This document shows positions 1 through 64,000 of a stretch of DNA of 64,000 nucleotides, piece by piece. Under the pieces are notes generated by a model. It had not been told where the DNA came from. It saw only the letters and a list, made by a program, of their open reading frames with translations, and ran no database searches. Position 1 is the stretch's first letter; each line of letters starts with the position of its first letter. The stretch covers positions 550,099 to 614,098 of the forward strand of contig MEWB01000001.1 in the NCBI GenBank assembly GCA_001773215.1, given 5' to 3'. Position numbers and translations under genes: made by a program. Origin of the DNA: a candidate division WWE3 bacterium RIFOXYC1_FULL_40_10. Its GTDB lineage: Bacteria > Patescibacteriota > WWE3 > UBA101185 > UBA10185.

Positions 1-135
1 AGATTGTGTTGGTGGAACAGTAAAATCCAAAGATCTACCAATTAATGAATTCTGAAATAAAATGCCCGAGATGAAAATGGCACTCAAAAAGAAGTAAAGA
101 ACAAAAGGAAATACATATGCTGGTTTTATTTTCAT
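1..135 (-). CDS. Partial CDS: N-terminus of a membrane protein, runs off the window start. Reads MKIKPAYVFPFVLYFFLSAIFISGILFQ....
   Basis: ATG at 135..133 sits immediately after the TAA stop of the upstream radical-SAM gene (TAAATG). The sequence is hydrophobic and helix-like. It is shorter than the ORF-track cutoff. Confidence 0.3.
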   Translation of the reverse strand, partial: MKIKPAYVFPFVLYFFLSAIFISGILFQNSLIGRSLDFTVPPTQS

Positions 136-1593
136 TTATGACTCCTTTGACTTATTAGACAGCATCGAGTACAGCTTCCCTCCCAAGCGGCTTTGAAATA
201 CCATTAGAGCTATACGATGGATAAGGGGAACACGCGTCAAAAAATAAGCCATATATCCTAAATTAGGCCCTAGCCTAAAAACTAAGGTTTTTTTCTCGTA
301 CAGATTAAATCCCATTTTAGTGATCTTTTTCCTTTCGGCTTCCGAAAAATCATCAGTTTCAAATATTGGCCTATTATCTCGATAGGACACATATTTCAAA
401 TAATCCTCTTCCGCAACTAGAAACCTCCCGTTTTTCTTTACCCAAGTATAAGCATCCGTACCCGGGTAGGGCACTAAATTATAGAAGTTCACAAAGGCGC
501 ATGGCAGACTCTCTGCAAAAAGCAATGAATCCAAAGCAGTTCCATAGGTTTCTCCTGTATGCCCAACGATAAAGTTTATACTATGAGGAATTCCCAGATC
601 CTGACACCACTTGGAAGCCTGTAACACCTGGTTCTTTGTTATACCCTTACCAATTTCCTTCAAGATGTAGTTGTTACCCGACTCGCAGCCGAAAGTTAAG
701 AAAATACACCCTGCCTCTTTCATTTTCTTTAACAGACTAATATTTACACTGTCCACTCGGATGCCATTGTACAGAGAAAAAGTTATCCCAAGCCCGGAAC
801 TAATTATTAAGTCGCAAATCTCTTCGGCTCTTGGAACGTGTGTGGTGAAACAGTCGTCGTTAATTTCAAAATGTCTCCAGCCTTTGTTAAACCAATACTC
901 TATTTCCTCAAATACATTCTGCGCTGTTCGGAACCTAAATCCCCTGCCGTGAGATAGCCTTACCGAGCAATAGTTACAGCCATAAGGACATCCTCTGGAG
1001 GTTAGCAAAGGAAGGGTTTTGAAATCTACACATTTATACCTTTCGATCCCAAATGCTTCGTAATCGGGAAAAGGTAAATCTTCCAACTCTTCAGACGTTA
1101 AAAACGGTCTGTCTTTATTTTCTATAACTTCCCCGGATTTAGATACCCATAATAGCCCGTCGATATCAGAAAAATCACTTCTCTTTTCCCGAATAGCATT
1201 AAGAAGAGCAAGTAAGGTTTTTTCGCCCTCGTGTTTTACAGCAAAATCTGCATCTGTCTCTTCCAGGATTTGCTTTCGAGTACCCGACACATGCGGACCA
1301 CCAACAACAAGGGGTATATCACAATTTTCCTTTATCAGCTGAATCATATCGTAACCACTCTGATAACAGTAGCTGAACATCGTCACCCCAATGAGATCGG
1401 GTCTTTCGACCCTAATCGCCTCCAGCAGTTTTGCATCTGAAAATTGTATGCCATCATCAAATATGGCAACCTCAACACCGTTTTTTTTCAACCAAGAAGT
1501 TAAATAAGCTATTCCAACATGAGGATGGCCTGTAGCACCCTCATAGTCACCATACATTGACTTTAGCCTGGGGATAGCAAATAAAACCTTCAT
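136..1593 (-). CDS. B12-binding domain radical SAM protein (class B rSAM, module 1)
   Basis: N-terminal Rossmann-like cobalamin-binding region (VGIAYLTSWLKKNGVEVAIFDDG, LIGVTMFSY, PLVVGGPH). Canonical CX3CX2C (RGCPYGCNYCSV) followed by a TIM-barrel-like rSAM core. The start overlaps the ferredoxin stop (ATGA). Confidence 0.75.
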   Translation of the reverse strand: MKVLFAIPRLKSMYGDYEGATGHPHVGIAYLTSWLKKNGVEVAIFDDGIQFSDAKLLEAIRVERPDLIGVTMFSYCYQSGYDMIQLIKENCDIPLVVGGPHVSGTRKQILEETDADFAVKHEGEKTLLALLNAIREKRSDFSDIDGLLWVSKSGEVIENKDRPFLTSEELEDLPFPDYEAFGIERYKCVDFKTLPLLTSRGCPYGCNYCSVRLSHGRGFRFRTAQNVFEEIEYWFNKGWRHFEINDDCFTTHVPRAEEICDLIISSGLGITFSLYNGIRVDSVNISLLKKMKEAGCIFLTFGCESGNNYILKEIGKGITKNQVLQASKWCQDLGIPHSINFIVGHTGETYGTALDSLLFAESLPCAFVNFYNLVPYPGTDAYTWVKKNGRFLVAEEDYLKYVSYRDNRPIFETDDFSEAERKKITKMGFNLYEKKTLVFRLGPNLGYMAYFLTRVPLIHRIALMVFQSRLGGKLYSMLSNKSKES

Positions 1594-1808
1594 GCTACTT
1601 TCTTGCCCTCTGAATCAAACAGTTCGATGGCACCTACCGGGCACATCCTCGCGACCATCATACCCTTTTCTAAGTTCGCATCTTCTACTTCAGCCAGAGG
1701 CTCTGAAATTGATTCTTTCTCACTTACCTTAAATAAATCAGGAGAGTTTATCTCACACACACCACAACCAATGCATATATCTTTTTTGATAGTTATTTTA
1801 TATTTCAT
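1590..1808 (-). CDS. Small single-cluster ferredoxin (CxGCGVC...CP motif)
   Basis: CIGCGVCEINSP ... ARMCPVGAIE over 72 aa. It is translationally coupled to the downstream rSAM. Confidence 0.7.
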   Translation of the reverse strand: MKYKITIKKDICIGCGVCEINSPDLFKVSEKESISEPLAEVEDANLEKGMMVARMCPVGAIELFDSEGKKVA

Positions 1809-1815
1809 AATTTAG

Positions 1816-4245
1816 TTACTTAATTCCCTCGACAGAAAGATCTCTAACTTGGCAGGTAGATCCTGTAATTTTACACAAATATCTAACATAGAATTTGGCT
1901 GTATTAACGTCCTCGAGAAAAATTTCATGGTTCTGGGTTGCATTATCCTCGTATGTGACATCTTTTAACCAATTAGCACCGTCCAAACTATATGAAACTG
2001 TGATCGTGTTGTTAAAAGTATACGTTTTACTATTGAGGACTATATTTGAAACCTGGGCGGGAAACTCAAAATAGTACACCAAAGGTTTTTCTGGATCCCC
2101 GGAATAGTTGAATATGATACCATCCATTGCCTGAAGCCACCCCTCGTTTGTTATCGAGTCGAATAACCATTTATTGCTTTTCTTTGTTTCCAAATCTGCC
2201 ACGTATTTATAGGAACCCCCTGATTCCTCAAAAGCCTTTGTGCCGTTTTGAGACCCATCGTACAGATTCAATCGATACAACCTAGACTCACCAGGATTAA
2301 ACTCGCGTCTCTCTGAATAATCCATTTTTAATTTGATGTATAACAATTTATCCTTAACAGGAACGGTAATTACGGGGTCATAAAAAACTTCCTTGTCACC
2401 CTCTTTTGAGTAAATAACAGAAAAGTCATTCGGATTATCTCCCGCCGACACTTCAAACGTAACTCCCGGGGGAACTGCAAACAACGTTCGTAAGCTCACT
2501 TCCGCCGGGGGCACTTTAAAAGAAAATGGGTATACTATTTCACTGTCCTTATTGTTAACACTGGCCAAATGGTAATAGCCATAGGTCATGGGTAAGTTGT
2601 AGTTTCCCAAATAGGATACTCCAACATTTTTCCAGTAACTTGCGTCTGCAAACATTTTGCTATAACTGAAATCATCATAATATTGCCACCTAACATTTGG
2701 TGAATTATCCAAAGCTATAGGCAACTTTTTCTCGAATGTAATCTCGTGAATCTGAAAATTCGCGATTTTATCTATCAACTTGTTTTTGGCTGATCCCGAT
2801 AGATACAAATTTTTGAAGTCTGGAATGCTTACGAAATAGTTCTTTCCCGGGGAATTTCGAAACCTTTCATACTCGTCTGAATCCATCAGTAGGAAATAGC
2901 TTTCCGTAAACCAAACTTTGTTCTTACTTTCGGAGCCAAAATAGAAATCAAAGAACGTATCTTCCCCATCTCTTACAAACACTCTGTCTCCCGGTACCAT
3001 TTTACCCTTTAAGTATTCGTGAACTGCTCTCCAGCTATATTCCACATTGGTGTCTAGGGGAAATCCGTAAGTTGTCCTAACCCTCAGGGGAGTAATTGCC
3101 AAAAATGTAATGAGCACCAATAACACCGATAATATCCCACGGAGGGGTACCCTTAGCCGAATTTCTTCTAAGTATTTCGACGTAAGCTCGGATATACTCC
3201 ATAGCCCGTAAGAGATTCCAAGTAGGTACACCGGTAATATGAAGAAAAAATACTTTTCCTCAAACCAATGAGAGGGCCGAACAAAATACAGCTGAAGGAA
3301 CGGGTAGAAAGTCCACAAAAGGACAAAACTTAGAAGCCTAATTTTCTTACGTCCGATCATACTCATAACCCCAAAGGCAAAAACCGTCGTATACAGAAAA
3401 AGCCGGATTCCAGGTCCCAGCCCAAACCAGGAAAACATTGCTAAATAAAACTTTAGAGAAAAATCTAAAGTGGTGCTGTCCATCTGCCGGGCTAAAGAGT
3501 ATCCCAGCTCCAGGGGATGAGAAGGACCATAGTTTACAAGTTTTGTAAAAAGCCCTACATAATAACCTGATCCAACGTTTAGAAATACGATTATACCTGC
3601 AATACAGATACCCATAAACAGCAAGAGTTGATATCTATACTTCTTTAATACAGCAGGATTCACCAAAATGTTTGCGATAAGAAAAACACCAGACATAGCG
3701 GCGACATATAGAGAAGCTGTTTGAGTAAGGATGTTAAGAATATTAGCAAGAGCGTATAACCCTAAAAACCTTACATTTATTACAGACTGCTTGAGATCGT
3801 CTAATAATCTTATTAGGTAATAGATTACTAGTAAAGTAAAAAACATGAAGTACGAATAATGGAGTATCTGCTGTGAAAATTCTACAGCCATAGGAGATAC
3901 TGCCAATAATAAAGCCGCAGAGAGTCCTACTTCATCCCCACCCAATTTTTTAGCTATCAAAAACAGCAGGTATACGGAGCTAACTCCAAACATTACTGAT
4001 GGAAGGCCTAAGGTAAACGTGTTTCTGCCAAATATGGAGAACAGCTTTACAAAGTAATAGTGAGTTGGAGTGGCGACCTCTTTGTATATTTGCACCCAAC
4101 CCCTAGAGGCCTGTTGAACCGACAGGGCTTCATCGTACCAAACATCTCTGGTAGCTAAACCCCTCATACGCAACGCCAAAGCCAAAAACAGGATCAGTAC
4201 CAGGATAATATCTTTCTTACTTAGCTTTTTAATTATTTCGTACAT
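1816..4245 (-). CDS. GT-C fold membrane glycosyltransferase (PMT_2/ArnT-like, GT39/GT83-type) with a large C-terminal extracytoplasmic domain
   Basis: About 11 TM helices. There is a DE motif in the first loop (RDVWYDEALSVQQASRGW). A roughly 430-aa soluble C-terminal domain follows. Confidence 0.6.
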   Translation of the reverse strand: MYEIIKKLSKKDIILVLILFLALALRMRGLATRDVWYDEALSVQQASRGWVQIYKEVATPTHYYFVKLFSIFGRNTFTLGLPSVMFGVSSVYLLFLIAKKLGGDEVGLSAALLLAVSPMAVEFSQQILHYSYFMFFTLLVIYYLIRLLDDLKQSVINVRFLGLYALANILNILTQTASLYVAAMSGVFLIANILVNPAVLKKYRYQLLLFMGICIAGIIVFLNVGSGYYVGLFTKLVNYGPSHPLELGYSLARQMDSTTLDFSLKFYLAMFSWFGLGPGIRLFLYTTVFAFGVMSMIGRKKIRLLSFVLLWTFYPFLQLYFVRPSHWFEEKYFFFILPVYLLGISYGLWSISELTSKYLEEIRLRVPLRGILSVLLVLITFLAITPLRVRTTYGFPLDTNVEYSWRAVHEYLKGKMVPGDRVFVRDGEDTFFDFYFGSESKNKVWFTESYFLLMDSDEYERFRNSPGKNYFVSIPDFKNLYLSGSAKNKLIDKIANFQIHEITFEKKLPIALDNSPNVRWQYYDDFSYSKMFADASYWKNVGVSYLGNYNLPMTYGYYHLASVNNKDSEIVYPFSFKVPPAEVSLRTLFAVPPGVTFEVSAGDNPNDFSVIYSKEGDKEVFYDPVITVPVKDKLLYIKLKMDYSERREFNPGESRLYRLNLYDGSQNGTKAFEESGGSYKYVADLETKKSNKWLFDSITNEGWLQAMDGIIFNYSGDPEKPLVYYFEFPAQVSNIVLNSKTYTFNNTITVSYSLDGANWLKDVTYEDNATQNHEIFLEDVNTAKFYVRYLCKITGSTCQVRDLSVEGIK

Positions 4246-6092
4246 AAAATTAGCAAATCAGCGCCCCTAACTTTTGAATTTTTTCCTTTTGAAACCAAGC
4301 CATTTATTTCTTGCTTATAGTGACTCGTGATTTTACTATTTGCATTGTGGTCAAAAAACCGGCGAGCAAATGAAAGCACGCCCATTTTGTCCCACAGGTT
4401 TAGCGCTTCCTTTGTTATTGTATATGAATAACTCACAAGCTTAAAACCCCTAGCCTCAAGTTTTTTTGCGTAGCTTTTATGATCATATAGGTGGTAATGA
4501 TTAAGCATTTTGTTTCTGTATTTAACGTAAAGGGGGATCAAAAAATTCATTTTTACTTGAGCCAACAGTTGGGATACATAAAGATACTCACTAAAATAAG
4601 CGCTTGGGGACGTAAACAAAAAGTACCCGCCAGGCTTTAATACTCTGTAAATTTCCGAGAGTGTTGCATCATTATCGGGAATGTGCTCAATTACAGAATT
4701 AGAAAAAACAAAATTCACGCTTTCATCTTTAAGCGACATCTGTTCCGCCCCTTCCAGGAAAATTTTCTCGTAACGGCAATTCTTGATTGCTTCCTCGACA
4801 TCCTTGGCCTCCCCATTGTCGACCCCGTATGTAAACTTGCCGGCAAAACACATGCTTGATATTAAGCCATCCCCGCAACCAACATCCAAGGAGGGTCCTA
4901 AAAACTCATACTCCTTTACCGATTCATACATCATTTTTAATTCCAACGCTCTAAATAGCACAGCCGAAGGGTGGTCATACACTTTAAACAACTCTTCAGT
5001 ATCTACCATTTTTACTTTCAAGGAAGGAAATTTCACTTTAGTTTCCAAATTGGCATCTGAACAAAAGATAACTCTTTGTTTAGCGACACTGTATCGATAG
5101 TCCTCTTTTATTATCACTCTGTATAATCCCACAACAGTACCAAATAGAGCGCCTAGCTGGTCCACGCTTCCGGTTCTGAAAAAATTCAAGAAATAGTAGG
5201 TATTCTGCAAAGTCAGATTCACCAAAAATCTAAATAGCTGATCGATATTCGCGATCCTAAAAAATCTAAAATAGAAAATCAGTAGGTTTTGGATTCGATG
5301 ATAAGGCGCCGGACGTGCTTTTTTTACTTTTCCCGACTCAACATGATGTTCAAGACTCACCTTGGGATCGAAAATGAGCTTATAACTGAGTCTTTGAATT
5401 TTTAGGGCTGCATCAGCTTCGTGATAATCACCCAAGCCTTTAATATAGATAGTATCAAAACCGCCGATTTGCTTTAGCAAAGAAGTTCTGGCCGACCAAT
5501 TACACGCTTCCAGGTTTGATACTTCTAGCGGCTTTTCTATTTTTAGACACTCCTTATAGTTAGACCCCAAGGTGAAAACTCCGCTCTTTAGGAAAGTGCT
5601 AACCTCATACATTTTGTTTTCGTAAAGGTAATTATTGTAAATTTTATACACCAGCTTTAAAACCCAGTTTTCGCTGTTTTTAAAGTTTTCCAATACAGCT
5701 GTAAGATCTCTGGAGTGCAGTCCGGCTTGGTTCATTATCGTAGGCCCGGTAACACCCCCAACAGCTATATCCCTTTTAAAAGCTTCCACCATACTTCTAA
5801 ACCACTCGGGATGCATGGTAGTGTCATCATCGATTCTTACAAATATCTCACATGTCGCTCGATCCAAGGCTTCGTTAGCTGCCCCGATTAAGCCACTTTT
5901 ACTTTGGATAAAATACTCAATATCAAGCTTTTTGTATGATAAAACCAATTTTTGAATTTTCTCATCATCTTTCATACCAGCCAAAAGAATAGTGAAATCT
6001 TTTAATGATTGCCTATCCAGGCTATCTAAACATTTTTTAAGGGAGTTCAATCTATTCGAAGTAGGTATAAAGATATTAGCTGCTTTACTCAT
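4233..6092 (-). CDS. Bifunctional glycosyltransferase family 2 (N-term) / class I SAM-dependent methyltransferase (C-term)
   Basis: GT2 signature at the N-terminus (FTILLAGMKDDEK, IDDD). The C-terminus carries LDVGCGDGLIS ... VIEHIPD ... LKPGGYFLF, a Methyltransf_11-like fold. Confidence 0.65.
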   Translation of the reverse strand: MSKAANIFIPTSNRLNSLKKCLDSLDRQSLKDFTILLAGMKDDEKIQKLVLSYKKLDIEYFIQSKSGLIGAANEALDRATCEIFVRIDDDTTMHPEWFRSMVEAFKRDIAVGGVTGPTIMNQAGLHSRDLTAVLENFKNSENWVLKLVYKIYNNYLYENKMYEVSTFLKSGVFTLGSNYKECLKIEKPLEVSNLEACNWSARTSLLKQIGGFDTIYIKGLGDYHEADAALKIQRLSYKLIFDPKVSLEHHVESGKVKKARPAPYHRIQNLLIFYFRFFRIANIDQLFRFLVNLTLQNTYYFLNFFRTGSVDQLGALFGTVVGLYRVIIKEDYRYSVAKQRVIFCSDANLETKVKFPSLKVKMVDTEELFKVYDHPSAVLFRALELKMMYESVKEYEFLGPSLDVGCGDGLISSMCFAGKFTYGVDNGEAKDVEEAIKNCRYEKIFLEGAEQMSLKDESVNFVFSNSVIEHIPDNDATLSEIYRVLKPGGYFLFTSPSAYFSEYLYVSQLLAQVKMNFLIPLYVKYRNKMLNHYHLYDHKSYAKKLEARGFKLVSYSYTITKEALNLWDKMGVLSFARRFFDHNANSKITSHYKQEINGLVSKGKNSKVRGADLLILCTK

Positions 6093-7132
6093 TTTGTTTT
6101 TACGAAACCTTCTGCATTTCCAACTTTATGAACTTTCAACACTTTTGCTAAAAAATAACTTAACTCCTTCTTTCTCATAACTATCCTAAACAAATCATGG
6201 TCAGATACCGTCCTAATGCCCTGAATCCTTTTTCGCTTAATCAGTGTACTCTCAAGATTAGTTATATTCCAAAATATCGCCTGGTGGATCCACAAAAAAG
6301 GTTTGTAATCCCCTCTAAGCAATGAGTACCAAGCAAGCCCAAGCCATAAAAACAAGTGTATCGGCAGTATCCTGGCTAAACTCCCGCCCTCCAAATTCTT
6401 AATTAACGTTAATATATAGTTCTTTGTTCCATGAAACTTGGCATTATAATTGTTTTTGCTTTTTCCAAGTATCACTGTGCTTGTGCCAAATTCATGAAAA
6501 ACCACTGAAGCAGGAATATACACAGCTTTAAACCCCGCTAACCAGGATCTCCAACCCAGGTCAGTTTCTTCCACATATATAAAGTAATCTTTATCGAAAC
6601 CTTCGATCTTTTCGAAAGTCTCCTTTCGTATGAACATGCCCGCAGATTTAGCAGCCAATATAGGAACACTTTCGTTAAATTCACCATTATCTAGCTCCCC
6701 TGCCTTAACTCTTTGAACTAAAAACCCGTTTTGGCCTATATATTCCCCAACGTAGTCAAGTTTGTTACGTTCTTTCGACAAAATCAGCTTACATTGTACT
6801 ATGCCTGTATTAGGGTCTGAGTCTAGCGCTTTGGCTGCCTCATTTTCCCAATTTGGATCAACCAAAGTGTCGTTGTCCAAGAATCCCAAATATCTACCTT
6901 CACTAACCTCAACGCCTTTATTTCGAGCATACGCAGGGCCATAGTTTTTGTCCAAAGCCACCACTTTTATTTGCTTATATTTGTCTTTAAGAAAGTCAAC
7001 GGTTCCATCATCAGAACCATTATCGACTACAATTACTTCCAGATCAGTCGAGTTAGCCGAAAGAACTGAGTTAACGCATGCATCCACGTAGTTTTTCCCA
7101 TTGTACGTTACTATAATTACCGAGGATCTCAC
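6089..7132 (-). CDS. Glycosyltransferase family 2
   Basis: SSVIIVTYNGKNYVDACVNSV, VVDNGSDDGT and a DxD motif (FLDNDT). Confidence 0.7.
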   Translation of the reverse strand: MRSSVIIVTYNGKNYVDACVNSVLSANSTDLEVIVVDNGSDDGTVDFLKDKYKQIKVVALDKNYGPAYARNKGVEVSEGRYLGFLDNDTLVDPNWENEAAKALDSDPNTGIVQCKLILSKERNKLDYVGEYIGQNGFLVQRVKAGELDNGEFNESVPILAAKSAGMFIRKETFEKIEGFDKDYFIYVEETDLGWRSWLAGFKAVYIPASVVFHEFGTSTVILGKSKNNYNAKFHGTKNYILTLIKNLEGGSLARILPIHLFLWLGLAWYSLLRGDYKPFLWIHQAIFWNITNLESTLIKRKRIQGIRTVSDHDLFRIVMRKKELSYFLAKVLKVHKVGNAEGFVKTK

Positions 7133-8280
7133 TTCCCGATAGCCTCCCTATACCACTCCAGGTATATTCGGGCTGTGTTTTCAGGCGAACGCTCTTTAGC
7201 TTTTTTTAGTGTTGCCTGTTCTATCTGCTTAACCACCTCGGGATTCTCCGCTATATATTTGAACGCATCATGCCATTTATCGTTTTCAATCAAATAGCCG
7301 GTTTTCAAGTGATCTAAATCTTCAATAAAATGCCCTATTTTAGTGGCAATAACACATTTTCCATAACTTGCGGCATGGAACAAAGGCCCGCTTGACCCCA
7401 TAGATAGTATTGCCGGATTACAAACAGCATACGCCTTTTCATATAGGTCGTCCTGCTGTTCCATATTAATAAATCCCTTCATTTCTACTTTCCCCTTCAT
7501 CGCAGTCCCTTCTATCTGGTTCTTGATTTCGTCAAAAGCCTCCTCCTGCCCTTTTATAATGCCGCCAGCCAATATCAATCTAAAATCTGAATGCGGGTTG
7601 GCCGTTAAGTATTTTTGAAACCCATCCAGTAAGTAACCTAACCCTTTTCTTCTAGCCATATAACCAAAGTAGAAAAAATAATGTTCTTTAGGTAAATTTC
7701 GTAACCTCTTTTGAGGAATTGCTATTGGTATAACTTTTACTCTTTTAGCATCAACCCCATAATCCGTACTAATAATTTTTCGGGTAAGCTCTGTGTGAAC
7801 TATTTGTCTGCCCGAAAGCAGTGAAATAGATTTGTAAATATAATGAAAGGCTAATGAAACCATAAAAGGTTTAACGTACTTTGGGTTTTGATGAAATATT
7901 CTAATTAGCTCGTGATCAATTTGTTTTTTATAAACCGCAGCATGAACAGTGACAACCGTTTTAAATCCCATTATTTTTAACATGAGTAAAAGGAGTGGAA
8001 AAAACATAGCCGTAATCAATCCCCCATACATATTTAGCTCATGTTGCAGGTGTATCAAATCAGGTTTGTCGGCCAATACCTGCCTAAGTATTTCATAAAC
8101 ATACGATAGTGACTTCGACCAGACAAGTTTAATCTCCCCACACCCTTGAATTTCCAAATTTTTGGGATCCTTATCTGCATAAACGATTAGCTCAATACCA
8201 GGATTGTTGGCAAGCCCACTCGTAATTGATTGCGAATAATGACCAACAGGCAACATTCCGGATATAAATACTACTTTCAT
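7129..8280 (-). CDS. Glycosyltransferase family 1 (GT4-like)
   Basis: GT-B architecture. The C-terminal half has FGYMARRKGLGYL and an E-x7-E-like region. Confidence 0.6.
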   Translation of the reverse strand: MKVVFISGMLPVGHYSQSITSGLANNPGIELIVYADKDPKNLEIQGCGEIKLVWSKSLSYVYEILRQVLADKPDLIHLQHELNMYGGLITAMFFPLLLLMLKIMGFKTVVTVHAAVYKKQIDHELIRIFHQNPKYVKPFMVSLAFHYIYKSISLLSGRQIVHTELTRKIISTDYGVDAKRVKVIPIAIPQKRLRNLPKEHYFFYFGYMARRKGLGYLLDGFQKYLTANPHSDFRLILAGGIIKGQEEAFDEIKNQIEGTAMKGKVEMKGFINMEQQDDLYEKAYAVCNPAILSMGSSGPLFHAASYGKCVIATKIGHFIEDLDHLKTGYLIENDKWHDAFKYIAENPEVVKQIEQATLKKAKERSPENTARIYLEWYREAIGK

Positions 8281-9215
8281 ATTTTCATTTTTTCCTCAAT
8301 TATATTCTCGATCATTTTCTCAAAAGTCACACTTGGAGTCCAACCGGTTAATTTTCTTAACTTTGTATTGTCTCCCACCACAGGGTTTCTTCTTCTGGTC
8401 AAAACTTGATTGTTTTCTTTAACATGTTTTTGCCAGTCAAGCTTTAAATAGTCAAAAACTATGCGAACAAAATCCCTCACTGTGTGCTTATTACCTGTCG
8501 AAACCACAAAGTCGCCGGGCACACCAAGCTGTAGTACCCTCCACATTGCTTCCACGTAGTCGGGAGCATATCCCCAATCTACTTCGGCATCCAAATCACC
8601 CAACACTAATTCTGTTTCCAAACCTCTCTTTATTTCCAAGGCGGTCTTAATTATCTTCATGGTAACAAATTTCTCCTCTCTTAATACAGACTCATGGTTA
8701 AATAGAATCACGTTGGAAATAAACATTCCTTGAGTATCCCGATACATTTTTCCTAACTGCATCCCACTATATTTAGTTATAGCATAAGGGTTTTTTGGAT
8801 CCACCGGTGTATCCTCACAAACCATCTCCTTGCTAGGGTCTCCAAAAATTAGCGATGAGGATGCATAAAGTACTTTTGTATGTACAGACTCCTGTTTTAT
8901 AGCTTCCAAAAAGTTGGTGTAACCTTTAACATGAACGTCGAAGCTTTTTTCCACTAGTTTAGCCCCATCAATCGCTGTGTCTTGCGAAGAGTGGTGATAG
9001 GCAGCCAGGTAGTATAATTCATCTGGTTTGGTATTTTTTATCAAGCCTGCCACCATAGCTGAATCCAGGATATCTACTTTTGAAATCCACTCAAATCTGG
9101 TTTCGTCAAAATAATCCAAGTCCAGTCCTAATAAACCGTAATTCTTTCCCCTCAATAGCGAAGTGAGTAATACACCATCCTGGCCTTTACTCCCAACTAT
9201 TATTGCTTTGCTCAT
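8277..9215 (-). CDS. GMD-family short-chain dehydrogenase/reductase, likely GDP-4-keto-6-deoxyhexose reductase (Rmd-like)
   Basis: GxxGxxG (VGSKGQDG), YxxxK, and the GMD/Rmd-type motif [13 protein letters not shown] shared with the upstream Gmd. At 312 aa it is Rmd-sized. Confidence 0.6.
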
Positions 9216-11521
9216 CTAACAATTTCCAATCTGGGTAAAGGGAATACTAGGCTCCCTCCGGAATCCATGTATTTACCTTCTTTACGTATAAAGTTTTCTC
9301 TAAAATGCCAAGGGAGTACAACCATATACTCGGGGCTATCTTTGCGAGCCTCTGCCTCCGAAACAATAGGTATCCCTGTAGTCGGAGTAACCCTTCCGAA
9401 TTTGTAGTCATTCACCTCGGCTATACAAGACATTAAATCAGAAGTAATCCCACAGTACTGTAAAATTACATTTCCTTTTGTTGAAGCCCCATACCCGATA
9501 ACTTTTTCCCCAGAGTTTTTTCTTTCTCTCAAAAAATTTATCAATGTTCTTCTACTGTTTTCTACTCTTTTCTTAAAATCTTCATAAACCAAGTTACTTG
9601 ATAAACCCCTGGCCTCTTCGTCTTTTAGTATGTCCTCGATCGTTTCCGTGGCTTCTCTATACTTAGAGTCCTTTTTAGACACCATAATTAGAAAACTGGC
9701 TCCGTTTGTATCGTTAAAACTAACATCAATTATTTTCAACCCGGCTTTATCAAACATCCACTTCAACGATTTCAATGAGTAATATTCCAAATGCTCATGG
9801 CAAATAGTGTCGTAGGAGGTATTATCCAACATATGAGGCATATAGCTCTGCTCCAATACCCATACTCCATCATCCGCTAAAACTTCGGAGATTTGCTTTA
9901 CAATTTCAAACGGGTGTTCCAAGTCGTAAAACATTGCGATCGAGGTAACTACTTTAACTTTTTGAGAGAATCTTTGTTTTATAGTATCAGCGCTGAAAAA
10001 CTCAGGTATACGAACTATATTATTGGGATAATACTCTTTAAATTTCTCGGCAGTAGGATCAACGCCAACCAAAACCAGATCCTTAGCTTGGTATTTTTGT
10101 AACATGGTACTGTCGTTACTTCCTATATCCAGAACAATATCCCCCATGTTTATATCCACTCTTGATTCTATTTTTCGTACAATTTCGGTTAAATGTTTCA
10201 CCATCGAATTATTTAACCCCGAACGATAACCGTAATTTTCACCGTATAGAAGTTCTAAATCGTAGTTATGCTTCAACTGCAGCAAACCGCAGCCACCCTC
10301 CCCACATCGAACTATTGCCAAAGGGCCTTCCGGTACTTTTTCGTTAGGTAAAGGAAATACACCACTTAATCCAAATATACCTAAATCCAACACATCAATT
10401 AGCCTGGTATTTCCACAAATTCTGCAGCTATCTATTTGCTTGTACAGCATTCTTCCAATTGTTTTTGGTGCCTCAACAGCCACCGGTTTAGCGGATTTAT
10501 ACTCCCTTAGATCTTCTTGAACCATAATGTCAATTAACTGGTCAAATTTAGTTTTAGGTGACCATCCCAGTTTGGTTCGAGCTTTTGAATTATCCCCAAG
10601 GAGGACATCTACTTCAGTAGGTCTAAAATATCGGGCATCTATCTCAACAATTGTATTTCTTGTTTTCTTGTCAATTCCCTTCTCATTTATCCCCTCGCCA
10701 ATCCACTCCAGATTAATCCCAACAAGTGAAAATGCTTTTTCACAGAATTCCCTCACAGTATGTGTTTCACCCGAAGAAATTATAAAATCGTCCGGTGTTT
10801 CTTGCTGGAGCATAAGCCACATCGCCTCAACATACTCCGGAGCATATCCCCAGTCTCTTTTGGCATCAAGGTTTCCTAAGTAAAGTTTCTCCTGCAAACC
10901 GTAATAAATCTTTGCTACTGCTTGTGTTATCTTTCGAGTAACAAAGGTTTTACCTCTCCGAGGAGACTCATGGTTAAACAAAATGCCATTACAGGCGAAT
11001 AAATTGTAGGCTTCACGGTAATTTACAGTAGTCCAATAAGCATATAGCTTGGCACTGGCATATGGAGACCTGGGATAAAACGGTGTATTCTCGCTTTGGG
11101 GTATTTCTTTTGCTTTTCCAAATAACTCAGATGTAGACGCTTGATAAAAACGTGCATTCGGACAGTTGTTTTTTAACCCATCCAGCAATCGAAGAACACC
11201 TATGGCGTCAATTTGAGCTGTATACTCCGGAACTTGAAATGAAAGATGCACGTGTGACTGGGCACCTAAATTATAAATTTCGTCAGGCTTTACTTCGGCC
11301 AAGATTTTATCCAAATTATTGGAATCAGTAAGGTCTCCATAAATAAGCTTTAGCTGCCCGCCGGTTGAGTGCGGAAACTGGATAATATGGTCAATTCTCT
11401 CAGTATTAAATGTAGAAGCCGCCCTCCTTAGGCCATATACTTCATATCCTTTTTGTAAGAGAAACTCCGCCAAATAAGAACCGTCCTGACCAGTAACGCC
11501 GGTAATTAAAGCTTTTTTCAT
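9212..11521 (-). CDS. gmd: GDP-mannose 4,6-dehydratase (N-term ~350 aa) fused to a TylC3/TcaB9-like NDP-hexose C-methyltransferase (Zn-binding Methyltransf_13 + C-terminal Methyltransf_14 domains)
   Basis: [30 protein letters not shown] ... [13 protein letters not shown] is classic Gmd. A 4-Cys Zn site follows (CRICGNTR ... CGEGGCG), then SAM-binding VLDIGSNDS and a long C-terminal domain. Confidence 0.75.
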
Positions 11522-11570
11522 AAGAAACCTCGCTAAATCAATTTAATAAATTTTGGGCAGTGGAATGAGT

Positions 11571-12866
11571 TCAATCTCCTTCGAACTTAACTTGGGCATA
11601 GTATCTTAAACCATGTTCTCTAAGTACTTCTCCTCCTTTTAGGTCGGGCAAATCTACAACAAAGGCCAACTCTACAATCTCGGCACCTAGTTTCTTGAGT
11701 AGCCTCGCAGCTGCAAAGGAAGTTCCTCCTGTGGCTAAAAGATCGTCTACCAATAATACTTTTTGACCATACGAAATAGCGTCTCTGTGTACTTCAATAG
11801 TATCAGTTCCGTATTCTTTTTGGTAGGTTTCATACTCACATTCGGCAGGTAGTTTTCCCTTTTTTCGTATCGGAACAAAACCCACTCCAAGCTTATTGGC
11901 CAATGCACCCCCCAAAATGAAGCCTCTACTTTCGATGCCTGCTACAACATCTATGTCAATTTCCGAGTATCGGGTTACGAAATCGTTAATACAAATGTTA
12001 AAACTAACTTGATCCTTTAACAAGGTCGTAATATCCCTAAACATCACACCTTCTTTTGGCCAATTAGGAATTGTTCTTATCTTAGACTTAAGTCCACTTG
12101 TAGCTAACACCTCTACCATCGCTACTATAAGCTTTTTCACCCTTTCGGAATTAGCCTTCATGCGAGTAATAACCATTTCAAAATTGACCGGCTCCTCATT
12201 TTCTTTCCAACAGTCGTAATCGGTGGACATCGCGATCGACTGGTAGGGTATTCCCAATTCGTTAGCCAAAATCACCTCGGGACAGGTGGACATATTGATT
12301 ATGTCTGCCCCCAATTTCTGAAACATCCTACTCTCGGCCTTAGTAGAAAACCTAGGGCCTTCGATTGTCACTATCGTTACGTCTTTGTTATACGAATATC
12401 CAAGGTTCTCACAGATTTCACATAGTCGGCTGCGCATTCCACCGTCGAAGGGCTCCGACATAGGTGTATGTACAACACCCTCTTCGCAAAAAGTATTTGG
12501 TCTACTACGTGTAAAATCTATAAATTGATCGGGAAAAACAATATTTCCGGGCTTGATATCTTCTTTTAAGGAACCCACTGCTGTTGTTGCTAAAATATGA
12601 GTCACACCCAAATCTTTAAAGGCTTGAATATTTGCTCGATAGTTCACTTTCGAAGGTAAAATACCATGCTGCTTGCCATGACGAGAGATTATTGCCACAT
12701 CAACTCCGGAAAGCTTTCCAAGTGTTATGGGAGAGGAAGGAAAACCCCATTTAGTTGGTATTATCTTCTCTTCGTAGTGAGTAAGTAACCGGGGATCATC
12801 AAGACCAGACCCCCCGATAATTCCTATAAGCATAAAAGAATAGTAGTAGCAAATTAGGGGGAACAC
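11571..12866 (-). CDS. Fusion protein: MTA/purine nucleoside phosphorylase (MTAP/PNP family) + adenine phosphoribosyltransferase. The likely true start is the internal ATG near 12833 (MLIGIIGGSG).
   Basis: N-terminal half matches MTAP (IGIIGGSGLDD ... ISRHGKQH ... MSTCPEV). C-terminal half matches APRT nearly end to end (PKEGVMFRDITTLL ... GIESRGF ... VLLVDDLLATGGT). Confidence 0.75.
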   Translation of the reverse strand: MFPLICYYYSFMLIGIIGGSGLDDPRLLTHYEEKIIPTKWGFPSSPITLGKLSGVDVAIISRHGKQHGILPSKVNYRANIQAFKDLGVTHILATTAVGSLKEDIKPGNIVFPDQFIDFTRSRPNTFCEEGVVHTPMSEPFDGGMRSRLCEICENLGYSYNKDVTIVTIEGPRFSTKAESRMFQKLGADIINMSTCPEVILANELGIPYQSIAMSTDYDCWKENEEPVNFEMVITRMKANSERVKKLIVAMVEVLATSGLKSKIRTIPNWPKEGVMFRDITTLLKDQVSFNICINDFVTRYSEIDIDVVAGIESRGFILGGALANKLGVGFVPIRKKGKLPAECEYETYQKEYGTDTIEVHRDAISYGQKVLLVDDLLATGGTSFAAARLLKKLGAEIVELAFVVDLPDLKGGEVLREHGLRYYAQVKFEGD

Positions 12867-13294
12867 AAGGGGAAAGATGATTTAAGATCGAACTTATGCG
12901 TTATTCTGTGATACAAAAAGTAAGCGTACAACCCTGGAGAATTTGTAAACTGGTCAATTAGCAAATGAACCGCCAGAGATAAACCTACGGAATAGAATAG
13001 TAGACTGGAATTAGCTACTAACCCTAAAGAAACAATCCCAAAAGCCAATTCCCAGGAATGGAGGAAAATGTATGCTTTTTGAGATTCTTTAAAATAATTC
13101 CCCGAGAAAAATCCCTTTAGTGTTACTCTCGATCCTCTGAATATCAAGTAATCAATCAAATGGTCTCCGTCGATAAAAAAACCGGCTACCAAGGACAATA
13201 CAAGGGGTAAATAGGATCCTGATAACAAAGAAAGCGAACCCCCCACAAGCAAGCTGGCACTCAAATGCATTATCTCAGTGTAAACCAGAGACAT
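12854..13294 (-). CDS. Small polytopic membrane protein with His/Asp motifs (FIDGDHLIDY, HLLIDQ). Possibly a membrane-bound metal-dependent hydrolase-like (DUF457/YdjM-like) protein.
   Basis: About 4 TM helices and conserved H/D clusters. The family assignment is uncertain. Confidence 0.35.
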   Translation of the reverse strand: MSLVYTEIMHLSASLLVGGSLSLLSGSYLPLVLSLVAGFFIDGDHLIDYLIFRGSRVTLKGFFSGNYFKESQKAYIFLHSWELAFGIVSLGLVANSSLLFYSVGLSLAVHLLIDQFTNSPGLYAYFLYHRITHKFDLKSSFPLCSP

Positions 13295-13300
13295 TACTTA

Positions 13301-14908
13301 CTAAGCCTTAAGCCTCTTGGGCAATAAATGGCGGAATAAACTCTTTGACGCATTAATCCAAAATTTGGGATGATACCAACTTACCTTTGTCTGCTCCTCA
13401 TCGAAGTCGAGTAAGTGTCCAAGTATCCTCTTAGCGGCCATAAGATAGAACCTGATGTCAGCCCAGGTTCTGATACTTAAGATTTTTCGCATAATATATT
13501 GGGGCGTAAAAAACGACGAGTAGAGTGACTGAGTAAGCTCATACAATCTCTCCGTAGAAAAATGGGTCTTCATAACCGGCGCCCTCATATCAAACGCTTC
13601 GTAGTCAAAAGGGTCTACGGTTAACCACCCTTTTTCGACACATTCCTTATATAGTGGCGTACCTGGGTAGGGAATTGTGATAGTGGCTTGCATAGTATCA
13701 ACGTAACCTTTTTTGAACAGCTCTCGTGCCAAATTAATGGTGTTTTGAGCCATCTCTTCGGTTTCCCACGGATAACCTAACATAATTGTAAGATGAGGCT
13801 CTAATCCGCCTTTTTTCGCCATTTGGACTCCTTTTTCAATCTCCTCAATCTTTAAACCCTTATCAAGCTTGTCCAGAGTCTCTTGATTACCTGATTCCAT
13901 ACCGTACAAAATGAACCTAAAATTCGCCTTACCCATTAAATCGTAGTATTCCTGGTTTAAGGCATTTAAACGCATGTTACAGGAATAAACCACTTTTTTA
14001 CTGTAACCTGATTCAATCAACAGCTCACAAAACTTTTTGAGAGGAGGCCCCACAAAAAGTGTTCCGGCATCATCGAAAATTTCTTTTACCCCATACTTAT
14101 CTACTACATACTTCACCTCGGCAAATAACCTTTCGGGCGAAAAGCGGCGATAAGAGCCCCTTGGATTAATTGTGTGATCCCAAACACAAAAAGTACATCT
14201 ATTCCACCAGCAATCCCTGCCTGAATACATGTAAGTAGCTGGAGTATACTTATAATTTCCGTTCTCATAAGCATACAATTCCCATTTGGTTATGTCTCTA
14301 TCAACAAAGGGCAGGTCATCAAGTTTATGTGTAAGCTTTGCCGGGCCGGTCCACCAATATGTATCCTCATGTTTTGTCTGCTCTGGTAAAATGTGTTGCT
14401 TTCCCGTGTCTCTCCCCCAAATTCCCGATGGTACTTCTTTACCCTGAGATATAGAATCAGCCAAGTCCGAGAGTAAAAAGTCATAGTCACCACCCAAAAT
14501 AATATAATCTACTTTACATGCCCCCAAAGTCTCTTTTGGCAAATAGGTAACGTGATCACCTACCATTACAATATCCATACTTTTGAACTGCTCTTTAAGC
14601 TCATTCACAAGCTTCCAATGCATTTTTACAACAGGGGCCTTAGTTTCCAGTAACAATAAGTCAGGCTGTTCTTTTTCGAGTTGAGCCAACCATTCTTTGT
14701 AACTTTTCTTTTCTGCAATACCATCCATCCAGACCACCTCGTACCCCCGTTCTTTTGCTATGGTAGCAGCATAAGCAGGGATCATTGGGTATATATATGT
14801 AGGTGCATTGAAAAACTGAAACTGGCGATTTTGCGATAGCAACGGTACACCCTTGTCTGTCTCAATGGGCGGATAGGCGATGACAATTTTAAAAGTATTT
14901 TTTTGCAT
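13301..14908 (-). CDS. B12-binding domain radical SAM protein (module 2). Start moved to the ATG at 14908 (MQKNTFKIVIAYPP); the ORF-track start at 14947 is a TTG.
   Basis: Same architecture as 136..1593, with an N-terminal B12-binding fold (IVMVGDH, YIILGG). The Cys motif is CX4CX2C (RDCWWNRCTFCVW), not CX3CX2C. The N-terminus aligns with rSAM1 when the start is at 14908. Confidence 0.7.
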   Translation of the reverse strand: MQKNTFKIVIAYPPIETDKGVPLLSQNRQFQFFNAPTYIYPMIPAYAATIAKERGYEVVWMDGIAEKKSYKEWLAQLEKEQPDLLLLETKAPVVKMHWKLVNELKEQFKSMDIVMVGDHVTYLPKETLGACKVDYIILGGDYDFLLSDLADSISQGKEVPSGIWGRDTGKQHILPEQTKHEDTYWWTGPAKLTHKLDDLPFVDRDITKWELYAYENGNYKYTPATYMYSGRDCWWNRCTFCVWDHTINPRGSYRRFSPERLFAEVKYVVDKYGVKEIFDDAGTLFVGPPLKKFCELLIESGYSKKVVYSCNMRLNALNQEYYDLMGKANFRFILYGMESGNQETLDKLDKGLKIEEIEKGVQMAKKGGLEPHLTIMLGYPWETEEMAQNTINLARELFKKGYVDTMQATITIPYPGTPLYKECVEKGWLTVDPFDYEAFDMRAPVMKTHFSTERLYELTQSLYSSFFTPQYIMRKILSIRTWADIRFYLMAAKRILGHLLDFDEEQTKVSWYHPKFWINASKSLFRHLLPKRLKA

Positions 14909-15010
14909 ATTAGTAATAGTACTACATATAGATGTATATGGATACAATGGAATTTAGACCTATAAGATGATAAACTCCTGTTACATCAAAACTAAACAAA
15001 GGAGTTGAAC

Positions 15011-15325
15011 ATGCTTTATCCAGCGACAGCTAAAACAATTGTTGAACAAGCTTTACGTGCGTGGTTAAAGGGGCGCGATCTGTTGTGTGACATAATTCTT
15101 GACGAAAAGTTGAGTGTTGACCGCCAGAAGGACAAACCGGCGATATATTTCTTCGAGATCACATTTCTTACTAATGACCAGGGAGTGCAAAACGCACGAA
15201 AGTGCCAGATTTGGATTGTCCAAGAGCCCAATGGTCCTACTCATGGAAGTTGTATAATGCTTCGAGACCAAGCGACTTACGAAACCAAATTTCAATATTG
15301 GAACGAGGAAATCGTTTTACTGTAA
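15011..15325 (+). CDS. Hypothetical small protein, paralog 1 of 3 (unknown family)
   Basis: SD AAAGGAG 6 nt upstream of ATG 15011; the ORF-track start 15005 is a TTG. It shares the motifs xAWLKx ... aromatic beta-strand ... QIxIV-E-NG with the next two ORFs. Confidence 0.6.
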   Translation: MLYPATAKTIVEQALRAWLKGRDLLCDIILDEKLSVDRQKDKPAIYFFEITFLTNDQGVQNARKCQIWIVQEPNGPTHGSCIMLRDQATYETKFQYWNEEIVLL

Positions 15326-15337
15326 AGAGGCCGCCAA

Positions 15338-15706
15338 ATGGACAGAGTTATTTCACTAGAGGATCTCGAAAACGAAGTCAGTAAGGCATTCTTGTCGTGG
15401 GCTAAGCAATGCCCTTTGCAAATTATACAAATAAAGTTTGCACACCCTGAGATGGTGGCTGTCAAAAAGGAAGGCAATAGGTACACCGCTTTCTTTCATA
15501 TCCACTTTCATGCCAATGTTATGGGCAAGGAAAGTGACATCTTTGATGTTCAGATCGCTGTAGAAACCAATGGTGTTGTAACTAACACTTTGATCTTTTT
15601 GGCTGAGGGTCCCATCAGTGGAACCGCTTACCTGTTGAACTCAAGTAATGCATATGGAAAAAGATTCAAGATCGTGGAAAACTCCATTGAGTTTACCGAT
15701 ATCTAG
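15338..15706 (+). CDS. Hypothetical small protein, paralog 2 of 3
   Basis: SD AAAGAGG 7 nt upstream. Contains LSWAKQ ... YTAFFHIHFHANVMGKESDIFDVQIAVETNG. It starts 12 nt after the paralog-1 stop. Confidence 0.6.
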   Translation: MDRVISLEDLENEVSKAFLSWAKQCPLQIIQIKFAHPEMVAVKKEGNRYTAFFHIHFHANVMGKESDIFDVQIAVETNGVVTNTLIFLAEGPISGTAYLLNSSNAYGKRFKIVENSIEFTDI

Positions 15707-15714
15707 TGGCTAAT

Positions 15715-15765
15715 GAAACCCATCTCTCATAAAGGTGGGTTCATGTTTGATAAATGACCTATAAT
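15715..15765 (+). promoter_or_regulatory. Weak hairpin (gaaaccca...tgggttc) followed by a perfect TATAAT hexamer at 15760..15765. A possible partial terminator plus internal promoter for paralog 3.
   Basis: The stem is 6-7 bp with a bulge, and TATAAT lies about 40 nt upstream of ATG 15806. I found no convincing -35 (TTGATA is only 7 nt away). Confidence 0.2.
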
Positions 15766-15805
15766 ATAGTATGCTGTTATAACGTCATAAAAAAAAGGAG
15801 CTAGA

Positions 15806-16159
15806 ATGTCGCAGGACAAAAACTACTGGATGGAAGTTTGTAGGAATATAGTTAACGTAATTATTCAAGAGTGGCTGAAAAAAAACTACCCCGGAATCGA
15901 TTTTACAAAACTTTGCACAAACAGAGACACCTCCAAAAATAACAATACAAACACTCACATAAAGTGCTGGTTTGACTGTTTGGCCGAGTATGGGCATGGA
16001 TTGAATGCCCAGGTAGAGATCGGTATTGAAGTTTTGGTGCACGCAGAGAACGAGTGGGAAATTAGGGGCCAATTGACAGAAAGGCGAGTGAATTGCCCTA
16101 TAGCACTTGAATTTCTGGTCACAAGCTATTCTCCTAGAGCTACTGTGGTTTGGTTATAG
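15806..16159 (+). CDS. Hypothetical small protein, paralog 3 of 3 (Asn-rich insert KNNNTNTH)
   Basis: SD AAAGGAG 5 nt upstream. Contains QEWLKKN ... HIKCWFDCLAEYGHGLNAQVEIGIEVLVHAENE. It is preceded by a 99-nt spacer with a hairpin and a TATAAT hexamer. Confidence 0.6.
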   Translation: MSQDKNYWMEVCRNIVNVIIQEWLKKNYPGIDFTKLCTNRDTSKNNNTNTHIKCWFDCLAEYGHGLNAQVEIGIEVLVHAENEWEIRGQLTERRVNCPIALEFLVTSYSPRATVVWL

Positions 16160-16170
16160 TAAGAACTAAA

Positions 16171-16209
16171 GGGCGTGCTATTTTTAAAATAAAGCGCGCC
16201 TTTTTTATT
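16171..16209 (+). terminator. Rho-independent terminator between convergent genes, likely bidirectional
   Basis: Stem GGCGTGC / GCGCGCC (7 bp, one G-U) with an AT loop, followed by TTTTTTATT on the plus strand. An A-tract precedes the stem, so the minus-strand reading also gets a hairpin + U-rich tail. It overlaps the ferredoxin stop. Confidence 0.55.
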
Positions 16210-16465
16210 CCAGGGGCCAAAGTTGTTTACCATCCATATCCTCAACTATGATCGCCATAGTCGGACAAGACTTAGCGGCCATGACAATCTTCTCCAACTC
16301 ATCCCAAATCCCTTCCTTAACATATGATATACCGTCCTCATCCAAATCAAACGTGTCTGCGGCATACACAATACAGGTTCCTGCGCTAATACACTTTTCC
16401 TTAATTACCTTGATCCTCACTTTTTGATCAGAGCTTATTGCAAATTCATTTTGTCCTTTTTTCAT
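16205..16465 (-). CDS. Small single-cluster ferredoxin (paralog of 1590..1808)
   Basis: CISAGTCIVYAADTF ... AKSCPTMAI over 86 aa. It is the last gene of the upstream minus-strand unit. Confidence 0.65.
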   Translation of the reverse strand: MKKGQNEFAISSDQKVRIKVIKEKCISAGTCIVYAADTFDLDEDGISYVKEGIWDELEKIVMAAKSCPTMAIIVEDMDGKQLWPLE

Positions 16466-16468
16466 ATT

Positions 16469-17482
16469 TTACCCTTCTGAATAATTACCTGAACTATCTA
16501 CGGCTTTGCTGATATATTTTGGTCTTTTTAAAAATCCAACCATAAAGTAAAACCCATACGTAATATGTGTCAAAAAAATCCCCCAATACACAAACCCGAA
16601 TGCTCTTATGCTTCTTTCTTTTATTGCCACTCTTGTTGCCTCCAATCCAACTGCGGTAAAATAAACAAATAGCCCACCGAAATAAAACTTCCATAGTACA
16701 GGTAGTAGCATCGCCACCAGTGGACCCATCCACAATCCCAGCACAAAGAAAGAAGGCACAAAAAAAGCCGGTAGGCGGGAGGTCTCGGGGAAAATACGCG
16801 CAAACTGTCCTCTGTGCCTCCCATACCTTGAAATTTGCTTTAAGTGGGGCTTGAACATCTCTCTGCGATGGTGATACACAATGGGCCTTGGATCGTACAC
16901 AAAATCTTGTTTAAAAAACTTAACCAAATCCAAGCATAGTTTGGTATCTTCACCTGGCCAAAATTCCTGCAAAAACCCTCCAACCTTCTCAAATGCATCT
17001 TTCTTTACGAATAAATTCACAGTCGGAAAGTCGTTTATTTTTCTGGGAGGGAACGGCAGATGGCGATAAACAAACTTAGCGCTGGTTAAATAGGACTCTA
17101 AAACTCTGCCCGACATCTTTTCCTTAAAGCAATCATCACCGGGCGTCATCGCAGGGCCTCCTAATGCGTATGTGCCGGTTTCCTCAAAGACTTGTTCTGC
17201 CATACTAAGCCAATTTTTTGCCGGGTAAGCGTCATCGTCGATAAATGCTAATATTTCTCCTTTTGCATATAGGGAACCTAAATTTCTCTTCCCTGCGGGA
17301 TGGGAAGTCCCTGTTGGAATCACACTAAAGCGGGGGTCATTCTCAAAGTCGAATTCTTCCGGTTCATCAGGCAAAATGATAACTTCAAAGTCCTTATAAT
17401 CCAGCTGCTTCAGTTCCTCAATATTCCTTTTTAAAAAGTCGTTTATATACCTAACCGGGATAATTATGCTGTATTTTATCAT
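16469..17482 (-). CDS. Glycosyltransferase family 2 with C-terminal TM helices
   Basis: YSIIIPVRY, IDDDAYP, and a C-terminal hydrophobic region. Confidence 0.65.
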   Translation of the reverse strand: MIKYSIIIPVRYINDFLKRNIEELKQLDYKDFEVIILPDEPEEFDFENDPRFSVIPTGTSHPAGKRNLGSLYAKGEILAFIDDDAYPAKNWLSMAEQVFEETGTYALGGPAMTPGDDCFKEKMSGRVLESYLTSAKFVYRHLPFPPRKINDFPTVNLFVKKDAFEKVGGFLQEFWPGEDTKLCLDLVKFFKQDFVYDPRPIVYHHRREMFKPHLKQISRYGRHRGQFARIFPETSRLPAFFVPSFFVLGLWMGPLVAMLLPVLWKFYFGGLFVYFTAVGLEATRVAIKERSIRAFGFVYWGIFLTHITYGFYFMVGFLKRPKYISKAVDSSGNYSEG

Positions 17483-18288
17483 CGCCTAAATTCTCCTGTA
17501 TTTATGCGCATATCAAGTTCCTTATCGTATATCCATTTTCTCTTACTCTTGTCGTCATAGTAGTGGAGTATGTGCAGCCGATAAAAGACAGCCAGTGTAT
17601 CCTTAATCATTTGGCGAACTGAAGGGTTAAATATCAATACTGCCTGGTTAAATTTAGAGTTCTCCCTAATATCCAATTCCAATTCTACGGGTGCCTCATA
17701 TATTCGCTTAAAACCCAGCCTTTGCGCAACTGCCAAAAGTTCAATGTCGAAAGCAAATGCCTTAACTATTAAACGGGGTAACACTTTTTCCAATACCTCT
17801 CTTTTAAAAACTTTGAGCCCTGCTTGAGTGTCTCGCACTTTTAAACTAAATAGTGCCTTGGTAAGGGCATGATATCCCCAGCTATAAAGTTTTCTCATAG
17901 GAGTAAGTTTTACCTTAGAAGCAGGATGTCTTTTACTGGCCACGATTATATCTGCTTGATACCAAATCATATGTTCCAATACCATAGAAATCCCGTTTGG
18001 ATTAATATCAAATCCCGAATCAATAAAAGCTATATAATCACCGGAGGCTCTTGCCATACCATATCTTACTGCATACCCTTTTCCCCTATTGGTGTTGTAT
18101 CCGACAACGATAACTTTGTCATTCTTTACTTTTTTGGCCTCACTCAAGGTATTGTCAACGTTACCATCTACCACAACTATAATTTCATAGTCCCATCGGG
18201 TGCTAGACATAACATCGCATATCCTACGGATGTTATCCTTGATTGACTTTTCCTGTTTATAGGCTGGTACGACTACTGTTATTAACAT
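17479..18288 (-). CDS. Glycosyltransferase family 2
   Basis: ITVVVPAYKQEKSI ... VVVDGNVDNT ... FIDSG. Confidence 0.65.
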   Translation of the reverse strand: MLITVVVPAYKQEKSIKDNIRRICDVMSSTRWDYEIIVVVDGNVDNTLSEAKKVKNDKVIVVGYNTNRGKGYAVRYGMARASGDYIAFIDSGFDINPNGISMVLEHMIWYQADIIVASKRHPASKVKLTPMRKLYSWGYHALTKALFSLKVRDTQAGLKVFKREVLEKVLPRLIVKAFAFDIELLAVAQRLGFKRIYEAPVELELDIRENSKFNQAVLIFNPSVRQMIKDTLAVFYRLHILHYYDDKSKRKWIYDKELDMRINTGEFRR

Positions 18289-19534
18289 AATCTCGTATCA
18301 AAAAAACTATAAATATCACTAAAACTACTAAAGTTACTGCAATATTCACATTAATAATTTCAAGCAAATCGCGGTGGAAAATATTCAATAGCACAAACTG
18401 AACAACTACTGCAGGTAATAATACTATAGGAAGTTTATACTTTTCAATAGCCAAGAAGAACAATGCCAAAAAGTTAACTAATATATATAGGGCGATAAAT
18501 ATAGAAAATCGGGGCAATAAGATAATACTGGCCTCAAAACGAACTCCGAAGAATAAATGAGTCAAAAAACCGGGAATCGCCGAAAACACACACAACCCCC
18601 CTAAAACTAGTATAAGTTGGAAGGCCAAAAATTTCACAAACGTGTCTCTATAATTCGTTTTGGATGAGAACAGCTTAGCGATTTGAGGAAACATTACCGT
18701 AGCTACTGTTCCCGCCCCAAAAAGGAAAATTTTCCCAAGCGTTACAACCCCTGCATAGTAACCAACATCTACAGAGGGAAAGTATCTTTTTACCATGAGT
18801 ACATCTATATTATTTAGAACCATCATTCCTGAGTTAAACAACAAAGCGGGCATACCGACTATAAAAAGCTTTTTATACAACCCGTCCATCTTGATACCTT
18901 GTGGGGAAACAAAATGCTTTTTCAACAGAGCATACCCAAACAAATACGCCAAAATGCTGCTAAGTAAGAAGCCCACAAAAACCCCATACAACCTGTATCC
19001 CAAAAATACGAGCACGGTCGGGATTATAAATCGTACTACTCCAGAAAATACTGAGTAAACTGCGTATGATCTAAACCTCAATAATCCCTGCAAATAAGAT
19101 CCCGGAATTATCGGCAAAAAGCTAGTGCTTAAAAATAGACCGTTCACAATAATCAAAAAGTAATCACCAATTTTCAAATAACTGTCTAGGAATGACCCGA
19201 ATACTATAAAAATCACCAAAAAAAGCACACCCAAACTGAGTAATCCCAAGGTAAGTTTTGAGAATAATTTAGATAGTTGCGGTAATTTAGACTGGCCAAA
19301 TAATTCTGAAACCAGTTTTGTTATCGAAGTATTAAAAACTATCGTTGGTATGCCCACTAAATAGGCTAGAGAAAGTAATGCATTGAATGTGCCATAATCT
19401 TCAACACTCAAAGAACGTCCCAAATAGAATTGCAAAAGATAACTAAATACAGAGCCCATCAGTAACCCCGCCGTTACAACAACAGTATCCTGTATTACCT
19501 TATCCTTTAGTAATTCTTTTGTGCGATCTAGCAT
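18257..19534 (-). CDS. Wzx-like polysaccharide/oligosaccharide flippase (Polysacc_synt/MATE-like)
   Basis: A polytopic protein of about 12 TM helices, 425 aa, with the typical N-terminal region; it sits in a GT cluster. Confidence 0.5.
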   Translation of the reverse strand: MLDRTKELLKDKVIQDTVVVTAGLLMGSVFSYLLQFYLGRSLSVEDYGTFNALLSLAYLVGIPTIVFNTSITKLVSELFGQSKLPQLSKLFSKLTLGLLSLGVLFLVIFIVFGSFLDSYLKIGDYFLIIVNGLFLSTSFLPIIPGSYLQGLLRFRSYAVYSVFSGVVRFIIPTVLVFLGYRLYGVFVGFLLSSILAYLFGYALLKKHFVSPQGIKMDGLYKKLFIVGMPALLFNSGMMVLNNIDVLMVKRYFPSVDVGYYAGVVTLGKIFLFGAGTVATVMFPQIAKLFSSKTNYRDTFVKFLAFQLILVLGGLCVFSAIPGFLTHLFFGVRFEASIILLPRFSIFIALYILVNFLALFFLAIEKYKLPIVLLPAVVVQFVLLNIFHRDLLEIINVNIAVTLVVLVIFIVFLIRDYVNNSSRTSL

Positions 19535-21136
19535 TTAAACTTTTTTGTATACCTTGTAAACGTCTACACCTCGAACCTTAATAGTATCAACAAACTCGAG
19601 TTTAAATCTATCTTCTCTTGGGCCACTATCATCCCAAATTGGAAATACAAAATAAGTAGCATATCTCGACTGAGCTGAAATATTGTAAATCGTAGCCCAT
19701 CCGCCAATATCCCTTATAAAATACTGCACTTGCGTATAATATTTCTCCGGAAAAGCCACAACAAGAGTGTTTTTAACTTGTCCTGTTCCGATCAATTTTT
19801 CAAGCGAAAAATCCTTTGGGGCCGCTTCTATATTATTCCTCTTCATTTCTCTTTTGAAGTAGCTTTTTACTTCTTGAATGCCAATCATCCACTTAGGCTC
19901 AATAACATAAATGCCTGTTTTCAAGCCTCCAAATAAAGGGTTGTAGTGTGATAAGTAATCAGGCAGATAGAATAAAATTACACATAGACCAAATATAACT
20001 AGGCAAGCCGTTTTTACATTAGGTTTAATTTGAACATGTGCTAGTAGCCAGTTATAAAAGAAACTACTTATCAAGGTAATCACCATTAAATTAGGCAAAA
20101 TATAGCGATCTAATTTTTTAGTAGGAATTGTCAGCTGAATGAAGTAAAAGAAAACAAACAGCCCAAGATAGGTAATAACCTTTTTTTCTTTTATATCCAG
20201 TTTTCTAAATACCAAAATTGCTCCAACAAAACCAATTAGGGTCCAGAATGAAGCCCTTAACAACAAAACGACAAAATAAAACGTTAATCCCGGATTTGAT
20301 ACATAAGAGCCAAAATAAAATTGGAAGTGCTCATCTTCGATACCTATTTCGGAAATTCCTCTGTACATGGTTTGAAGTGCTAACTGGGGGTGTGTCCACA
20401 TTGCCGGCCAAGCTACAACAAATGTAACTAGGAAAACAACCAGCCACAAAGAAAAGTAGTACCCTACTTTTACTAGCTTTTTTTTTCCACCACCAAAATC
20501 AACAAAAAGCGACATACCTAGAACTAATCCAACGAAGGGTAGTAGAAAAAGAGCCGAAGTTTTAGTTAAAACCGAAAAACCTGCAAAGACAGCCGATATC
20601 ACAAAGTCTTTGGTAGTAAACCTTAGAAGGAAACAATAAAAATACAGTATCGATACCAGCATAAACGTCGACATCATCCCTTCCAAATGGAACACGCGGG
20701 TCAGAGCCAAATAGAGAGGTTCAACTCCTAAAAGCAGGATCGCGAGCAGGGCAGTTTTTTTATCAAAAATTTTAGTGAGAGCTAGATAGGCAAATGCCAA
20801 TCCTATTCCAATAACGATTACTAGGAGGAATTTTTGGGTAAAGTGCAATTGAAATACACTGCTTACCAAATTGTCCGGAGGATTCTGGTGCAATATAACC
20901 GAATAATATCCATTAAACAGCTTAATTCCGGCAGTACCAACCCACATTAGGGTAACCCCCGGGTGATATTTTTGAATTGTTTTTTCAAAATTTAGGGTAA
21001 ATACACCTGTTGAGAAGTCATAGCTTCGCGCCTTCCACTTTAGAGCATCAGTATTGAAAATGTCCTTTCCCAACATTGGTAAGCGAGATAAAACAAAAAC
21101 CAAAATGATTAGTAAAAAAATCCTCGATTGTTTCAT
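19535..21136 (-). CDS. GT-C fold membrane glycosyltransferase (PMT_2/ArnT-like), paralog A
   Basis: Multi-TM protein. It shares KTxQKYHPGVTLMW with 22610..24172 and has a periplasmic-loop acidic motif. Confidence 0.55.
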   Translation of the reverse strand: MKQSRIFLLIILVFVLSRLPMLGKDIFNTDALKWKARSYDFSTGVFTLNFEKTIQKYHPGVTLMWVGTAGIKLFNGYYSVILHQNPPDNLVSSVFQLHFTQKFLLVIVIGIGLAFAYLALTKIFDKKTALLAILLLGVEPLYLALTRVFHLEGMMSTFMLVSILYFYCFLLRFTTKDFVISAVFAGFSVLTKTSALFLLPFVGLVLGMSLFVDFGGGKKKLVKVGYYFSLWLVVFLVTFVVAWPAMWTHPQLALQTMYRGISEIGIEDEHFQFYFGSYVSNPGLTFYFVVLLLRASFWTLIGFVGAILVFRKLDIKEKKVITYLGLFVFFYFIQLTIPTKKLDRYILPNLMVITLISSFFYNWLLAHVQIKPNVKTACLVIFGLCVILFYLPDYLSHYNPLFGGLKTGIYVIEPKWMIGIQEVKSYFKREMKRNNIEAAPKDFSLEKLIGTGQVKNTLVVAFPEKYYTQVQYFIRDIGGWATIYNISAQSRYATYFVFPIWDDSGPREDRFKLEFVDTIKVRGVDVYKVYKKV

Positions 21137-22617
21137 AAAGTATACTTATAAACTATCAGCGGCGGTCCCAATTTAAAGGAGTTATCAATATCTAATACTA
21201 AAGTAGGTTTTACATTGGTAGGCAGCTCCCTTAAATTGAACTCCCCATCGTCATACACAACCATGTACCCGCTGTGATAGCCTGTCACCTTTCCCATCCC
21301 TTTGTGAACCGGCTCTGATATCCTTGCTGCCACCGGTCCAAAACTTGAATCCCTATAAAATACCGGTTGCCCTGGAGGAACGTTTTTTTGAATCCAATAG
21401 TAAACCAGCTGCCTGGTATCCCCTTGAGTAAATTTGAGCGAATCCAAGGCAGCTAGAACTAAAGGAACAACGAATACTGCAATAGCAAATAGTTGTATCA
21501 GTAACTCCCGCTTTTTACCCATCCAGTTGATCAAACTCGACAAACCAATGCCGAAAGTCACACAAACGAATGGATAAGTTATCATAAAATACTGCGATCT
21601 AAGTATCTTAAACCGCGCTAAGTATAAAATCATAAAAATCGACACAATCATAGGTATGATTAGATAAACGTCTGAGGATACCATTCTTTTTTTAAATAGT
21701 TTTAGTGCTGTATACAAAACAAACAGCGCATAAATAATAAAAATCGTATACCCAAAGTTCTCCGGAAGCTGTGAAAATAAAACGTGGGCGAGGTTTTTCA
21801 AGTAATCAACTCCTCCCACGGAACCCACGTTCGCAAACTGCCAAAATGCACCGGCAGGGCCATCCGTTCGAGAAAAAGTGTCAAAGTCCAATATCGAATA
21901 AGGCGTACCTACCACAAATCCTACAACGCATGCTAGTCCAGACAAGACAAGTAGATGGATTTTCTTGAGAGGATTTTTGTACTTTACTAGGTGGACTAAG
22001 GCTACACTCACACACCCTAAACCCCCGTTATACTTAGTGGATGCCGAGAGCCCGATAAAAAATCCTGCCAGCAGGTAATTTTTAAGGTCCTCGTCGTAGA
22101 CTATCCGGGATGTAAAGTACAAGCCCCATGCTAGCAAAAAGACCATCGGAACATCAGGAAGCGCATAGTGAGCATGATGAACTGCAAAGGGCAGAATGGT
22201 AATAGCAAGCGCGGCAAAGATACCGGCCTGATTATCCAACAGTTTTCTCCCGGTAAGATAAACTGGGATTGCAGATAGTGCTCCCAATATTGCTGTAAGA
22301 ACCCGAGATAAGAAGTAAAATACTACGCTGTCATCCAGTAGCAGAGGTACCCACTGCTTCATGAAATCCAGCGCTCCAAAATCGATATAAATAGTTCTAA
22401 GTTTTGCAAATACCATGTACATAAAATAATTAACGTAGACGTATAAATGCGGCCAATCGAAATGGTGTGGGTTTGCATAGAACCTAGTACCCAAAGCAGA
22501 TCTCACAATAGTGGGCTCATCCGGATGTAAAATAAAAGGAAATCCGTGAGTAATACCTGCCAATCTTAATACCAGTCCTAGTAGAATAATATAAAACAGT
22601 AAATTCTTCTTACTCAT
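21133..22617 (-). CDS. GT-C fold membrane glycosyltransferase (PMT_2/ArnT-like)
   Basis: HGFPFILHPDEPTIVRSALG DE motif and about 11 TM helices. Confidence 0.55.
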   Translation of the reverse strand: MSKKNLLFYIILLGLVLRLAGITHGFPFILHPDEPTIVRSALGTRFYANPHHFDWPHLYVYVNYFMYMVFAKLRTIYIDFGALDFMKQWVPLLLDDSVVFYFLSRVLTAILGALSAIPVYLTGRKLLDNQAGIFAALAITILPFAVHHAHYALPDVPMVFLLAWGLYFTSRIVYDEDLKNYLLAGFFIGLSASTKYNGGLGCVSVALVHLVKYKNPLKKIHLLVLSGLACVVGFVVGTPYSILDFDTFSRTDGPAGAFWQFANVGSVGGVDYLKNLAHVLFSQLPENFGYTIFIIYALFVLYTALKLFKKRMVSSDVYLIIPMIVSIFMILYLARFKILRSQYFMITYPFVCVTFGIGLSSLINWMGKKRELLIQLFAIAVFVVPLVLAALDSLKFTQGDTRQLVYYWIQKNVPPGQPVFYRDSSFGPVAARISEPVHKGMGKVTGYHSGYMVVYDDGEFNLRELPTNVKPTLVLDIDNSFKLGPPLIVYKYTL

Positions 22618-24172
22618 ACCCGTATATTCTCCAATATTCTAGTCCATTAACATATACAGAAGAAAGTTTTACAAAATTAGCCTTAACGAAAGCTGAGTCG
22701 CCGATGAAATCTTCATTCATTCCCAATACGACCAGTGTGTTCTCCGAAGGTGTCTCTATCCTTATATCTATTATTTTGCTATTCGGGTAAATGGCGCCCA
22801 TCGGTTTGGTATCAATAAAACCAAGCTGAGGATACACTCCATACTTGGGATAGTAGTTTTTAGCAAGGTGATCTTTCAACTCGTAGATTGCTATACCAAA
22901 AGGTTTTTGAGCGATTATTTTATTTGCATTTATCGCACTTCCGAAAAGTGGGCTGGTAAAGGTAAAGTAGTAGGGGTAGAAGGTAATCAAAGGTGACACA
23001 ACAGTTAGCCAATATAACCCGATAACACCAAAATAGTAACTGTATTTATTCGTTACAAAACCCCTAACCCATACTAATGTTTCCAGGCACATCAGCCCAA
23101 ATAAGGGATAGACAACTAACGAATATCTATCTATTTTTTTCGAAAATATGGTCATCAAAACCAGATAGGAAACATAGAAAAGCCCGGTAAATAGGGAAAA
23201 ACTCCACTTGGAAGTGCCTTTTTGGAAGGCTTTTTTGGTCTGGAAAAACACAAAAAATACCATACCGGCAACCGCAAAAACCGAGCTTTTAAGTACTAAA
23301 TCAAGGAGGTAAAACAGCGGACCTCCGTTAAGCGTGCTTTCACCAAACACTATCTGCGGATGGCCATCCCTAACTCCTACGCGTTCAGATTCCGAAAAAA
23401 TTTCAGTCAGATAGTAAACCGGTTTAACCCAAAGAGCTGGAAACAAAGCAAAGGTGACTACACCAAAAGCCAGCATTATTAATATGAAATTCTTCACCCA
23501 AATACTATTTTTAGTGCGAACAAAGTAAATGGCATAAACAACAAATAAAAACGGCAGTAATATTACCCCTATACTTTTTGTTAAAAACGACAACGAAATA
23601 AGCGCACCCACCAGCAAAGCATATCTAAACGAAGGTTTATGGAGCTGTATCCACGTTGCGGTCAAAGATAAAAACACAAACAGAGTCAGCAAAACATCCA
23701 TATGATAAAGCCTGGAATTTCCTACAAAAAATGGTTCGAAGCTAAATATTGATATGACCAGTAGTGCTTTATTAAAAGAAAGAATCTTAGATAGGAAAAA
23801 GAGAAGTAATATTGTAATAATTAGCTGGGCAAAAACCAAACTAAACTTTGCCACGATATGAAAGGGAGTAAAATTAAGATGATTGTAAAATTGCTCTCCG
23901 GTAAGTTGTTTCAAAATTTCAACGGGGATTCCCGTAATCCACATCAACGTAACCCCGGGATGGTAATGCTGGTAAGTTTTTTCAAAGTCGAGTGTTTTTA
24001 AGCCCACAATAAACTGCTGAGATCTATGATGCCAATTTACACCGTCGGGGTTAATTTCGTCGTAAGGCAGATAGGAAAGTCGCGTTAGCAAATAGGCCGC
24101 GATAAAGATTGTTATGAGAATAAGTCTGTAATGCTTAGCGATTATTTTCTTCAAAAACATAGAAAACCCCAC
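22610..24172 (-). CDS. GT-C fold membrane glycosyltransferase (PMT_2/ArnT-like), paralog B
   Basis: LSYLPYDEINPDGVNWHH DE motif and YQHYHPGVTLMW. Confidence 0.55.
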   Translation of the reverse strand: MGFSMFLKKIIAKHYRLILITIFIAAYLLTRLSYLPYDEINPDGVNWHHRSQQFIVGLKTLDFEKTYQHYHPGVTLMWITGIPVEILKQLTGEQFYNHLNFTPFHIVAKFSLVFAQLIITILLLFFLSKILSFNKALLVISIFSFEPFFVGNSRLYHMDVLLTLFVFLSLTATWIQLHKPSFRYALLVGALISLSFLTKSIGVILLPFLFVVYAIYFVRTKNSIWVKNFILIMLAFGVVTFALFPALWVKPVYYLTEIFSESERVGVRDGHPQIVFGESTLNGGPLFYLLDLVLKSSVFAVAGMVFFVFFQTKKAFQKGTSKWSFSLFTGLFYVSYLVLMTIFSKKIDRYSLVVYPLFGLMCLETLVWVRGFVTNKYSYYFGVIGLYWLTVVSPLITFYPYYFTFTSPLFGSAINANKIIAQKPFGIAIYELKDHLAKNYYPKYGVYPQLGFIDTKPMGAIYPNSKIIDIRIETPSENTLVVLGMNEDFIGDSAFVKANFVKLSSVYVNGLEYWRIYGYE

Positions 24173-25022
24173 CTACTAAACTAACTACTAATCTAAAGAA
24201 GTGATAGAGTATAGAAGCTGTAAACGCCAGTTCTCTTCCTACTCCTACATAAGAAAACACTTGGATATATAGGGCATCTTGGACACCCATGCTGTTTAGG
24301 GAAGGAATGAAAAATCCCGCCAAGGTAATCATGGGAAGCACAACTAGAGCGTAAATAAAAGGTACATCTAAACCGAGAGCTCTAAATACAAAATACTGCG
24401 TAAATACAGAAAGAAACTGTACGACAAAAGATGTGACTAACGCAAATCCGAGAACCTTTTTCTCGGCCCGGTACAATGAAAAGGAGCCGTAGAGTTTGCT
24501 AAAAATACTGTGTTTGGTTGATAAAAATCTGAGTACATACAGACCCAAAACAAATAAGAGTAAGAAGCCTATTGTTAGAACCACCGACCAATAAGATAGG
24601 TACTTCCACAGACTCACAAGGGAAATTAGCATGAGACTTATAACTCCGGTAAACCGTTCCATAAAGGTAGCTGCAAAAGAGTCGGAAGTGCTACCTATCT
24701 TTTTACCTAGTTTGTAGATTTTATACACGTCCCCCCCAATGCTTGTAGGCAGAAAGTTATTAAAAAAGGATCCCACAAAGTAAAGCCTAGTTAAATACCA
24801 AACAGATACTTTGTTCCCGCCTTCGTGTATCAACAGGCCTTTCCATCTTATTGAACTAACCACATAATTTAGGACTAAACACAAAACGATTAGAACTGCA
24901 TATATTGGCTGAAAGTTTGAGAAGTTACCAATTAATATTTTAAGATCGATACTGCGAAAGATAATCCAAAACAGGACTATGCTCACTAGTATTTTTATAA
25001 CCAAATTAAGCTTTTTTTTCAT
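24135..25022 (-). CDS. Flippase-like / lysyl-PG-synthase TM-region family (UPF0104) membrane protein
   Basis: 8 TM helices, about 295 aa, and a PTSIGGDVYKIYKL motif. It is commonly paired with GT2 enzymes. Confidence 0.45.
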   Translation of the reverse strand: MKKKLNLVIKILVSIVLFWIIFRSIDLKILIGNFSNFQPIYAVLIVLCLVLNYVVSSIRWKGLLIHEGGNKVSVWYLTRLYFVGSFFNNFLPTSIGGDVYKIYKLGKKIGSTSDSFAATFMERFTGVISLMLISLVSLWKYLSYWSVVLTIGFLLLFVLGLYVLRFLSTKHSIFSKLYGSFSLYRAEKKVLGFALVTSFVVQFLSVFTQYFVFRALGLDVPFIYALVVLPMITLAGFFIPSLNSMGVQDALYIQVFSYVGVGRELAFTASILYHFFRLVVSLVGGVFYVFEENNR

Positions 25023-26442
25023 ATTTTAATACCCTCGGCATAAATCCGGCGACCTTGCTACCCCATAAAAACAATACCATTAATATTACAAACAAAGCTA
25101 TTTTGAAAAAGGAAAAAGGCATCCAATTTAAACTGCTAATAAAACCTGCTTGTAGAAGTAACACCCAGTGATCGATATTGAAAAATTTAAATTTAATAGA
25201 AAAGGACATTACTAAAAAGGACAAAAGGCTTCCGACAGCGATACTCCAAGACATTGAGAGTAGAGGATCTTGGCTGTTTTTGGTGAGCCAGAAAAAACCC
25301 AAACTCCCCATTAAGAGAACCAAGTAGCTTATAATCATATGCCACGTTAACTTAGCGGGAATCAGCACACTGGATTTAATTAGATTAATAAATGAATAAA
25401 AGATGAAAGCAAGAAGTAATGGCAAGATTAAAGGAATCGAAGCAGAATACTCAGCCAACTTTTCAGCTCCCAGTAACAGATATACAGCCTCTGTTACCCA
25501 GTAACAAGCACCTATAGCAAAGAAAAGTACTATAAAAAATAATTTATTAAAATTAACTTGAAACGCTGTTTTAAACGTATCGATATCTTTTACATAATGT
25601 TCGGAAAAAACCGGTAAACTCACATCTGTGGCTGAGTCGGAAATATTCATCAGCTTTTTAGCATATAGCATTGCGAACGCAAAAATAGCTATCACTTGAG
25701 TCGAGCTGAATATTCCCAAAACATTCGTACCAAGCTTTTCCCAATTTGTATAAATAATTTTCACAAAGTAAATTGCAAAACTAATTGAAAACAGATCTCT
25801 GAAAAGCCTTTTGAAATCATCCCTTGATGGCATTTTAAGGTGCCCTTTTAATGGGTAAAATGCCAAAACTGCGAGTATAACACTGGCCACTGCATTAAAT
25901 CCCAGCAAGGCCAAAAAGAACCCATTCACTTTGTATAAATAAACCAAAGGGATATATAAAAACAAACTTATAAAAGCGATAACAACCTGATAGCCGAACA
26001 ATGTTTTAAACCGCTTAGTGCCGGAGATGACTGAGTTTAATATGCTCTGGAAACCTTGGAAAAGTAGGGTAGCGGCATATATTTTTAGAGGAACAATCAA
26101 TCCACTGTTTTTATAAAAGGAAACAGCTATTTTTTCGGCAAATAAAAATAAGCCAATCGCCAAAGGAAGAGTAATGCAATAGCGTATCACTGCAGAGGTA
26201 ACGAATATCTTAAATATTTCATCTTTATTTTCAGAGGCCGAAACTTCCCTAGTGCTGGCTGATGCTAAACCAAGATGCTGATATATTCCCAAAGCACCTC
26301 CGATAGACACTGCCAGCTGAACTAGTCCCCATTCGGATTGGGTTAGCAGACGAATTATGACAAAACTTTGGGCAATACCAATTAGGGTAGCCATGCCCCG
26401 TGATAGAAAACTCACTATTTGCCACCTTCCAATATCTATCAT
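25006..26442 (-). CDS. Wzx-like polysaccharide biosynthesis flippase
   Basis: 478 aa, about 12-14 TM helices, Polysacc_synt-like N-terminus. Confidence 0.55.
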   Translation of the reverse strand: MIDIGRWQIVSFLSRGMATLIGIAQSFVIIRLLTQSEWGLVQLAVSIGGALGIYQHLGLASASTREVSASENKDEIFKIFVTSAVIRYCITLPLAIGLFLFAEKIAVSFYKNSGLIVPLKIYAATLLFQGFQSILNSVISGTKRFKTLFGYQVVIAFISLFLYIPLVYLYKVNGFFLALLGFNAVASVILAVLAFYPLKGHLKMPSRDDFKRLFRDLFSISFAIYFVKIIYTNWEKLGTNVLGIFSSTQVIAIFAFAMLYAKKLMNISDSATDVSLPVFSEHYVKDIDTFKTAFQVNFNKLFFIVLFFAIGACYWVTEAVYLLLGAEKLAEYSASIPLILPLLLAFIFYSFINLIKSSVLIPAKLTWHMIISYLVLLMGSLGFFWLTKNSQDPLLSMSWSIAVGSLLSFLVMSFSIKFKFFNIDHWVLLLQAGFISSLNWMPFSFFKIALFVILMVLFLWGSKVAGFMPRVLKYEKKA

Positions 26443-26443
26443 A

Positions 26444-28552
26444 TTAATTAATAGTTATGTCTCCTAGGTAAATACTTCTGGTTCTCACCTTGTTTCCCAT
26501 ACCAACCAAATACTTATAAGTCCCCGGCTCTAGAAAGGTAGGAGGGGTAATATCAAGGTATTCAATATAATACTTTTTAAACTCCCAATCCTCGGGTTGT
26601 TTTAGTGCAAATGAGGGCAAATTAGCGGCCTGGTAAATATCCCCGGTTTTAGTATTTACCAATGAATTAAACATTATGTAGTCGTCAAGAGATTTCGAAC
26701 TACCGCGATAGTATACTATCTTTGCGGTTCCGTGTTCGCCACGAGAAAGAGTTTGGGGTAACTCGAAGTCCGCAATTTCCAAACCCATAAACATCTCCAA
26801 CTTGGGTTCGATAGACACTTCGTAATTATTTTTCTCCTGAATTGGGAGCAAGTCCAAAATTTGCCTGTTAGGCGCCTTCTTAAATACAAACATATTACCG
26901 CAACCATATTCTAGGCTGTAGTAAGGGCTTGTAAGCAAATTCCTTACCACATCCTTTACCAAGTCGGACTCAACATCGAGAATATTTAGAATTTTCTGAG
27001 AAAATACATCAACGATAACATAGTCGGCTTGATTATATAGAGCAGGAAAAATAGCATAAGTTTCCCTCATCGATAAATGCGCTCCTAAGTAGTCAGGACC
27101 GGATATTGAGGCGGTATCGGGTATATTCTGCACTATTTTTTCGGCACACTCCCTATCTTTGTTATCCAGTTCAGACAGGCTAACTACATCCCCAATCTTT
27201 AGCTGTTTATTAAATATCTCGACATCGCTTTTGGCAAACACTCTTCTAACAACTGCTTGATTCAACCACAGATATACCGGGTTGTTAAATATATACGAAG
27301 TATATAAGTTCATTATTACAAGTAGAAAAGACAAAGCTACCAGTATTTTTCCAAGTTTGATTTTTCTTAGCCCTATCCTTGCAAACAAAGACTCTAGGAG
27401 TGAACCTAGGTAATGGAGAGCATATATTGCAGCCAAAAACAACACAGGAATAATCATCGAAACCCTGTGATTGTAAATCTCGGAAGTCCCGATTCCTCCC
27501 GCAGTTGTCATATAGTTTATAAAGAAGTCAGGTGCAGAAAGCAAAAGCAGTTGGGGAAAAGCTAGAGGGAGAAAACCCAAAGGCATAAAGGTTTTTATCA
27601 AATTATCAGGCTTGTCGCCCCCAAAGAAGACTTTTATTGCCAATTTATGATCTAACAGTGAACTAATAACAACATCCGTATAAGAGTCTCCAAACGCCTC
27701 ATACCTGTTTAAAAAGTAGTTTGGTAGGGCAACGTCCCGAGTAGAAGCATCTGATAGTCCTAGAGATTCCGTAAATTTCACATAACCGTCAACTCGATAA
27801 TGTGCATTAGATGGGATAATAACTACAAAAGCCATTAGAAACCATAAAATACCGGAAATTACTAAAGCAACACCTGTTTTTAGTTGTTTTTGCCTGAAAA
27901 TTGCGATAAATATACCCCACATAACGATGTACAAAGGGATCTGTTCCTTCCCTGACATAGTGATTACAACTAGGAGCCAAAACAGTATCCACTTCTTAAG
28001 AGTCATGTCGTTATTTATATAACCCCTTTCGAAAATATAGAATGCTAAAAGAAAAAAAGGTATTGCAGCAGAAACCCCGTGAAAACTGGTTCGGGTGTTA
28101 AGATAGCCTATTGCCGGATAGAGTAAAAACGATATGCCTACAAAAGAAGCTGCCCATTTATTTTTAAATTTGAGGTCCGAGATTAAATAAAGAATAAATG
28201 CCGAGGATATCACTAGAAGTAATTGTGAAATGACCAGAGTCATTGGACTGGGAAAGAGTGCAAAAATTGGCACGAAAATGAGTAAAATCGGATCAACATG
28301 GCTCATCGCCCAACGCGGCAAGTTTGTACCAAAATAATCGGTTAGGTACATGAACCTTCCGTGAAGTGTGTTCCACACCATTTGAGTCATATTGCCCAGG
28401 TCAAACTTTCCAAAATCAAAGTTGTCATAAGACGCCCAGTTCATTCTTAGAGCAACGACAAAGTGTATTAGCGCCACTGTAACCAGCAATATCTGTGGTA
28501 AATATCTTAATACTTTAGCCAGTAAATTTTTTAGTTGCATATTAATCAACAA
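26444..28552 (-). CDS. Large polytopic membrane protein with an extracytoplasmic C-terminal domain; putative GT-C-like glycosyltransferase (DUF2079-like?)
   Basis: N-terminal multi-TM region with NFDFGKFDLGNMTQ and a roughly 300-aa soluble C-terminus. The family call is weak. Confidence 0.35.
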   Translation of the reverse strand: MLINMQLKNLLAKVLRYLPQILLVTVALIHFVVALRMNWASYDNFDFGKFDLGNMTQMVWNTLHGRFMYLTDYFGTNLPRWAMSHVDPILLIFVPIFALFPSPMTLVISQLLLVISSAFILYLISDLKFKNKWAASFVGISFLLYPAIGYLNTRTSFHGVSAAIPFFLLAFYIFERGYINNDMTLKKWILFWLLVVITMSGKEQIPLYIVMWGIFIAIFRQKQLKTGVALVISGILWFLMAFVVIIPSNAHYRVDGYVKFTESLGLSDASTRDVALPNYFLNRYEAFGDSYTDVVISSLLDHKLAIKVFFGGDKPDNLIKTFMPLGFLPLAFPQLLLLSAPDFFINYMTTAGGIGTSEIYNHRVSMIIPVLFLAAIYALHYLGSLLESLFARIGLRKIKLGKILVALSFLLVIMNLYTSYIFNNPVYLWLNQAVVRRVFAKSDVEIFNKQLKIGDVVSLSELDNKDRECAEKIVQNIPDTASISGPDYLGAHLSMRETYAIFPALYNQADYVIVDVFSQKILNILDVESDLVKDVVRNLLTSPYYSLEYGCGNMFVFKKAPNRQILDLLPIQEKNNYEVSIEPKLEMFMGLEIADFELPQTLSRGEHGTAKIVYYRGSSKSLDDYIMFNSLVNTKTGDIYQAANLPSFALKQPEDWEFKKYYIEYLDITPPTFLEPGTYKYLVGMGNKVRTRSIYLGDITIN

Positions 28553-29228
28553 ACCTAAATTTAATTAACGCAAATACTGCCGCAAAACCATCTTTCCAGG
28601 TTATATGTTTCCCCTCCGAAAACGCTCGTCCTTTGTAGGAGATTGGAACCTCCTTAATTTTCAGACCCGACTTTAAAATTTTTGCTGTAACCTCGGGCTC
28701 AAAATCAAATCTATTAGATCGGATGTTGAGATTACGCGCAAAAGTTCCCGGTATAAGTTTATAGCAGGTCTCCATATCTGTTAGCATGACACCGAAAAAG
28801 AGATTTGTAATTAAAGTGAGGGCTTTGTTGCCAAAATAATGTAGAGTAGACATATCCTTATAGTTACCTGAAAAACGTGAACCATAGATAACGTCAACTT
28901 TTTCCTCCTCGAGTGCTCTGAGTAGCTTTGCGTATTCAGCAGGGTCGTACTCCAAATCGGCATCTTGAACAATTACATAATCCCCGGTTGTTTCTTTGAA
29001 TCCTACAGCTAGAGTGTGCCCTTTTCCCATATTTTTCTCCTTAAGAGTTAGTTTCACATCAGGATATTTTAGCTTTAGTCCTTCGAGTTTTTTTGGAGTG
29101 CTATCCTTAGACGCATCATCTACTATCACAATCTCCTTCCCTAAAGGAGATGCACTGTAGACCCTGTCAACAATCTCTTCAATTGTGTCCTCTTCGTTAT
29201 ATACGGGTATAACAACGGAAAGCTTCAT
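28542..29228 (-). CDS. GT2 polyprenol-phosphate sugar synthase (DPM1-like, soluble)
   Basis: KLSVVIPVYNEEDTIEEIV ... VDDASKDST ... QDADLEYDP. Confidence 0.7.
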   Translation of the reverse strand: MKLSVVIPVYNEEDTIEEIVDRVYSASPLGKEIVIVDDASKDSTPKKLEGLKLKYPDVKLTLKEKNMGKGHTLAVGFKETTGDYVIVQDADLEYDPAEYAKLLRALEEEKVDVIYGSRFSGNYKDMSTLHYFGNKALTLITNLFFGVMLTDMETCYKLIPGTFARNLNIRSNRFDFEPEVTAKILKSGLKIKEVPISYKGRAFSEGKHITWKDGFAAVFALIKFRFVD

Positions 29229-29231
29229 AAA

Positions 29232-30743
29232 CTAATCCCTATTAAATTTGGCAATTTTTGTATAAAACTCTGCACCTTTAACATTATATCTGAATTCTTT
29301 AATTAGCTCTAAATATGGCCTTTTACTAAGATCCAGCTCCATGGATGTATTATGTTCGTTTGTGATTACCAGATAATCGATATTTTCATCAAGAAGTGCA
29401 GATTTTTCCAAATACCTGCTTTTGTCCATATTGTAATACCTGCCTTTCCTATTTGGTGTCGGATTAAGTAGATTGATGTACCAGTCGGAAACACTGCTCA
29501 CATCATTGTACACAAAATTACCGCTTAAATTTTCGTTAATATATTCTCCGGCATTTTTTACGGATATAAATATGTTTTGATGGTCCTTGATAATTAAAAA
29601 TGACCATACAAGGCATGAAAAAACTAATAAGTATCTGGGATCAAATCGCTTAAACTTGACCAAACTTACTGCAAAAATAACAGCCTGAATTGCCAAAATC
29701 AGCAAAAAGCCTATTTTATCGGAAACAAGAAACTGCAGTTTAAGAAAATACTGACTCACTAATAAAAACCCAAAAAAGAAGATATGCAAGATAAAAAATC
29801 TCGGCTCATTATCCCAAAATTTCACAAATAAAATAATAAAAAAGGGTATTATGGGAACGAATAATCGGGGGATTGCTGCCGGCCAAAGAAGAATAATTAT
29901 CAATTCCATAACTAAAAAAACAGACAGGGGTATATGTTTGATTAATAGATCTTTGATATCTTTGGCTTTTGATAAAAGGATAGCCCCTTGTGAGTAAATG
30001 CCTAAAAAGTACAAGAAAGAAGCAAGATATGTCCAAATCATTAGCGCACCATAACTTCTGCCAGCCGGCTCCTGCAGATAGCTTGACCCAAAAGGATTGA
30101 AAAAAACTACGTAAGGTAACCAAATCACCAGAAGAGCCGCTCCGAACAAAAGTGTGTTAAGCAGTTTTGTTTTGTGTACTAGTAAGACCCCCAAAGAAAT
30201 ACTTGCAGTGAGTATATAACCCTCAAATCTGGTCATTATGGCCAAACCACATGTAATACCTAATAAGATCAATGCCCAAGGCCTGAAGCTCTTTTTATGA
30301 CAGTAGAATAAATAAAAAGCAAGTAACACCAACAGGCTGAATAATACATCCGACATTACCCTTATTGACCAATACAAGTAAACAGGGTTAAACATAAAGA
30401 GCAGCTTTGCAAACAGCTGCGTCTTAGCGTCGGGAACAAACTCTTTAATAAGTTGTGAGAACACCAAAAATGATGCCAGGCTGAGTATTAAGACCACTCC
30501 CCTACCCCATAATACGGGGTCCAGCTTTTCCACAGGCCTTAACGACAGTATAAAGGCAAATAACGGGGGCCTTTTTTCATCAGAGGGGTAGGTACCCTGT
30601 TTAATGAACTCCGCGGCTCTTAATATCCTGTATGAATCCCCCCATTCAGCGACGTTAAAGGAAAATAACGAAACGTGAATTAAAAGAAATAACCCAAATG
30701 CTAATACAGAAGGCTTAAATAAAATGGTCTTTAGCATAGTCAT
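29232..30743 (-). CDS. Polytopic membrane protein, probable GT-C family glycosyltransferase
   Basis: More than 10 TM helices, an acidic loop motif (PSDEKRPPL), and a C-terminal soluble segment. Confidence 0.4.
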   Translation of the reverse strand: MTMLKTILFKPSVLAFGLFLLIHVSLFSFNVAEWGDSYRILRAAEFIKQGTYPSDEKRPPLFAFILSLRPVEKLDPVLWGRGVVLILSLASFLVFSQLIKEFVPDAKTQLFAKLLFMFNPVYLYWSIRVMSDVLFSLLVLLAFYLFYCHKKSFRPWALILLGITCGLAIMTRFEGYILTASISLGVLLVHKTKLLNTLLFGAALLVIWLPYVVFFNPFGSSYLQEPAGRSYGALMIWTYLASFLYFLGIYSQGAILLSKAKDIKDLLIKHIPLSVFLVMELIIILLWPAAIPRLFVPIIPFFIILFVKFWDNEPRFFILHIFFFGFLLVSQYFLKLQFLVSDKIGFLLILAIQAVIFAVSLVKFKRFDPRYLLVFSCLVWSFLIIKDHQNIFISVKNAGEYINENLSGNFVYNDVSSVSDWYINLLNPTPNRKGRYYNMDKSRYLEKSALLDENIDYLVITNEHNTSMELDLSKRPYLELIKEFRYNVKGAEFYTKIAKFNRD

Positions 30744-31917
30744 AAACTCGCTTCAACTCCTTAGCTCTCATATCCCAGGAATAAGTGCTCCAAATTTTCG
30801 TACTCTCAACAATCGGCGGATTATCAATCATACTTTTTACCTGCGCCGCAAGATCTTTGGGGTCGTCATTATTATCTATATACTCAAGCCCCGAGATATC
30901 TTGAGAAACTTTTACCGCCTTGGATACAAGAACCGGTACACCGCAAGATAGACTTTCCATCAAAACCTTTGGCATGCCTTCAAACTCTGAGGGCAGCACA
31001 AAAAGGTCCGACATCTGATACGCAATCGGAGCCTGAGGATAAGGTGTGTATCCCACCCTTAAAACCCTATTCTCCAAACCTCTCTTCCTAATCGTTTCCT
31101 GGATAATTTGAACATAAGAAGGGTCTCCAGAACCCACTAAAACAAGTTTAAAGTATGGGGGAAGAAAGGACATCATTTCTACCAGCTTGTGAACGCCTTT
31201 TCTCTCTACTAGGTAACCTAGGTACAAAATTACCTTATCGAACATGTCTAAACCTAGGTCGTGACGGGATTTTTCTTTTTCGTTTTGTGCTACTTTTGTA
31301 AACCTTTTGGGGTTCACACCGGATTCAATTACAAAGCATTTATCTTCTTTTACTCCATAATGAGTTATGGCTTCTTGCTTCAGTTGATCACTAACAAACA
31401 CACAAGCATCTGCAACGTCGGCAGCCAATCGGTCAGAGTATTCGCTCATGGGCCAGCCTATTAACTGAGAAGTAATCTTTGGCCTACCGATTTTTTCCAG
31501 CGATTCCTTTCTTCCGGCTGCAGTGTTGTGAAAATGAACTACCAGAGGTGTCATAAGTTCGTCCGACCAGGGCATATACTTCTTTAAAAACTTCCTATAC
31601 AGGTAAATCCAAACTCCAAAGTGCCCATGGCAATGGATCATATCTACCTTGTTTTCCTTTTTCTTTCTAAAGGATAGGTACTTAAAAAATAGCGCAATCG
31701 AACTTGTAAAAAAAACCGTGTCTGGAATAGGTTCTCTCCAAATAGGGAAAATTTTAAGCCCTTCTGGTACCTCCAACTCACCGGCCTTGGGCCATCTGCC
31801 ACAAAATACCGTCACCTCATCACCTTGCTTGAGCTGAGAAACAGTGAGTTCGTAGGGATGAGGGGCTAATCCAAGCCAAGGAGGTGGCCAATCGTATACT
31901 ATTCTGAGTATTTTCAT
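30715..31917 (-). CDS. Glycosyltransferase family 1 (GT4)
   Basis: EGMPKVLMESLSCGVPVLVS E-x7-E motif. Confidence 0.7.
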   Translation of the reverse strand: MKILRIVYDWPPPWLGLAPHPYELTVSQLKQGDEVTVFCGRWPKAGELEVPEGLKIFPIWREPIPDTVFFTSSIALFFKYLSFRKKKENKVDMIHCHGHFGVWIYLYRKFLKKYMPWSDELMTPLVVHFHNTAAGRKESLEKIGRPKITSQLIGWPMSEYSDRLAADVADACVFVSDQLKQEAITHYGVKEDKCFVIESGVNPKRFTKVAQNEKEKSRHDLGLDMFDKVILYLGYLVERKGVHKLVEMMSFLPPYFKLVLVGSGDPSYVQIIQETIRKRGLENRVLRVGYTPYPQAPIAYQMSDLFVLPSEFEGMPKVLMESLSCGVPVLVSKAVKVSQDISGLEYIDNNDDPKDLAAQVKSMIDNPPIVESTKIWSTYSWDMRAKELKRVYDYAKDHFI

Positions 31918-33098
31918 TTTTTAACAAGCTCCATAATTAGTTCATTATAGCTGTTAATCATACTTTCGACTGAAAAAGTTTGCTCAAACCGTACTCTGCT
32001 GTTTCTTCCCATGCTTTCTCTAAGCTTTACGTCTGCCACTAAGCTCTCCAATTTTTGAGAAAAACATGCAATCTCATCCTCTTTACATAGAAATCCTGTA
32101 ATTTTGTCGATTACGGCATCTTTTGTTCCCCCCATGTCGAATGCAATAATAGGAATGCCACTCATACCGGCCTCAACCAACACCATAGGAAATCCCTCAT
32201 ACCTGCGAGTTGGAAATAGGAACACGGTAGCTTTTGAATAAAAGCTCGGAATCTCCTCAAATGGGACTTTCCCATGAATGATAATTTTGTCCGCTAAACC
32301 CAGTTCCGCGACTTTGGATTTTAGGGAGCTTAATTCAGGCCCATCTCCAATGATATCCATTTTGTATTGATAGCTTCCCAGCCTCTGTGCCAACTCCGGT
32401 AAATAGTTCACACCCTTCTCACGCTCTAATCTGCCTATAAACAATATGTTTACCGGTGAATAATCCTTGTCAGAAACATCAAAATCCAACGGAGATACGC
32501 CATTGTAAACTACCCTAATTTTTTCCTCCGGACAGTGTACCTCATCGATTATTGAGTTCTTTACAAAGCTCGACACCGCAACAATTTTGTTTGCTTTATG
32601 GAGATATTCTCTCTGCCTGGTAAAAAAGTTTGTGAGAGAATACACGGTATCTCGTATCACTTTATACAGATCTGAGGGGTTCTGCAGTTTAAAATTTTTC
32701 AATCTTGTTCTTATTTCACTTATTATCGTGCCATGAGCAATGGATATTGCAGGTATCTGAAGTTCTTCTTTATGACCCAATACACCTATACCAGCGCTAC
32801 TTTGGCTGATTATCAAATCGAAAGGTTGCCTGGCATGATATTTTTCGAAAACTTTATAGGATTTTACCGCCCAGTTATTGGAGCCGGTTGAAAATAACAT
32901 TCTGTAAACAGAAGGTATAAAAACGTAGTCTACTCCATTTTGTGACAGGATCCCATCCGGAACGGATCCCTGAGGTGTAAAAATAGTAACCTTATGTCCT
33001 AAGCGGACTAATCCCTCACACAAAACTTTATTCTGAGTTTCAAAGCCACCACTACCTTTGTGAAATGTGGTCTTCTTAATAAAAACAGAAATATTCAT
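31914..33098 (-). CDS. Glycosyltransferase family 1 (GT4)
   Basis: EGFPMVLVEAGMSGIPIIAFDMGG. Confidence 0.7.
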   Translation of the reverse strand: MNISVFIKKTTFHKGSGGFETQNKVLCEGLVRLGHKVTIFTPQGSVPDGILSQNGVDYVFIPSVYRMLFSTGSNNWAVKSYKVFEKYHARQPFDLIISQSSAGIGVLGHKEELQIPAISIAHGTIISEIRTRLKNFKLQNPSDLYKVIRDTVYSLTNFFTRQREYLHKANKIVAVSSFVKNSIIDEVHCPEEKIRVVYNGVSPLDFDVSDKDYSPVNILFIGRLEREKGVNYLPELAQRLGSYQYKMDIIGDGPELSSLKSKVAELGLADKIIIHGKVPFEEIPSFYSKATVFLFPTRRYEGFPMVLVEAGMSGIPIIAFDMGGTKDAVIDKITGFLCKEDEIACFSQKLESLVADVKLRESMGRNSRVRFEQTFSVESMINSYNELIMELVKK

Positions 33099-33113
33099 AG
33101 TAGGACCAGTATA

Positions 33114-34337
33114 TTACTTTAAGAGGTAACTCTCTAACTTTATAACATTTTCATCAAGATTAAATTTTAGTCTGAGCTCGGCATTTGCTTTTTTGCTTAA
33201 AGTCTCCCTCAGAGAACGGTTCAAAATCATTTTTTCGATGCTATCAGCTAATGCTTGCGAGTTTTGAGGAGGAACTATTAAAGAATTAATGCCATCTTTA
33301 AATGCTTCCTGAATGCTTCCTGTTGAGGTAGCGATGACAGGAACCTGCAGTGCCGAGGCCTCAATTAGCGCATTAGGGATCCCCTCAGCATCCTTCTCCT
33401 TTGTTTCTAAACTAGGCAGTACAAATACAGTGGCATTTGCCAAATATGATAGGGCTTCCTTGTTTGGTAAGCCATGTCCCTCCCCCAATATCTCCACAAT
33501 TCCCTGCAATCCAGCATTCTTGATAAGCTCCAGATACTCGGAATATTTTGACCCCGGGCCAATAATAGTCACTTTATGAATAATGCTCCTCTGCTTCAAA
33601 ATAGCTGAGGCTTCTATCAGATACGTCAGCCCTTTTTTCTCCTCCAATCGGCCAATAGATACTACAGTAGGTACTGCTGGTTCCGTAAGCTGTTCGACTG
33701 AATCTCTTTTGATTTCGGAAAAGTTTACCCCATGGTAGATCAGTACAACCTTATCAGGAGAAATTTTTGAGCAAACATCAAAAGCTTTTTTGTTACATAT
33801 AGCTGTAAAGTCGGCTCTGGCTATTTTTTTATCAAGAAGCTCGGGATTTAACGACTTTTGACTGGCCCGCCCAAAAACGTCTCGGGCGTGCCCGGATAAA
33901 CTTAGGGGAATATCTTCCAGAACAGATACTAGAAGACCTATTGTAGAAGGCTCAGATAGAAAATGGCAGTGTAACCGGCTTGGGTGATACCTCTTAACTA
34001 TTCGGGCAAAACCCACAGATTTGATAAATAAATATAGGTTCTGAAGGAAATTTCGATTTGTATTTGCAAGTATAATTTCATACGCGGCAAAAGCCCTGGG
34101 AAAATTGATAAAAGCCCTGATTAGCCCAAACACCACATCCACTATCCCCAGCTTTATATAGGAAACACGCCTGGAAAGAGAATCCGACATTGCCCCGGTC
34201 CCCTTTTTTAGGGATAAAACTAAGATATCCAGGTTATCTCTTGCAATTAAAACTTCTATTTCCCGCGATATAAAGGTCTCACTAAGAACGGGAAACTCGG
34301 GCACAAATATCAATACTCTTGGCTTATTAGTGGTCAT
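33114..34337 (-). CDS. Glycosyltransferase family 1 (GT4)
   Basis: EGIPNALIEASALQVPVIAT. Confidence 0.7.
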   Translation of the reverse strand: MTTNKPRVLIFVPEFPVLSETFISREIEVLIARDNLDILVLSLKKGTGAMSDSLSRRVSYIKLGIVDVVFGLIRAFINFPRAFAAYEIILANTNRNFLQNLYLFIKSVGFARIVKRYHPSRLHCHFLSEPSTIGLLVSVLEDIPLSLSGHARDVFGRASQKSLNPELLDKKIARADFTAICNKKAFDVCSKISPDKVVLIYHGVNFSEIKRDSVEQLTEPAVPTVVSIGRLEEKKGLTYLIEASAILKQRSIIHKVTIIGPGSKYSEYLELIKNAGLQGIVEILGEGHGLPNKEALSYLANATVFVLPSLETKEKDAEGIPNALIEASALQVPVIATSTGSIQEAFKDGINSLIVPPQNSQALADSIEKMILNRSLRETLSKKANAELRLKFNLDENVIKLESYLLK

Positions 34338-35697
34338 TATTTAGAACGGCTTTCTGATAAACTTTATCTTTCTCAGCTAATAATTCAACACCATTAGTTC
34401 TTTTGCCTACAGCGAAATATACAAAACCCATGTTTTGCACTTTCTCAACATTGAGCATGTTTCTTCCATCGAATATAAGCGGGTTAGCTAATAGATTTTT
34501 TGTTCTAGATAGATCGATAGTACCAAACTCCTTCCAATCTGTAAGGATGAACAAGGCGTCGGATTTTTCCATAACCTCATATGAATCTAAACAATAGCTA
34601 ATATTGTCCTCGCCTAACACTCTCTTGGAATTATACATGGCCTGGGGGTCATAAACCTTGAGTTTAGCACCCATCCCGCGTAACACTTTTACTACCTCTA
34701 TAGCGACCGAATCCCTGATATCATCTGTGTCCCCTTTAAATGCTAGCCCCAAAACACCCAACGACTTTCCACTTAGGTTTTTTCCCAGATGTAGGGTGAC
34801 ATTTTTTAGGAAATTGTATTTCATCCGTTCATTCACTTCCATAACACCACGTAGCAGCTTAAAATCGTATGCTTGGTCGGTTGATGTTCTATACAAAGCA
34901 GCAACGTCTTTAGGAAAACAGCTCCCTCCATACCCTATACCTGCTCTTAAAAATTTGGGCCCTATCCTACTGTCCAAACCCATACCTTTTGCTACTGTAG
35001 AAATATCCGCGTGGGCTCTCTCACATATCTGAGCTATTTCGTTAATAAAACTTATTTTAGTAGCTAAAAAAGCATTGGAAGCATATTTAATTAGTTCTGC
35101 TGACCTAAGATCACACTCCACTATCGGGGTTCCAAGGTGGGTATAAAGGTTCTTTAATATTCCCAATGCCTTTGGAGAGTTTGAACCAATTACTGTTCTG
35201 TCAGTAGTTCGCATATCCTCCACAGAACTTCCTTCTCTTAGAAACTCCGGGTTTGAAGCTACGTCAAACTCCACCGGACTCTTAAGGTTCTGCCTGATAA
35301 GCTCGTAAACTCTTTCGTTAGTGCCAACGGGAACTGTACTTTTTGTTACAATCACTTTGTAGTCAGTTAAACTTTCACCTATTTGCTTAGCTACCGCTAA
35401 CACAGCAGATAAATCCGCCGCTCCCGTATCATCTTGTGGGGTACCTACACAGATGAATACAATCTCCGCATGTGCAATACCTTCAGCCATATCCGTAGTA
35501 AAAGAAAGCCTTTTTTCACCAATATTTCTTACAACAATTTCGGCAAGGCCGGGCTCGTATATCGGCATCTCTCCCGCCTTGATTTTCTCAATTTTAGCTG
35601 AATCTATATCAACACCAATTACTTCATTTCCCCAATCGGAAAAAATTGCTGCTCCGACGAGTCCAACATATCCTGTTCCTATTACGCAAAGTTTCAT
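34327..35697 (-). CDS. ugd: Nucleotide-sugar 6-dehydrogenase (UDP-glucose 6-dehydrogenase family)
   Basis: MKLCVIGTGYVGLVGAA N-terminal Rossmann fold and the catalytic GGSCFPKD. Confidence 0.75.
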   Translation of the reverse strand: MKLCVIGTGYVGLVGAAIFSDWGNEVIGVDIDSAKIEKIKAGEMPIYEPGLAEIVVRNIGEKRLSFTTDMAEGIAHAEIVFICVGTPQDDTGAADLSAVLAVAKQIGESLTDYKVIVTKSTVPVGTNERVYELIRQNLKSPVEFDVASNPEFLREGSSVEDMRTTDRTVIGSNSPKALGILKNLYTHLGTPIVECDLRSAELIKYASNAFLATKISFINEIAQICERAHADISTVAKGMGLDSRIGPKFLRAGIGYGGSCFPKDVAALYRTSTDQAYDFKLLRGVMEVNERMKYNFLKNVTLHLGKNLSGKSLGVLGLAFKGDTDDIRDSVAIEVVKVLRGMGAKLKVYDPQAMYNSKRVLGEDNISYCLDSYEVMEKSDALFILTDWKEFGTIDLSRTKNLLANPLIFDGRNMLNVEKVQNMGFVYFAVGKRTNGVELLAEKDKVYQKAVLNNDH

Positions 35698-35728
35698 ACT
35701 ACAATAGTGACCTCAAACAAATACTTAT

Positions 35729-36502
35729 CTAGGGGTCGAGGTTTCTGGCGGAATTATATCTACCCAAAAAGCCGTTTAGGCTTATCTTAAAAACATCCCA
35801 TGCCATTTTGATTGAGTCCTTAACATGGCTTAATCTGTTCGTTTTTACGTAAGTCCAAACCACAGGTACTGACTTAATTTTGTAACCCAGCCTCTGTGCA
35901 ATTAGTAAGGCTTCTACATCCCAAGCCCCGAGATATGCAGCTTTAGTGGGTTTCTCATTCTTCCCGTACACTCTAAATCTTGGAAAAATATCTTGAGCCG
36001 CTTTGTTTGTAAAAAGCTTAAAACCACATTGGGTATCTGAAATTCCCTTAACTGCGACTATTCTTATCCAAAGATTAAATATCCTCCCCATAATATGCCT
36101 TATCAGGGGTTCCTTAATCCTTTTAGCTCCTATGCCCTCTCTGGAAGCAATAACGATATCGTAGCCGTGATCAGTAGACCAAACCAAAAGCTTTTTTATT
36201 TCTTGAATCGGCGCCGCCAAATCTGCGTCGGTCATCAATATATAATCTCCTTTGGCCGCACTCATTGCTCTCCAAATATTATAACTTTTCCCAAAATGAA
36301 CATTGTCCAGGATTACTATCCTTGGTTCACTCTTTTGATATGACTTTATCAGTTCGACCGTGTTATCTGTGCTTCCATCGTTAGAGATTACAATTTCAAA
36401 ATCAGGCTGATAATTCCCCATAAAATTAATGATTTGAGTGAGAGTGGACGCAATTTTATCGCTCTCATTATAAACAGACATAATTATTGATATTTTAGGC
36501 AT
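35729..36502 (-). CDS. GT2 polyprenol-phosphate glycosyltransferase (dolichyl-phosphate glucosyl/mannosyl-transferase-like)
   Basis: KISIIMSVYNESDKI ... ISNDGSTDNT ... TDADLAAP. Confidence 0.7.
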   Translation of the reverse strand: MPKISIIMSVYNESDKIASTLTQIINFMGNYQPDFEIVISNDGSTDNTVELIKSYQKSEPRIVILDNVHFGKSYNIWRAMSAAKGDYILMTDADLAAPIQEIKKLLVWSTDHGYDIVIASREGIGAKRIKEPLIRHIMGRIFNLWIRIVAVKGISDTQCGFKLFTNKAAQDIFPRFRVYGKNEKPTKAAYLGAWDVEALLIAQRLGYKIKSVPVVWTYVKTNRLSHVKDSIKMAWDVFKISLNGFLGRYNSARNLDP

Positions 36503-37619
36503 TTCTTTTCTCCCGCCAAATTACTTTACTATATATTGTAAAGTTCCAAATCAAGCCCAAAATAACTCCCGTGAAAAAAGCGCTGTTTGAAACAAGGAAA
36601 CTATCCCCAAAGTACTGTACAGACCAGGATATTATCTTTGCTCTAACAATAATAGGTATCAGTGAAGAAATGTAATAAACAACAAAACTTTGTACCGTTT
36701 TTTGTAGACCTGATATTTTTCTGTCGCCAAATGACCAAAAATTATTTAAATAATAAGTGACACCTATAGCTACCAAACCCGAAAGTAACGCGCCAAGTTC
36801 GGAATTTCCAGTGAAGATTCGTAATATATTAAAAAGTGTTGTATCCGTAAAAAGCCCTACTAAACCCACTGAAAGAAATCTGAGTAAACTTTTGGAATCC
36901 GCAATTTTTAATGCAATAACAACCTTTAACGACTCCAGTGGGTTATTACGCTCCATTTTTGACTCACCTTCGGACCTAACATGGAAATGGATCGGAAGTT
37001 CTTTTATTTTGGCACCTAATTTATTCATTCTAAATAGCAAATCGATTTTATATGCAAATCCTTTTGTCATTATTGAATCTAAGTCGAGGCTATCCACAAA
37101 ACCCTTTACTCTAGAGGCTTTAAAACCTGTAGTGAAATCGTTAACCTGGGGAATACCCAATACAATTTTTGTAAAAATATTTCCACCTATACTCAAAACT
37201 TTCCGATAAAACTCCCAATCTCTGGGAATACTCCCACCCTTGGCAAACCTTGATCCTATAACATAATCGTACCCATGTTCTATTTCAGAGATGAACCGAC
37301 TTATATCATTGGGGTCATGTTGAAAATCAGCATCCATTTCCATTATCACATCTGCATTTAACTCTCTCATGGCATGCTTGAAACCCAATATATATGCAGC
37401 CCCCAAACCGTTTTTCTTTTCCTCAACCAGCAAGTGAATCCAATCTGCTGTGCTTTGTTTACTTTTTACAATTTGTGACGTACCGTCCGGAGAATTTCCA
37501 TCGACTATTAAGACCTGGATATCGTGTGATGACCCCGCTCTTTGCGTTCTTAAAGCCTCAATATAGGGCCCGATATTTTTAGCTTCGTTGTAAGTAGGAA
37601 CAACAATTACTATTCTCAT
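36495..37619 (-). CDS. GT2 polyprenol-monophosphate sugar synthase with a C-terminal GtrA-like 4-TM domain
   Basis: MRIVIVVPTYNEAKNI ... LIVDGNSPDGT ... MDADFQHDP, then 4 C-terminal TM helices. Confidence 0.7.
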   Translation of the reverse strand: MRIVIVVPTYNEAKNIGPYIEALRTQRAGSSHDIQVLIVDGNSPDGTSQIVKSKQSTADWIHLLVEEKKNGLGAAYILGFKHAMRELNADVIMEMDADFQHDPNDISRFISEIEHGYDYVIGSRFAKGGSIPRDWEFYRKVLSIGGNIFTKIVLGIPQVNDFTTGFKASRVKGFVDSLDLDSIMTKGFAYKIDLLFRMNKLGAKIKELPIHFHVRSEGESKMERNNPLESLKVVIALKIADSKSLLRFLSVGLVGLFTDTTLFNILRIFTGNSELGALLSGLVAIGVTYYLNNFWSFGDRKISGLQKTVQSFVVYYISSLIPIIVRAKIISWSVQYFGDSFLVSNSAFFTGVILGLIWNFTIYSKVIWREKRNA

Positions 37620-37885
37620 AAAAGTATGGCTACAAACAATAACAGAAAGGCAAAAGTGCCAACGAGCGTATATTCTAAACCAATTTCAAAATTTAAGCGA
37701 GACTCTTTTTTGTGATGGATAATGCCCATTATCGAATAAAGGGCGCACCCTGCAAAGGAAAGTATTAGAATAGCGGGCTTGTTGTGTTGAAATATTAGTA
37801 ACAGCGAAAGAATTAGCAGTACGCTTATTACAATTAGCATGTAAATTCCGGTGTGCCCTTTTTGGTTAGCCATATTAAAGTACAA
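37616..37885 (-). CDS. Small 2-3 TM membrane protein (DUF2304-like), the typical partner of the preceding GT2
   Basis: 89 aa, hydrophobic, and translationally coupled. Confidence 0.4.
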   Translation of the reverse strand: MYFNMANQKGHTGIYMLIVISVLLILSLLLIFQHNKPAILILSFAGCALYSIMGIIHHKKESRLNFEIGLEYTLVGTFAFLLLFVAILL

Positions 37886-38813
37886 TCCCCGGCGAAATAA
37901 TAAACCAAATACTAATTAGAACTGCAACAAATAATGTTAAATGAAAAACTGAGTGTCCATTGAACTTAAGTATTCCTTTCCTTCGGGAATACCAAATATC
38001 CAAAACTAATAATGCAGTGATAAATGCGCCTAAGAAAGTTCCAAGGGTTCTGATTGCCGAGGGTAGGTCGATAAGTAGGTTAGACGCTGGGACTGGTTCG
38101 GGTACAACAACCTGCTGGATATCGTTCTCCGACTGAACGCTGGGAGCAACTTGCGTCGAATTATCAAGCTTACTCAGTAAACCCTCCTGGTCATCAATTT
38201 TCGCAATGCGAGCAGGATTCCTTGGTCTTCCAAACATCTGAACCACTAAAGTAGTTTCATAGCCGTCCAACACTCCGTTCACCACTGCGAACCCTATTTC
38301 ATCATAATTTGGGCTTAGTAAATTACTCCTGTGGGAAGGGGAGTTATACCAAGCAGACACAACATCGCCAGACTGGCTAAAGTTTTTGGCTAAATTTTCT
38401 CCTGCATACACATAGTCGTAGCCCTCAGCTAATATAAAAGCCCACGGCTCTACTCCATCGGGGGAGATATGCGCCCAATAGCTTTTTTCAAACATATGGT
38501 GTGCCTTTTTTTCAGCTGCAGCAGATAAAGTAGCGCTCAAAACTAACGCCTTTTGGCCACTTTTTGCACGGGTACTATTTGTACTTTCGAGTAAGTCTCT
38601 GATAGAAATATCCGATGCGTAGCCTAAAACACCAGGAATGAACACAGGTAATATTCGAAATAGGAAAGCTATTAGTAAAATCAATATGCAGTACACTGCA
38701 AAGGCTTTATTGGACAACAATGTTGCTCTTTTATTTTCAATAGGGTGGGGAAGAAACTGATATTTATCTATTGCCTTGGATTGATTTCTCCAGTTTTTTA
38801 CTAGTGCTATCAT
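37875..38813 (-). CDS. Membrane-anchored CAP / SCP / PR-1-like (YkwD-type) domain protein
   Basis: HHMFEKSYWAHISPDG ... GENLA ... AWYNSPSHRSNLLSPNYDEIGFAV is a CAP domain. It has an N-terminal TM helix and C-terminal TM helices. Confidence 0.6.
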   Translation of the reverse strand: MIALVKNWRNQSKAIDKYQFLPHPIENKRATLLSNKAFAVYCILILLIAFLFRILPVFIPGVLGYASDISIRDLLESTNSTRAKSGQKALVLSATLSAAAEKKAHHMFEKSYWAHISPDGVEPWAFILAEGYDYVYAGENLAKNFSQSGDVVSAWYNSPSHRSNLLSPNYDEIGFAVVNGVLDGYETTLVVQMFGRPRNPARIAKIDDQEGLLSKLDNSTQVAPSVQSENDIQQVVVPEPVPASNLLIDLPSAIRTLGTFLGAFITALLVLDIWYSRRKGILKFNGHSVFHLTLFVAVLISIWFIISPGIVL

Positions 38814-38830
38814 CCTAACAATTGTAGCAT

Positions 38831-39439
38831 CTAAAGATTAGCAGTTACAGATTTAAACACATCCTCGGGCGTTTGCTCCCCATCAATCTCAATAACCTTT
38901 GTCCCTCTTTTCTTAAAATACTCGATTACGGGAAGAGTTTCAGTTTGGTATATATCAAGTCGCCTGTTTACTGCATCTTCTGTGTCGTCCTCTCTTTGGA
39001 CTAAATTTCCTGCGCATTTTGCCACTTCTTCCTTGGGTAAAGTATATATGTTATAAACTTTACCATCTGTTTCACATGTTCTTCGGCCGGATACCCTTCT
39101 CACAGATTCCTGTCTTGAGATATTGATAACCAGAACCAAATCGGGGTTGGGATCAAAGAAGTTCAGATTGTGGAGACTCCTTGCCCAACCATCAAGAATA
39201 TAGTTGCTACCACAGTTTAGAGCTGTTATTTTTTCTTGGATTAACTGAGCTACAAGATCGAACGGAGCCAATTCCCCCTTATCCATAACAGAGTGGAGCT
39301 CTACATACCTGGGGTGGGTCTGGGACAAATCCCTGAGCAGGTCACCGACGGTTATAAGCGGAATATTTAGAAATCCACTTAGTTTTTCACCTTGAGTGCC
39401 TTTGCCGCAACCTTGAGGACCCATCAGTAATATCATCAT
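38831..39439 (-). CDS. adk: Adenylate kinase
   Basis: MMILLMGPQGCGKGTQGEKL P-loop, and its position after secY. Confidence 0.85.
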   Translation of the reverse strand: MMILLMGPQGCGKGTQGEKLSGFLNIPLITVGDLLRDLSQTHPRYVELHSVMDKGELAPFDLVAQLIQEKITALNCGSNYILDGWARSLHNLNFFDPNPDLVLVINISRQESVRRVSGRRTCETDGKVYNIYTLPKEEVAKCAGNLVQREDDTEDAVNRRLDIYQTETLPVIEYFKKRGTKVIEIDGEQTPEDVFKSVTANL

Positions 39440-39441
39440 GT

Positions 39442-39708
39442 CTATAATCCTGGAAACCCTATATCCTGTAATTTACCTCTCATCTGTTTTTCGACTTTCT
39501 TATTAACTTCTTTAAAAGCGTTATTTAGTAAATCCTTTAGATCTTTTCTATCTTCCCCGTCTATTTCAAATCTTTCCACCTTCCTGTCACCTCGAACAAC
39601 TATTCTTATTCCGCCTTTTTCTATTGTATAGAAAATTTGCTCAAGATCCTTTTGGATCTCGCTTTGCATTTTTCGAAGTCTATTAGCCTCCTTCAGCTTA
39701 TCTAACAT
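39442..39708 (-). CDS. ybaB: YbaB/EbfC family nucleoid-associated protein
   Basis: Matches the family over its full length (MQSEIQKDLEQ ... GGIRIVVRGDRKVERFEI ... DLLNNAF ... GFPGL). Confidence 0.7.
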   Translation of the reverse strand: MLDKLKEANRLRKMQSEIQKDLEQIFYTIEKGGIRIVVRGDRKVERFEIDGEDRKDLKDLLNNAFKEVNKKVEKQMRGKLQDIGFPGL

Positions 39709-39709
39709 A

Positions 39710-40966
39710 TTAGTCCAAGAACCTTTCGTAACTTCTGGTAGTAGTCATCGACTCCACCTGTCTTAATGTTTCTAACACAACTGATACTACAATTAAAAGC
39801 CCTGTTCCCCCGATTGTAAGTACGGAAATCCCCACAAAGGATTGCACCAAAAAAGGCATAATCGCGATGAGCCCCAAAAAGATACCGCCCAACAACGTAA
39901 TTTTCGTTACTATATTTTTAAGATATCTCTCCGTCGACTTACCAGGGCGTATTCCCGGAACAAAGCCACCTTTTTTCTTTACATCCTCAGCAATCTTTTC
40001 TGCATTAAATTGTACCGAAGTGTAAAAATAAGCAAATCCGAGTACCAAAATAAAATATAATGCGTTATAGGCTATACTGTTTTGAGTAAAGTTCTGCCCT
40101 AGAAAAACACCTAAATTTCTCAAACCCGCGTTCCCTGAGGCACTAAGTGGGGCGCTCAACATAGACGGTAACCCAACAATAGCCACAGCAAATATAATTG
40201 GTATGACACCAGCCTGATTTATCTTAATTGGTAGGAAATTCGTAACTTTAGTTGACCTAATGCCTCTTCTACCGTATTCAATGACAATGTTCCTGGTACC
40301 CTCGTTGACTAAAACCACGGCAACAATTACCGCTACAGCTAATAATGCAAATATCATATTATTTATAAAGTTGTCTGCAGAAAGTGAGGAACCAAACCCA
40401 TACAAAGCTTGGGGAAGTCTTCCTATGATACTTACAAATATCAATAGCGAGATTCCATTTCCAACGCCATACTCGCTCACTAATTCTCCCACCCAAACCA
40501 AAAACAAAGATCCTGCTAACAATGTAAAAATTAGCACTACTAAATCAAATAGGCTTAGCGGAGAAATAACTCCCTGCTTCATGAGGAAAAAGTAAATACC
40601 ATAAGCCTGGAAAAAAGTTATAGGTACGGTTAAAAACCTAGTGTACATATTGATCTTTTCTCTGCCGTATTCTCCTTCCTTAGCCAATTCTTCCAAAGAC
40701 GGCACCATAAAAGTGAGTAACTGGATAATAATGGAAGCATTGATGTATGGTGCTAACCCCAGTGTAACAATCGAAAAGTTCTGAAAACCCCCTCCACTAA
40801 ACATATCGAAAAGTCCGAACAGCGCATTACCCGACAAATAGGCTTTAATAGCCGCCACATCAACTCCGGGAACAGGAATATGGGAAAAAAGTCTGAACAC
40901 AACAATCACGAAAAGCGTGAAAAGCATTTTTCTCTTTAAATCTGGGTATTTAAATATATTAATCAT
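39710..40966 (-). CDS. secY: Preprotein translocase SecY
   Basis: 10-TM SecY with conserved segments (GISLLIFVSI, GGIFLGLIAIMPF). Confidence 0.9.
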   Translation of the reverse strand: MINIFKYPDLKRKMLFTLFVIVVFRLFSHIPVPGVDVAAIKAYLSGNALFGLFDMFSGGGFQNFSIVTLGLAPYINASIIIQLLTFMVPSLEELAKEGEYGREKINMYTRFLTVPITFFQAYGIYFFLMKQGVISPLSLFDLVVLIFTLLAGSLFLVWVGELVSEYGVGNGISLLIFVSIIGRLPQALYGFGSSLSADNFINNMIFALLAVAVIVAVVLVNEGTRNIVIEYGRRGIRSTKVTNFLPIKINQAGVIPIIFAVAIVGLPSMLSAPLSASGNAGLRNLGVFLGQNFTQNSIAYNALYFILVLGFAYFYTSVQFNAEKIAEDVKKKGGFVPGIRPGKSTERYLKNIVTKITLLGGIFLGLIAIMPFLVQSFVGISVLTIGGTGLLIVVSVVLETLRQVESMTTTRSYERFLD

Positions 40967-41405
40967 TAATCTTCGAACCGGACTTCTCGATTATTTCCAA
41001 AGCCTTCTTTGAATAGTAAAAGTCTTTAAGTCCAAGTTTTTTATTCAATACACCGGTACCTAACAGTTTAACACCATCCTTTGGCATTTTCTTTAGTATT
41101 CTTTTCTGAACAAGACTAATAGGACTTACGACTTCGCCTTCATTAAACACATTAAGCTTTGATATGGAAACTCCTCTTAGCTTAATTGAGGTGGGATTCT
41201 TGAAACCACCTAGCTGAGGTAATCTCTTGTAGATAGGCACCTGACCACCTTCAAAACCCGGAGATACCTTTGCTCTACCCCTGGCTTTCTGTCCTTTAGT
41301 TCCAAAGCCGACTGTATGTCCGCCTCTGTTACTGGCATATCCTCTACCACGCCTTTTGCCTTTTTCTCTATTTCCTACTATTTTTACTAAATTATCTAAC
41401 CTCAT
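40959..41405 (-). CDS. rplO: Ribosomal protein L15
   Basis: MRLDNLVKIVGNREKGKRRGRGYASNRGGHTVGFGTKGQKARG. Confidence 0.9.
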   Translation of the reverse strand: MRLDNLVKIVGNREKGKRRGRGYASNRGGHTVGFGTKGQKARGRAKVSPGFEGGQVPIYKRLPQLGGFKNPTSIKLRGVSISKLNVFNEGEVVSPISLVQKRILKKMPKDGVKLLGTGVLNKKLGLKDFYYSKKALEIIEKSGSKIND

Positions 41406-41857
41406 ATTTTTACAAACACCTTAAGTTTTTTCAAAGCTTTTATTGCACACCTGGCATTGGATATCTTGTTGTTACTGGCATTTATCATTTTCCCCGAAAC
41501 ATCCCTAATCCCTGCTAGTTCGATAACTGTCCTCACTGGACCACCTGCAATAATTCCCGAACCTTTTGCTGCCGGTTTAAGTAATACCCTAGCAGCACCC
41601 AGTTTTGCCTCTACCTCATGAGCAATTGTATTATCCTTTAGAGAAACAGTAACAAGCTCGGATTTAGCTTCTTTTATGGCTTTGGATATAGCGGAAGATA
41701 CATCTTTTGCCTTTCCATAACCAACCCCAACTCTTCCCTTTTTGTCACCTACAACCACAAGTGCGGTAAAAGATATTGCACTACCTCCGGTTATCTTTTT
41801 GGTAACTCTTCTTATTTGTAAGACTTTTTCTTCAAACTCACTTGGCTGAAAATTCAT
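41402..41857 (-). CDS. rpsE: Ribosomal protein S5
   Basis: GRVGVGYGKAKDVSSAISKA ... GGPVRTVIELAGIRDV. Confidence 0.9.
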   Translation of the reverse strand: MNFQPSEFEEKVLQIRRVTKKITGGSAISFTALVVVGDKKGRVGVGYGKAKDVSSAISKAIKEAKSELVTVSLKDNTIAHEVEAKLGAARVLLKPAAKGSGIIAGGPVRTVIELAGIRDVSGKMINASNNKISNARCAIKALKKLKVFVKI

Positions 41858-41858
41858 A

Positions 41859-42218
41859 TTAGATGCTTAAACCTCCCTCTCTCAACCCATCTACAACATT
41901 CTTAACTCTCCCATGGAATTTATAGCCATTTCTATCAAATACCGCTGTTTTCACTTTAAGTTTTTTCGCCTTTTCTGCTAATAGTTTACCAACCTCCAAT
42001 GCCGCGGCTGTTTTCGGCTTTCCCTTGTGGATTTCTTTTGTCTCTTTAGATACATCCGCCAAAGTTACTCCTTTGGTATCATCAATTAGCTGAGCATAGA
42101 TGTACTTATTCGATCTAAATACCGAAACTCGAGGCTTTTCCGTGGTACCGGATAGGTTCTTTCTGATTCCCAGTTTTCTTCTTTCTCTTTTAGTTTTTCT
42201 TAATATTACGTGGTACAT
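41859..42218 (-). CDS. rplR: Ribosomal protein L18
   Basis: PRVSVFRSNKYIYAQLIDD. Confidence 0.9.
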   Translation of the reverse strand: MYHVILRKTKRERRKLGIRKNLSGTTEKPRVSVFRSNKYIYAQLIDDTKGVTLADVSKETKEIHKGKPKTAAALEVGKLLAEKAKKLKVKTAVFDRNGYKFHGRVKNVVDGLREGGLSI

Positions 42219-42223
42219 ATGAT

Positions 42224-42772
42224 TTATGCTCCTGTCTTAGCTGCCTTTCCGGCTTTTCTTCTAACTACTTCGTTTTCATATTTGATTCCTTTACCCTTAT
42301 AAGGTTCAGGCTTCTTGTATTTTCTCAATGTAGCCGCCACTTCACCAACTTTCTGCTTGTCTGCCCCTTCTATGATCACATGCTGATTATCTTCTACCTT
42401 GATTGTGACTCCTGCAGGTGCTTTAAATTCAATAGGATGAGAAAATCCTAAAGTTAAGCTGACACCGTCATTTCCGCTCTGCTTTGCCCTATATCCAACC
42501 CCGATAAGTTCAAGCTTTTTAGTGTAACCACGAGTAACTCCTTCAACCATGGAATTTAGCAAAGCTCTATATAAACCCCAATAAGCGGGGCTGTTTTTAG
42601 ACTCAATTGCAACACTAAGTACAAGGCTACCTTCCCGGTTTTCTACTTTTATCTCCGGTCTAAGAGTCAACGTCAGATCTCCTTTAGGGCCTTTCACACT
42701 AACTACCTGTCCATCAATGCTGATTTTAACTTCGGTCGGTATTTTGATTGGTAATCTTCCTATTCTCGACAT
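42224..42772 (-). CDS. rplF: Ribosomal protein L6
   Basis: MSRIGRLPIKIPTEVKISIDG. Confidence 0.9.
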   Translation of the reverse strand: MSRIGRLPIKIPTEVKISIDGQVVSVKGPKGDLTLTLRPEIKVENREGSLVLSVAIESKNSPAYWGLYRALLNSMVEGVTRGYTKKLELIGVGYRAKQSGNDGVSLTLGFSHPIEFKAPAGVTIKVEDNQHVIIEGADKQKVGEVAATLRKYKKPEPYKGKGIKYENEVVRRKAGKAAKTGA

Positions 42773-42776
42773 ATTT

Positions 42777-43181
42777 TTAAAAAACCTTACAAATAAGCTC
42801 CCCGCCTAAATTTTTCTTTTTAGCCTCACTGCCGGTCATATAACCCTGAGGAGTGGAAACTACCACAACCCCATATCCTCCTGACACAGGCATTAATTCT
42901 GAGCTCTTTACATATATCCTTCTGCTGGGCTTTGTATAAAGCTTAGTATTAGTTAGCTTGAAACTCCCATCCGCCCCGTTGGCCAAGGTCAAAGATAGTC
43001 TTTTCACTGAAGTGCCTTTTGGTTTAAAAGTTTTCACTTCCGCCAAAAAACCTGTTCTCTCTAATAGCTTGGCAATACTTTCACAGTTGTTAGTATGCAT
43101 AACCTCAATAACAGGCTTGCTAGCCATAGAAGCATTTTTGAGGGCAGTTATCATATTTCCGATTCTATATACATTACTCAT
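42777..43181 (-). CDS. rpsH: Ribosomal protein S8
   Basis: C-terminal GGELICKVF, and position in the spc operon. Confidence 0.9.
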   Translation of the reverse strand: MSNVYRIGNMITALKNASMASKPVIEVMHTNNCESIAKLLERTGFLAEVKTFKPKGTSVKRLSLTLANGADGSFKLTNTKLYTKPSRRIYVKSSELMPVSGGYGVVVVSTPQGYMTGSEAKKKNLGGELICKVF

Positions 43182-43185
43182 ATTT

Positions 43186-43371
43186 TTACCAACTTGCCTT
43201 TTTTACACCAGGTAACAAACCCTGTAAAGCCATTTCCCTAAAACACTTTCTGCACATTTTAAACCTATTAATATATCCCCTTGGATTACCACACAAAGGA
43301 CACCTGTGATAAAACCTCGTACTAAATTTCGGTGTTCTTTTCTGTTTTGCAATCAACGATTTTTTTGCCAT
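43186..43371 (-). CDS. rpsZ: Ribosomal protein S14 type Z (zinc-binding)
   Basis: 61 aa with [20 protein letters not shown]. Confidence 0.9.
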
Positions 43372-43372
43372 A

Positions 43373-43915
43373 TTAATCTTTCCTAAAAGGTATTCCTAAA
43401 AGCTCTAGTAACTTTTTATTGTGCTCCTTAATCCTTGTCCCCAAGCAAAGGGTGACTTGCAAACTCCTTATCCCCTTTGTGGTATTTGGATTTACTTCTG
43501 GAAATATTACATGTTCTCGAATTCCAAGAGAATAATTTCCGTCTGCATCAAAAGCTTCCTCACTTAAACCTCGAAAGTCTCTTACTCTGGGTAGTGAAAC
43601 ACTCACAAGCTTATCTAGGAACGCCCACATTTTATCACCTCTTAGGGTCACTGAATACCCCACAGTTTCACCTTTTCTAACTTTGAACCCCGCAACCGAA
43701 ACACGCGCCTTTCTTGCTCTTGGTTTTTGGCCAGCGAACGAAGTAAACTCGCTCTCAAAGGATGCAACAGCTTCCTTATTGTCTCTAAATGAACCTATTC
43801 CAGCATTAACACTAATTTTTGAAATGCTCGGAACCTGCATAACATTGCTCAATGCCAGTTCTTTCACTAGTTTTGGAGCTATCTCTTTAAGGTATTTTTC
43901 TCTAAGTCTGTTCAT
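43373..43915 (-). CDS. rplE: Ribosomal protein L5
   Basis: L5-family sequence between rpsZ and rplX, the conserved spc-operon position. Confidence 0.9.
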
Positions 43916-43916
43916 T

Positions 43917-44222
43917 TTATATAGTATCCCCTGTTACTTTGTTAATTCTGTATTTTTTACCATCGATAATTTTATATCCAATCCTAACAGCCTTTTTATC
44001 TTTACCGGCATAGTACATAACATTAGACACACTAATAGCCTTTTCAACACTGACGATTCCGCCTTCCTTTGATACTGCCCCCGGCTTAATATGCCTTTTT
44101 ACCATGTTTATTGCTTCCACAACAATTTTTCCCTTTGATGGGAGTGATTTTAGTACCTTTGCTACTTTGCCCTTATCCTTACCGGACAGTATTTTTACCA
44201 TGTCATCTTTTCTTATTTTCAT
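43917..44222 (-). CDS. rplX: Ribosomal protein L24
   Basis: KIRKDDMVKILSGKDKGKVAKV KOW motif. Confidence 0.9.
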   Translation of the reverse strand: MKIRKDDMVKILSGKDKGKVAKVLKSLPSKGKIVVEAINMVKRHIKPGAVSKEGGIVSVEKAISVSNVMYYAGKDKKAVRIGYKIIDGKKYRINKVTGDTI

Positions 44223-44226
44223 ATGA

Positions 44227-44592
44227 TTACCAAACCTCCTTGGCTAGCGAGGCAATTTTCAAATAGCCCAAATCTCTAATTTCTCTGGCTACAGGCCCAA
44301 AAACTCTTGTTCCCACCATTGTCTTATCCTTATTTATCACAACAGCAGCGTTATCATCGAATCTTATGTAACTGCCGTCTTTTCTTCTTCTCTCCTTTTT
44401 CGTTCTCACTATAAGAGCTTTTACTACTGAATGGTCAGTGACATTTCCCGTTGAAGAAGCTCCGTTTATAGCAACAGTAACAATATCGCCCAAAATAGCA
44501 TAGCTCCTTTTCGTTCCGACTATTCCTATGAGCTTAAGCTTTTTTGCTCCCGAATTATCGGATGGTTTTAATATTGCTCCAATAGGTAACAT
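44227..44592 (-). CDS. rplN: Ribosomal protein L14
   Basis: L14 family. The start is possibly slightly downstream. Confidence 0.85.
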   Translation of the reverse strand: MLPIGAILKPSDNSGAKKLKLIGIVGTKRSYAILGDIVTVAINGASSTGNVTDHSVVKALIVRTKKERRRKDGSYIRFDDNAAVVINKDKTMVGTRVFGPVAREIRDLGYLKIASLAKEVW

Positions 44593-44595
44593 ATA

Positions 44596-44823
44596 CTATT
44601 CCTCAACTACCTTCCAGCTAACCTCTTTAGATAGAGGGGCGCACTCTTCAATAATTACTTCTTTCCCTATTTCCATTGGTTCAGTAACTCTTGCTTTAAA
44701 TCTCCTGGTATTCTTGAGTGTCTTTTTGTAAATAGGATGCTGTTTGAAAAGCAGTACAGCCACAACAACAGTTTTATTCATTTTATTAGACACTATTTGA
44801 CCTTTTAATCTTCTTTTTGCCAT
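44596..44823 (-). CDS. rpsQ: Ribosomal protein S17
   Basis: S17 family, 75 aa. Confidence 0.85.
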   Translation of the reverse strand: MAKRRLKGQIVSNKMNKTVVVAVLLFKQHPIYKKTLKNTRRFKARVTEPMEIGKEVIIEECAPLSKEVSWKVVEE

Positions 44824-44828
44824 ATACT

Positions 44829-45011
44829 TTATTTTTCTCTTAAAATCGTATTGATACGGGCAATATCTCTTTTAAAGAATCGCATCTTTGTAACATTTTT
44901 TTCCTTGCCTTGCAAAGTATTAATCATCAAAGTTTTAATATCAGCTTTGATTTTATCTATCTGCTCCAAAAGTTCTTGTTTAGTTTTAGTTCTTAATTCC
45001 TTTTTATCCAT
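44829..45011 (-). CDS. rpmC: Ribosomal protein L29
   Basis: MDKKELRTKTKQELLEQI. Confidence 0.85.
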   Translation of the reverse strand: MDKKELRTKTKQELLEQIDKIKADIKTLMINTLQGKEKNVTKMRFFKRDIARINTILREK

Positions 45012-45012
45012 A

Positions 45013-45420
45013 CTAGGCTTTTATAATAAATTTCGTTCTCAAAGGCAATTTTGCTGCCGCTTTCCCCAACGCTCTTCTAGCTATCTCATCAGTAACACCC
45101 GACATCTCAAAAAGCACTTTACCAGGCTTAATTACTGCCGCATAGTGATCGGTAGGTGCTTTTCCTGAACCCATTCTTGTTTCAGGAGGCTTCTTTGCGA
45201 TTGGTTTGTCAGGAAAAACCCTGATCCAGATTTTTCCACCTCTCTTAGTTTCATGTACTATTTGTTTTCTTGCGGCCTCTAATTGACGGGAAGTCAACAA
45301 ACCTCGCTCAATGGACTTAATTGCATATTCTCCAAATGAAATTGTAGAACCTCTTACTGCAATCCCCCTGTTATTACCTCTCTGTTGTTTTCTAAATTTA
45401 ACTTTCTTAGGAAGCAACAT
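45013..45420 (-). CDS. rplP: Ribosomal protein L16
   Basis: [15 protein letters not shown]. Confidence 0.9.
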
Positions 45421-45421
45421 T

Positions 45422-46048
45422 TTAAAAATCTCCCTTATAAACCCATACTTTTATTCCAATTGTTCCGTATAGCAGCAAACAATGGAGTTGAGCATAGTCA
45501 ATGTTTGCTCGGAGCTTCTGAGTTGGAACAGACCCCAATACATACTGCTCAGTTCTAGCTATAGTGTTACTCCCGCTCAAAACTCCGGATACTCTTATCT
45601 TTATACCCTTAGCCCCTTTATTTATTGCCGAACTCATTGCGAAATTTACGACTCTTCTGTAAGGAACCCTTCTCTTTATTTGGCGCATTATATAATCCCC
45701 TACCAGTCGGGCTTCTATTTCAGGCGTTTTTACTTCCTCGGCCGTGATCTTAATTTTGGCCCTGGTGAGTTTTCTAAGCTCTTTTTCCAATTCTTCTACT
45801 CCGGTTCCACCTTTTCCTATCACAACTCCCGGCTTGGAAACTTTGATAATAATACTCACATCATTCTCAGTCCTTTCAATTTCTATGTCTTTTAGGCCGG
45901 CTGTCGACAATCTACCATCTAGAAATTTTCGTATTTTAGCATCTTCTAACACTAAATCAGCATATACAGCCTTAGGAGAATACCACCTAGAAAACCAATC
46001 TCTTGTTATTCCAACTCTAAACCCAATCGGGTTAACTTTATGTCCCAT
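45422..46048 (-). CDS. rpsC: Ribosomal protein S3
   Basis: [20 protein letters not shown] domain. Confidence 0.9.
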
Positions 46049-46052
46049 TCCT

Positions 46053-46397
46053 TTACTTCCTTTCCCCTAAAGAAATATAAATATTGCTGAACCTTTTCAA
46101 AATTGGGCTAAATCTACCCTTACCAACAAACTGGCCCGACTTCATAACCCTGCCGCTTCCGACCCAGGCATCCTTAACGACCAGAGAATCGGTTTTTCCC
46201 TTTCCGGTAGACTCAGCATTAGCTCCAGCCGATTTTAATAATTTGAGAATAATCTTAGCCGCTTTTGTTTTATCAAAGGCCACTCGAATCATAGCATCCT
46301 TTAATCCGCGGTTCCTCACCAGATTTAGAACCGGTACCACTTTTTTAGGACCTATTCGAACATTTATTCTCTTTGCTTTAGTTACTTCTTCAATCAT
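46053..46397 (-). CDS. rplV: Ribosomal protein L22
   Basis: L22 family. Confidence 0.85.
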   Translation of the reverse strand: MIEEVTKAKRINVRIGPKKVVPVLNLVRNRGLKDAMIRVAFDKTKAAKIILKLLKSAGANAESTGKGKTDSLVVKDAWVGSGRVMKSGQFVGKGRFSPILKRFSNIYISLGERK

Positions 46398-46406
46398 ATT
46401 ATTAGC

Positions 46407-46673
46407 TTAAATTTTCTTAGATGAGTGTGCTCTAAATGTCCTTGTAGGGGCAAACTCACCAAGTTTATGGCCAACCATGCTTTCTGATACAAATACAGGA
46501 ATGTGTTTTTTGCCATTGTGTACATCAAAAGTAATTCCCACCATTTCGGGAACTATTGTTGATGCACGGGCCCAGGTCTTGATGGCAGATTTACTCCCAG
46601 TTTCAAGAGCCTTTTTTACCTTTTTCATCAACTTTTCGTCTGTATATATTCCTTTTTTTAGCGATCTTGCCAT
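46407..46673 (-). CDS. rpsS: Ribosomal protein S19
   Basis: [29 protein letters not shown]. Confidence 0.9.
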
Positions 46674-46741
46674 ATATTTTTACCTTTTGCCAATCAGTGC
46701 CCAAGAATATCACACCAGAGCACCAAATACTAGCTTGTTAT

Positions 46742-47569
46742 TTACTTCTCGTATCTCCTTTTAACAATTGTGTAATCAGTGTATTTTCGTTTTCTCGACC
46801 TCACACCTCGGGTTATCCAACCCCATGGAGACTTTGGTGATTTCATACCAATTCCTGTTTTTGAATACTTACCGGCATGTGGGTGGTCTTTTTTCGGATT
46901 TGCCATGGCAACGCCTCTTACGGCAGGTCTTACTCCGATATGTCTCTTCCTACCTGCTTTCCCCAGTCTGATGTTTCTCAAATCGGGGTTTCCGAGTGTA
47001 CCTATAGTAGCCAAACAGCCTTCTTTTATTTTTTTCACTTCTTTGCTTGGTAGTCTCACTAACACAACTCCTGCTTCTTTCGATAACACCTGAGCTGAAT
47101 TTCCAGCACCACGTACTATCTTTGCACCGGCGCCGGGATTTAGTTCTATATTGTGAATAGGCATACCCAACGGAATTTTAGATAACGGAAGGGTATTGCC
47201 GACTTTTGGCTCCACTTCGGTGCCTGAAACAACAACCATGTCTTTTTCCAAACCTTCTGGAGCCAGGATATATCTCTTTTCTCCATCTGCATAAACCAAA
47301 AGTGCTATATTTGGTCCTCTGTTAGGATCATACTCGATTGTAGATACTCTAGCTGGAATGTTGAATTTTTCTCTCTTAAAATCCACTTGCCTATATAATC
47401 TCCTAGCTCCTCTTTCCTTATGTCTAACAGACACTGTACCGTTGTTCCTCCCTGCGGTTCCTACAATGGCTCTGGTTTTAGATTTTAGGGGACGCACCTT
47501 ATCCACGCTATATACTAATGTTCTTCTCTTGCGCTGTCCTGAACTTGTTGGTTTATAAGTCTTAATCAT
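46742..47569 (-). CDS. rplB: Ribosomal protein L2
   Basis: L2 family, 275 aa. Confidence 0.9.
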   Translation of the reverse strand: MIKTYKPTSSGQRKRRTLVYSVDKVRPLKSKTRAIVGTAGRNNGTVSVRHKERGARRLYRQVDFKREKFNIPARVSTIEYDPNRGPNIALLVYADGEKRYILAPEGLEKDMVVVSGTEVEPKVGNTLPLSKIPLGMPIHNIELNPGAGAKIVRGAGNSAQVLSKEAGVVLVRLPSKEVKKIKEGCLATIGTLGNPDLRNIRLGKAGRKRHIGVRPAVRGVAMANPKKDHPHAGKYSKTGIGMKSPKSPWGWITRGVRSRKRKYTDYTIVKRRYEK

Positions 47570-47570
47570 A

Positions 47571-47864
47571 TTATTCCTTTGGCATCAAATTGATTGATTG
47601 CCCTGCTTTGATCGAAATAATTGCCTTCTTCCATCTTGGGGTTTTCATGAATTTCCTGGTCCCTGTAATCCTTCTTCTTTTACCCGGTACAACAGATGTC
47701 CATACTGAAACACACTCCACACCAAAGATTTTTTTAATGTCTTCAGAAACTTGGCCTTTGCTGGTCTTCATCGTAATCTGAAAAATGTATCTGTTTTCCG
47801 CTGATGTTTTCCCTAAACTTTTCTCTGATAATATTGGTTTAATTATATTATTACTTAGCTGCAT
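47571..47864 (-). CDS. rplW: Ribosomal protein L23. Start moved to the internal ATG (MQLSNNIIKPIL) to avoid a long overlap with rplD.
   Basis: L23 family. The ORF-track start would overlap rplD by 41 nt. Confidence 0.8.
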   Translation of the reverse strand: MQLSNNIIKPILSEKSLGKTSAENRYIFQITMKTSKGQVSEDIKKIFGVECVSVWTSVVPGKRRRITGTRKFMKTPRWKKAIISIKAGQSINLMPKE

Positions 47865-48477
47865 ATTTGTCCTCCAAAGCCAAAAGTGCATCCTTTAGAA
47901 ACACTATCTTATGTGACTTTAATACCTCGAAGGCATTTAGATTTCCAAAAAAAGATGCCTCAAGTTTAGGTAAATTTATCAATGATTTTTTTAAATTCTC
48001 ATCTTTACTCGACCATACAAAAAGTGCTTGCGTACGAATACCTAAAGTAGACATAATCTTAGAAACTGCACCTGTTTTAGGCTTATCCAGGCTAATCTTT
48101 TCCAGTACAACGATATCACCCTTGCTGTATTTATCAGATAAAGCAGATTTCAATGCTAAGGTGATCATTTTCTTAGGTAGCTTTAGCTTCCACGATCTTG
48201 GCTTAGGTCCGTGAGCAACACCGCCCCCTACCCATAGAGGACTTCTAATAGAACCTTGTCTAGATCTGCCGGTATGCTTTTGTGCTCTTGGCTTAATACC
48301 GCCTCCTCTAACCTCAGCACGTGTTTTTGTAGATGATGTACCTTGTCTTTGATTTGAATTGTAAACTCTCAAGTACTGGGCTAACACTCCTTTGTTTGGA
48401 ACTATCCCAAAGATAGCTTTGTCTAAAGTTAACTCTTCAATATTTTTATTTTCTATATCAACTACATTAATTTTCAT
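47851..48477 (-). CDS. rplD: Ribosomal protein L4
   Basis: L4 family, 208 aa. Confidence 0.9.
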   Translation of the reverse strand: MKINVVDIENKNIEELTLDKAIFGIVPNKGVLAQYLRVYNSNQRQGTSSTKTRAEVRGGGIKPRAQKHTGRSRQGSIRSPLWVGGGVAHGPKPRSWKLKLPKKMITLALKSALSDKYSKGDIVVLEKISLDKPKTGAVSKIMSTLGIRTQALFVWSSKDENLKKSLINLPKLEASFFGNLNAFEVLKSHKIVFLKDALLALEDKYAAK

Positions 48478-48895
48478 ATATGCGTATCTGTAATTTGTTG
48501 TTTCTTGGGCCTGGAACGGGACCTGATACTACAATCTTCTTTTCTAACGAATCAACTCTCAAAATAGATAGCCCTTTGATTGTCACCTTAGCATTACCCA
48601 TTCTTCCTGCCATTTTCTTACCTTTCATAACTCTACCCGGTGTTTGAGCCCCAATTGATCCGGGAGCTCTAGGCTTATCACTTTGCCCTCTTGTGGCCAT
48701 GGAACCTTTGAATCCCCATTTCTTCATAACACCTGCAAAGCCTCTACCTTTTGAATTTCCAATAACCGTAACTTTCTTGTTTATTAAATCTTCCCCTACC
48801 TCATCTTCTGCCTGTAAAACAGTAACGGGAACAATACGTCCATCATCTTTAAATAGCTGGGTCATATTCAATTTTTTTGCTTTTATTGTTTTCAT
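48467..48895 (-). CDS. rplC: Ribosomal protein L3, unusually short (142 aa)
   Basis: N-terminus (LGKKVGMTQLF-like: KAKKLNMTQLFKDDGRIVPVTV) and C-terminus (GNSKGRGFAGVMKKWGF ... APGSIGAQTPGRVMKGKKMAGRMG) are conserved. About 60 aa of the middle region is absent. Confidence 0.8.
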   Translation of the reverse strand: MKTIKAKKLNMTQLFKDDGRIVPVTVLQAEDEVGEDLINKKVTVIGNSKGRGFAGVMKKWGFKGSMATRGQSDKPRAPGSIGAQTPGRVMKGKKMAGRMGNAKVTIKGLSILRVDSLEKKIVVSGPVPGPRNNKLQIRIYEN

Positions 48896-48910
48896 TTTGT
48901 TTACCTAACT

Positions 48911-48932
48911 AAAAAAGGCGCCCCCGGGCGCC
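48911..48932 (-). terminator. Intrinsic-terminator-like hairpin inside the S10-L3 spacer, a putative attenuator
   Basis: The minus strand reads GGCGCC-CGGG-GGCGCC followed by TTTTTT. It is the only GC-rich element in a 121-nt AT-rich spacer between rpsJ and rplC. Confidence 0.45.
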
Positions 48933-49016
48933 TTGCAGCAAGGTGACCCAAAGTATTCATCTTAATCTTTTTCTGCTCTTGTGTTTATCATTAAGTAGTT
49001 AAACGGTCAATGACCT

Positions 49017-49358
49017 TCACATCTTAATCGAAATTCCAACCCCTGCCGGCAAATTTAACTTCGAAAGATTATCAATGGTCGAGGGAGTCGGATTCAATAC
49101 ATCGATAACTCTCTTGTGTGTTCGAAGTTCAAATTGTTCTCTGCCTCTTTTATCAATATGAGGCCCTCTAATCACTGTAAATTTCTCAATTCTTGTTGGC
49201 AATGGTATTGGTCCTACAACCTTGGCCCCCGTTCTTATTGCTGTGTCAATAATTTTCCCACAGCTAAGATCTATTACCCTGCTATCATAAGAGTTTAGCT
49301 TTATTCTTATTTTCGAGTCTTTTGCGTTTTTAACTTTATTTGCCATAAAACCTTCCAA
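49017..49358 (-). CDS. rpsJ: Ribosomal protein S10. The true start is probably the ATG at 49346 ([17 protein letters not shown]).
   Basis: KIRIKL ... GPIPLPT ... S10 family. Confidence 0.9.
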
Positions 49359-49361
49359 AGT

Positions 49362-49384
49362 GTGGTCCGCCTGCGGCGGACCAC
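49362..49384 (-). other. Perfect 10-bp GC-rich stem-loop (GGTGGTCCGCC-GCA-GGCGGACCAC) in the tuf-rpsJ spacer. A possible RNA processing or stability element.
   Basis: The palindrome is seen directly in the sequence. There is no strong U-tract, only a weak UUU after ACU. Confidence 0.4.
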
Positions 49385-49399
49385 CTTCTAATTCTATTC

Positions 49400-50578
49400 T
49401 TAAGCTATAACCTTAGTTATTACTCCTGCTCCAACTGTATGCCCACCTTCTCTGATAGCGAATCTCATACCTTCTTCCAAAGCTACTGGAGTAATGAGTT
49501 TTGCCTTAAAGGTAACATCGTCACCCGGCATAACCATCTCAACACCTTCAGGTAGAGTAATTTCTCCGGTAACATCTGTGGTTCTAATGTAGAACTGAGG
49601 TCTGTAACCGCTGAAAAAAGGTTTCTGTCTTCCACCTTCCTCTTTTGAGAGAATGTAGACCTGGCAATCAAACTCTGTGTGAGGTTTAACTGATCCTGGT
49701 TTGGCCAGAACCTGTCCTCTTTCCACATCTTCTCGGTTGATACCTCTAACCAAGATACCAACATTATCCCCTGCTTGTCCTTCTTGCATCTGTTTCTTAA
49801 ACATTTCGACGCCTGTGACAACTGATTTCTTTGTATCTTTAATTCCCACAATTTCAACCTCTTCGTTTATCTTAACAAGTCCTCTTTCGATTCTTCCTGT
49901 TACAACAGTTCCTCTTCCCGAAATTGTGAAAACATCTTCAATAGGCATAAGGAACGGCTTTTCTAGGTCTCTAACCGGTGTAGGAATATATTCATCTACT
50001 TTAGCCATTAGTTCAATAATTGATTTCTTAGCATCCTCATCACCTTCAAGGGCTTTTAGCGCCGAACCTTTGATAATAGGTATTTCGTCTCCAGGGAAAC
50101 CGTATTTGGTTAGAAGTTCTCTTACCTCAAGTTCTACCAAATCTAAAATTTCTTTATCCTGAACCATGTCTACCTTATTCATAAACACAACAATAGAAGG
50201 AACATTTACTTGCTTGGCAAGTAAGATGTGTTCTCTTGTCTGTGGCATTGGACCGTCTGGAGCAGACACAACTAAAATAGCACCGTCCATTTGAGCAGCA
50301 CCTGTGATCATGTTTTTGATGTAGTCTGCATGACCTGGGGCATCAATATGAGCGTAGTGTCTTTTCTCAGTTTGATACTCAACGTGAGTAATATTGATAG
50401 TAATTCCTCTTTCCCTTTCCTCAGGGGCTTTATCAATATTCTCGAAAGCTACATATTCTCCACCGCCAACCTCGGATAAGACTTTGGTAATTGCTGAAGT
50501 CAAGGTAGTTTTACCGTGATCAACGTGTCCAATAGTTCCGATATTTACGTGTGGCTTGTTTCTAATAAAATCAGCCAT
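49400..50578 (-). CDS. tuf: Elongation factor Tu
   Basis: [21 protein letters not shown], 392 aa. Confidence 0.95.
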
Positions 50579-50708
50579 AATTTACCTTTCAAAATAATTA
50601 CTTACATTTTAAAAACCTAACTTTTTATTAAAGCCTAATAAATGCAAATGCTAGTTAACCAAATAAATGTCGAAAAATCAAGGCTTTTCGTCACAGCTGT
50701 AACATAAT

Positions 50709-52802
50709 TTACATTCTGCTGGCCTGAACCGACCTGTTGACTTGGCTGGCTATACTTGCCGGAACTTCTTCATAATGGCTTGGCTCCATGGTAAATGAGG
50801 CTCTACCTTGTGTTAAACCCCTCAGTTCCGTGGCATAACCAAACATTTCAGACAAAGGTACTTCCGTCTTGATAACTCGAGCATTCCCTCTTGAATCTGA
50901 GCTTTCAATCTTACCTCTTTTGGATGAAATGTTACCTATGACATCCCCCATATAATCTTCCGGTGTAACAATTTCTACCTTCATAATCGGTTCTATTAGG
51001 TAAGGATCTGCCTCCTTCTGGGCTTTTCGCATAGCATCTATGGCCGCCATTTTAAAGGATTGCTCCGAGGAATCGACCTCGTGGTACGACCCATCTACCA
51101 ACATAACCTTGAAATCGGTAAAGGGATAACCTGCAACTATTCCGCACTCTGCTGCCTCTTTGACACCTTTCTCAACAGCCGGAATAAATTCTCTAGGTAT
51201 AGACCCACCGACAATTTTGTTTTCAAATTCGAAGCCTGATCCTCGTGGCAGTGGTTCCATTTTAATAACTACGTGCCCATATTGCCCCCTACCTCCGGAT
51301 TGCCTAATGTATTTCCCCTCCACTCCTACAGGGTTTCTCACCGTTTCTCTGTACGCAACCTGGGGTTTTCCTGTGTTTGCCTCTACCTTAAATTCCCTTC
51401 GCATTCTATCAACAATAATATCTAAATGAAGCTCTCCCATACCATATAAAATGGTTTGGCCGGTTTCTTCGTCCGTTTTCACCTTCAAAGTAGGATCCTC
51501 TTCCAGAAACTTCTTCAACGATTCACCCATTTTGTCTCTGTCAGATTTTGTTTTTGGTTCTACTACAACCCCTATTACAGGCTCTGCAAAGCTGATACTT
51601 TCCAGTATAACGTTATTAGTTTCATCACAAAGTGTGTCACCTGTAGTGGCTTGTATACCAACAGCAGCTGCTATTTCCCCAGCTCTAATATCTTTAATCT
51701 CTTCTCTTTTATTTGCGTGCATCAGTAAAATACGCCCTAATCTTTCTTTCGTATCTTTTGTAGAATTTCTGATATAAGAACCGGCTGTTGCCTTGCCAGA
51801 GTAAACTCTAAAATAAGTTAATCTACCAACATAAGGGTCTGTTTGAACTTTAAATGCCAAAGCCACAAACGGGCCTTCTTGGTCAGCTGAAAGCTCAATA
51901 GGCTCGCCATCTGCTCCTTTTATGCCATGAACTGCAGGTTTATCCTTGGGAGAAGGCAAAAAATCTACTACGCCATCCAAAACTTTTTGGACTCCTTTAT
52001 TTCCCAAAGCGGAACCGCAATAAATGGGATAAAGCGAAGCAGTAACAGTGGCCTTCCTTAATCCAGCCTTTAACTCCTCGATTGACAGCTCCTTGCCTCC
52101 AAGATACTTTTCGAGCAAGGTGTCGTCCGATTCGGCAATGATATCTACTAGCTTGGCTCTAAACTCTTCAACTTTAGGCAACATATCTGCCGGAATTTCG
52201 GTTTCCGTTACATCGTGTCCCAACTCTCCTTCGAATTTATAAGCCTTTCTCTCTATCAGATCAATTACAGCCTCGAAGGTGTTCTCTAAACCAATAGGCA
52301 ACTGAACCGCTACTCCCTTATTTGTCAGTTTCTCCGATACAGACTGAACCGACATATAAAAATCGCCGCCTATTTTATCTAATTTATTTACGAAAAACAG
52401 CAAGGGTACGTTGTATTTTTGAGCTTGTCTAAATACTGTTTCAGATTGAGGTTCAACCCCTTGAGACCCATCTAAAAGGATCACTGCTCCATCTAAAACT
52501 CTTAACGAACGCTCAACTTCGGCTGTAAAATCCACATGACCGGGTGTATCGATTATATTTATCCTATGATCTTTCCAAAAGCATGTTGTAGCCGCGGATG
52601 TAATTGTAATACCTCTTTCTTGCTCTTGAGCCATCCAATCCATTGTTGCGGCACCTTCGTGGACTTCACCTATCTTATGGGATTTTCCGGTGTAGTACAG
52701 TACACGCTCGGTAGTCGTTGTTTTACCGGCATCTATGTGTGCAATAATTCCAATATTTCTTATCTTCTCAAGTGGGTATGTGATGTTCGAGCTTTCTGCC
52801 AT
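50709..52802 (-). CDS. fusA: Elongation factor G
   Basis: [26 protein letters not shown], 697 aa. Confidence 0.95.
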
Positions 52803-52817
52803 ATTTCCTCCTGGGTG

Positions 52818-53285
52818 TTAATACCTTGCAAAATGGGCAAAAGCTCTGTTAGCGTCAGCCATTTTATGAGTGTCGTCTCTTTTCTTAACAGCATCTCCTG
52901 TACCGTCGAGAGCCATATTTAGCTCATTAAATAATTTCACTTCCATTGTTTTACCTTTTTTTGATCTGGCCGACCCCACTAACCATCGTAAAGCCAACCC
53001 TTCGGCTCTCTCATGTTTTACAGGAACGGGGACCTGATAAGTAGCACCGCCAACCCTTCTGGAACGAACTTCCTGAAGAGGTATAACGTTTTTAATTGCG
53101 TCTTCAAACTTCTTGATCGCATCTTTTCGGTCTTCCGCTAGTTTATCGATAGCACCGTACACAATTGATTCAGCGGTGGCTTTTTGCCCTCTTTGCATAA
53201 CTATGCTAATCATCTTAGACACAACTCGTGATTTAAATATTTGGTCAGGTATTACTTGTCTTTTCTTTGCTTTTTTACCTCTCAT
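52818..53285 (-). CDS. rpsG: Ribosomal protein S7
   Basis: S7 family, 155 aa. Confidence 0.9.
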   Translation of the reverse strand: MRGKKAKKRQVIPDQIFKSRVVSKMISIVMQRGQKATAESIVYGAIDKLAEDRKDAIKKFEDAIKNVIPLQEVRSRRVGGATYQVPVPVKHERAEGLALRWLVGSARSKKGKTMEVKLFNELNMALDGTGDAVKKRDDTHKMADANRAFAHFARY

Positions 53286-53287
53286 AT

Positions 53288-53701
53288 TTAGTCCTTAGGC
53301 TTTTTAGCCCCGTAAATTGATCTGGATGTTTTCCTCTTGCCTACTCCTGCAAGATCCAGAGTTCCACGAACGATAGTATATTTAATTCCCGGTAAATCCT
53401 GTATCTTTCCACCCTTTATCAACACAACTGAGTGTTCTTGTAGATTATGTCCCTCACCTGGAATATACGCGGTAACTTCTCTTTTGTTTGATAACCTTAC
53501 TCGCGCAACTTTTCGCAATGCAGAGTTTGGTTTTTTCGGGGTAGCTGTTCTAACCTGTAAAATAACCCCTCTCTTAAATGGGCTGGAAAAAGGCACCGGT
53601 TTTCTATGACGGGTATTATAACCTTCTTTTAACGCAGGTGTTTTAGCTTTCTTTAGTTTTGTTTTTCTTCCTCTTCTTATGAGTTGGTTAATTGTCGGCA
53701 T
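53288..53701 (-). CDS. rpsL: Ribosomal protein S12
   Basis: [12 protein letters not shown] ... [16 protein letters not shown]-like motif. Confidence 0.9.
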
Positions 53702-53709
53702 ATGTTTTT

Positions 53710-56700
53710 TTATTCTTCTCTGGCAGCCTCACCGGTAGGAATTAGTCTCCCAATAATTACGTTCTCTTTTAGCCCTACCAAGTTATCAACCTTACCAGAA
53801 GCCGCGGCATCGGTCAATACATTAGCTGTTTGGATAAAGGATGCAGCAGAAAGGAAACTATCAGTATTTAAGGAAGCCTTAGTAATACCCAACAATGTAA
53901 GTTTTCCTGTTGCCGGTATACCTCCGCTTGCCAAAACTGCTTCGTTTTCTTCCTCAAAACTTGCTTTAGTAACAAGCTCGCCTGCCAAAAATTCAGTGTC
54001 GCCTTGATCCTCAATTCTAACGTGATTAAACATTTGTTTTACTATTATCTCAAGATGTTTGTCATGAATGGACACACCCTGTGAAGCATATACACCTTGT
54101 ATTTCCTCAATGATGTATTTTTTAGTGGCATCTACACCAACTGTTCTGTACAGTTCGCTTAAGTCCATATTTCCCAAAGTGACTCTGTCACCTTTTGCAA
54201 TCAATTGGCCATCTTCCACTACAATCTCTGAGACCGGATCTATCGCGTATTCCACTGATTCTTCATCTGAATCTATAGGTTTTATCAATACTTTTCTGTC
54301 ATCTCCGTTTTTAACTAATGTAACTTTTCCCGTCACTTCCGACATTAAAGCTAAAAATTTAGGAGTTCTGGCTTCAACCAGTTCCTCAACTCTAGGTAAA
54401 CCTTGGGTAATATCTTTTCCTACAATTCCCCCTGTGTGGAATGTTCTCATAGATAGCTGGGTCCCGGGCTCTCCAATTGATTGAGCCGCTGCTACTCCAA
54501 CCGCTGCCCCAATTCTTACCATTTCGCCTGTCATTAAGTCTTTACCATAGCATTTTGAGCAAATACCCACTCTAGTTTCACAATGCATAGGGGATCTAAG
54601 ATAGATGGCTTTTGCTTTAGATTTTCCAATCTTTTCGGCCAAAGCCTTAGTTATCATCTCGCCTTTTTTGACGATCACATTTTTTCCCTCTTCTACATCT
54701 TTTGCTAATAAACGCCCTACTATTCTCTCTTCAAAGCTTTGTAAGATAGTACCTTCTCCCACTTTCAGTTCTCTACCACCATCGGTACCGCAATCGTCAG
54801 CTCTTATGATAACGTCCTGTGAAACGTCAACAAGTCTTCTGGTTAAATAACCTGCGTCAGCTGTTTTTAAGCCCTTATCAATCAATCCTTTTCTAGCACC
54901 TCGTGCCCCTGAAAAGTACTCTAAGGCGGCAAGACCGTATTTATAGTTACCTGTTATAGGCATCTCAACAACTTTACCGGTTGCATCAAAAACCAAGCCT
55001 CTCATACCGGCTATCTGTTTTACCTGATCTCTGCTTGCTCTTACTGAACCGGACTTAACCAAAACTTTAACCGGGTTTTCATCATCCATATTCTTCCAAG
55101 CAGCCTCGTCAACATCAGCCATAACCTTATTCCAAGTGTCTTCTTTATTTCTTAAGGCCTCTGCAGCTGTAATCAGCCCTCTTCTAGCATACTGATCGAT
55201 ATCTATAACAGCTTTTTTTCCTGCTTCGATTAAAGACTCTCTTTCTACAGGAACCTGGATATCAGACAAAGAAATCGATTGCCCGCACACAGTTCCGTAA
55301 AAAAGGCCTAAATCCTTAAAATTATCGATCATTTCCACAACAGTATCATTTGACTCCTGGTCGAACGCGGTTGCTAACAGAGCATGTAGTTTTTTCTTAT
55401 CTAAGGCCTCGTTAATATAACCAAAAGAAGCCGGAATCACTTGATTGAACAAAACTCTACCCGGAGTTGTTTCCAAAACTTTTCCATCTATGAACACTTT
55501 TACCGGTTGTCTTAGTCGAACCGCTTTTTTGATTTCATAAGCAAAAGTTAACTCGTTCAATGAAGAAAAGGTCATTTGAGATGCTTTTTCTTTAGGATCA
55601 ACCGAGGTCATGTAGTAGATACCGAATATAACTGTTTTCTGAGGAACTGAGATAGGTGATCCGTTCGATGGATTTCGCAAGTTCTTGGTTGCCATCATCA
55701 CAGATTTGGCCTCTTCTATAGCTGCTTTTGTCAAAGGAACGTGAATAGCCATCTGGTCACCGTCAAAGTCGGCATTATAACCGTTACAAACGCACAAATG
55801 GAGCTTAATTGCATTACCTTCTATCAGTTTAGGATAGAAAGCTTGAATACCCAATCTCCAAAGCGTAGGAGCTCTGTTTAATAGAACAGGATGACCCTCG
55901 ACAACTTCTTCAAGGATATCCCAAACTTCGGGACCGCGCTCTTCCAGTAAAAATTTAGCGCTCTTAACATTAGGTGCATGCCCGCGAAGCATCAATTCCC
56001 TTAACACCATAGGCTTGAACAATTCTAAAGCCATTTCTTTTGGAACTCCGCACTCGCTTAGTTTTAAGGTCGGTCCATCAATAATAACGGCACGTCCTGA
56101 GTAATCTACTCTCTTACCTAACAAATTAAGTCTGAAAATACCTTGCTTTCCCTTTATCATATCTGCAAGAGATCTTAGCTCTTTCCTGCCCCTTACTACT
56201 CGTGTTTTCTTTCTCTGTTTAGATGAATCGAATAAGGCATCTACCGACTCTTGTAACATTCTTTTTTCGTTTCTAACAATGATTTCTGGCGCCCCAAGCT
56301 CAAGTAGTCTTTTTAAGCGGTTATTGCGGTTTATTAATCTTCGGTATAAATCATTTAAATCAGAACTAGCAAATCTTCCACCCTCAAGCTGTACCATAGG
56401 TCGCAAATCAGGAGGAATAACAGGCACAATATCCATAATCATTCTGGATGGCGCTAAATTTGCTCTTCTAAATTGTTCTACGACTTTTAATCTTTTAGCA
56501 ATTTTCTGCGCTTTTTGACCCTTAGATCTACCTAGCTCATCTCTTAGTTTTTGAGCCAGAGTGTTTAAATCGATATTTCCTAATATACCTTCCAATGCTT
56601 CAGCACCTATTTGCAGTTTGCTAAATCTACCCAGGTAATCAATTAATGAAATATATTCGTTTTCCGAAATTACAGAGTGGAGGGCAACACTTTCGATCTT

Positions 56701-57378
56701 TTTTTGAATTAACTTGTAAGTTTTCTGGTCTTCATCCAGTTTTTTCTCAAACGCCACTCTTAACTGCTGAATCTGTTGATTTATTTTGTAGATATCTTCC
56801 TGAGCTGTAAGGTCATCCCTCTTTTTGGATAATTTTTCTACCTCTTTTTCTTTATCTGAAATTTCTTTAGCTAATTCTCTTTCCAGTTTTTGCTTTGTTT
56901 TCTCGATATCTTCCTCAATTGCCGAAATTACTGCAGCTTTCTTTTTATGATCAATTTCCGTAACAATGAATGAGGCAAAATAAACTACCGACTCCACATT
57001 TCTTGGAGTTAGATCAAGCAAGAGTGCCATCTTTGAGGGTATGCCTTTAAAGAACCACACATGGGCGATTGGTGAAGCCAGCTTAATATGTCCCATTCTT
57101 TCTCTTCTCACACGTGAGTGAATTACTTCAACGCCGCACTTATCGCAGATTACCCCTTTGTATCTGATGCCTTTGTATTTTCCGCAGTAACACTCATAGT
57201 TCTTAGTAGGTCCAAAAATTCGCTCATCGAACAAGCCTTCCCTCTCGGACTTAAATGTTCTGTAATTTATGGTTTCAGGCTTGGTTACTTCACCATGAGA
57301 CCAGGATAGCATCTCTTCAGAGGAAGCTAAAAATATTTTTATTGCCTCAAAATCTTTTAAATTAGATAGATCTTTCAT
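53710..57378 (-). CDS. rpoC: DNA-directed RNA polymerase beta-prime subunit
   Basis: N-terminal Zn finger ([23 protein letters not shown]), the NADFDGDQM catalytic motif, 1222 aa. Confidence 0.95.
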
Positions 57379-57387
57379 ATGTGTTTC

Positions 57388-60300
57388 CTAACTTACTACC
57401 TCCTGGGAACTCACTAGTTCCTCAACTTCGTCCTTATTAACTACGAGTTCCTCAATAGCTTCGTTTCCCTCAAGAGAGGTAATTTCCTCACCTGTATCGG
57501 AATTTGCTGATGTAGGATGGGATACCATGGCATCTAACCCCAATCCCAACCCATTGAGTTTTCTAACCAACAATTTAAAGGTTTCAGGTACTGTCGAATC
57601 AGGTATTTCTTGCCCTTTCACAATAGCACCATAGGCTTGCTGTCGACCTATCATATCGTCGGACTTAATAGTCAACATTTCCTTTAAGATATGTGCCGCA
57701 CCATATGATTCCAATGCCCAAACTTCCATTTCTCCAAATCTTTGGCCTCCGAACTGTGCTTTACCTCCCAAGGGCTGTTGTGTAATCAAAGAATAAGGCC
57801 CTGTTGATCTGGCGTGCATCTTTTCCTCGGACATATGAATAAGCTTTAGAATATATGCGTCACCTACAACAATTTCATTATGGAAGTATTCTCCGGTACG
57901 GCCATCTCTTAGTTTCATTTTTCCCGATACAGGTAGCCCGGCTTTTTTGAGCTCGTCTACAATTAATTCTTCGGGAATTTCTTGAAGAGGAGGTACTTCA
58001 TAATAGGTATTCATCTTCTTACCTGCCATACCTAACATACACTCCAATGATTGCCCAACGTTCATTCTGTTCAATACGGCCGCAGATGAAAATATAATAT
58101 CTACGTGGCTGCCATCCGGCAAAACAGGCATATCTACTGTTGGAACGATGGCTGAAATTACACCTTTATTCCCGTGTCTGCCTGCTAGTTTGTCTCCAAC
58201 TTCGATTTTCTTTTGCTGTGCCACATAAACTGTAATCTCTTCGATAGTACCTGCCGGTAACGAGTTGTTGTCTTTTTTAGATACTCTTTTTATGCCTATT
58301 ACAACACCGTGTTCACCATGAGGCATTTTTAATGAAGTGTCCCTAACATCTTTTGCCTTTTCACCGAATATAGCTCTTAATAATCTTTCTTCGGCAGTTA
58401 GATCGACTTCCCCCTTAGGCGCAACTTTTCCTACAAGAATGTCGCCCGCTTTAACCTTTGATCCAATTGCCACAATTCCATCTTCATCCAAATTTCTTAA
58501 CACGTCCTCTGAAACATTTGGAATGTCTCTTGTTATTTCTTCAGGTCCAAGTTTAGTTTCCTGAACCGAAGATGTGTAATCAGAAACGTGAATCGAAGTA
58601 AGAACGTCATCTTTAACTAGTCTATCGGATATAACAACACCATCTTCATATTCCAATCCTTCATATATCATGTATGCGATAGTCATATTGGTACCAATCG
58701 ACATCTCTCCGCCTTCTACAGCGGGCCCTTCTATCAACACATCACCTTTTTTTACCTTGTCATCTGTTGAAACTCTAGTGTACTGATTAAAACAGGTGTC
58801 TGCGTTTGTTTGCACAAATTTAGCGGCTTCATAAGTAATTTTAGAGCTGGATCCTTTGTACTTAACAACAACCTTGGATGCGTCAGCGTAATCAATAACT
58901 CCATCACTGTCTGCAACAATTAAAGCAGGAGTATTAATGGCTACCTCGCCCTCAATTCCTGTTCCTACGATAGGTCGTTGAGGTTTCACCAAAGGAACTG
59001 CTTGAGACATTTGTTGAGTACCCATCAAAGCTCGGGAGATATCGTCATTTTGAACGAAGGGTATCATCCCTGCGATTACTCCTAAAACCTGTCTGGGGAC
59101 GACTTCTATATACTGAGCTTGCTCAACATTTCCTAAGAAAAAGTTACCTCCTTTTCTAAGAGGTACCTGGGAATCCACTATAAATCCCTTTTCATCTATA
59201 TCTACCGACTGGTCGGTTATAAAAACATTCTCTTCTTCATAGGCTGCTAAGTACACCATCTCATCAGTTAGTTTAATTCTGCCGTCTTTGGTTTTATCAA
59301 GTTTAAAATAAGGAGTTTCCAAAAAGCCGTATTCGTTAGTTTTTGCATATAAAGCCATGTAATTAATAAGTCCTACGTTTGGTCCTTCCGGAGTTCTAAC
59401 TGCACAAACCTTCCCAAAAGAAGAATAATGCACGTCCCTCACTGAAAAACTGGCACGCTCTTTTGTAAGACCACCCGGTCCTAGTACTGATAATCTTCTT
59501 AGGTGTTCAACCGAAGTCATCGGGTTTTGCTGGTCGTGTAATTGCGATAATTGCCCGGTAGCGAAAAAGCTGTGAACTGATGCTGCAACAGCTCTAGGTG
59601 ATACCAAGGTCGAAGGCTCAGGAAGGACTTCCCTTGGCGATAATGCCATTCTTTCCTTGATATTTTTTTCCATTCGTATAAAACCGATTCTCATTTGCCA
59701 TTGTAAAAGCTCTCCTACACTTTTAACTCTTCGGTTTCCCAAAAAGTCTGTGTCACTGGGCTCTACTCCCGGCGCTCCATTGTTTAATTCGATTATTCTG
59801 GAAAGTATTTTTATTAAATCTTCTAACTGAATAAGTCTGTGTTCGGGATCATTAGGAAAGTTTAATCCTAGTACTTGATTCAATTTGAATCTTCCTACTG
59901 CTCCAAGGCTGTATCTCCTCTTGTTAAAAAACATAGAGGCCACTAATGCCTTTGCATTTTCGAGAACTAACGGTTCACCCGGTCTCATCTTTCGATAAAC
60001 CTCAATGCAGGCCTCATCATAAGAGGCTGTAGGATCTTTTGATAATGTGGATTCAATATAATTAACTTCAGGATTTGTCTCCACAGCGGAAAAAGCTCCT
60101 CTTATATCATCATCTGTTTCTAGCCCAAAAAGTCTTAACACTGTAGTGGCTGTGATTTTTCTTTTTCTGTCTATTCGGACGCTAATCACGCCTGTTCTTG
60201 AGGTTTCGAATTCAAGCCAAATTCCACTGCGAGGCAAAATTTTTGAGCTGGCTAAAAACTGCCCAGTTATAGGTGATACATCTCTTGAAAAAAGAACGCC

Positions 60301-60693
60301 TTCCGCTCTTATTAATTGGTTTACGACAATTCTCTCAACTCCCGAAATAATAAAAGTGCCTTTATCGGTCATCAAGGGGATATCACCCATGTATATTTGT
60401 GAACTTTTTTCTTTTTTTGCGATCGGGTCTTTAATAGTAGCATTGAGATACCAGGGAGCATCATATGTTCTTCCGGTTCTTCTTGCCTCCGACGGGGTAA
60501 TATTTGCTTTATCAATATTGGGTTTTTGTAGTTTTAAAATCCAGCCTCTACCAGAGTTGTCTTCAATTGTTCCCAGTTCGTCTAAGATTTCTTGTAAGCC
60601 TTCCTTTTTTATCCAGTTGTATGAATCCAGCTGAATATCGATCAAATTTGGTAATTTTGCAGATATTTTTCTTTTTGAAAAGCTATGTCTCAT
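57388..60693 (-). CDS. rpoB: DNA-directed RNA polymerase beta subunit
   Basis: Conserved beta motifs (GDKLAGRHGNKGVIS, NVGQ, the rifampicin cluster region), 1101 aa. Confidence 0.95.
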   Translation of the reverse strand: MRHSFSKRKISAKLPNLIDIQLDSYNWIKKEGLQEILDELGTIEDNSGRGWILKLQKPNIDKANITPSEARRTGRTYDAPWYLNATIKDPIAKKEKSSQIYMGDIPLMTDKGTFIISGVERIVVNQLIRAEGVLFSRDVSPITGQFLASSKILPRSGIWLEFETSRTGVISVRIDRKRKITATTVLRLFGLETDDDIRGAFSAVETNPEVNYIESTLSKDPTASYDEACIEVYRKMRPGEPLVLENAKALVASMFFNKRRYSLGAVGRFKLNQVLGLNFPNDPEHRLIQLEDLIKILSRIIELNNGAPGVEPSDTDFLGNRRVKSVGELLQWQMRIGFIRMEKNIKERMALSPREVLPEPSTLVSPRAVAASVHSFFATGQLSQLHDQQNPMTSVEHLRRLSVLGPGGLTKERASFSVRDVHYSSFGKVCAVRTPEGPNVGLINYMALYAKTNEYGFLETPYFKLDKTKDGRIKLTDEMVYLAAYEEENVFITDQSVDIDEKGFIVDSQVPLRKGGNFFLGNVEQAQYIEVVPRQVLGVIAGMIPFVQNDDISRALMGTQQMSQAVPLVKPQRPIVGTGIEGEVAINTPALIVADSDGVIDYADASKVVVKYKGSSSKITYEAAKFVQTNADTCFNQYTRVSTDDKVKKGDVLIEGPAVEGGEMSIGTNMTIAYMIYEGLEYEDGVVISDRLVKDDVLTSIHVSDYTSSVQETKLGPEEITRDIPNVSEDVLRNLDEDGIVAIGSKVKAGDILVGKVAPKGEVDLTAEERLLRAIFGEKAKDVRDTSLKMPHGEHGVVIGIKRVSKKDNNSLPAGTIEEITVYVAQQKKIEVGDKLAGRHGNKGVISAIVPTVDMPVLPDGSHVDIIFSSAAVLNRMNVGQSLECMLGMAGKKMNTYYEVPPLQEIPEELIVDELKKAGLPVSGKMKLRDGRTGEYFHNEIVVGDAYILKLIHMSEEKMHARSTGPYSLITQQPLGGKAQFGGQRFGEMEVWALESYGAAHILKEMLTIKSDDMIGRQQAYGAIVKGQEIPDSTVPETFKLLVRKLNGLGLGLDAMVSHPTSANSDTGEEITSLEGNEAIEELVVNKDEVEELVSSQEVVS

Positions 60694-60826
60694 GTATGTT
60701 TTTTATCCTTGTTTTTGGATACAAATTTAATTGTATAATGACTTATTACTTAAAGTAAATAACACCGCTAATGCCCTTTTTCACAGGTATCACAACAAAA
60801 AATCCTATAGTTCAAGGACAAAGGTG

Positions 60827-60855
60827 ACGTTAACATATATTGTTACTTCTGTCAA
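60827..60855 (-). promoter_or_regulatory. Candidate sigma70-type promoter for rpoBC
   Basis: The minus strand reads TTGACA-17 nt-TAACGT, about 130 nt upstream of the rpoB ATG. A second TTGACT-17-GTAATT lies a few nt upstream. Confidence 0.25.
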
Positions 60856-60858
60856 TAA

Positions 60859-61404
60859 TTACAACACAAACCCAAACTTAGTCAAGGGCCAAAACCTAAA
60901 TACTACCCTGCCGAGAATGAGTTTTTCGTCAACTAGTCCAAATACCCTGGAATCAACTGAGTTTCCCCTGTTATCCCCCATTACCAAGTAATAACCTTCG
61001 GGGATTCGCATCGCACGGCCTTCCCTAACCCCCATATTGCCATAAGTACAGCTACTTTCGGCCAAATAGTTTTCTTGCAAAATAAATCGCAGGTTATCTT
61101 TGGCAACATACAAATTGCAGTTATATATTTTAAAAATATCTCCGGGCATCCCAACGATTCTTTTAATGAAGTGTTTCCTTTCCATTCCCGGTGGATATAA
61201 AACCACAATATTACCCCTATCAAATTTTCTGAATATTTTATCCACAAGAATTCTTTGATTCGTATAAAAAGTAGGTTCCATACTTGGTCCTGAGATAGAT
61301 TCCACAGAACCGACAAAGGAATAAATGGTTAAAATTACGACCCCCGAAACTATAACAGTTTCAACAAAGTCTATTAGTGCAGTTTTGATCTTCATATATG
61401 CCAT
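60859..61404 (-). CDS. lepB: Signal peptidase I
   Basis: Catalytic Ser box GPSMEPT, the KRIVGMPGD box and GDNRGNSVDSRVFG. Confidence 0.8.
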   Translation of the reverse strand: MAYMKIKTALIDFVETVIVSGVVILTIYSFVGSVESISGPSMEPTFYTNQRILVDKIFRKFDRGNIVVLYPPGMERKHFIKRIVGMPGDIFKIYNCNLYVAKDNLRFILQENYLAESSCTYGNMGVREGRAMRIPEGYYLVMGDNRGNSVDSRVFGLVDEKLILGRVVFRFWPLTKFGFVL

Positions 61405-61413
61405 AATAAATTT

Positions 61414-62826
61414 ATGCTAAAAACCCTAAAAAGCAACCTTCCATTTTTGGTATTGGCAGTATTCATTTCGTTTACGGCATATTTTAACAGTTTATCAGGC
61501 GAATTTGTTAGCGCGGATGACGAACCGGGAATAGTAAATAACTCTTCGTTAACAAGTGATAGCATACTTCTACACAAAAACATTCAACAAACCATAAACA
61601 GTGTTATTGTAAAAACCTTCGGAATAAAACCTGCTCCTTTCCATGTGCTGTCCCTAACTCTTCATTTAATTAATATTATTTTGGTGTTTGCTTTAACAAA
61701 AGAGCTTATTTCAACACGTATTTCCGCCATTACAACGTTACTCTTTGCCTTACATCCCATAAATACCGAAGCAGTTACATGGATTTCTGCATCCGGATAC
61801 TTATTAAGGAATATATTTCTGTTTTCAACGGCTTACCTATTTACTAGGTATATTAAAGAAAAAAACATCAAGTTCTACATTGGTAGTGTTTCTGTCTACC
61901 TGCTCGGACTATTTACAACGAAAGATCCCTGGATTCTTACTACTCTACCTATTTTAGGTATAATCGACTACTTTTTTCTATCTGCCAAGCACCCCAGGAT
62001 GCAAATAAATGCTGTCTACAAGTATTTGCCCTTTATAACCTCAACTTTTATTTTCATCCTTATAATTATATTTCCTCAATATAGAAACAGAGTTGAAGTG
62101 TTGTCAATCGATACTCAAAGCGTAACTCCTGTAATAAATAGGGCGCCTTATATTCTGTTTAAAACAGCGGAATTGCTAATAATGCCCATTAACCTAACTA
62201 TTTACCATGATAATAGTCAGATTTCTTATGGTGACTACCAATGGATGGTGGCCATTTCACTAATTTGGTTGCTAATAGTTCTAAGATATTGGCAAAAGAA
62301 TAGAACCGTAACAGGGCTGTTATTCGGAATCCCCTTGACTTTGTTGCCATCCTTTAGCCCTGTAATAATTGCTTGGTTTATAGCCGAAAGGTATCTATAC
62401 ACTGCTACATGGCTATTTTCTATAGGTGTGGCAATGCTACTACTAAAACTTAATAAATCTGTGTTTGCGGCAGTGCTTACTATTATATTGATTTTGTATT
62501 GGGTGCGGGTTGTTGATAGAAATCGAGATTTCGCTGATAATATAGCCCTGTGGGAAGCAACCCAAAAAACCAATCCCGTAAGCTACCGTGTATATAACAA
62601 TTTAGGAGACGCTTATCTTAGGGCTGGCGATACGCAAAAAGCAGTGGCGAGTTTTCAACACGCTATCGAGATTAACCCACAATACTCTGATGCCATTTAC
62701 AATTTAGGAAGATTATATGTAGACTTGGGACAAACTGAAGAAGCCCGGTTACTGCTAAATAGATCATTAGAAATTAACCCCAATTTAGTGCCGGCTACGG
62801 AACTACTGGAAAAAATAGGACGGTAA
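61414..62826 (+). CDS. GT-C fold membrane glycosyltransferase (PMT_2-like) with C-terminal TPR repeats (TMTC-like architecture)
   Basis: DE motif right after TM1 (FVSADDEPGIV) and about 11 TM helices. The C-terminal roughly 110 aa holds 3 TPR-like repeats (YNNLGDAYLRAGDTQKAVASFQHAIEINPQYSDAIYNLGRLY...). Confidence 0.6.
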   Translation: MLKTLKSNLPFLVLAVFISFTAYFNSLSGEFVSADDEPGIVNNSSLTSDSILLHKNIQQTINSVIVKTFGIKPAPFHVLSLTLHLINIILVFALTKELISTRISAITTLLFALHPINTEAVTWISASGYLLRNIFLFSTAYLFTRYIKEKNIKFYIGSVSVYLLGLFTTKDPWILTTLPILGIIDYFFLSAKHPRMQINAVYKYLPFITSTFIFILIIIFPQYRNRVEVLSIDTQSVTPVINRAPYILFKTAELLIMPINLTIYHDNSQISYGDYQWMVAISLIWLLIVLRYWQKNRTVTGLLFGIPLTLLPSFSPVIIAWFIAERYLYTATWLFSIGVAMLLLKLNKSVFAAVLTIILILYWVRVVDRNRDFADNIALWEATQKTNPVSYRVYNNLGDAYLRAGDTQKAVASFQHAIEINPQYSDAIYNLGRLYVDLGQTEEARLLLNRSLEINPNLVPATELLEKIGR

Positions 62827-62845
62827 TTTTTTAGTTTTACCGTCC
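62818..62845. terminator. 9-bp inverted repeat (GGACGGTAA...TTACCGTCC) between convergent genes. Possible bidirectional terminator; the T-run is inside the loop.
   Basis: Seen directly in the sequence. It overlaps the stop of the plus-strand gene. Confidence 0.3.
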
Positions 62846-62853
62846 GACTTGAT

Positions 62854-63597
62854 TTATGCAAGGCATTTCAGAAACTCACCGATTTCCCCAATTACCAGTG
62901 TTCCCTCCGGAACGGTCCCGCTTAGATAAACTGACCAAGCTTCCTTATTCTTTATCCAAAACAACAGCTTGATTCCTGCTTTTCTGGCAGATTCGATATC
63001 TCCTTTGAGGTTGTCACCTATCGCCGCCACTTCCTCTACACTTACTCTAGCTGCCTTTGCGCCACTAACCCAAGCTTCCAATGTTTTAAATTCAGCGGGA
63101 CTTATACAAACAACGTGATCGAAAAATACACCTAACCCTGTCACCTCAAGCTTAAAAGCTGTCCATTCTATTGAAGCGTGTGTCACCAACACACAGGTAA
63201 TTCCGGCTTGTTGGAGCAAAGTTAATACTTCCACCGCACCTTCAAAAACTTCCGGAATATCCGTATATACCAAAAACACGATTCTCAATGCTTCTTTCCA
63301 AATTTCCGAAGAAACCCCCGGAAACTCAGCCTGAAGCTGTTTGTAGGTTGCAACCCACCTTTTTGGATCAACCGAATATTGGAAAAACAGTTCAGTGTTT
63401 ATTTCTCCTTGCCTTTTCTTCAGTTGTTCCTTATCCAGCTTTGGATACCAGGAACAGATAAAGTCTATCGACTCATCCATTCTTTTGTAAAAAAGCTCGC
63501 GCACTTTAATCAAAGTGTCGTCGAGATCAAAAAGAATGGCCTTGATACCGTACTTTTTTGCCCAAGCTCGCACGATCCTCACCCAAGGTGTACCCAT
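62854..63597 (-). CDS. HAD-superfamily hydrolase
   Basis: Motif I ILFDLDDTL and motif IV IGDNLKGDIESARKAG. Confidence 0.65.
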   Translation of the reverse strand: MGTPWVRIVRAWAKKYGIKAILFDLDDTLIKVRELFYKRMDESIDFICSWYPKLDKEQLKKRQGEINTELFFQYSVDPKRWVATYKQLQAEFPGVSSEIWKEALRIVFLVYTDIPEVFEGAVEVLTLLQQAGITCVLVTHASIEWTAFKLEVTGLGVFFDHVVCISPAEFKTLEAWVSGAKAARVSVEEVAAIGDNLKGDIESARKAGIKLLFWIKNKEAWSVYLSGTVPEGTLVIGEIGEFLKCLA

Positions 63598-63598
63598 A

Positions 63599-63859
63599 TC
63601 ATTCTCTATCTAGCCGAACAATTGCTGCAGCCCCACAGTTCACGCACAAAGCCGGATCTGGGGGTACAACATACTTCACACCACAGTAAGCGCAAATATA
63701 AACATAGCTTCCGCTCTCCTTAAATAGTGCAAAAGATGTTCCACTCTCAGGCTGAAAATGGGTCGCCCCAAGCTCGACCATCTTGGCATAGAGACCCTGC
63801 GCCTCTGCCATATTTAGAGTTGAGGTATTTTTGACTGTAAAAGTACCAACCTTCTTCAT
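63599..63859 (-). CDS. Small hypothetical protein with a C-terminal zinc ribbon (CAYCG ... CVNCG)
   Basis: SD AAGGAGG upstream of the ATG at 63859; 86 aa; two CxxC pairs. Confidence 0.45.
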   Translation of the reverse strand: MKKVGTFTVKNTSTLNMAEAQGLYAKMVELGATHFQPESGTSFALFKESGSYVYICAYCGVKYVVPPDPALCVNCGAAAIVRLDRE

Positions 63860-64000
63860 ACTTCCTCCTTGTGAGTTTTGAATCTCGAATATGTCGCTGG
63901 ATTATAGCACTATTTACCGTGACAATTTTTGTACTTTTTTCCACTACCACATGGGCACGGGTTGTTGCGACCAACTTTAGGAGTTCCTGATGCGACTTTT

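Follow-up and report, generated by a model that had tools for sequence, protein, structure and literature searches.

Two radical SAM enzymes beside GT2 glycosyltransferases and small ferredoxins: proposed glycan-tailoring modules in a WWE3 cell-envelope locus

The radical SAM enzyme HpnJ contracts a sugar ring and is the partner of the GT2 glycosyltransferase HpnI (PMC9204698, PMC12324291); in a survey of genomes it was found only where SHC and HpnH are encoded as well (PMC12324291). AprD4 is a cobalamin-free sugar 1,2-diol dehydratase (PMC12931638), and GenD1, GenK and MoeK5 show that class-B radical SAM enzymes C-methylate sugars (PMC4340712, PMC9204698). The motifs that contact cobalamin have been defined as G-x-S/T-x-X, GG and GE (PMC9204698). 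How do the radical SAM enzymes of a Patescibacteria glycan locus compare with these? Patescibacteria (CPR) are abundant, mostly uncultured and surface-attached, and their envelope chemistry is scarcely known. Our literature searches for modules of this kind in CPR or WWE3 returned no relevant description, nor any paper on either of the two radical SAM families discussed below, both of which are uncharacterised.

Our analysis of a window of 64,000 nucleotides from the candidate division WWE3 bacterium RIFOXYC1_FULL_40_10 indicates that a large glycan locus indeed contains two radical SAM ORFs of the B12-domain type, rSAM1 and rSAM2, and two single-cluster ferredoxins, Fd1 and Fd2 (Table 1). We consider it rather probable that these belong to two independent radical SAM glycan-tailoring modules within one large cell-envelope glycan locus, each with its own GT2 and ferredoxin. 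All four genes lie where an earlier note on this DNA had placed them (the ORF called for rSAM2 spans 13301-14947), with lengths of 485 aa for rSAM1 and 535 aa for rSAM2, the latter counted from the ATG at 14908 that our family alignment A1 favours as its start.

Table 1. Features of the two modules and their surroundings, with positions counted from the first nucleotide of the window
Feature	Position	Strand	Basis and remarks
Polytopic membrane protein, N-terminus (full length 765 aa)	1..135	-	Translation; starts 1 nt past the rSAM1 stop
rSAM1, 485-aa class-B (cobalamin-type) radical SAM enzyme	136..1593	-	Pfam, family alignment, AF2, Foldseek
Fd1, 72-aa single-cluster ferredoxin	1590..1808	-	CxxCxxC...CP, four Cys; Fer4_13, Fer4_15
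GT-C-type (PMT_2) glycosyltransferase, 809 aa, polytopic	1816..4245	-	PF13231; directly upstream of Fd1
GT2 fused to class-I SAM methyltransferase, 619 aa	4233..6092	-	Pfam
GT2_347, soluble GT2	6089..7132	-	Pfam; its orthologs usually lie immediately upstream of rSAM1 orthologs
Small membrane protein, 146 aa, conserved Asp/His motifs	12854..13294	-	Translation
rSAM2, 535-aa radical SAM enzyme, Patescibacteria-specific	13301..14908	-	ORF reaches TTG at 14947
Three orphan ORFs (106, 122 and 117 aa)	15005..16159	+	Inserted between Fd2 and rSAM2
Fd2, 86-aa single-cluster ferredoxin	16205..16465	-	CxxAxxC...CP, three Cys, [3Fe-4S] type; Fer4_13, Fer4_15
GT2_337, GT2 with hydrophobic C-terminal membrane region from about residue 237	16469..17482	-	Pfam
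GT2_269, polyprenyl-phosphate-sugar-synthase-like GT2	17479..18288	-	Pfam
Wzx-type flippase (Polysacc_synt)	18257..19534	-	Pfam; syntenic in L006, L008-L010 and most of 80 loci
PMT_2/PMT GT-C glycosyltransferase	19535..21136	-	Pfam; syntenic upstream of Wzx in many loci

The layout that had been drawn around these genes must be revised. They had been described as duplicated, paralogous pairs bracketing the glycan cluster within a 39-kb operon. The two radical SAM enzymes are only 24% identical to each other (E 8e-22), and the ferredoxins 36%, whereas in other organisms each radical SAM enzyme has far closer orthologs, at up to 66% identity for rSAM1 and 77-79% for rSAM2, so that we regard rSAM1 and rSAM2 as two old families; a recent local duplication is ruled out by their mutual identity. 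Nor do the pairs enclose the cluster. Module 2 lies inside it; the first 135 positions of the window already belong to the following gene, whose N-terminus they encode, and in the source genome the locus extends beyond the window by at least 10 kb. Moreover, Fd2 and rSAM2 are not adjacent but 1.26 kb apart, with three opposite-strand ORFs between them. Because these ORFs intervene, Fd2 and rSAM2 sit in separate transcription units, and the locus is therefore not one 39-kb operon. The three ORFs are also called as genes in the source assemblies; they have no Pfam, NCBIfam or PADLOC match (the first has a weak, insignificant PHROG match, E 0.0068) and no homolog among 80 related loci. A promoter and terminator scan of positions 12500-17000 gave sites no commoner than in shuffled sequence and was not used, and an Rfam scan of the whole window returned no cobalamin or SAM riboswitch, nor any other Rfam element.

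The description of both enzymes as class-B, B12-binding radical SAM proteins holds for rSAM1. Its Radical_SAM domain (PF04055) scores 81 bits, its cluster motif is the canonical CX3CX2C (C202-x3-C206-x2-C209), and the AF2 model (pLDDT 88.3) has the radical SAM barrel behind an N-domain of five β-α units with a Rossmann-like fold, all of which place it in the radical SAM superfamily. The B12-binding domain (PF02310) reaches 62.4 bits, where the cut-off is 32.1, and all three cobalamin-contact motifs are present, as G69-V-T71-M-F73, G98-G99 and G123-E124, conserved across the family (alignment A2). In an alignment that took in TsrM, OxsB, CysS and MgmA, these line up residue for residue with G65-x-T67-x-R69 of TsrM (GVTVR) and G182-x-S184-x-N186 of OxsB (GLSVN), and with their GG and GE. 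The top Foldseek match is TsrM (E 7e-24), and the best solved folds, TsrM, MgmA, OxsB and CysS, are all cobalamin enzymes. By sequence and fold rSAM1 is thus a class-B enzyme, B12-dependent methylation by it would be plausible, and we infer that its most likely reaction is C-methylation of an unactivated sugar carbon.

For rSAM2 the label does not hold at the level of sequence. While it clearly belongs to the superfamily (PF04055 at 65.3 bits, and the barrel), its invariant cluster motif is the CX4CX2C variant C246-x4-C251-x2-C254, found also in OxsB and GenD1, which act on nucleosides and sugars, and three further cysteines, 307, 323 and 436, are invariant and might hold an auxiliary cluster. 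The B12-binding score of 30.1 bits falls below the cut-off. Although the N-domain models as a diverged five-strand Rossmann-like fold, a search with it gave no significant PDB sequence match and no cobalamin domain, and the contact motifs are degenerate: the first reads L99-L-E101-T-K103, an invariant G130-D131 stands in place of GG, and the third is an invariant G153-D154. Its best curated HMM is HpnJ, at 175.1 bits over nearly the full length, with the next family at 85 bits, and two methods of fold comparison both rank AprD4 first.

Could both enzymes nevertheless be cobalamin-dependent radical C-methyltransferases of the GenK, GenD1 or MoeK5 kind, acting on glycan sugars with a dedicated ferredoxin reductant each? 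The class-B architecture of both proteins, the complete motif set of rSAM1, the cluster motif that rSAM2 has in common with GenD1 and the abundance of other methyltransferases in the locus (Pfam) all speak for this. However, for rSAM2 the subthreshold B12-binding score, the altered motifs, the lack of a cobalamin match for its N-domain in the PDB, a top fold that is cobalamin-free and a best HMM that is not a methylase all point the other way. Moreover, neither protein reaches the cut-off of a methylase family: both are far under those of PhpK (TIGR04479), KedN5 (NF033712), HpnR (TIGR04367), MgmA (TIGR04014) and the Trp 2-C-methyltransferase (TIGR04428), and no curated GenK, GenD1, Fom3 or MoeK5 model is among the NCBIfam matches listed. 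To our knowledge, Patescibacteria with genomes of about 0.9 Mb also lack cobalamin synthesis. We therefore consider it possible but unlikely that both are C-methyltransferases. Radical methylation is only one option for rSAM2, and B12 methylation by it is doubtful. Degenerate motifs are no proof, and rSAM2 may work without cobalamin; a cobalamin-independent reaction that rearranges or deoxygenates a lipid-linked sugar, or contracts its ring, would be more likely than methylation.

The two ferredoxins differ in their ligands. The earlier note had given both a CxxGxC motif; Fd1 instead has CxxCxxC...CP and Fd2 CxxAxxC...CP. Together with their Pfam scores (Fer4_13 32.9 and Fer4_15 30.6 bits for Fd1, 35.5 and 33.6 bits for Fd2, all four above cut-off, which for Fer4_13 is 24.5), these cysteine sets ending in CP identify both as single-cluster ferredoxins. 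The four cysteines of Fd1 are predicted to be able to hold a [4Fe-4S] cluster. The Ala at the second ligand position of Fd2 recurs in 53 of 57 family members, and elsewhere two ferredoxins from rSAM2 loci carry four Cys next to rSAM2, as Fd1 does beside rSAM1. Three-Cys [3Fe-4S] ferredoxins are often too high in potential to reduce a radical SAM cluster, and those of the Fer4_13/Fer4_15 type are best known as redox partners of actinobacterial P450 enzymes; Fd2 might accept electrons, or play some other part, instead of being a donor.

Comparison across genomes separates the two ferredoxins further, and the view of each as a dedicated reductant fares differently for the two enzymes. The stop of Fd1 does overlap the start of rSAM1 in an ATGA, and the 809-aa PMT_2 gene ends 7 nt ahead of Fd1. 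A search of 5.8 billion proteins for Fd1 homologs returned Fd1 itself and nothing else, and none of 23 rSAM1-ortholog loci carries a ferredoxin beside the enzyme, so that Fd1 appears to be a lineage-specific addition. The pairing of Fd2 with rSAM2, on the other hand, recurs: among 66 species-level loci, 50 have a ferredoxin in the interval from GT2_337 to rSAM2, and in 31 it is no farther than 150 bp from rSAM2. In one locus it ends 40 bp before rSAM2, that is, in the ancestral adjacency. This slot is seen across genomes labelled WWE3, Roizmanbacteria, Microgenomates and Parcubacteria. A ferredoxin is missing from 15 of the 66 loci, and where it is absent GT2_337 abuts rSAM2 (6-209 bp, 13 loci). 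Since it is absent there and from all rSAM1-ortholog loci, a dedicated ferredoxin is not obligatory.

These absences, the P450 association of three-Cys ferredoxins and the small number of electron carriers in Patescibacteria (PMC3812714) would suit ferredoxins that are housekeeping carriers, for instance partners of PFOR or of a hydrogenase, merely located in a glycan locus, with the radical SAM enzymes reduced otherwise. However, a position as fixed as that beside rSAM2 is unexpected for a housekeeping gene, and the ATGA overlap couples Fd1 translationally to rSAM1. We find this explanation improbable, and electron supply from ferredoxin to the radical SAM enzymes is well supported by gene context.

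Gene context likewise bears out the association of both enzymes with glycan genes. A metagenome scan for rSAM1 relatives gave 80 loci, of which 17 hold true orthologs (at least 41% identity); the rest are generic class-B paralogs and were left out. The family extends over Omnitrophota, DPANN and methanogens, and glycan clusters are the constant setting of its members in bacteria and archaea, Omnitrophota and Aenigmarchaeota among them, typically in the order GT2, radical SAM enzyme, polytopic membrane protein of 755-896 aa. A homolog of GT2_347 (42-52% identical) lies directly upstream of the rSAM1 ortholog in seven loci. The 765-aa membrane protein, whose full gene we located at 11459-13756 of locus L174, is 37% identical (E 9e-167) to the corresponding neighbour in L173, and its homologs flank rSAM1 orthologs in three further loci; neither it nor these homologs have a Pfam match. 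The 809-aa protein is a GT-C enzyme by its PF13231 score (36.8 bits, cut-off 26.1) and about 10 TM-like segments, and a 37%-identical homolog lies near one rSAM1 ortholog. Class-I methyltransferases, like the one in the 619-aa GT2 fusion, adjoin rSAM1 orthologs or are fused to them, with four such fusions seen; the methyltransferase domains are 30% identical (E 7e-10). The rSAM1 family has spread horizontally between bacteria and archaea, and module 1 is a mobile cassette.

Module 2 is of a different kind: ancient, strongly conserved and specific to Patescibacteria. A relative of rSAM2 is carried by 491 species representatives, and across the 80 best loci rSAM2 is 62-76% identical (median 66.9%), which makes it the most conserved gene of the module; for GT2_269 the median is 60%. 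In 64 of 66 species-level loci, rSAM2 is preceded on its own strand by a GT2_337 homolog. GT2_269 has weak NCBIfam matches to PgfS, ArnC, PpgS, AglJ and dolichyl-P-hexose transferase, all below threshold. In 11 of 74 loci a homolog of the 146-aa membrane protein follows rSAM2 at a distance of no more than 300 bp, making it an occasional partner; searches of Pfam and NCBIfam with it gave no significant family match. We also considered an MTAP-APRT fusion as a conserved partner and ruled it out, since it is not syntenic in the 80 loci.

On this context, glycan tailoring by both modules is well supported. The radical SAM enzymes might instead act on something other than sugar, be it a polyprenyl or membrane lipid (as HpnP, HpnR or ladderane-type enzymes do) or a protein or peptide (in the manner of the RiPP enzyme ApyD, or of MgmA). 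The best NCBIfam match of rSAM1 is in fact ApyD, at 158 bits, followed by HpnJ at 143.8 bits, and lipid-acting families score as well; the protein methylase MgmA is a high fold match for both enzymes, and the nearby PMT_2 enzymes could glycosylate proteins. However, rSAM1 reaches no NCBIfam cut-off and all the scores in question are far below theirs, no precursor peptide or lipid-synthesis genes lie near the radical SAM genes, and in each family a GT2 glycosyltransferase is the only neighbour that stays constant. Hydrophobic membrane segments were found in neither protein, and we dropped the idea of membrane anchoring. A non-sugar substrate seems to us very improbable. A BchE-like anaerobic cyclase (TIGR02026) can be dismissed, with 113 bits for rSAM1 and 85 bits for rSAM2 against a cut-off of 481 and no tetrapyrrole context. 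The earlier note had named two ways in which its reading could fail, N-domains without the cobalamin-binding fold or closest kinship with BchE; both N-domains model as five-strand Rossmann-like folds, and BchE is not the closest family of either enzyme. The JGI labels "anaerobic Mg-protoporphyrin cyclase" on proteins of the rSAM1 and rSAM2 types are automatic over-annotations.

How might two such glycan-tailoring modules work? Each radical SAM enzyme would act with its own GT2 on a sugar, probably one linked to polyprenyl phosphate; the modified sugar would then be flipped, and GT-C-type membrane transferases would install it outside the cell. That the substrate is probably lipid-linked is suggested by the neighbouring genes, namely the membrane region of GT2_337 and the likeness of GT2_269 to polyprenyl-phosphate-sugar synthases. 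Module 1 would comprise GT2_347, the GT2-methyltransferase fusion, the 809-aa GT-C enzyme, rSAM1 and the 765-aa membrane protein, with Fd1 as a translationally coupled, lineage-specific add-on, and module 2 would comprise PMT_2, Wzx, GT2_269, GT2_337, Fd2 and rSAM2. The small ferredoxin would give the low-potential electron for SAM cleavage. We infer both the direction and the source of this flow, the source probably being pyruvate:ferredoxin oxidoreductase; a related WWE3 genome encodes PFOR (PMC3812714).

For module 2 we can tentatively go further, in a proposal to which we attach little confidence. GT2_269, GT2_337, the three-Cys ferredoxin and rSAM2 might form a Patescibacteria-specific, cobalamin-independent radical system in which a polyprenyl-linked sugar is rearranged, ring-contracted or deoxygenated to an unusual residue, perhaps carbocyclic or branched. 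Wzx and the PMT_2 GT-C enzyme would install this residue on the cell surface as a hallmark of the WWE3 and Microgenomates envelope, and the ferredoxin would serve the radical enzyme as a built-in electron shuttle, be it donor or acceptor.

More generally, rSAM2 offers a concrete, testable way into CPR envelope chemistry, predicting an unusual cell-surface sugar, and it may add a reaction or a cobalamin-free subclass to the mostly uncharacterised "B12-binding" class of radical SAM enzymes. The rSAM1 cassette would follow the same logic of GT2 and radical SAM enzyme while moving horizontally between bacteria and archaea. For both families, caution is needed in that the labels "B12-binding", "BchE" and "YgiQ" are not functions.

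Among known systems, rSAM1 compares best with TsrM, OxsB, TokK, CysS and MgmA (QCMT), with which it shares the domain order, the three cobalamin-contact motifs and a DD-type SAM motif. Its identity to the solved cobalamin enzymes is only 14-22%, with no curated cut-off reached; at 485 aa against 575-744 it lacks the extra C-terminal substrate domain of TokK, CysS and OxsB, and it is encoded in a primary cell-surface glycan locus rather than in an antibiotic or RiPP cluster. The likeness of rSAM2 to AprD4 of apramycin biosynthesis (PDB 6FD2), at 16-17% identity, is one of fold only, since against the AprD4 family (NF033070) rSAM1 and rSAM2 score 52 and 49 bits with a cut-off of 500; AprD4 serves an aminoglycoside secondary metabolite rather than an envelope glycan, and we identified no AprD3-type partner here.

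In the ArnC/ArnD/ArnEF/ArnT, GtrA/GtrB/GtrV and CsbB/GtcA/YfhO systems, a GT2 makes a polyprenyl-phosphate sugar, which may be modified in the cytoplasm before a flippase and a GT-C enzyme transfer it outside. Module 2 has the corresponding parts in GT2_269, which is like ArnC, PpgS and AglJ by subthreshold HMM matches, and in Wzx and PMT_2; its modifying step, however, would fall to a radical SAM enzyme that has a ferredoxin of its own, and we know of no such enzyme in the Arn, Gtr or Csb systems. Similarly, Fd2 and the 53 of 57 family members share ligand pattern and size with the known three-Cys Fer4_13/Fer4_15 ferredoxins, but Fd2 is paired with a radical SAM enzyme instead of a P450.

Finally, in HpnI-HpnJ (TIGR03472, TIGR03471) a GT2 attaches a sugar to a lipid, and the B12-domain radical SAM enzyme encoded next to it then contracts the sugar ring to a cyclitol ether. 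Neither rSAM2 nor rSAM1 is HpnJ itself, their scores lying well under the cut-off of 577.6 bits and the context not being that of hopanoids: the window holds no shc, hpnH or hpnK, the hosts of module 2 are Patescibacteria, and the module adds a Wzx flippase, a GT-C transferase and a ferredoxin. Yet rSAM2, too, stands beside a membrane GT2, and HpnJ is by far its best-scoring curated family.

Our analysis indicates that the main interest of this locus lies in a strongly conserved module of Patescibacteria, centered on the radical SAM enzyme rSAM2 (535 aa). The earlier note had paired this enzyme with the ferredoxin Fd2 (86 aa), and in the window the two genes are in fact split by 1.26 kb, a stretch that holds three orphan ORFs (106, 122 and 117 aa) on the opposite strand. 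However, the gene order PMT_2, Wzx, GT2_269, GT2_337, ferredoxin, rSAM2 is conserved, and the presence of the ferredoxin before rSAM2 in this order rescues the second pair and makes it the more interesting of the two. A relative of rSAM2 is present in 491 GTDB species representatives, and the best 120 matches are 68-100% identical, the named ones being Patescibacteria. We compared the 80 best loci, which carry the labels WWE3, Roizmanbacteria, Microgenomates and Parcubacteria and, in many cases, the automatic labels 'Saccharibacteria' or 'Gammaproteobacteria'; by median identity rSAM2 outranks every other gene in its neighbourhood (see table). Among the 66 loci with sufficient upstream sequence, a GT2_337 homolog lies upstream of rSAM2 on the same strand in 64, and a ferredoxin sits between the two in 50, ending within 150 bp of rSAM2 in 31 of these and lying more than 500 bp away, with variable genes filling the gap, in 15. 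Where the ferredoxin is missing (15 of the 66), GT2_337 ends 6-209 bp from rSAM2 at 13 loci and 1.1-1.7 kb from it at the other two.

The three orphan ORFs are one more insertion at this recurrent hot spot between ferredoxin and rSAM2. They have no match in Pfam, NCBIfam or PADLOC; the first gives a single weak PHROG match (E 0.0068), and the three show neither detectable similarity to one another nor homologs in the 80 related loci. On the other side of rSAM2, the small membrane protein has Asp/His-rich motifs (DGDHLIDY, HSWE, HLLIDQ) and a weak DUF6122 match (E 0.016) as its sole family match, and in 11 of 74 related loci it follows rSAM2 at a distance of no more than 300 bp. The MTAP-APRT fusion (TIGR01694, 291 bits against a cut-off of 274.85; TIGR01090, 217 against 185.85) could remove 5'-deoxyadenosine or MTA formed by SAM enzymes and salvage the adenine; its adjacency to rSAM2 is not kept in the 80 loci.

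Do both enzymes perform B12-dependent methylation, as the earlier note proposed? This is plausible for rSAM1 (485 aa) but doubtful for rSAM2. Three cobalamin-contact motifs have been set out for solved class-B enzymes, namely G/A-x-S/T-x-X in the β3-α3 loop, Gly-Gly on β4 and Gly-Glu at the start of α5 (PMC9204698). In the rSAM1 family G69-x-T71-x-F73, G98-G99 and G123-E124 are all conserved, and in profile alignments the first falls exactly on GVTVR of TsrM and GLSVN of OxsB, while GG and GE align to those of TsrM, OxsB, CysS and MgmA. Moreover, Pfam scores B12-binding at 62.4 bits (cut-off 32.1) and Radical_SAM at 81 bits, and the AF2 model (pLDDT 88) shows a Rossmann domain of five units together with the barrel; among solved structures it best matches TsrM (E 7e-24), MgmA, OxsB and CysS. 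No curated NCBIfam family reaches its cut-off; rSAM1 genuinely belongs to the class-B type, in a subfamily that is uncharacterised, and the most economical guess at its reaction is that it C-methylates a sugar by radical chemistry. For rSAM2 the Radical_SAM score is 65 bits and that for B12-binding 30.1, just under the cut-off of 32.1. The cobalamin-motif positions hold L-L-E-T-K and the invariant pairs G130-D131 and G153-D154, and a sequence search of the family-profile N-domain against the PDB found no cobalamin domain. Three further cysteines (307, 323 and 436) are invariant in the family and, judging from the sequence, might bind an auxiliary cluster.

Homologs of rSAM1 at 50-66% identity are numerous, the named ones coming from Omnitrophota, Aenigmarchaeota, Methanolobus and Candidatus Hakubella, and some carry a fused class-I SAM methyltransferase. 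All 23 orthologous loci examined are glycan clusters, most with a GT2 directly upstream (in seven an ortholog of GT2_347, 42-52% identical), often with methyltransferases, further B12-domain rSAMs and SPASM rSAMs nearby. The clusters of the nearest relatives (L001, L171, L172 and L173) contain two to three B12-domain rSAMs plus SPASM-domain rSAMs, and such multi-rSAM clusters suggest that uncultured bacteria possess entire suites of radical modifications for sugars. The Aenigmarchaeota locus L005 includes a 957-aa radical SAM gene (37-2910) for which intein-splicing and LAGLIDADG homing-endonuclease domains come up as faint or weak Pfam matches. The gene after rSAM1 in the source genome encodes a protein of 765 aa that has about 10 TM segments at its N-terminal end and, at its C-terminal end, a large domain and an anchor. 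A Pfam search matched it to no family, and its homologs adjoin rSAM1 orthologs in L173 (37% identity, E 9e-167), L171, L005 and L001, a place kept in bacteria and one archaeon; it may represent a GT-C or YfhO-like family of transferases that has yet to be described.

Since none of the 23 loci has a ferredoxin gene and a protein search detects no relatives of Fd1 (72 aa), the pairing of Fd1 with rSAM1 is specific to the source lineage, while the partnership in pair 2 is supported by the conserved GT2_337-ferredoxin-rSAM2 order. The ATGA overlap argues for co-expression of Fd1 and rSAM1. Judged by position and coupling only, the ferredoxin probably supplies the electron for SAM cleavage and, with rSAM1, probably also supports cobalamin re-reduction. 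Pyruvate:ferredoxin oxidoreductase, which a related WWE3 genome encodes (PMC3812714), is a plausible electron source. Of 57 sequences in the Fd2 family, 53 carry Ala at the second ligand position; the four-Cys form is found in Fd1 and two Fd2-family relatives. The Ala form is the three-Cys pattern associated with [3Fe-4S] clusters, and it is also conceivable that a three-Cys ferredoxin acts as electron acceptor or shuttle in an oxidative radical reaction.

Nearly all genes up to about 60.7 kb lie on the minus strand. Fd1 is identical to a protein from candidate division WWE3 bacterium RIFOXYC1_FULL_40_10, which places the host in WWE3 of the Patescibacteria (CPR). A very large locus for envelope glycans takes up the first 37.6 kb; its genes include five for PMT_2 GT-C transferases, many for GT2 and GT4 enzymes, two for Wzx-type flippases, and others for DUF2079, sugar-nucleotide enzymes and methyltransferases. 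Further along lie adk, secY and genes for ribosomal proteins, EF-Tu and EF-G, and rpoBC. Five PMT_2 genes in one locus with DUF2079, LPG_synthase_TM and a secreted CAP-domain protein are an unusually heavy load of extracytoplasmic glycosylation for a genome of about 0.9 Mb. The dehydratase-methyltransferase fusion (TIGR01472, 560 bits; Methyltransf_13 and Methyltransf_14) and the reductase-like gene after it look like a route to a GDP-6-deoxy-C-methyl-hexose, and thus a non-radical C-methylation step is already in the locus.

Features of the glycan locus and related loci, with median identity across the 80 rSAM2 loci
Feature	Position	Strand	Median identity	Remark
765-aa polytopic membrane protein	1-135	-		N-terminus; full gene L174 (source-genome locus past the window edge) 11459-13756
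rSAM1	136-1593	-		
Fd1	1590-1808	-		
PMT_2-type GT-C paralogs (five)	1816-4245, 19535-21136, 21133-22617, 22610-24172, 29232-30743	-		one locus
GT2_347	6089-7132	-		
Short-chain reductase-like gene	8277-9215	-		
GDP-mannose 4,6-dehydratase/sugar C-methyltransferase fusion	9212-11521	-		
S-methyl-5'-thioadenosine phosphorylase/adenine phosphoribosyltransferase (MTAP-APRT) fusion	11571-12866	-		two genes downstream of rSAM2
Small membrane protein, 146 aa	12854-13294	-		directly after rSAM2
rSAM2	13301-14908	-	66.9%	
Three orphan ORFs	15005-16159	+		between Fd2 and rSAM2
Fd2	16205-16465	-	58%	
GT2_337	16469-17482	-	50%	
GT2_269	17479-18288	-	60%	
Wzx of rSAM2 module	18257-19534	-	41%	
PMT_2 of rSAM2 module			47%	
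LPG_synthase_TM protein	24135-25022			same glycan locus
DUF2079	26444-28552			same glycan locus as PMT_2 paralogs
Secreted CAP-domain protein	37875-38813			same locus as PMT_2 paralogs
Multi-rSAM glycan clusters	L171 3286-4701, 8457-9917; L173 3677-5083			clusters of closest rSAM1 relatives

The observation of two ferredoxin-rSAM modules in the glycan cluster holds in part. All four ORFs were found where the earlier note had placed them, family alignment favoring the ATG at 14908 over a TTG at 14947 as the start of rSAM2; the note was also right on the ATGA overlap and on the first pair lying just downstream of the 809-aa PMT_2 gene, and both small ORFs are single-cluster ferredoxins (Fer4_13/Fer4_15 in Pfam). 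But the ferredoxin motif is CxxCxxC...CP in Fd1 and CxxAxxC...CP in Fd2, identity is only 24% between the rSAMs and 36% between the ferredoxins, the label 'duplicated' being wrong, the second pair is not adjacent, and there is no bracketing: window positions 1-135 already encode the next N-terminus, and past the window edge the source genome has at least 10 kb more of the locus, holding further membrane proteins and GT4 enzymes. The interpretation is likewise supported in part, with glycan tailoring well supported.

We found no literature on either rSAM family, and both are uncharacterised. How might module 2 work? A sugar would be assembled on a lipid carrier, modified there in the cytoplasm by rSAM2, then flipped and transferred outside; module 1 would work along the same lines, its parts being GT2_347, a fusion of GT2 and methyltransferase, the 809-aa GT-C and the 765-aa membrane protein. 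The best curated HMM for rSAM2 is HpnJ (175 bits, cut-off 577.6; next family 85), the enzyme behind sugar-ring contraction on the glycolipid that its neighbouring GT2, HpnI, produces (PMC9204698, PMC12324291). The invariant cluster motif of rSAM2, CX4CX2C, also occurs in OxsB, which contracts a ring, and in GenD1, which methylates a sugar. GT2_337 has a C-terminal membrane region and GT2_269 weakly resembles the polyprenyl-phosphate sugar synthases ArnC, PpgS, AglJ and PgfS; with GT2_269, GT2_337, Wzx and a PMT_2 GT-C, module 2 matches the logic of the ArnC/ArnT, GtrB and CsbB/YfhO systems.

Follow-up and report, generated by a model that had tools for sequence, protein, structure and literature searches.

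What does a bacterium of candidate division WWE3 (Katanobacteria) build with about 31 tightly packed sugar-handling genes, whose order is kept in this lineage and which lie 3' of its ribosomal genes? The answer that we favor, and consider probable, is that the locus assembles an envelope glycan as a housekeeping function throughout the lineage, with polyprenyl phosphates as the carriers. Such a complement is in keeping with Kantor et al. (2013): among the four candidate-phylum genomes of that study, WWE3 was richest in glycosyltransferases (PMC3812714). Proteins were annotated using Pfam and NCBIfam and matched against PDB structures, with AlphaFold models and Foldseek searches for two GT-C proteins; genes named below are on the minus strand unless noted otherwise.

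Gene arrangement and inventory

Between positions 136 and 38813 of the window, the 64-kb stretch of DNA that was analysed, 20 of the 29 same-strand junctions are overlaps of 4 to 38 nt, while 6 have spacings of 0-10 nt, 2 of 11-35 nt and one, the largest, of 49 nt, as expected from the original prediction that almost all junctions would be overlapping or short. Apparent gaps of 222 and 255 nt are occupied, the first by a 72-aa ferredoxin gene (1590-1808) and the second by an ORF for a small 3-TM membrane protein (37616-37885; 89 aa, start codon uncertain) that has no Pfam family and in whose place an 86-aa gene is called in locus L091. The prediction had also put all genes on the minus strand. 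This part must be given up, and the locus is not a single uninterrupted operon. Three small plus-strand ORFs with good ribosome-binding sites (15005-16159; about 104, 122 and 117 aa), without a Pfam family and without homologs in the other loci compared, interrupt the run and, together with a hairpin and U-tract (U6) at 16168-16207, imply at least two transcription units. The minus-strand bias spans the whole window, not the cluster alone. The cluster itself extends at least 10 kb past the window start, into a stretch that encodes a further four polytopic membrane proteins and another three GT4 enzymes. Polytopic proteins of 765 and 676 aa, with no family assignment, are found just outside the window.

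The Pfam list agrees almost item for item with the predicted six GT-C, seven GT2 and four GT4 enzymes, two Wzx-like proteins, UPF0104-type protein, Ugd and Gmd-CMT/Rmd pair. The guess of a CPR organism, too, proves correct, as WWE3 belongs there. What the prediction had omitted are a second ferredoxin (16205-16465), a 146-aa TM protein (12854-13294), the second of two B12-radical-SAM genes and an MTAP-APRT fusion (11571-12866; NCBIfam MTAP 291 bits vs a cutoff of 275, APRT 250 vs 170), a housekeeping gene that may be a mere passenger in the cluster.

A conserved core 3' of the ribosomal genes

GTDB species representatives gave 42 loci with full flanks. The proximal ∼25 kb, which runs from the CAP gene to the radical SAM gene (13301-14947), is collinear in 39 of these 42 species-level genomes at a protein identity of only 35-75%, with the core order GT4-GT4-GTC_D-GT2-DUF2079-Wzx-(LPG_TM)-GTC_C-GTC_B-GTC_A-Wzx-GT2-GT2-(Fer)-rSAM. 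In three divergent genomes the cluster lies directly 3' of the ribosomal genes, secY and adk, and the string spc ribosomal genes-secY-ybaB-adk-CAP-GT2GtrA-GT2-Ugd-GT4x3 is identical; for the rpoBC-str-S10 part the check was confined to the window. Conserved genes beyond adk begin with one for a CAP/YkwD-domain membrane protein (37875-38813; Pfam CAP E 1.5e-18), whose orthologs in L091 and L092 (51-54% identity) occupy this position too. It is followed, beyond two GT2 genes, by a TuaD/AglM-like UDP-glucose 6-dehydrogenase, Ugd (34327-35697), with all three Pfam domains, an NCBIfam NDP-sugar dehydrogenase score of 463 bits vs a cutoff of 190, and 71% identity in the same two loci. Three tandem GT4 (GT-B) enzymes, predicted to be cytoplasmic (33114-34337, 31914-33098 and 30715-31917; Pfam Glycos_transf_1/Glyco_transf_4), have generic EPS/teichuronic-type NCBIfam matches, every one under its cutoff. 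Further along are the Wzx-like MOP flippases B (25006-26442; Pfam Polysacc_synt_3/Polysacc_synt) and A (18257-19534; Polysacc_synt E 2.2e-16) and an LPG_synthase_TM/MprF-flippase-like membrane protein (24135-25022; Pfam E 1.1e-45, TIGR00374 86.9 bits vs a cutoff of 43.2), whose gene is found in 49 of 63 loci. The core closes with a B12-binding radical SAM enzyme (13301-14947; Pfam) that is HpnJ/AprD4-like (PDB AprD4, E 1e-10), although its 175 bits against TIGR03471 (HpnJ) are under the cutoff of 577.6. It is the most conserved core gene (62-75% identity across WWE3), adjoined in many loci by the gene for the 86-aa 4Fe-4S ferredoxin (Fer4_13) at 16205-16465.

The distal part differs between genomes. 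Here it encodes a fusion of GDP-mannose 4,6-dehydratase with a C-methyltransferase of the TylC3 type (9212-11521; Pfam, gmd equivalog 560 bits vs a cutoff of 415) and, by Pfam, an Rmd-like reductase (8277-9215), a GT4 (7129-8280), a GT2 (6089-7132) and a GT2 fused to a SAM methyltransferase (4233-6092), as well as a GT-C (see below) and the second B12-radical-SAM enzyme (136-1593; Pfam/NCBIfam). The locus is composed of a conserved core, at about 13301-38813, and an extension that varies within the lineage (136-12866 and beyond the window).

Two Wzx-like genes, numerous GT2 and GT4 genes, a variable distal region with rare-sugar genes and the 765- and 676-aa polytopic proteins could bring to mind a conventional, mobile Wzx/Wzy capsule or O-antigen-type locus in which Wzy, Wzz and the initiating transferase are too divergent to be recognised. 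We consider this very improbable, since the core, far from being hypervariable, is kept in syntenic form throughout the lineage, the GC content (0.36-0.41) is uniform with the flanks, and six GT-Cs would be left unexplained. In addition, no match to Wzy_C, Wzz, Glycos_transf_4 (WecA/MraY) or Bac_transf was found in the cluster ORFs and flanking genes scanned, which were those other than the individual S10/spc ORFs at about 41-47.8 kb; this agrees with the prediction, in which no Wzy, Wzz or WecA/WbaP was obvious.

GT-C enzymes and candidate donor synthases

Four core proteins are of the PMT_2 type, namely GTC_A (19535-21136; Pfam PMT_2 E 1.1e-8), GTC_B (21133-22617; E 3.4e-16), GTC_C (22610-24172; E 7.2e-8) and GTC_D (29232-30743; E 3.8e-6, 27.7 bits vs a cutoff of 26.1, with an hhalign probability of 94.8% to the GTC_B profile). 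A fifth such protein, of 809 aa, is encoded in the variable part (1816-4245; E 5.8e-9, hhalign 96.8% to GTC_B) and has a C-terminal domain of ∼400 aa for which a family search returned none. Among the five, hhalign probabilities are 95-100%. The sixth GT-C (26444-28552; Pfam DUF2079 E 2.8e-35) has, besides the GT-C fold, an extracytoplasmic alpha/beta plus beta-sandwich domain of ∼260 aa (AF2 pLDDT 86.3). Foldseek matches of this model (AglB at 3.9e-7, STT3, DPY19 and ArnT) and of that of GTC_B (pLDDT 89.5) are to GT-C-fold structures, which for the two together include AglB/STT3, ArnT, ALG9/12, Pmt4 and DPY19; Pfam, hhalign and these models establish that the GT-C candidates are genuine and not transporters. 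The proposed paralogy of GTC_A and GTC_C is borne out by 28% identity over 446 aa (E 7e-37) and by a common motif, KTIQKYHPGVTLMW vs KTYQHYHPGVTLMW. An acidic motif is present in the first extracytoplasmic loop of all six, and for the tandem GT-Cs (GTC_A to GTC_C) a loop 1 HPDEP is invariant across 37 orthologs.

Synthases of the polyprenyl-phosphate-sugar type had likewise been predicted. The clearest, a GT2 with a GtrA TM domain (36495-37619; Pfam GT2 + GtrA_DPMS_TM), resembles type-III DPMS and would be a polyprenyl-phosphate hexose synthase; it aligns over its full length with the P. furiosus Dol-P-Man synthase 5mlz (E 1.8e-36) and is 55-63% identical to its WWE3 orthologs. Three others best match DPMS, ArnC or GtrB: a soluble 257-aa GT2 (35729-36502; best matches ArnC, GtrB and DPMS), a soluble 228-aa GT2 (28542-29228; 5mlz E 8.3e-21 over the whole DPMS/ArnC/GtrB-type catalytic domain, 58-75% identity across WWE3) and a 269-aa GT2 (17479-18288; best PDB match DPMS). 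GT2 families cross-match, and the assignment of the 257- and 269-aa proteins is based on moderate E-values (1e-10 to 1e-15). The neighboring 337-aa GT2 (16469-17482; Pfam GT2) has a hydrophobic C-terminal region at about residues 245-330. NCBIfam scores of the transferases are all under the curated cutoffs, so the specificities that they suggest are tentative.

GTC_D and the 228-aa GT2 are both present in 42 loci and both missing in 8, with neither ever found alone, the pattern expected of a donor-synthase/GT-C pair. This detachable unit, the optional LPG_TM gene and the variation of the distal part would also fit a set of independent modules lying side by side at the tail of a housekeeping superoperon, each with a synthase, flippase and GT-C and each serving a different envelope target, much as B. 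subtilis, Listeria and L. lactis each have several separate GT-A/GT-C pairs for different polymers (PMC8035078). We regard such an arrangement as unlikely. A module that served decoration alone would have no use for the GT4 and Ugd genes, and retention of the whole-core order in 39 of 42 species at low identity, with 20 of 29 junctions overlapping, argues for co-expression and a shared product.

Proposed product and related systems

The product of the cluster is most likely a cell-surface glycan, for which lipid-linked sugars are joined for the most part outside the membrane. UDP-GlcA and a GDP-6-deoxy-C-methyl-hexose would, by homology, come from Ugd and the Gmd/C-methyltransferase/reductase set. 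At the cytoplasmic face the GT4 and GT2 enzymes may then assemble an oligosaccharide, with a polyprenyl phosphate as its carrier; with no WecA/WbaP-type initiator in the cluster, priming would either fall to a DPMS-like GT2 that acts on polyprenyl monophosphate, in the manner of AglJ in Haloferax, or be encoded elsewhere. Oligosaccharide intermediates would be flipped by the two Wzx-like proteins, and the polyprenyl-P-monosaccharides, predicted by homology to be made by three to four DPMS/ArnC/GtrB-like GT2s, by the GtrA domain, the MprF-like protein or a Wzx. Outside the membrane five core GT-Cs and at least one from the variable part, assigned to this role by their fold, would use lipid-linked donors to lengthen, branch or polymerise the glycan or to ligate it to the final acceptor, and the ferredoxin-coupled B12-radical-SAM enzyme may tailor a sugar or lipid-linked sugar. 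Searches identified neither an enzyme for initiation nor a polymerase, a regulator of chain length or a ligase of the LCP type, so that a polymer is something that we infer. Each step has published precedent (PMC8035078; PMC3871713).

The original prediction favored protein O-mannosylation or ArnT-type glycosylation. The GT-Cs and synthases that it called for are present, yet O-mannosylation is only one possibility, as two Wzx proteins, five or more cytoplasmic GT4/GT2 enzymes and Ugd point to construction of an oligosaccharide or polymer and not addition of single mannoses. Another reading, a general glycosylation of proteins as in the archaeal Agl or actinobacterial Pmt systems, would have one GT-C act as an en bloc oligosaccharyltransferase on S-layer, pilin or other secreted proteins, with the others adding terminal sugars from polyprenyl-P-sugars. 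AglB/STT3 are the top Foldseek matches of both modelled GT-Cs, AglJ is the best NCBIfam match for two of the four synthase-like GT2s and among the matches of the other two, the 809-aa GT-C weakly matches Agl23, Ugd resembles AglM, the locus is 3' of secY, and a glycosylated S-layer was one possibility raised by Kantor et al. (PMC3812714). We hold this reading possible, though on the unlikely side. None of the six GT-Cs carries the STT3 WWDxG motif, the large STT3-type C-terminal domain or a PMT_4TMC domain, MIR domains are absent, a Wzy_C/PglL-type O-oligosaccharyltransferase was not found by Pfam, and the Agl matches are all far under curated cutoffs (e.g. 97.6 vs 325 bits). Known protein-glycosylation systems need fewer than five or six GT-Cs and two Wzx proteins, Gram-positive PMT_2-type GT-Cs act on teichoic acids and wall polysaccharides (PMC8035078), and the C-terminal domain of the DUF2079 protein bears a weak likeness to the Wzt glycan-binding domain (Foldseek). 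The most likely acceptor is not proteins only but a polysaccharide or lipoglycan associated with the wall.

Among the most similar known systems is the Haloferax volcanii Agl pathway (AglJ, AglG/I/E, AglM, AglP, AglD, AglR, AglS, AglB), in which an oligosaccharide is built on Dol-P without a phosphoglycosyltransferase, a DPMS-like GT2 starting the process so that WecA/WbaP is unneeded (PMC3871713). Both systems include a UDP-Glc dehydrogenase, a methyltransferase, a Wzx-like flippase, a DPMS with a TM domain and a GT-C, which in Haloferax adds the final sugar from Dol-P-Man outside the cell (PMC3871713); WWE3 differs in its bacterial host, its larger number of GT-Cs and the lack of an AglB/STT3 with WWDxG. 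In the multi-component transmembrane glycosylation of Gram-positive bacteria, of which the WWE3 locus would be a variant, a GT-A makes the polyprenyl-P-sugar, a GtrA- or Wzx-type flippase moves it and a PMT_2- or YfhO-type GT-C, with an acidic loop motif as in WWE3, transfers it outside, as in CsbB/GtcA/YfhO, GacI-GacJ-GacK-GacL, CsdAB/CD/EF + CflA of L. lactis and GtsABC of B. anthracis (PMC8035078). Versions with a soluble GT-A and a Wzx-type flippase (GacI/GacK; PMC8035078) have their counterpart in the 228-aa GT2 next to a Wzx. In contrast to these small, scattered decoration modules (PMC8035078), the WWE3 locus includes backbone GT4/GT2 genes, five to six (possibly ten) GT-Cs with three to four synthases, and an integral, highly conserved B12-radical-SAM/ferredoxin pair.

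The ArnC/ArnT (lipid A aminoarabinose) and actinobacterial Ppm1/Pmt systems also couple a GT2 synthase to a PMT_2/PMT-type GT-C, and the best PDB matches of the WWE3 proteins include both ArnC and ArnT; unlike the WWE3 cluster they are single-sugar, two-enzyme systems, and none of the six GT-Cs reaches the NCBIfam ArnT models. Lipid A synthesis genes are missing from WWE3 genomes according to Kantor et al. (PMC3812714). A further parallel is mycobacterial arabinogalactan/lipoarabinomannan (Ppm1, EmbA/B/C, AftA-D, MptA-C, PimE), where many GT-C paralogs likewise use polyprenyl-P-sugars to elongate and branch an essential, lineage-defining and conserved envelope glycan outside the membrane, and Foldseek matches of GTC_B include AftA, AftB, Emb and PimE structures. 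The two systems draw on different GT-C subfamilies (PMT_2 and DUF2079 in WWE3 vs Arabinose_trans and GT87), the WWE3 locus has no DPA-synthesis genes, and the mycobacterial genes are spread over several loci while those of WWE3 are contiguous.

Fixation of the locus behind the ribosomal superoperon across a candidate phylum-level lineage also has no counterpart in the Gram-positive systems. Co-orientation with the rpoBC-ribosomal-secY-adk string, with no break down to 16205, suggests that the cluster is expressed as a growth-coupled housekeeping function, a prediction from gene arrangement. The main feature of this locus, invisible from a single sequence, is that its core is almost perfectly syntenic throughout WWE3 and joined to the ribosomal superoperon.

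Gene content and organization of the cluster

Between positions 136 and 40966 all six-frame ORFs of at least 100 aa lie on the minus strand, save for short internal shadows and three plus-strand ORFs. Pfam scans of the cluster ORFs return the gene inventory of the original prediction, with every member on the minus strand: five PMT_2-type GT-C candidates, comprising an 809-aa protein (1816-4245) and the proteins that we denote GTC_A (19535-21136), GTC_B (21133-22617), GTC_C (22610-24172) and GTC_D (29232-30743); a DUF2079 protein (26444-28552); seven GT2 enzymes, among them one fusion with a SAM methyltransferase and another with a GtrA domain; four GT4 enzymes; two Wzx-like proteins (Polysacc_synt); one LPG_synthase_TM protein; one Ugd; and a Gmd joined in one protein to a TylC3-type C-methyltransferase module (Methyltransf_13/23/14), with an Rmd-like short-chain reductase after it. 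Several corrections are nonetheless in order. Genes for a 146-aa membrane protein, an MTAP-APRT fusion and a further ferredoxin had been missed, two B12-radical-SAM genes are present where one had been seen, and what had appeared as two large gaps are filled by a 72-aa ferredoxin (1590-1808) and an 89-aa ORF with three TM helices (37616-37885), each overlapping its neighbours. Almost every junction had been described as overlapping by 4-38 nt or separated by under 35 nt, and this holds for 28 of the 29 on the same strand (20 overlaps of 4-38 nt, six junctions of 0-10 nt and two of 11-35 nt), the last one measuring 49 nt.

The roughly 35 genes had all been assigned to the minus strand, but this run is broken by the three small plus-strand ORFs at 15005-16159 (about 104, 122 and 117 aa), which carry AGGAG-type ribosome-binding sites. 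A 12-bp hairpin and then U6 follow the last of these, between the converging stops of that ORF and the gene of a second, 86-aa ferredoxin (16205-16465, minus strand). Because these elements sit inside the cluster, the locus is predicted to comprise at least two transcription units, one running from adk and the adjoining CAP-domain gene to 16205 and the other from 14947 to beyond the start of the window. Scans for sigma-70 promoter and terminator consensus sequences found fewer sites than in shuffled sequence and were uninformative on operon structure. For the plus-strand ORFs neither a Pfam family nor a homolog in 80 related loci was found, and BLAST detects no similarity among the three. In a RAAC2-like WWE3 subclade (loci L008, L009 and L032, about 18150-20250, minus strand) five different small antisense ORFs, conserved among themselves, occupy the equivalent place after the radical-SAM gene, and the site after this gene appears to be a recurrent slot for small genes without assigned function.

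Negative GC skew and minus-strand bias extend across the entire 64-kb window, and the single-strand arrangement is a trait of this region of the genome rather than of the cluster. Upstream lie rpoB, rpoC, rpsL, rpsG, fusA, tuf, the S10/spc ribosomal genes, secY, ybaB and adk; the gene for the nucleoid-associated protein YbaB/EbfC (39442-39708, minus strand), which separates secY from adk where the spc operon ends, is kept in three WWE3 genomes. At the other end the same-strand string continues for at least 10 kb past the window start on the source contig, so that the whole cluster measures ∼49 kb or more. This stretch encodes polytopic proteins of 765, 549 (weak DUF6311), 676 and 440 aa (weak PMT_2), for which single-sequence hhalign comparisons gave weak or partial matches only, and then three GT4 enzymes. 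Outside the cluster and on the opposite strand (61414-62826, plus) is a 470-aa polytopic protein in which the motif SADDEP directly follows TM1 and the C-terminal part carries TPR repeats. Its architecture, a TMTC-like GT-C plus TPR, is that of what may be a further GT-C, with no significant hhalign match to the cluster GT-C profiles.

A core conserved across WWE3

By exact sequence matches the window belongs to assemblies from the Rifle aquifer, and its DUF2079 protein shares 100% identity with one of candidate division WWE3 bacterium RIFOXYC1_FULL_40_10. A pattern scan derived from the GTC_B alignment, with one genome taken per GTDB species, yielded 80 loci, nearly all labelled WWE3 or generic Patescibacteria and including the closed genome CP006914.1. 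ORFs were called in these loci and matched to the window proteins. Of the 42 loci whose 10-kb flanks are complete, 39 share the following collinear order: GT4c-GT4b (tandem GT4 genes within 30715-34337)-GTC_D-GT2 of 228 aa (28542-29228)-DUF2079-WzxB (25006-26442)-(LPG_synthase_TM, 24135-25022)-GTC_C-GTC_B-GTC_A-WzxA (18257-19534)-GT2 of 269 aa (17479-18288)-GT2 of 337 aa (16469-17482)-(ferredoxin)-radical SAM. Median identities are 40-46% for the GT-Cs, 42-52% for the flippases and the DUF2079 protein, 63% and 67% for the GT2 enzymes of 269 and 228 aa, respectively, and 71% for the B12-radical-SAM enzyme, the most conserved of all. Two divergent genomes, with SecY only 64-68% identical to that of the window, keep the upstream string of spc ribosomal genes-secY-ybaB-adk-CAP-GT2-GtrA-GT2-Ugd-three GT4. 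Taken together, the collinear order and the shared upstream string establish the proximal ∼25 kb (13301-38813) as a lineage-wide core that is fixed in position. An origin of the core as a hypervariable island acquired by horizontal transfer can be dismissed, since the core is syntenic and its GC content uniform.

The distal part is variable, and this includes the Gmd/C-methyltransferase fusion, Rmd, a GT4, a GT2, the GT2-methyltransferase, the 809-aa GT-C, the other ferredoxin/radical-SAM pair and the genes past the window. Only some loci contain the Gmd fusion (9212-11521), which recurs in L049, L063, L068, L073 and L075 at 57-61% identity. The MTAP-APRT fusion (11571-12866, minus strand), of 5'-methylthioadenosine phosphorylase with adenine phosphoribosyltransferase, passes curated NCBIfam cutoffs in both halves and recurs at this position in no other WWE3 locus; its place next to radical-SAM and SAM-methyltransferase genes suggests salvage of adenine-containing SAM by-products. 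In one assembly of the same organism (L007, MEWE01000004.1, 1-2850) the genes from the GT2-methyltransferase through the 809-aa GT-C, the ferredoxin and the distal radical-SAM enzyme onward adjoin mreB and a gene for a DNA methyltransferase in place of the Gmd fusion, which reflects either strain variation or misassembly; MreB is thus encoded by this WWE3 organism.

Membrane glycosyltransferases, candidate lipid-sugar synthases and sugar-modifying enzymes

Profiles built from orthologs show the five PMT_2-type proteins to be mutually related (hhalign 94.6-100%; 96.8% for the 809-aa protein). The proposed paralogy of GTC_A and GTC_C holds, with 28% identity over 446 aa (E 7e-37) and the common motif KT[IY]Q[KH]YHPGVTLMW. 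An AlphaFold model of GTC_B, for which 37 orthologs were used, has a pLDDT of 89.5, and Foldseek searches of the PDB match it to AglB (1.9e-9), ArnT (8e-8) and ALG12/ALG9 (TM-score up to 0.62-0.64), as well as to STT3 subunits, Pmt4, PglB, DPY19, AftA/AftB and Emb. The DUF2079 profile gives no hhalign signal against the PMT_2-type profiles (3.9%); the model of this protein (pLDDT 86.3) matches AglB (3.9e-7), STT3, DPY19 and ArnT, and its C-terminal beta-sandwich weakly resembles the glycan-binding domain of Wzt (E about 0.015). All six GT-C candidates therefore have support for the fold, modelled for GTC_B and the DUF2079 protein and assigned to the other four through Pfam PMT_2 and hhalign (95-100%), and hydropathy indicates 8-11 TM helices in the cluster GT-Cs. 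Each of the six carries an acidic motif (YDE, TD, HPDEP, YDE..PD, YDNFDFGKFD or SDE) within residues 20-70, after TM1. From the K-rich N-terminus that precedes TM1, the motif would sit in the first extracytoplasmic loop. D32/E33 of GTC_B (HPDEP) and D45/D50 of the DUF2079 protein are invariant or nearly so in 35-37 orthologs.

The affiliation of these enzymes is only a broad one. None of the six contains WWD, and hence none has the WWDxG motif of the STT3/AglB/PglB kind; the archaeo_STT3 model scores 25 bits vs a cutoff of 450, and the C-terminal soluble part of GTC_B spans only ∼80 aa, as against the large periplasmic domain of STT3-type enzymes. PF02366 is marginal for GTC_A (24.0 vs 22.7) and below cutoff for GTC_C (16.0), Pfam detects no PMT_4TMC or MIR domain in any cluster GT-C, none of the six matches an NCBIfam ArnT family at E≤1e-3, and the C-terminal 410 aa of the 809-aa protein have no significant Pfam family. 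Given the fold and profile matches and the lack of these three signatures, the six proteins are GT-C enzymes of the broad PMT_2/DUF2079 kind and not identifiable members of the oligosaccharyltransferase (OST), GT39 or ArnT families. N-glycosylation by an STT3-type enzyme is ruled out by the missing WWDxG, and lipid A modification of the ArnT type by the lack of an ArnT family match and of lipid A itself, whose synthesis is reported absent from WWE3 (PMC3812714).

Four GT2 enzymes resemble synthases of polyprenyl-phosphate sugars. Residues 1-368 of the 374-aa GT2 with GtrA-like TM region (36495-37619; PF04138) align with residues 23-372 of P. furiosus Dol-P-Man synthase (DPMS; 5mlz, E 1.8e-36), and residues 1-205 of the 228-aa GT2 (28542-29228) with the catalytic domain of the same enzyme (E 8e-21), followed by ArnC and GtrB; matches are weaker for the 257-aa GT2 (35729-36502; best PDB match ArnC, 1e-15) and the 269-aa GT2 (17479-18288; DPMS, 1e-10). 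On the strength of these matches the locus encodes three to four candidate polyprenyl-P-sugar synthases. GTC_D and the adjoining 228-aa synthase occur together in 42 loci and are cleanly missing together from 8; neither is ever found alone, the pattern expected of a donor synthase and GT-C that function as a pair, perhaps in an optional branch. Candidate flippases are the GtrA domain, the two MOP/Wzx-like proteins and an MprF-flippase-like protein (TIGR00374, above cutoff). Of the parts of a Wzx/Wzy pathway only the Wzx-like proteins (PF01943/PF13440) were found. Consistent with the earlier report of no Wzy, Wzz or WecA/WbaP, no initiating phosphoglycosyltransferase, Wzy or Wzz domain (PF00953, PF02397, PF04932, PF02706) occurs among the cluster ORFs and the flanking genes scanned outside the S10/spc stretch at about 41-47.8 kb.

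The nearest characterised relatives of the core B12-radical-SAM enzyme (13301-14947), HpnJ and AprD4, act on sugars. AprD4, which deoxygenates an aminoglycoside sugar, is its closest solved homolog (PDB, E 1e-10), and its NCBIfam name is radical SAM diol-dehydratase. Against TIGR03471 (HpnJ) the core enzyme scores 175 bits vs a cutoff of 577.6, and there are no hopanoid genes nearby; HpnJ acts on a lipid-linked sugar, whose glucosamine ring it contracts (PMC9204698). Among 502 representatives at E≤1e-30, the ten that were looked up are unnamed or generically annotated, so that no function can be transferred. Some relatives (P0362-P0366) reach 890-972 aa, and their match to the query falls into two stretches that lie apart, which suggests an insertion of ∼400 aa in mid-enzyme, possibly an intein. 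In locus L003 (GCA_001773225.1, 6673-8668) the NCBI assembly breaks the gene into ORFs of 383, 130 and 138 aa; since the assemblies of this population at ENA and JGI have it intact, the split is probably an assembly or frameshift artefact.

Gmd produces GDP-4-keto-6-deoxymannose, the substrate class of TylC3-type C-methyltransferases. For this reason, and by established enzymology, the Gmd fusion together with the reductase should yield a GDP-6-deoxy-C-methyl-hexose.

Proposed pathway, product and significance

The best-supported reading is that the locus encodes an assembly line for an envelope glycan built on polyprenyl-phosphate carriers. By homology, Ugd would supply UDP-GlcA, the Gmd fusion and reductase the GDP-6-deoxy-C-methyl-hexose, and the DPMS-like GT2 enzymes the polyprenyl-P-sugars. 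The GT4 and GT2 enzymes would assemble an oligosaccharide in the cytoplasm, with priming in the absence of a phosphoglycosyltransferase either on polyprenyl monophosphate, as by Haloferax AglJ (PMC3871713), or by an enzyme encoded elsewhere. Flippase families are present by homology, the Wzx-like proteins presumably flipping the intermediates, and the GT-Cs, with their loop-1 acidic motifs, may then elongate, branch, polymerise or ligate outside the membrane, tailoring being the proposed role of the ferredoxin-coupled B12-radical-SAM enzyme.

As to the product, we tentatively favour a polysaccharide or lipoglycan over pure protein glycosylation. This preference reflects how many backbone transferases there are, the presence of two Wzx-like proteins and the lack of an OST signature, and also Ugd and TuaC/TuaD/TuaG-like matches that all fall below cutoffs. 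The archaeal model, in which proteins are glycosylated, is a rival to be taken seriously, if on balance a rather unlikely one, with no OST signature in the cluster GT-Cs to support it. The original prediction had drawn a likeness to protein O-mannosylation or ArnT-type glycosylation; the GT-C and synthase classes on which it relied are indeed present, while membership in GT39 or ArnT is not found. Overall its observations are confirmed with corrections and its interpretation is supported in part.

All components belong to known families and the proposed chemistry is established; this is not a categorically new system. Rather, the locus is best read as a variant of multi-component, GT-C-based extracytoplasmic glycosylation that is conserved in WWE3 and probably essential there. 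GT-As of the class forming C55-P-sugars, flippases of the GtrA and Wzx types and GT-Cs are all present and adjacent, and one GT-A/GT-C pair co-varies in presence; the extracellular acceptor polymer by which such systems are defined is putative here. The described multi-component transmembrane systems include one, GacI/GacK/GacL, in which the GT-A is soluble and the flippase of the Wzx type (Rismondo et al. 2021, PMC8035078). The novelty lies in three features. A single locus brings together five to six GT-Cs, possibly ten, and three to four lipid-sugar synthases, along with backbone transferases, flippases of three types and a radical-SAM enzyme paired with a ferredoxin; the core keeps a near-invariant order throughout a candidate phylum-level lineage; and it holds a fixed place where the ribosomal/secY/adk genes end. 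In the literature on WWE3/CPR glycosyltransferases, peptidoglycan and DUF2079 we found no paper on the locus, a general remark by Kantor et al. alone being relevant.

To our knowledge the envelopes of CPR/Patescibacteria are almost unstudied, and we know of no cultured WWE3 member. A core of ∼25 kb that stays collinear in dozens of species at about 40-70% protein identity, and that has a fixed place behind the ribosomal/secY/adk genes, is very likely essential for building the cell surface, the face that WWE3 presents to hosts and phages. It serves as a genomic marker for the lineage and offers testable targets, namely four candidate lipid-sugar synthases, five conserved GT-Cs and the conserved B12-radical-SAM enzyme, of interest to specialists in CPR and in cell envelopes. 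Kantor et al. (2013, PMC3812714) noted that WWE3 was the richest in glycosyltransferases of their four genomes, and that a complete peptidoglycan pathway was not identifiable in what was the only closed WWE3 genome. Both remarks invite a bolder reading, improbable as a whole, in which the core would make the main, lineage-defining wall polymer of WWE3/Katanobacteria: a glycan sacculus or lipoglycan that contains a radical-SAM-rearranged or C-methylated sugar, is built by GT-Cs, mostly outside the membrane, from polyprenyl-P-sugars, in the manner of mycobacterial arabinogalactan, is expressed together with the ribosomal genes, and replaces peptidoglycan partly or wholly. If that were true, WWE3 would have a bacterial envelope type founded on mycobacterial/archaeal logic in a very different lineage.

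Follow-up and report, generated by a model that had tools for sequence, protein, structure and literature searches.

The window analyzed here is a 64,000-nt stretch of a metagenome-assembled genome of candidate phylum WWE3, and the following features, all on the minus strand, lie in it (basis of each assignment in parentheses).

9212..11521 (−): bifunctional Gmd-CMT (C-methyltransferase) fusion gene, 769 aa (ORF list; Pfam; NCBIfam; orthologous fusions; AF2 pLDDT 90.8)
10490..11521 (−): Gmd domain, residues 1–344 (TIGR01472; catalytic residues; Foldseek)
10451..10489 (−): interdomain linker, residues 345–357, predicted disordered (AF2 pLDDT <50)
10244..10426 (−): 4-Cys zinc module, Methyltransf_13, residues 366–426 (Pfam; TcaB9 alignment; relatives)
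9725..10147 (−): class I SAM-binding methyltransferase domain, residues 459–599 (Pfam Methyltransf_23; residue mapping)
9233..9709 (−): CMT C-terminal domain, Methyltransf_14, residues 605–763 (Pfam; alignment to MtmC, TcaB9, KijD1)
9212..9215 (−): ATGA stop/start overlap of the fusion gene and the SDR gene (sequence)
8277..9215 (−): 312-aa Glu-less Gmd paralogue, proposed GDP-4-keto sugar 4-reductase (Pfam, NCBIfam and PDB comparison; relatives)
7129..8280 (−): GT4 glycosyltransferase, with a 4-nt overlap with the SDR gene (Pfam)
6089-7132 (−): GT2, an overlapping gene with which the operon continues (ORF list, Pfam)
4233-6092 (−): GT2 + Methyltransf_11 fusion, likewise overlapping and continuing the operon (ORF list, Pfam)
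13301..14947 (−): B12-binding radical SAM protein, HpnJ-like but below cutoff (Pfam; NCBIfam)

Both open reading frames on which the original prediction was built are real, as are the motifs quoted from them ([44 protein letters not shown] and, in the 312-aa protein, [13 protein letters not shown]). The two genes meet at ...GTT AGA TGA / ATG AGC..., coupled by the ATGA, and a GAGG ribosome-binding site lies 8 nt 5′ of the fusion ATG. Orthologues of the GT4 (54–60% identity) come after the (Gmd-)CMT gene in loci L001, L002, L003 and L011, and this GT4 is a candidate transferase for the branched sugar proposed below. Orthologues of the B12-binding radical SAM protein (60–74% identity) are found in L001–L003 and L011, and in CPR loci its gene is a conserved neighbor on the upstream side of the one for the (Gmd-)CMT.

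The N-terminus had been called an unambiguous Gmd, and each comparison agreed. Pfam GDP_Man_Dehyd covers residues 5–333 of the 769-aa protein (7.5e-148), and the NCBIfam gmd model TIGR01472 scores 560 bits, where the trusted cutoff is 415, an equivalog-level match. Catalytic T130, E132, Y154 and K158, the NHESPRR motif and the Rossmann GxxGxxG (G8, G11, G14) are all present; in Foldseek the human and Aquifex Gmds matched with TM values of 0.94–0.97 and ~60% identity. Every fusion examined also keeps the Thr/Glu/Tyr/Lys set in its Gmd half. On these matches the N-terminal half is a bona fide Gmd (EC 4.2.1.47), and the equivalog score and intact catalytic residues indicate that it would convert GDP-D-mannose to GDP-4-keto-6-deoxy-D-mannose, the first step of the proposed pathway.

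The C-terminal half, assigned earlier to the TylC3/TcaB9-type CMTs, has their tripartite layout: a Methyltransf_13 zinc module (3e-10 at 366–426), a class I SAM methyltransferase (Methyltransf_23, 5e-15 at 459–599) and Methyltransf_14 (4.4e-49 at 605–763), which is the nucleotide-sugar-binding domain in solved homologues. For both proteins, the Pfam and NCBIfam scores lie far outside what chance would give. The last 420 aa can be aligned over their whole length with the solved sugar C-3 methyltransferases MtmC (1e-63), KijD1 (1e-41) and TcaB9 (1.5e-39) (structures 4rv9, 5t64 and 3ndi), at only 25–31% identity, and Foldseek comparison of the AF2 model with the same three enzymes gave TM values of 0.92–0.93 (target-normalised) and an rmsd of ~2.0 Å. 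The zinc cysteines C366, C369, C406 and C411 match those of TcaB9 and are invariant in 92 relatives and 47 fusions; the SAM domain carries the motif I residues D465/G467, plus D488. TcaB9 Tyr76, Glu224 and His225 (numbering offset checked against the H181N mutant chain) correspond to Y430, E576 and H577, which, like the zinc cysteines and SAM motif I, are kept across the 92 relatives. By these features this half is a complete sugar C-methyltransferase of the TylC3/TcaB9/MtmC type, with that activity predicted.

The expectation of a TcaB9-type active site held for the zinc cysteines and the Tyr76/Glu224/His225 equivalents, but not for two further positions, where His181 is replaced by Asp (D533) and Tyr222 by Cys (C574). 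The two substitutions covary, with Asp and Cys together in 84 of the 92 relatives and His and Tyr together in the other 8, and of the 150 best cluster representatives, 140 carry the full Y-D-C-E-H signature; as judged from these alignments, the change marks a large, distinct CMT subfamily. Both His181 and Tyr222 were probed in TcaB9, and with Asp and Cys in their place the enzyme could position its substrate differently or have another regiochemistry. Homology to TcaB9, KijD1 and MtmC, together with the fusion and neighborhood evidence given below, suggests that the His577/Glu576 pair would deprotonate a carbon adjoining the 4-keto group and that the SAM methyl would be transferred to the resulting enolate, most likely at C-3, as in every solved homologue. 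In an unlikely variant of the same pathway the Asp/Cys-type enzyme would methylate C-5, with NovU-like regiochemistry, and the product would be a noviose-like GDP-6-deoxyhexose (5-C-methyl, gem-dimethyl). In its favor, C-5, too, lies alpha to the 4-keto group, NovU is a member of this enzyme family, and the two substitutions set 140 of the 150 best representatives apart from all solved C-3 enzymes. However, TcaB9, KijD1 and MtmC are all C-3 enzymes, the proposed Glu/His base pair and Tyr76 are conserved, and the known natural 6-deoxy C-methyl hexoses with a 2-OH (evalose, virenose) are 3-C-methyl sugars.

We then considered the 312-aa SDR, which had been described as an Rmd-like reductase. It matches GDP_Man_Dehyd (1.3e-68), carries the S120, Y144 and K148 triad, the Rossmann glycines G8, G11 and G14 and an NHESVLR motif, and has Leu at the position of the dehydratase Glu (S-S-L). 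Assignment as a Gmd was ruled out by a TIGR01472 score of only 195 bits, below the cutoff of 415, and by the loss of the catalytic Glu. The Ser/Tyr/Lys part of the earlier description was borne out, whereas membership of the Rmd family was ruled out: among PDB entries the protein is nearer Gmds (9e-53 to 1e-36) than Rmd (4.6e-24 for 2pk3, 2e-18 for 6x3b), and it keeps the Gmd-type NHES..R motif. Other SDRs in the loci, which we called Rmd-like, carry NH[IT]GPGQ rather than NHES..R, and we take NH[IT]GPGQ to be the Rmd-type motif. Among the 120 closest relatives the Glu is absent in 119, with Leu, His or other residues in its place, while Tyr, Lys and NHES..R are kept in all 120. By sequence, then, the protein is a Gmd paralogue without the dehydratase Glu.

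Thirty SDRs of this 312-aa type (S312-type) were found in about 80 genome loci; all 30 lie directly downstream of a CMT or are fused to one, as in locus L004, and all 30 are without the Glu. In the proposed third step the SDR, with NAD(P)H, would reduce the 4-keto group, and the resulting GDP-6-deoxy-3-C-methylhexose would be an evalose- or virenose-type sugar. We consider it rather improbable that reduction falls instead to the Gmd domain or the CMT half, with the SDR serving in, for example, epimerisation, binding or regulation. Bifunctional Gmds do exist, and among solved enzymes the CMT half matches MtmC best (1e-63 vs ~1e-40 for TcaB9 and KijD1), itself both a methyltransferase and a ketoreductase; the residue replacing Glu is variable; and the orthologous CPR loci L002, L003 and L011 are without an adjacent Glu-less SDR, so either the reductase need not be encoded in cis or C-4 is reduced by some other activity. 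Against this stand the invariable adjacency or fusion to a CMT and the strict conservation of Ser/Tyr/Lys, the Rossmann glycines and NHES..R, which point to an active NAD(P)-dependent enzyme probably working in the same pathway. The SDR is also without a Cys/His pair at what we take to be the positions that GMER uses for epimerisation.

Comparison across genomes (79 loci, unless stated otherwise) revealed a Gmd-family SDR adjacent or fused to the CMT in 47 and somewhere in the locus in 55; 25 loci have a true gmd within 10 kb, and the best NCBIfam model was gmd for every partner SDR tested. At least 56 further protein clusters, at 40–62% identity, share the Gmd-CMT architecture, and the fusion orders found are Gmd-CMT, CMT-Gmd and CMT-SDR. 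The CMT-SDR fusions form 27 clusters, in some of which the SDR is a true Gmd (54% identity) and in others a Glu-less one, and 34 more such fusions came from viral contigs. Eight Gmd fusions involve classical H/Y-type CMTs. Locus L084 holds a minimal module of GT4, Gmd-CMT and Glu-less SDR, while in L085, L087 and L080 aminotransferases come after the CMT instead, a point against the proposed pathway. The module is spread over many phyla of bacteria and is also seen in DPANN archaea, in phage-like contigs and in giant-virus MAGs. As comparative evidence, the occurrence of fusions in either order and the conserved adjacency strongly tie Gmd, CMT and SDR to a common function at the level of predicted genes. 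To our knowledge, every biochemically characterized sugar C-methyltransferase, members of this family included, acts on dTDP-sugars in antibiotic pathways, which would favor a CMT half acting on a dTDP- or CDP-4-keto sugar or a non-sugar, with fusion serving co-regulation only. That reading is very improbable: Gmd fusions come in either order and are spread over several CMT clades, the CMT adjoins Gmd-family SDRs and not RmlB-type enzymes, and we found no dTDP- or CDP-sugar dehydratase next to these CMTs in the genome loci examined. An assembly or frameshift artefact joining two genes, conceivable in a metagenome-assembled genome, can practically be dismissed because the reading frame of the 769-aa ORF is unbroken and the architecture recurs in those independent clusters from different sources with a comparable junction; a partial copy in a sister assembly (P0001) is moreover 100% identical.

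The AF2 model of the 769-aa protein (pLDDT 90.8, pTM 0.55) contains no defined Gmd/CMT interface, and residues 345–357 between the two halves are predicted disordered. The suggestion of direct substrate channeling thus gains no support from the model, and the benefit of the fusion probably comes from proximity and fixed stoichiometry rather than from a fixed channel.

Taken together, we favor, as the fairly probable reading, a predicted operon with three activities whose product, a C-methyl-branched 6-deoxyhexose linked to GDP, would be destined for a glycan of the cell surface; as read from the genes, this product is probably a GDP-6-deoxy-3-C-methylhexose. In a putative fourth step the adjacent GT4 and GT2 would build the sugar into a lipid-linked glycan, whose export and transfer would then fall to the flippases and GT-C (PMT_2) enzymes encoded in this island. 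Annotation of the window genes as far as ~41 kb turned up no GDP-mannose pyrophosphorylase, which counts against the proposed pathway. The enzyme set is directly testable: the fusion and the SDR, supplied with GDP-mannose, SAM and NAD(P)H, should be enough to make a GDP-6-deoxy-C-methylhexose.

The recurrence of the module in bacteria, archaea and viruses points to a widespread predicted route to methyl-branched GDP-deoxysugars, and suggests that methyl-branched deoxyhexoses are much commoner in their surface glycans than structural work shows. Automatic naming labels both the fusions and the Glu-less SDRs "GDP-mannose 4,6-dehydratase", a systematic misannotation, and fusion and gene order tie a CMT subfamily, nearly all Y-D-C-E-H in its best 150 representatives, to Gmd and a dedicated Gmd-derived reductase. 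More speculatively, there is an outside chance that the Asp/Cys-type CMTs perform a different chemistry (C-5, other stereochemistry, Cys-assisted), in CPR perhaps with the HpnJ-like B12-radical SAM neighbor, leading to a branched sugar, rearranged or doubly modified, of a kind unseen in any glycan; if so, the spread of the module would imply a widespread novel class of surface sugars.

Among known systems, the WWE3 CMT resembles TcaB9, KijD1, MtmC and TylC3/EryBIII in its three-domain architecture, full-length alignment, fold and Tyr76/Glu224/His225 equivalents, but differs from them in being fused to Gmd and in carrying Asp/Cys for His181/Tyr222. Unlike for the dTDP-sugar CMTs, the context points to a GDP-linked 2-OH substrate rather than a dTDP-linked 2-deoxy or 3-amino one, and the genes lie in primary surface-glycan clusters, not antibiotic clusters. 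The NovU-type 5-C-methyltransferases of noviose share the family and an NDP-4-keto-6-deoxyhexose substrate, but NovU acts on C-5 of a dTDP-sugar. As in the Gmd/Rmd GDP-D-rhamnose pathway of Pseudomonas aeruginosa and Aneurinibacillus thermoaerophilus, GDP-mannose 4,6-dehydration would be followed by 4-ketoreduction by a second SDR, although here C-methylation would be inserted between and a Glu-less Gmd paralogue would take the place of Rmd. The view that a Gmd-CMT fusion had gone undescribed holds for the literature searched, where we found neither such a fusion nor a GDP-sugar C-methyltransferase beyond one in-silico proposal, but not in the sense of rarity, given how often the fusion recurs in sequence databases. 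That proposal concerns virenose of Coxiella burnetii, for which a GDP route with Gmd CBU0689 and the TylCIII-like CBU0691 was suggested (PMC3539893, PMC3204966); the scheme is in silico only and still not settled in a 2026 review. Its order, GDP-mannose to Gmd to C-3 methylation to reduction, is the one we propose, whereas the Coxiella CMT, reported as 42–44% identical to TylCIII, EryBIII and AviG1, is a separate gene and the WWE3 enzyme is joined to its Gmd.

Both genes of the proposed pathway were found in the ORF list at exactly the coordinates and lengths originally predicted:

9212-11521, minus strand: fusion of a GDP-mannose 4,6-dehydratase (Gmd) with a sugar C-methyltransferase (CMT), 769 aa
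8277-9215, minus strand: SDR, 312 aa

The end of the fusion gene and the start of the SDR gene share the bases ATGA, and a GAGG ribosome-binding site lies upstream of the fusion gene. Downstream follow genes for a GT4, a GT2, a GT2-methyltransferase fusion and a PMT_2 GT-C protein, each neighbouring pair overlapping by a few bases; the genes from the Gmd-CMT fusion through the PMT_2 GT-C protein are a single translationally coupled operon. The GT2-methyltransferase fusion of this operon (619 aa; 4233-6092, minus strand) joins an N-terminal GT2 to a C-terminal Methyltransf_11 class I methyltransferase, and may be a transferase and an O-methylase in one. The closest database match to the Gmd-CMT fusion was a 100% identical partial protein of candidate division WWE3 bacterium RIFOXYD1_FULL_40_11, which carries no annotation beyond 'GDP-mannose 4,6-dehydratase, partial'.

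Pfam searches divided the 769-aa protein as follows:

residues 5-333: GDP_Man_Dehyd (7.5e-148)
residues 366-426: Methyltransf_13
residues 459-599: class I methyltransferase fold
residues 605-763: Methyltransf_14 (4.4e-49)

The protein scored 560 bits against TIGR01472, the NCBIfam Gmd equivalog model (trusted cutoff 415), and the Rossmann glycines, T130/E132/Y154/K158 and NHESPRR are all present in its Gmd half. Over their whole length, the C-terminal 420 residues aligned with sugar C-3 methyltransferases of known structure: MtmC (1e-63), KijD1 (1e-41) and TcaB9 (1.5e-39). An AlphaFold2 model, built from an alignment of 47 fusion sequences, gave a mean pLDDT of 90.8 and a pTM of only 0.55, with a disordered linker at residues 345-357; in Foldseek searches, human and Aquifex Gmd matched the N-terminal half (TM 0.94-0.97, approximately 60% identity), and MtmC, TcaB9 and KijD1 matched the C-terminal half (TM 0.92-0.93). 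Because the linker is disordered, the pTM is low and each half matches solved enzymes, the modelled protein looks like two complete enzymes joined by a flexible tether. The same linker and pTM speak against channelling through a fixed tunnel, leaving the substrate channelling of the original prediction without structural support.

We then compared the CMT active site with that of TcaB9, whose PDB entry titles name the mutants Y76F, H181N, Y222F, E224Q and H225N; the roles that we assume for His181 and Tyr222 are based on these titles. To fix the numbering we used the H181N mutant chain, whose index runs two ahead of the native residue number.

TcaB9 residues and their counterparts in the window protein
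Four Zn cysteines: C366, C369, C406 and C411, conserved
Tyr76: Y430, conserved
Glu224: E576, conserved
His225: H577, conserved
His181: D533, replaced
Tyr222: C574, replaced

The predicted TcaB9 type thus held for the domains, the Zn ligands and Tyr76/Glu224/His225, and failed at His181 and Tyr222, where Asp and Cys stand instead. These two replacements covary, with Asp plus Cys in 84 and His plus Tyr in 8 of 92 relatives. In a library of 1.84 billion proteins, the CMT returned 2,550 clusters at 50% identity (E <= 1e-30), and the full Y-D-C-E-H signature was present in 140 of the 150 best representatives. Since the replacements covary and this signature prevails, the window CMT is, judged by sequence, part of a large coherent subfamily set apart from every characterised member. 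Asp/Cys was ruled out as the determinant of GDP specificity by eight Gmd fusions that carry classical His/Tyr methyltransferases; for the same reason the pair is a marker of the clade, unproven as a specificity switch.

The 312-aa SDR belongs to the GDP_Man_Dehyd family (1.3e-68) yet scored just 195 bits against TIGR01472. The catalytic triad on which its predicted role depended is complete (Ser, Tyr144 and Lys148), and the protein retains a Rossmann motif together with NHES..R of the Gmd type; at the site of Gmd's Glu, which is the dehydration base, it carries Leu122. Among its 120 closest relatives, named at source 'GDP-mannose 4,6-dehydratase' or 'hypothetical', this Glu is absent in 119, mostly replaced by Leu or His, and Tyr, Lys and NHES..R are kept in all 120. 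With Glu lost and the Ser/Tyr/Lys, Rossmann and NHES..R elements kept, these residues identify the protein as a Gmd-derived paralogue that retains the redox machinery and in which dehydration is not possible. PDB searches favoured Gmds (9e-53) over the Rmd structures 2pk3 (4.6e-24) and 6x3b (2e-18), so the Rmd-like label first given to the protein yields to that of a Glu-less Gmd paralogue; it would be Rmd-like in its proposed role and outside the Rmd family. The natural inference is a 4-ketoreductase, and 4-ketoreduction is already known as a side activity in some Gmds. A GMER-like epimerase/reductase role was rejected, as the residue at the Glu site is variable (Leu, His, others) and the Cys/His pair is absent.

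The fusion, first noted as not known to have been described, proved common in sequence databases: the best 120 homologues of the full protein included 56 Gmd-CMT fusions, 27 CMT-SDR fusions of reverse order and 9 close stand-alone CMTs. Some SDR halves of the reverse-order proteins are true Gmds (54% identity), and others are Glu-less or divergent Gmd-like proteins. A rough NJ tree of CMT domains, which has no support values and serves solely to show that the fusions are not confined to one clade, spread the Gmd-CMT proteins over several separate clades; the window protein fell beside five orthologues from CPR or metagenomes. Even by themselves, the two gene orders and the His/Tyr class call for no fewer than three separate fusion events. 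Five further homologues (P0024, P0043, P0051, P0098 and P0112) are tandem Gmd-Gmd-like fusions of approximately 640-740 aa; the second half of P0098 has lost the catalytic Glu (S-S-A), so that this protein looks like a methyltransferase-free Gmd-reductase fusion. In P0117 and P0119, Gmd is split by inserts of approximately 310-380 aa, and a LAGLIDADG_3 Pfam match in one of these indicates that both are probably intein-containing gmd genes.

Scanning GTDB species genomes with the CMT-domain alignment gave at least 600 matches, and the following counts refer to the best 80 loci, which are not an unbiased sample. They span CPR, Omnitrophota, Bacteroidota, Planctomycetota, Verrucomicrobiota, Chloroflexota, Proteobacteria, Firmicutes and Cyanobacteria, and include the cultured carriers Spirulina subsalsa (FACHB-351, L062), Herminiimonas fonticola (S-94, L055), Methylocystis (sp. 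JAN1, L073), Paraburkholderia and Streptomyces. An SDR of the 312-aa type directly follows the CMT in 30 of the 80 (fused to it in L004); these SDRs are 39-50% identical to the window SDR and 30-36% to Gmd, and all 30 lack the Glu. A true gmd lies within 10 kb of the CMT in 25 loci, adjacent in 9 of them, and a different Gmd-like SDR, of 40-46% identity and with its Glu intact, lies directly upstream in 15, mostly proteobacterial. Altogether, a Gmd-family SDR is adjacent or fused to the CMT in 47 of 79 of the best loci, and every partner SDR tested had gmd as its best NCBIfam model. Where such a neighbour is missing among these loci, glycosyltransferases, methyltransferases or an aminotransferase flank the CMT, and never a dTDP- or CDP-sugar dehydratase.

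Individual loci range from a minimal module of GT4, Gmd-CMT and Glu-less SDR (L084) to a cluster with CMT-Gmd, a Gmd-like SDR and an STT3 oligosaccharyltransferase (L086). Locus L085 (GCA_053534515.1) holds tandem dehydratase-CMT fusions (3708-6020 and 7001-9421), one joining a non-Gmd SDR to a His/Tyr CMT and one joining Gmd to an Asp/Cys CMT, together with a DegT aminotransferase and a GFO_IDH_MocA oxidoreductase; in L087 (7001-10819), an FdtA-like cupin and then a DegT aminotransferase come after a His/Tyr-type Gmd-CMT. The content of these two loci suggests GDP-linked C-methyl amino sugars. No adjacent Glu-less SDR was found in the orthologous CPR loci L002, L003 and L011, where reduction may fall to a distant gene, the Gmd domain or the CMT, whose closest match of known structure, MtmC, is a bifunctional enzyme.

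An IMG/VR scan returned at least 600 matches to the Asp/Cys-type CMT in viral contigs. The best 80 of these viral loci (L088-L167), again not an unbiased sample, include L126, L127 and L144, and the phage-like L101, L102, L105, L108, L114 and L119. In 34 of the 80 the CMT is part of a CMT-SDR fusion of approximately 730-750 aa, and giant-virus MAGs (GVMAG) carry many of these. In L127, a Gmd-like-CMT fusion has the gene order of the window, and gmd adjoins the CMT on several phage-like contigs. From these fusions and neighbours, the sugar-branching module appears to be carried by viruses.

Domains, conserved residues, fusions and gene order support the original prediction of a pathway running through Gmd, CMT and SDR, and from these together with homology we infer its steps. 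The Gmd half would dehydrate GDP-mannose; the tethered CMT would deprotonate beside the 4-keto group through His577/Glu576, and SAM would methylate the enolate; the translationally coupled Glu-less SDR would reduce C-4; and the GT4 and GT2 enzymes would take up the resulting GDP-sugar. Methylation is most likely at C-3, which is where every homologue of known structure acts; moreover, the known 2-hydroxylated 6-deoxy-C-methylhexoses, evalose and virenose, are both 3-C-methyl. NovU is a C-5 methylating enzyme, and a NovU-like methylation at C-5 by the window CMT is improbable beside this C-3 pattern.

The operon lies within a glycan-assembly island (1 to approximately 37.6 kb, 37619) that is unusually large for a small CPR genome. 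It encodes several GT2 and GT4 enzymes, two Wzx-like flippases, approximately six PMT_2/GT-C proteins, DUF2079, an LPG_synthase_TM protein, UDP-glucose dehydrogenase, a GtrA-fused GT2 and two radical SAM proteins; no GDP-mannose pyrophosphorylase was seen among window genes annotated up to approximately 41 kb.

13301-14947, minus strand: B12-binding radical SAM protein
136-1593, minus strand: B12-binding radical SAM protein

The former is closest to HpnJ, which is tied to hopanoid sugar modification, at 175 bits, far under the cutoff of 578. Its orthologues (60-74% identity) lie directly upstream of (Gmd-)CMT in the CPR loci L001, L002, L003 and L011, and the protein may add another modification to the branched sugar. 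Between this gene and the fusion gene lies that of a 431-aa protein (11571-12866, minus strand) fusing S-methyl-5'-thioadenosine phosphorylase (TIGR01694, 291 bits; cutoff 275) and adenine phosphoribosyltransferase (TIGR01090, 217 bits; cutoff 186), which may salvage adenine in one protein from MTA or 5'-deoxyadenosine, by-products of SAM chemistry.

In the literature searched, which omits most subscription journals, neither a Gmd-CMT fusion nor a characterised GDP-sugar C-methyltransferase came up. The GDP route to virenose derives from a 2012 in-silico scheme and a 2011 paper on Coxiella GDP-mannose (PMC3539893 and PMC3204966); a 2026 review still gives virenose synthesis merely as a gene region, and AviG1 acts, per review, on a dTDP-sugar. 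Against these systems, the present comparison points to a widespread GDP route to methyl-branched deoxysugars, and the fusion with its SDR makes this long-proposed route directly testable.
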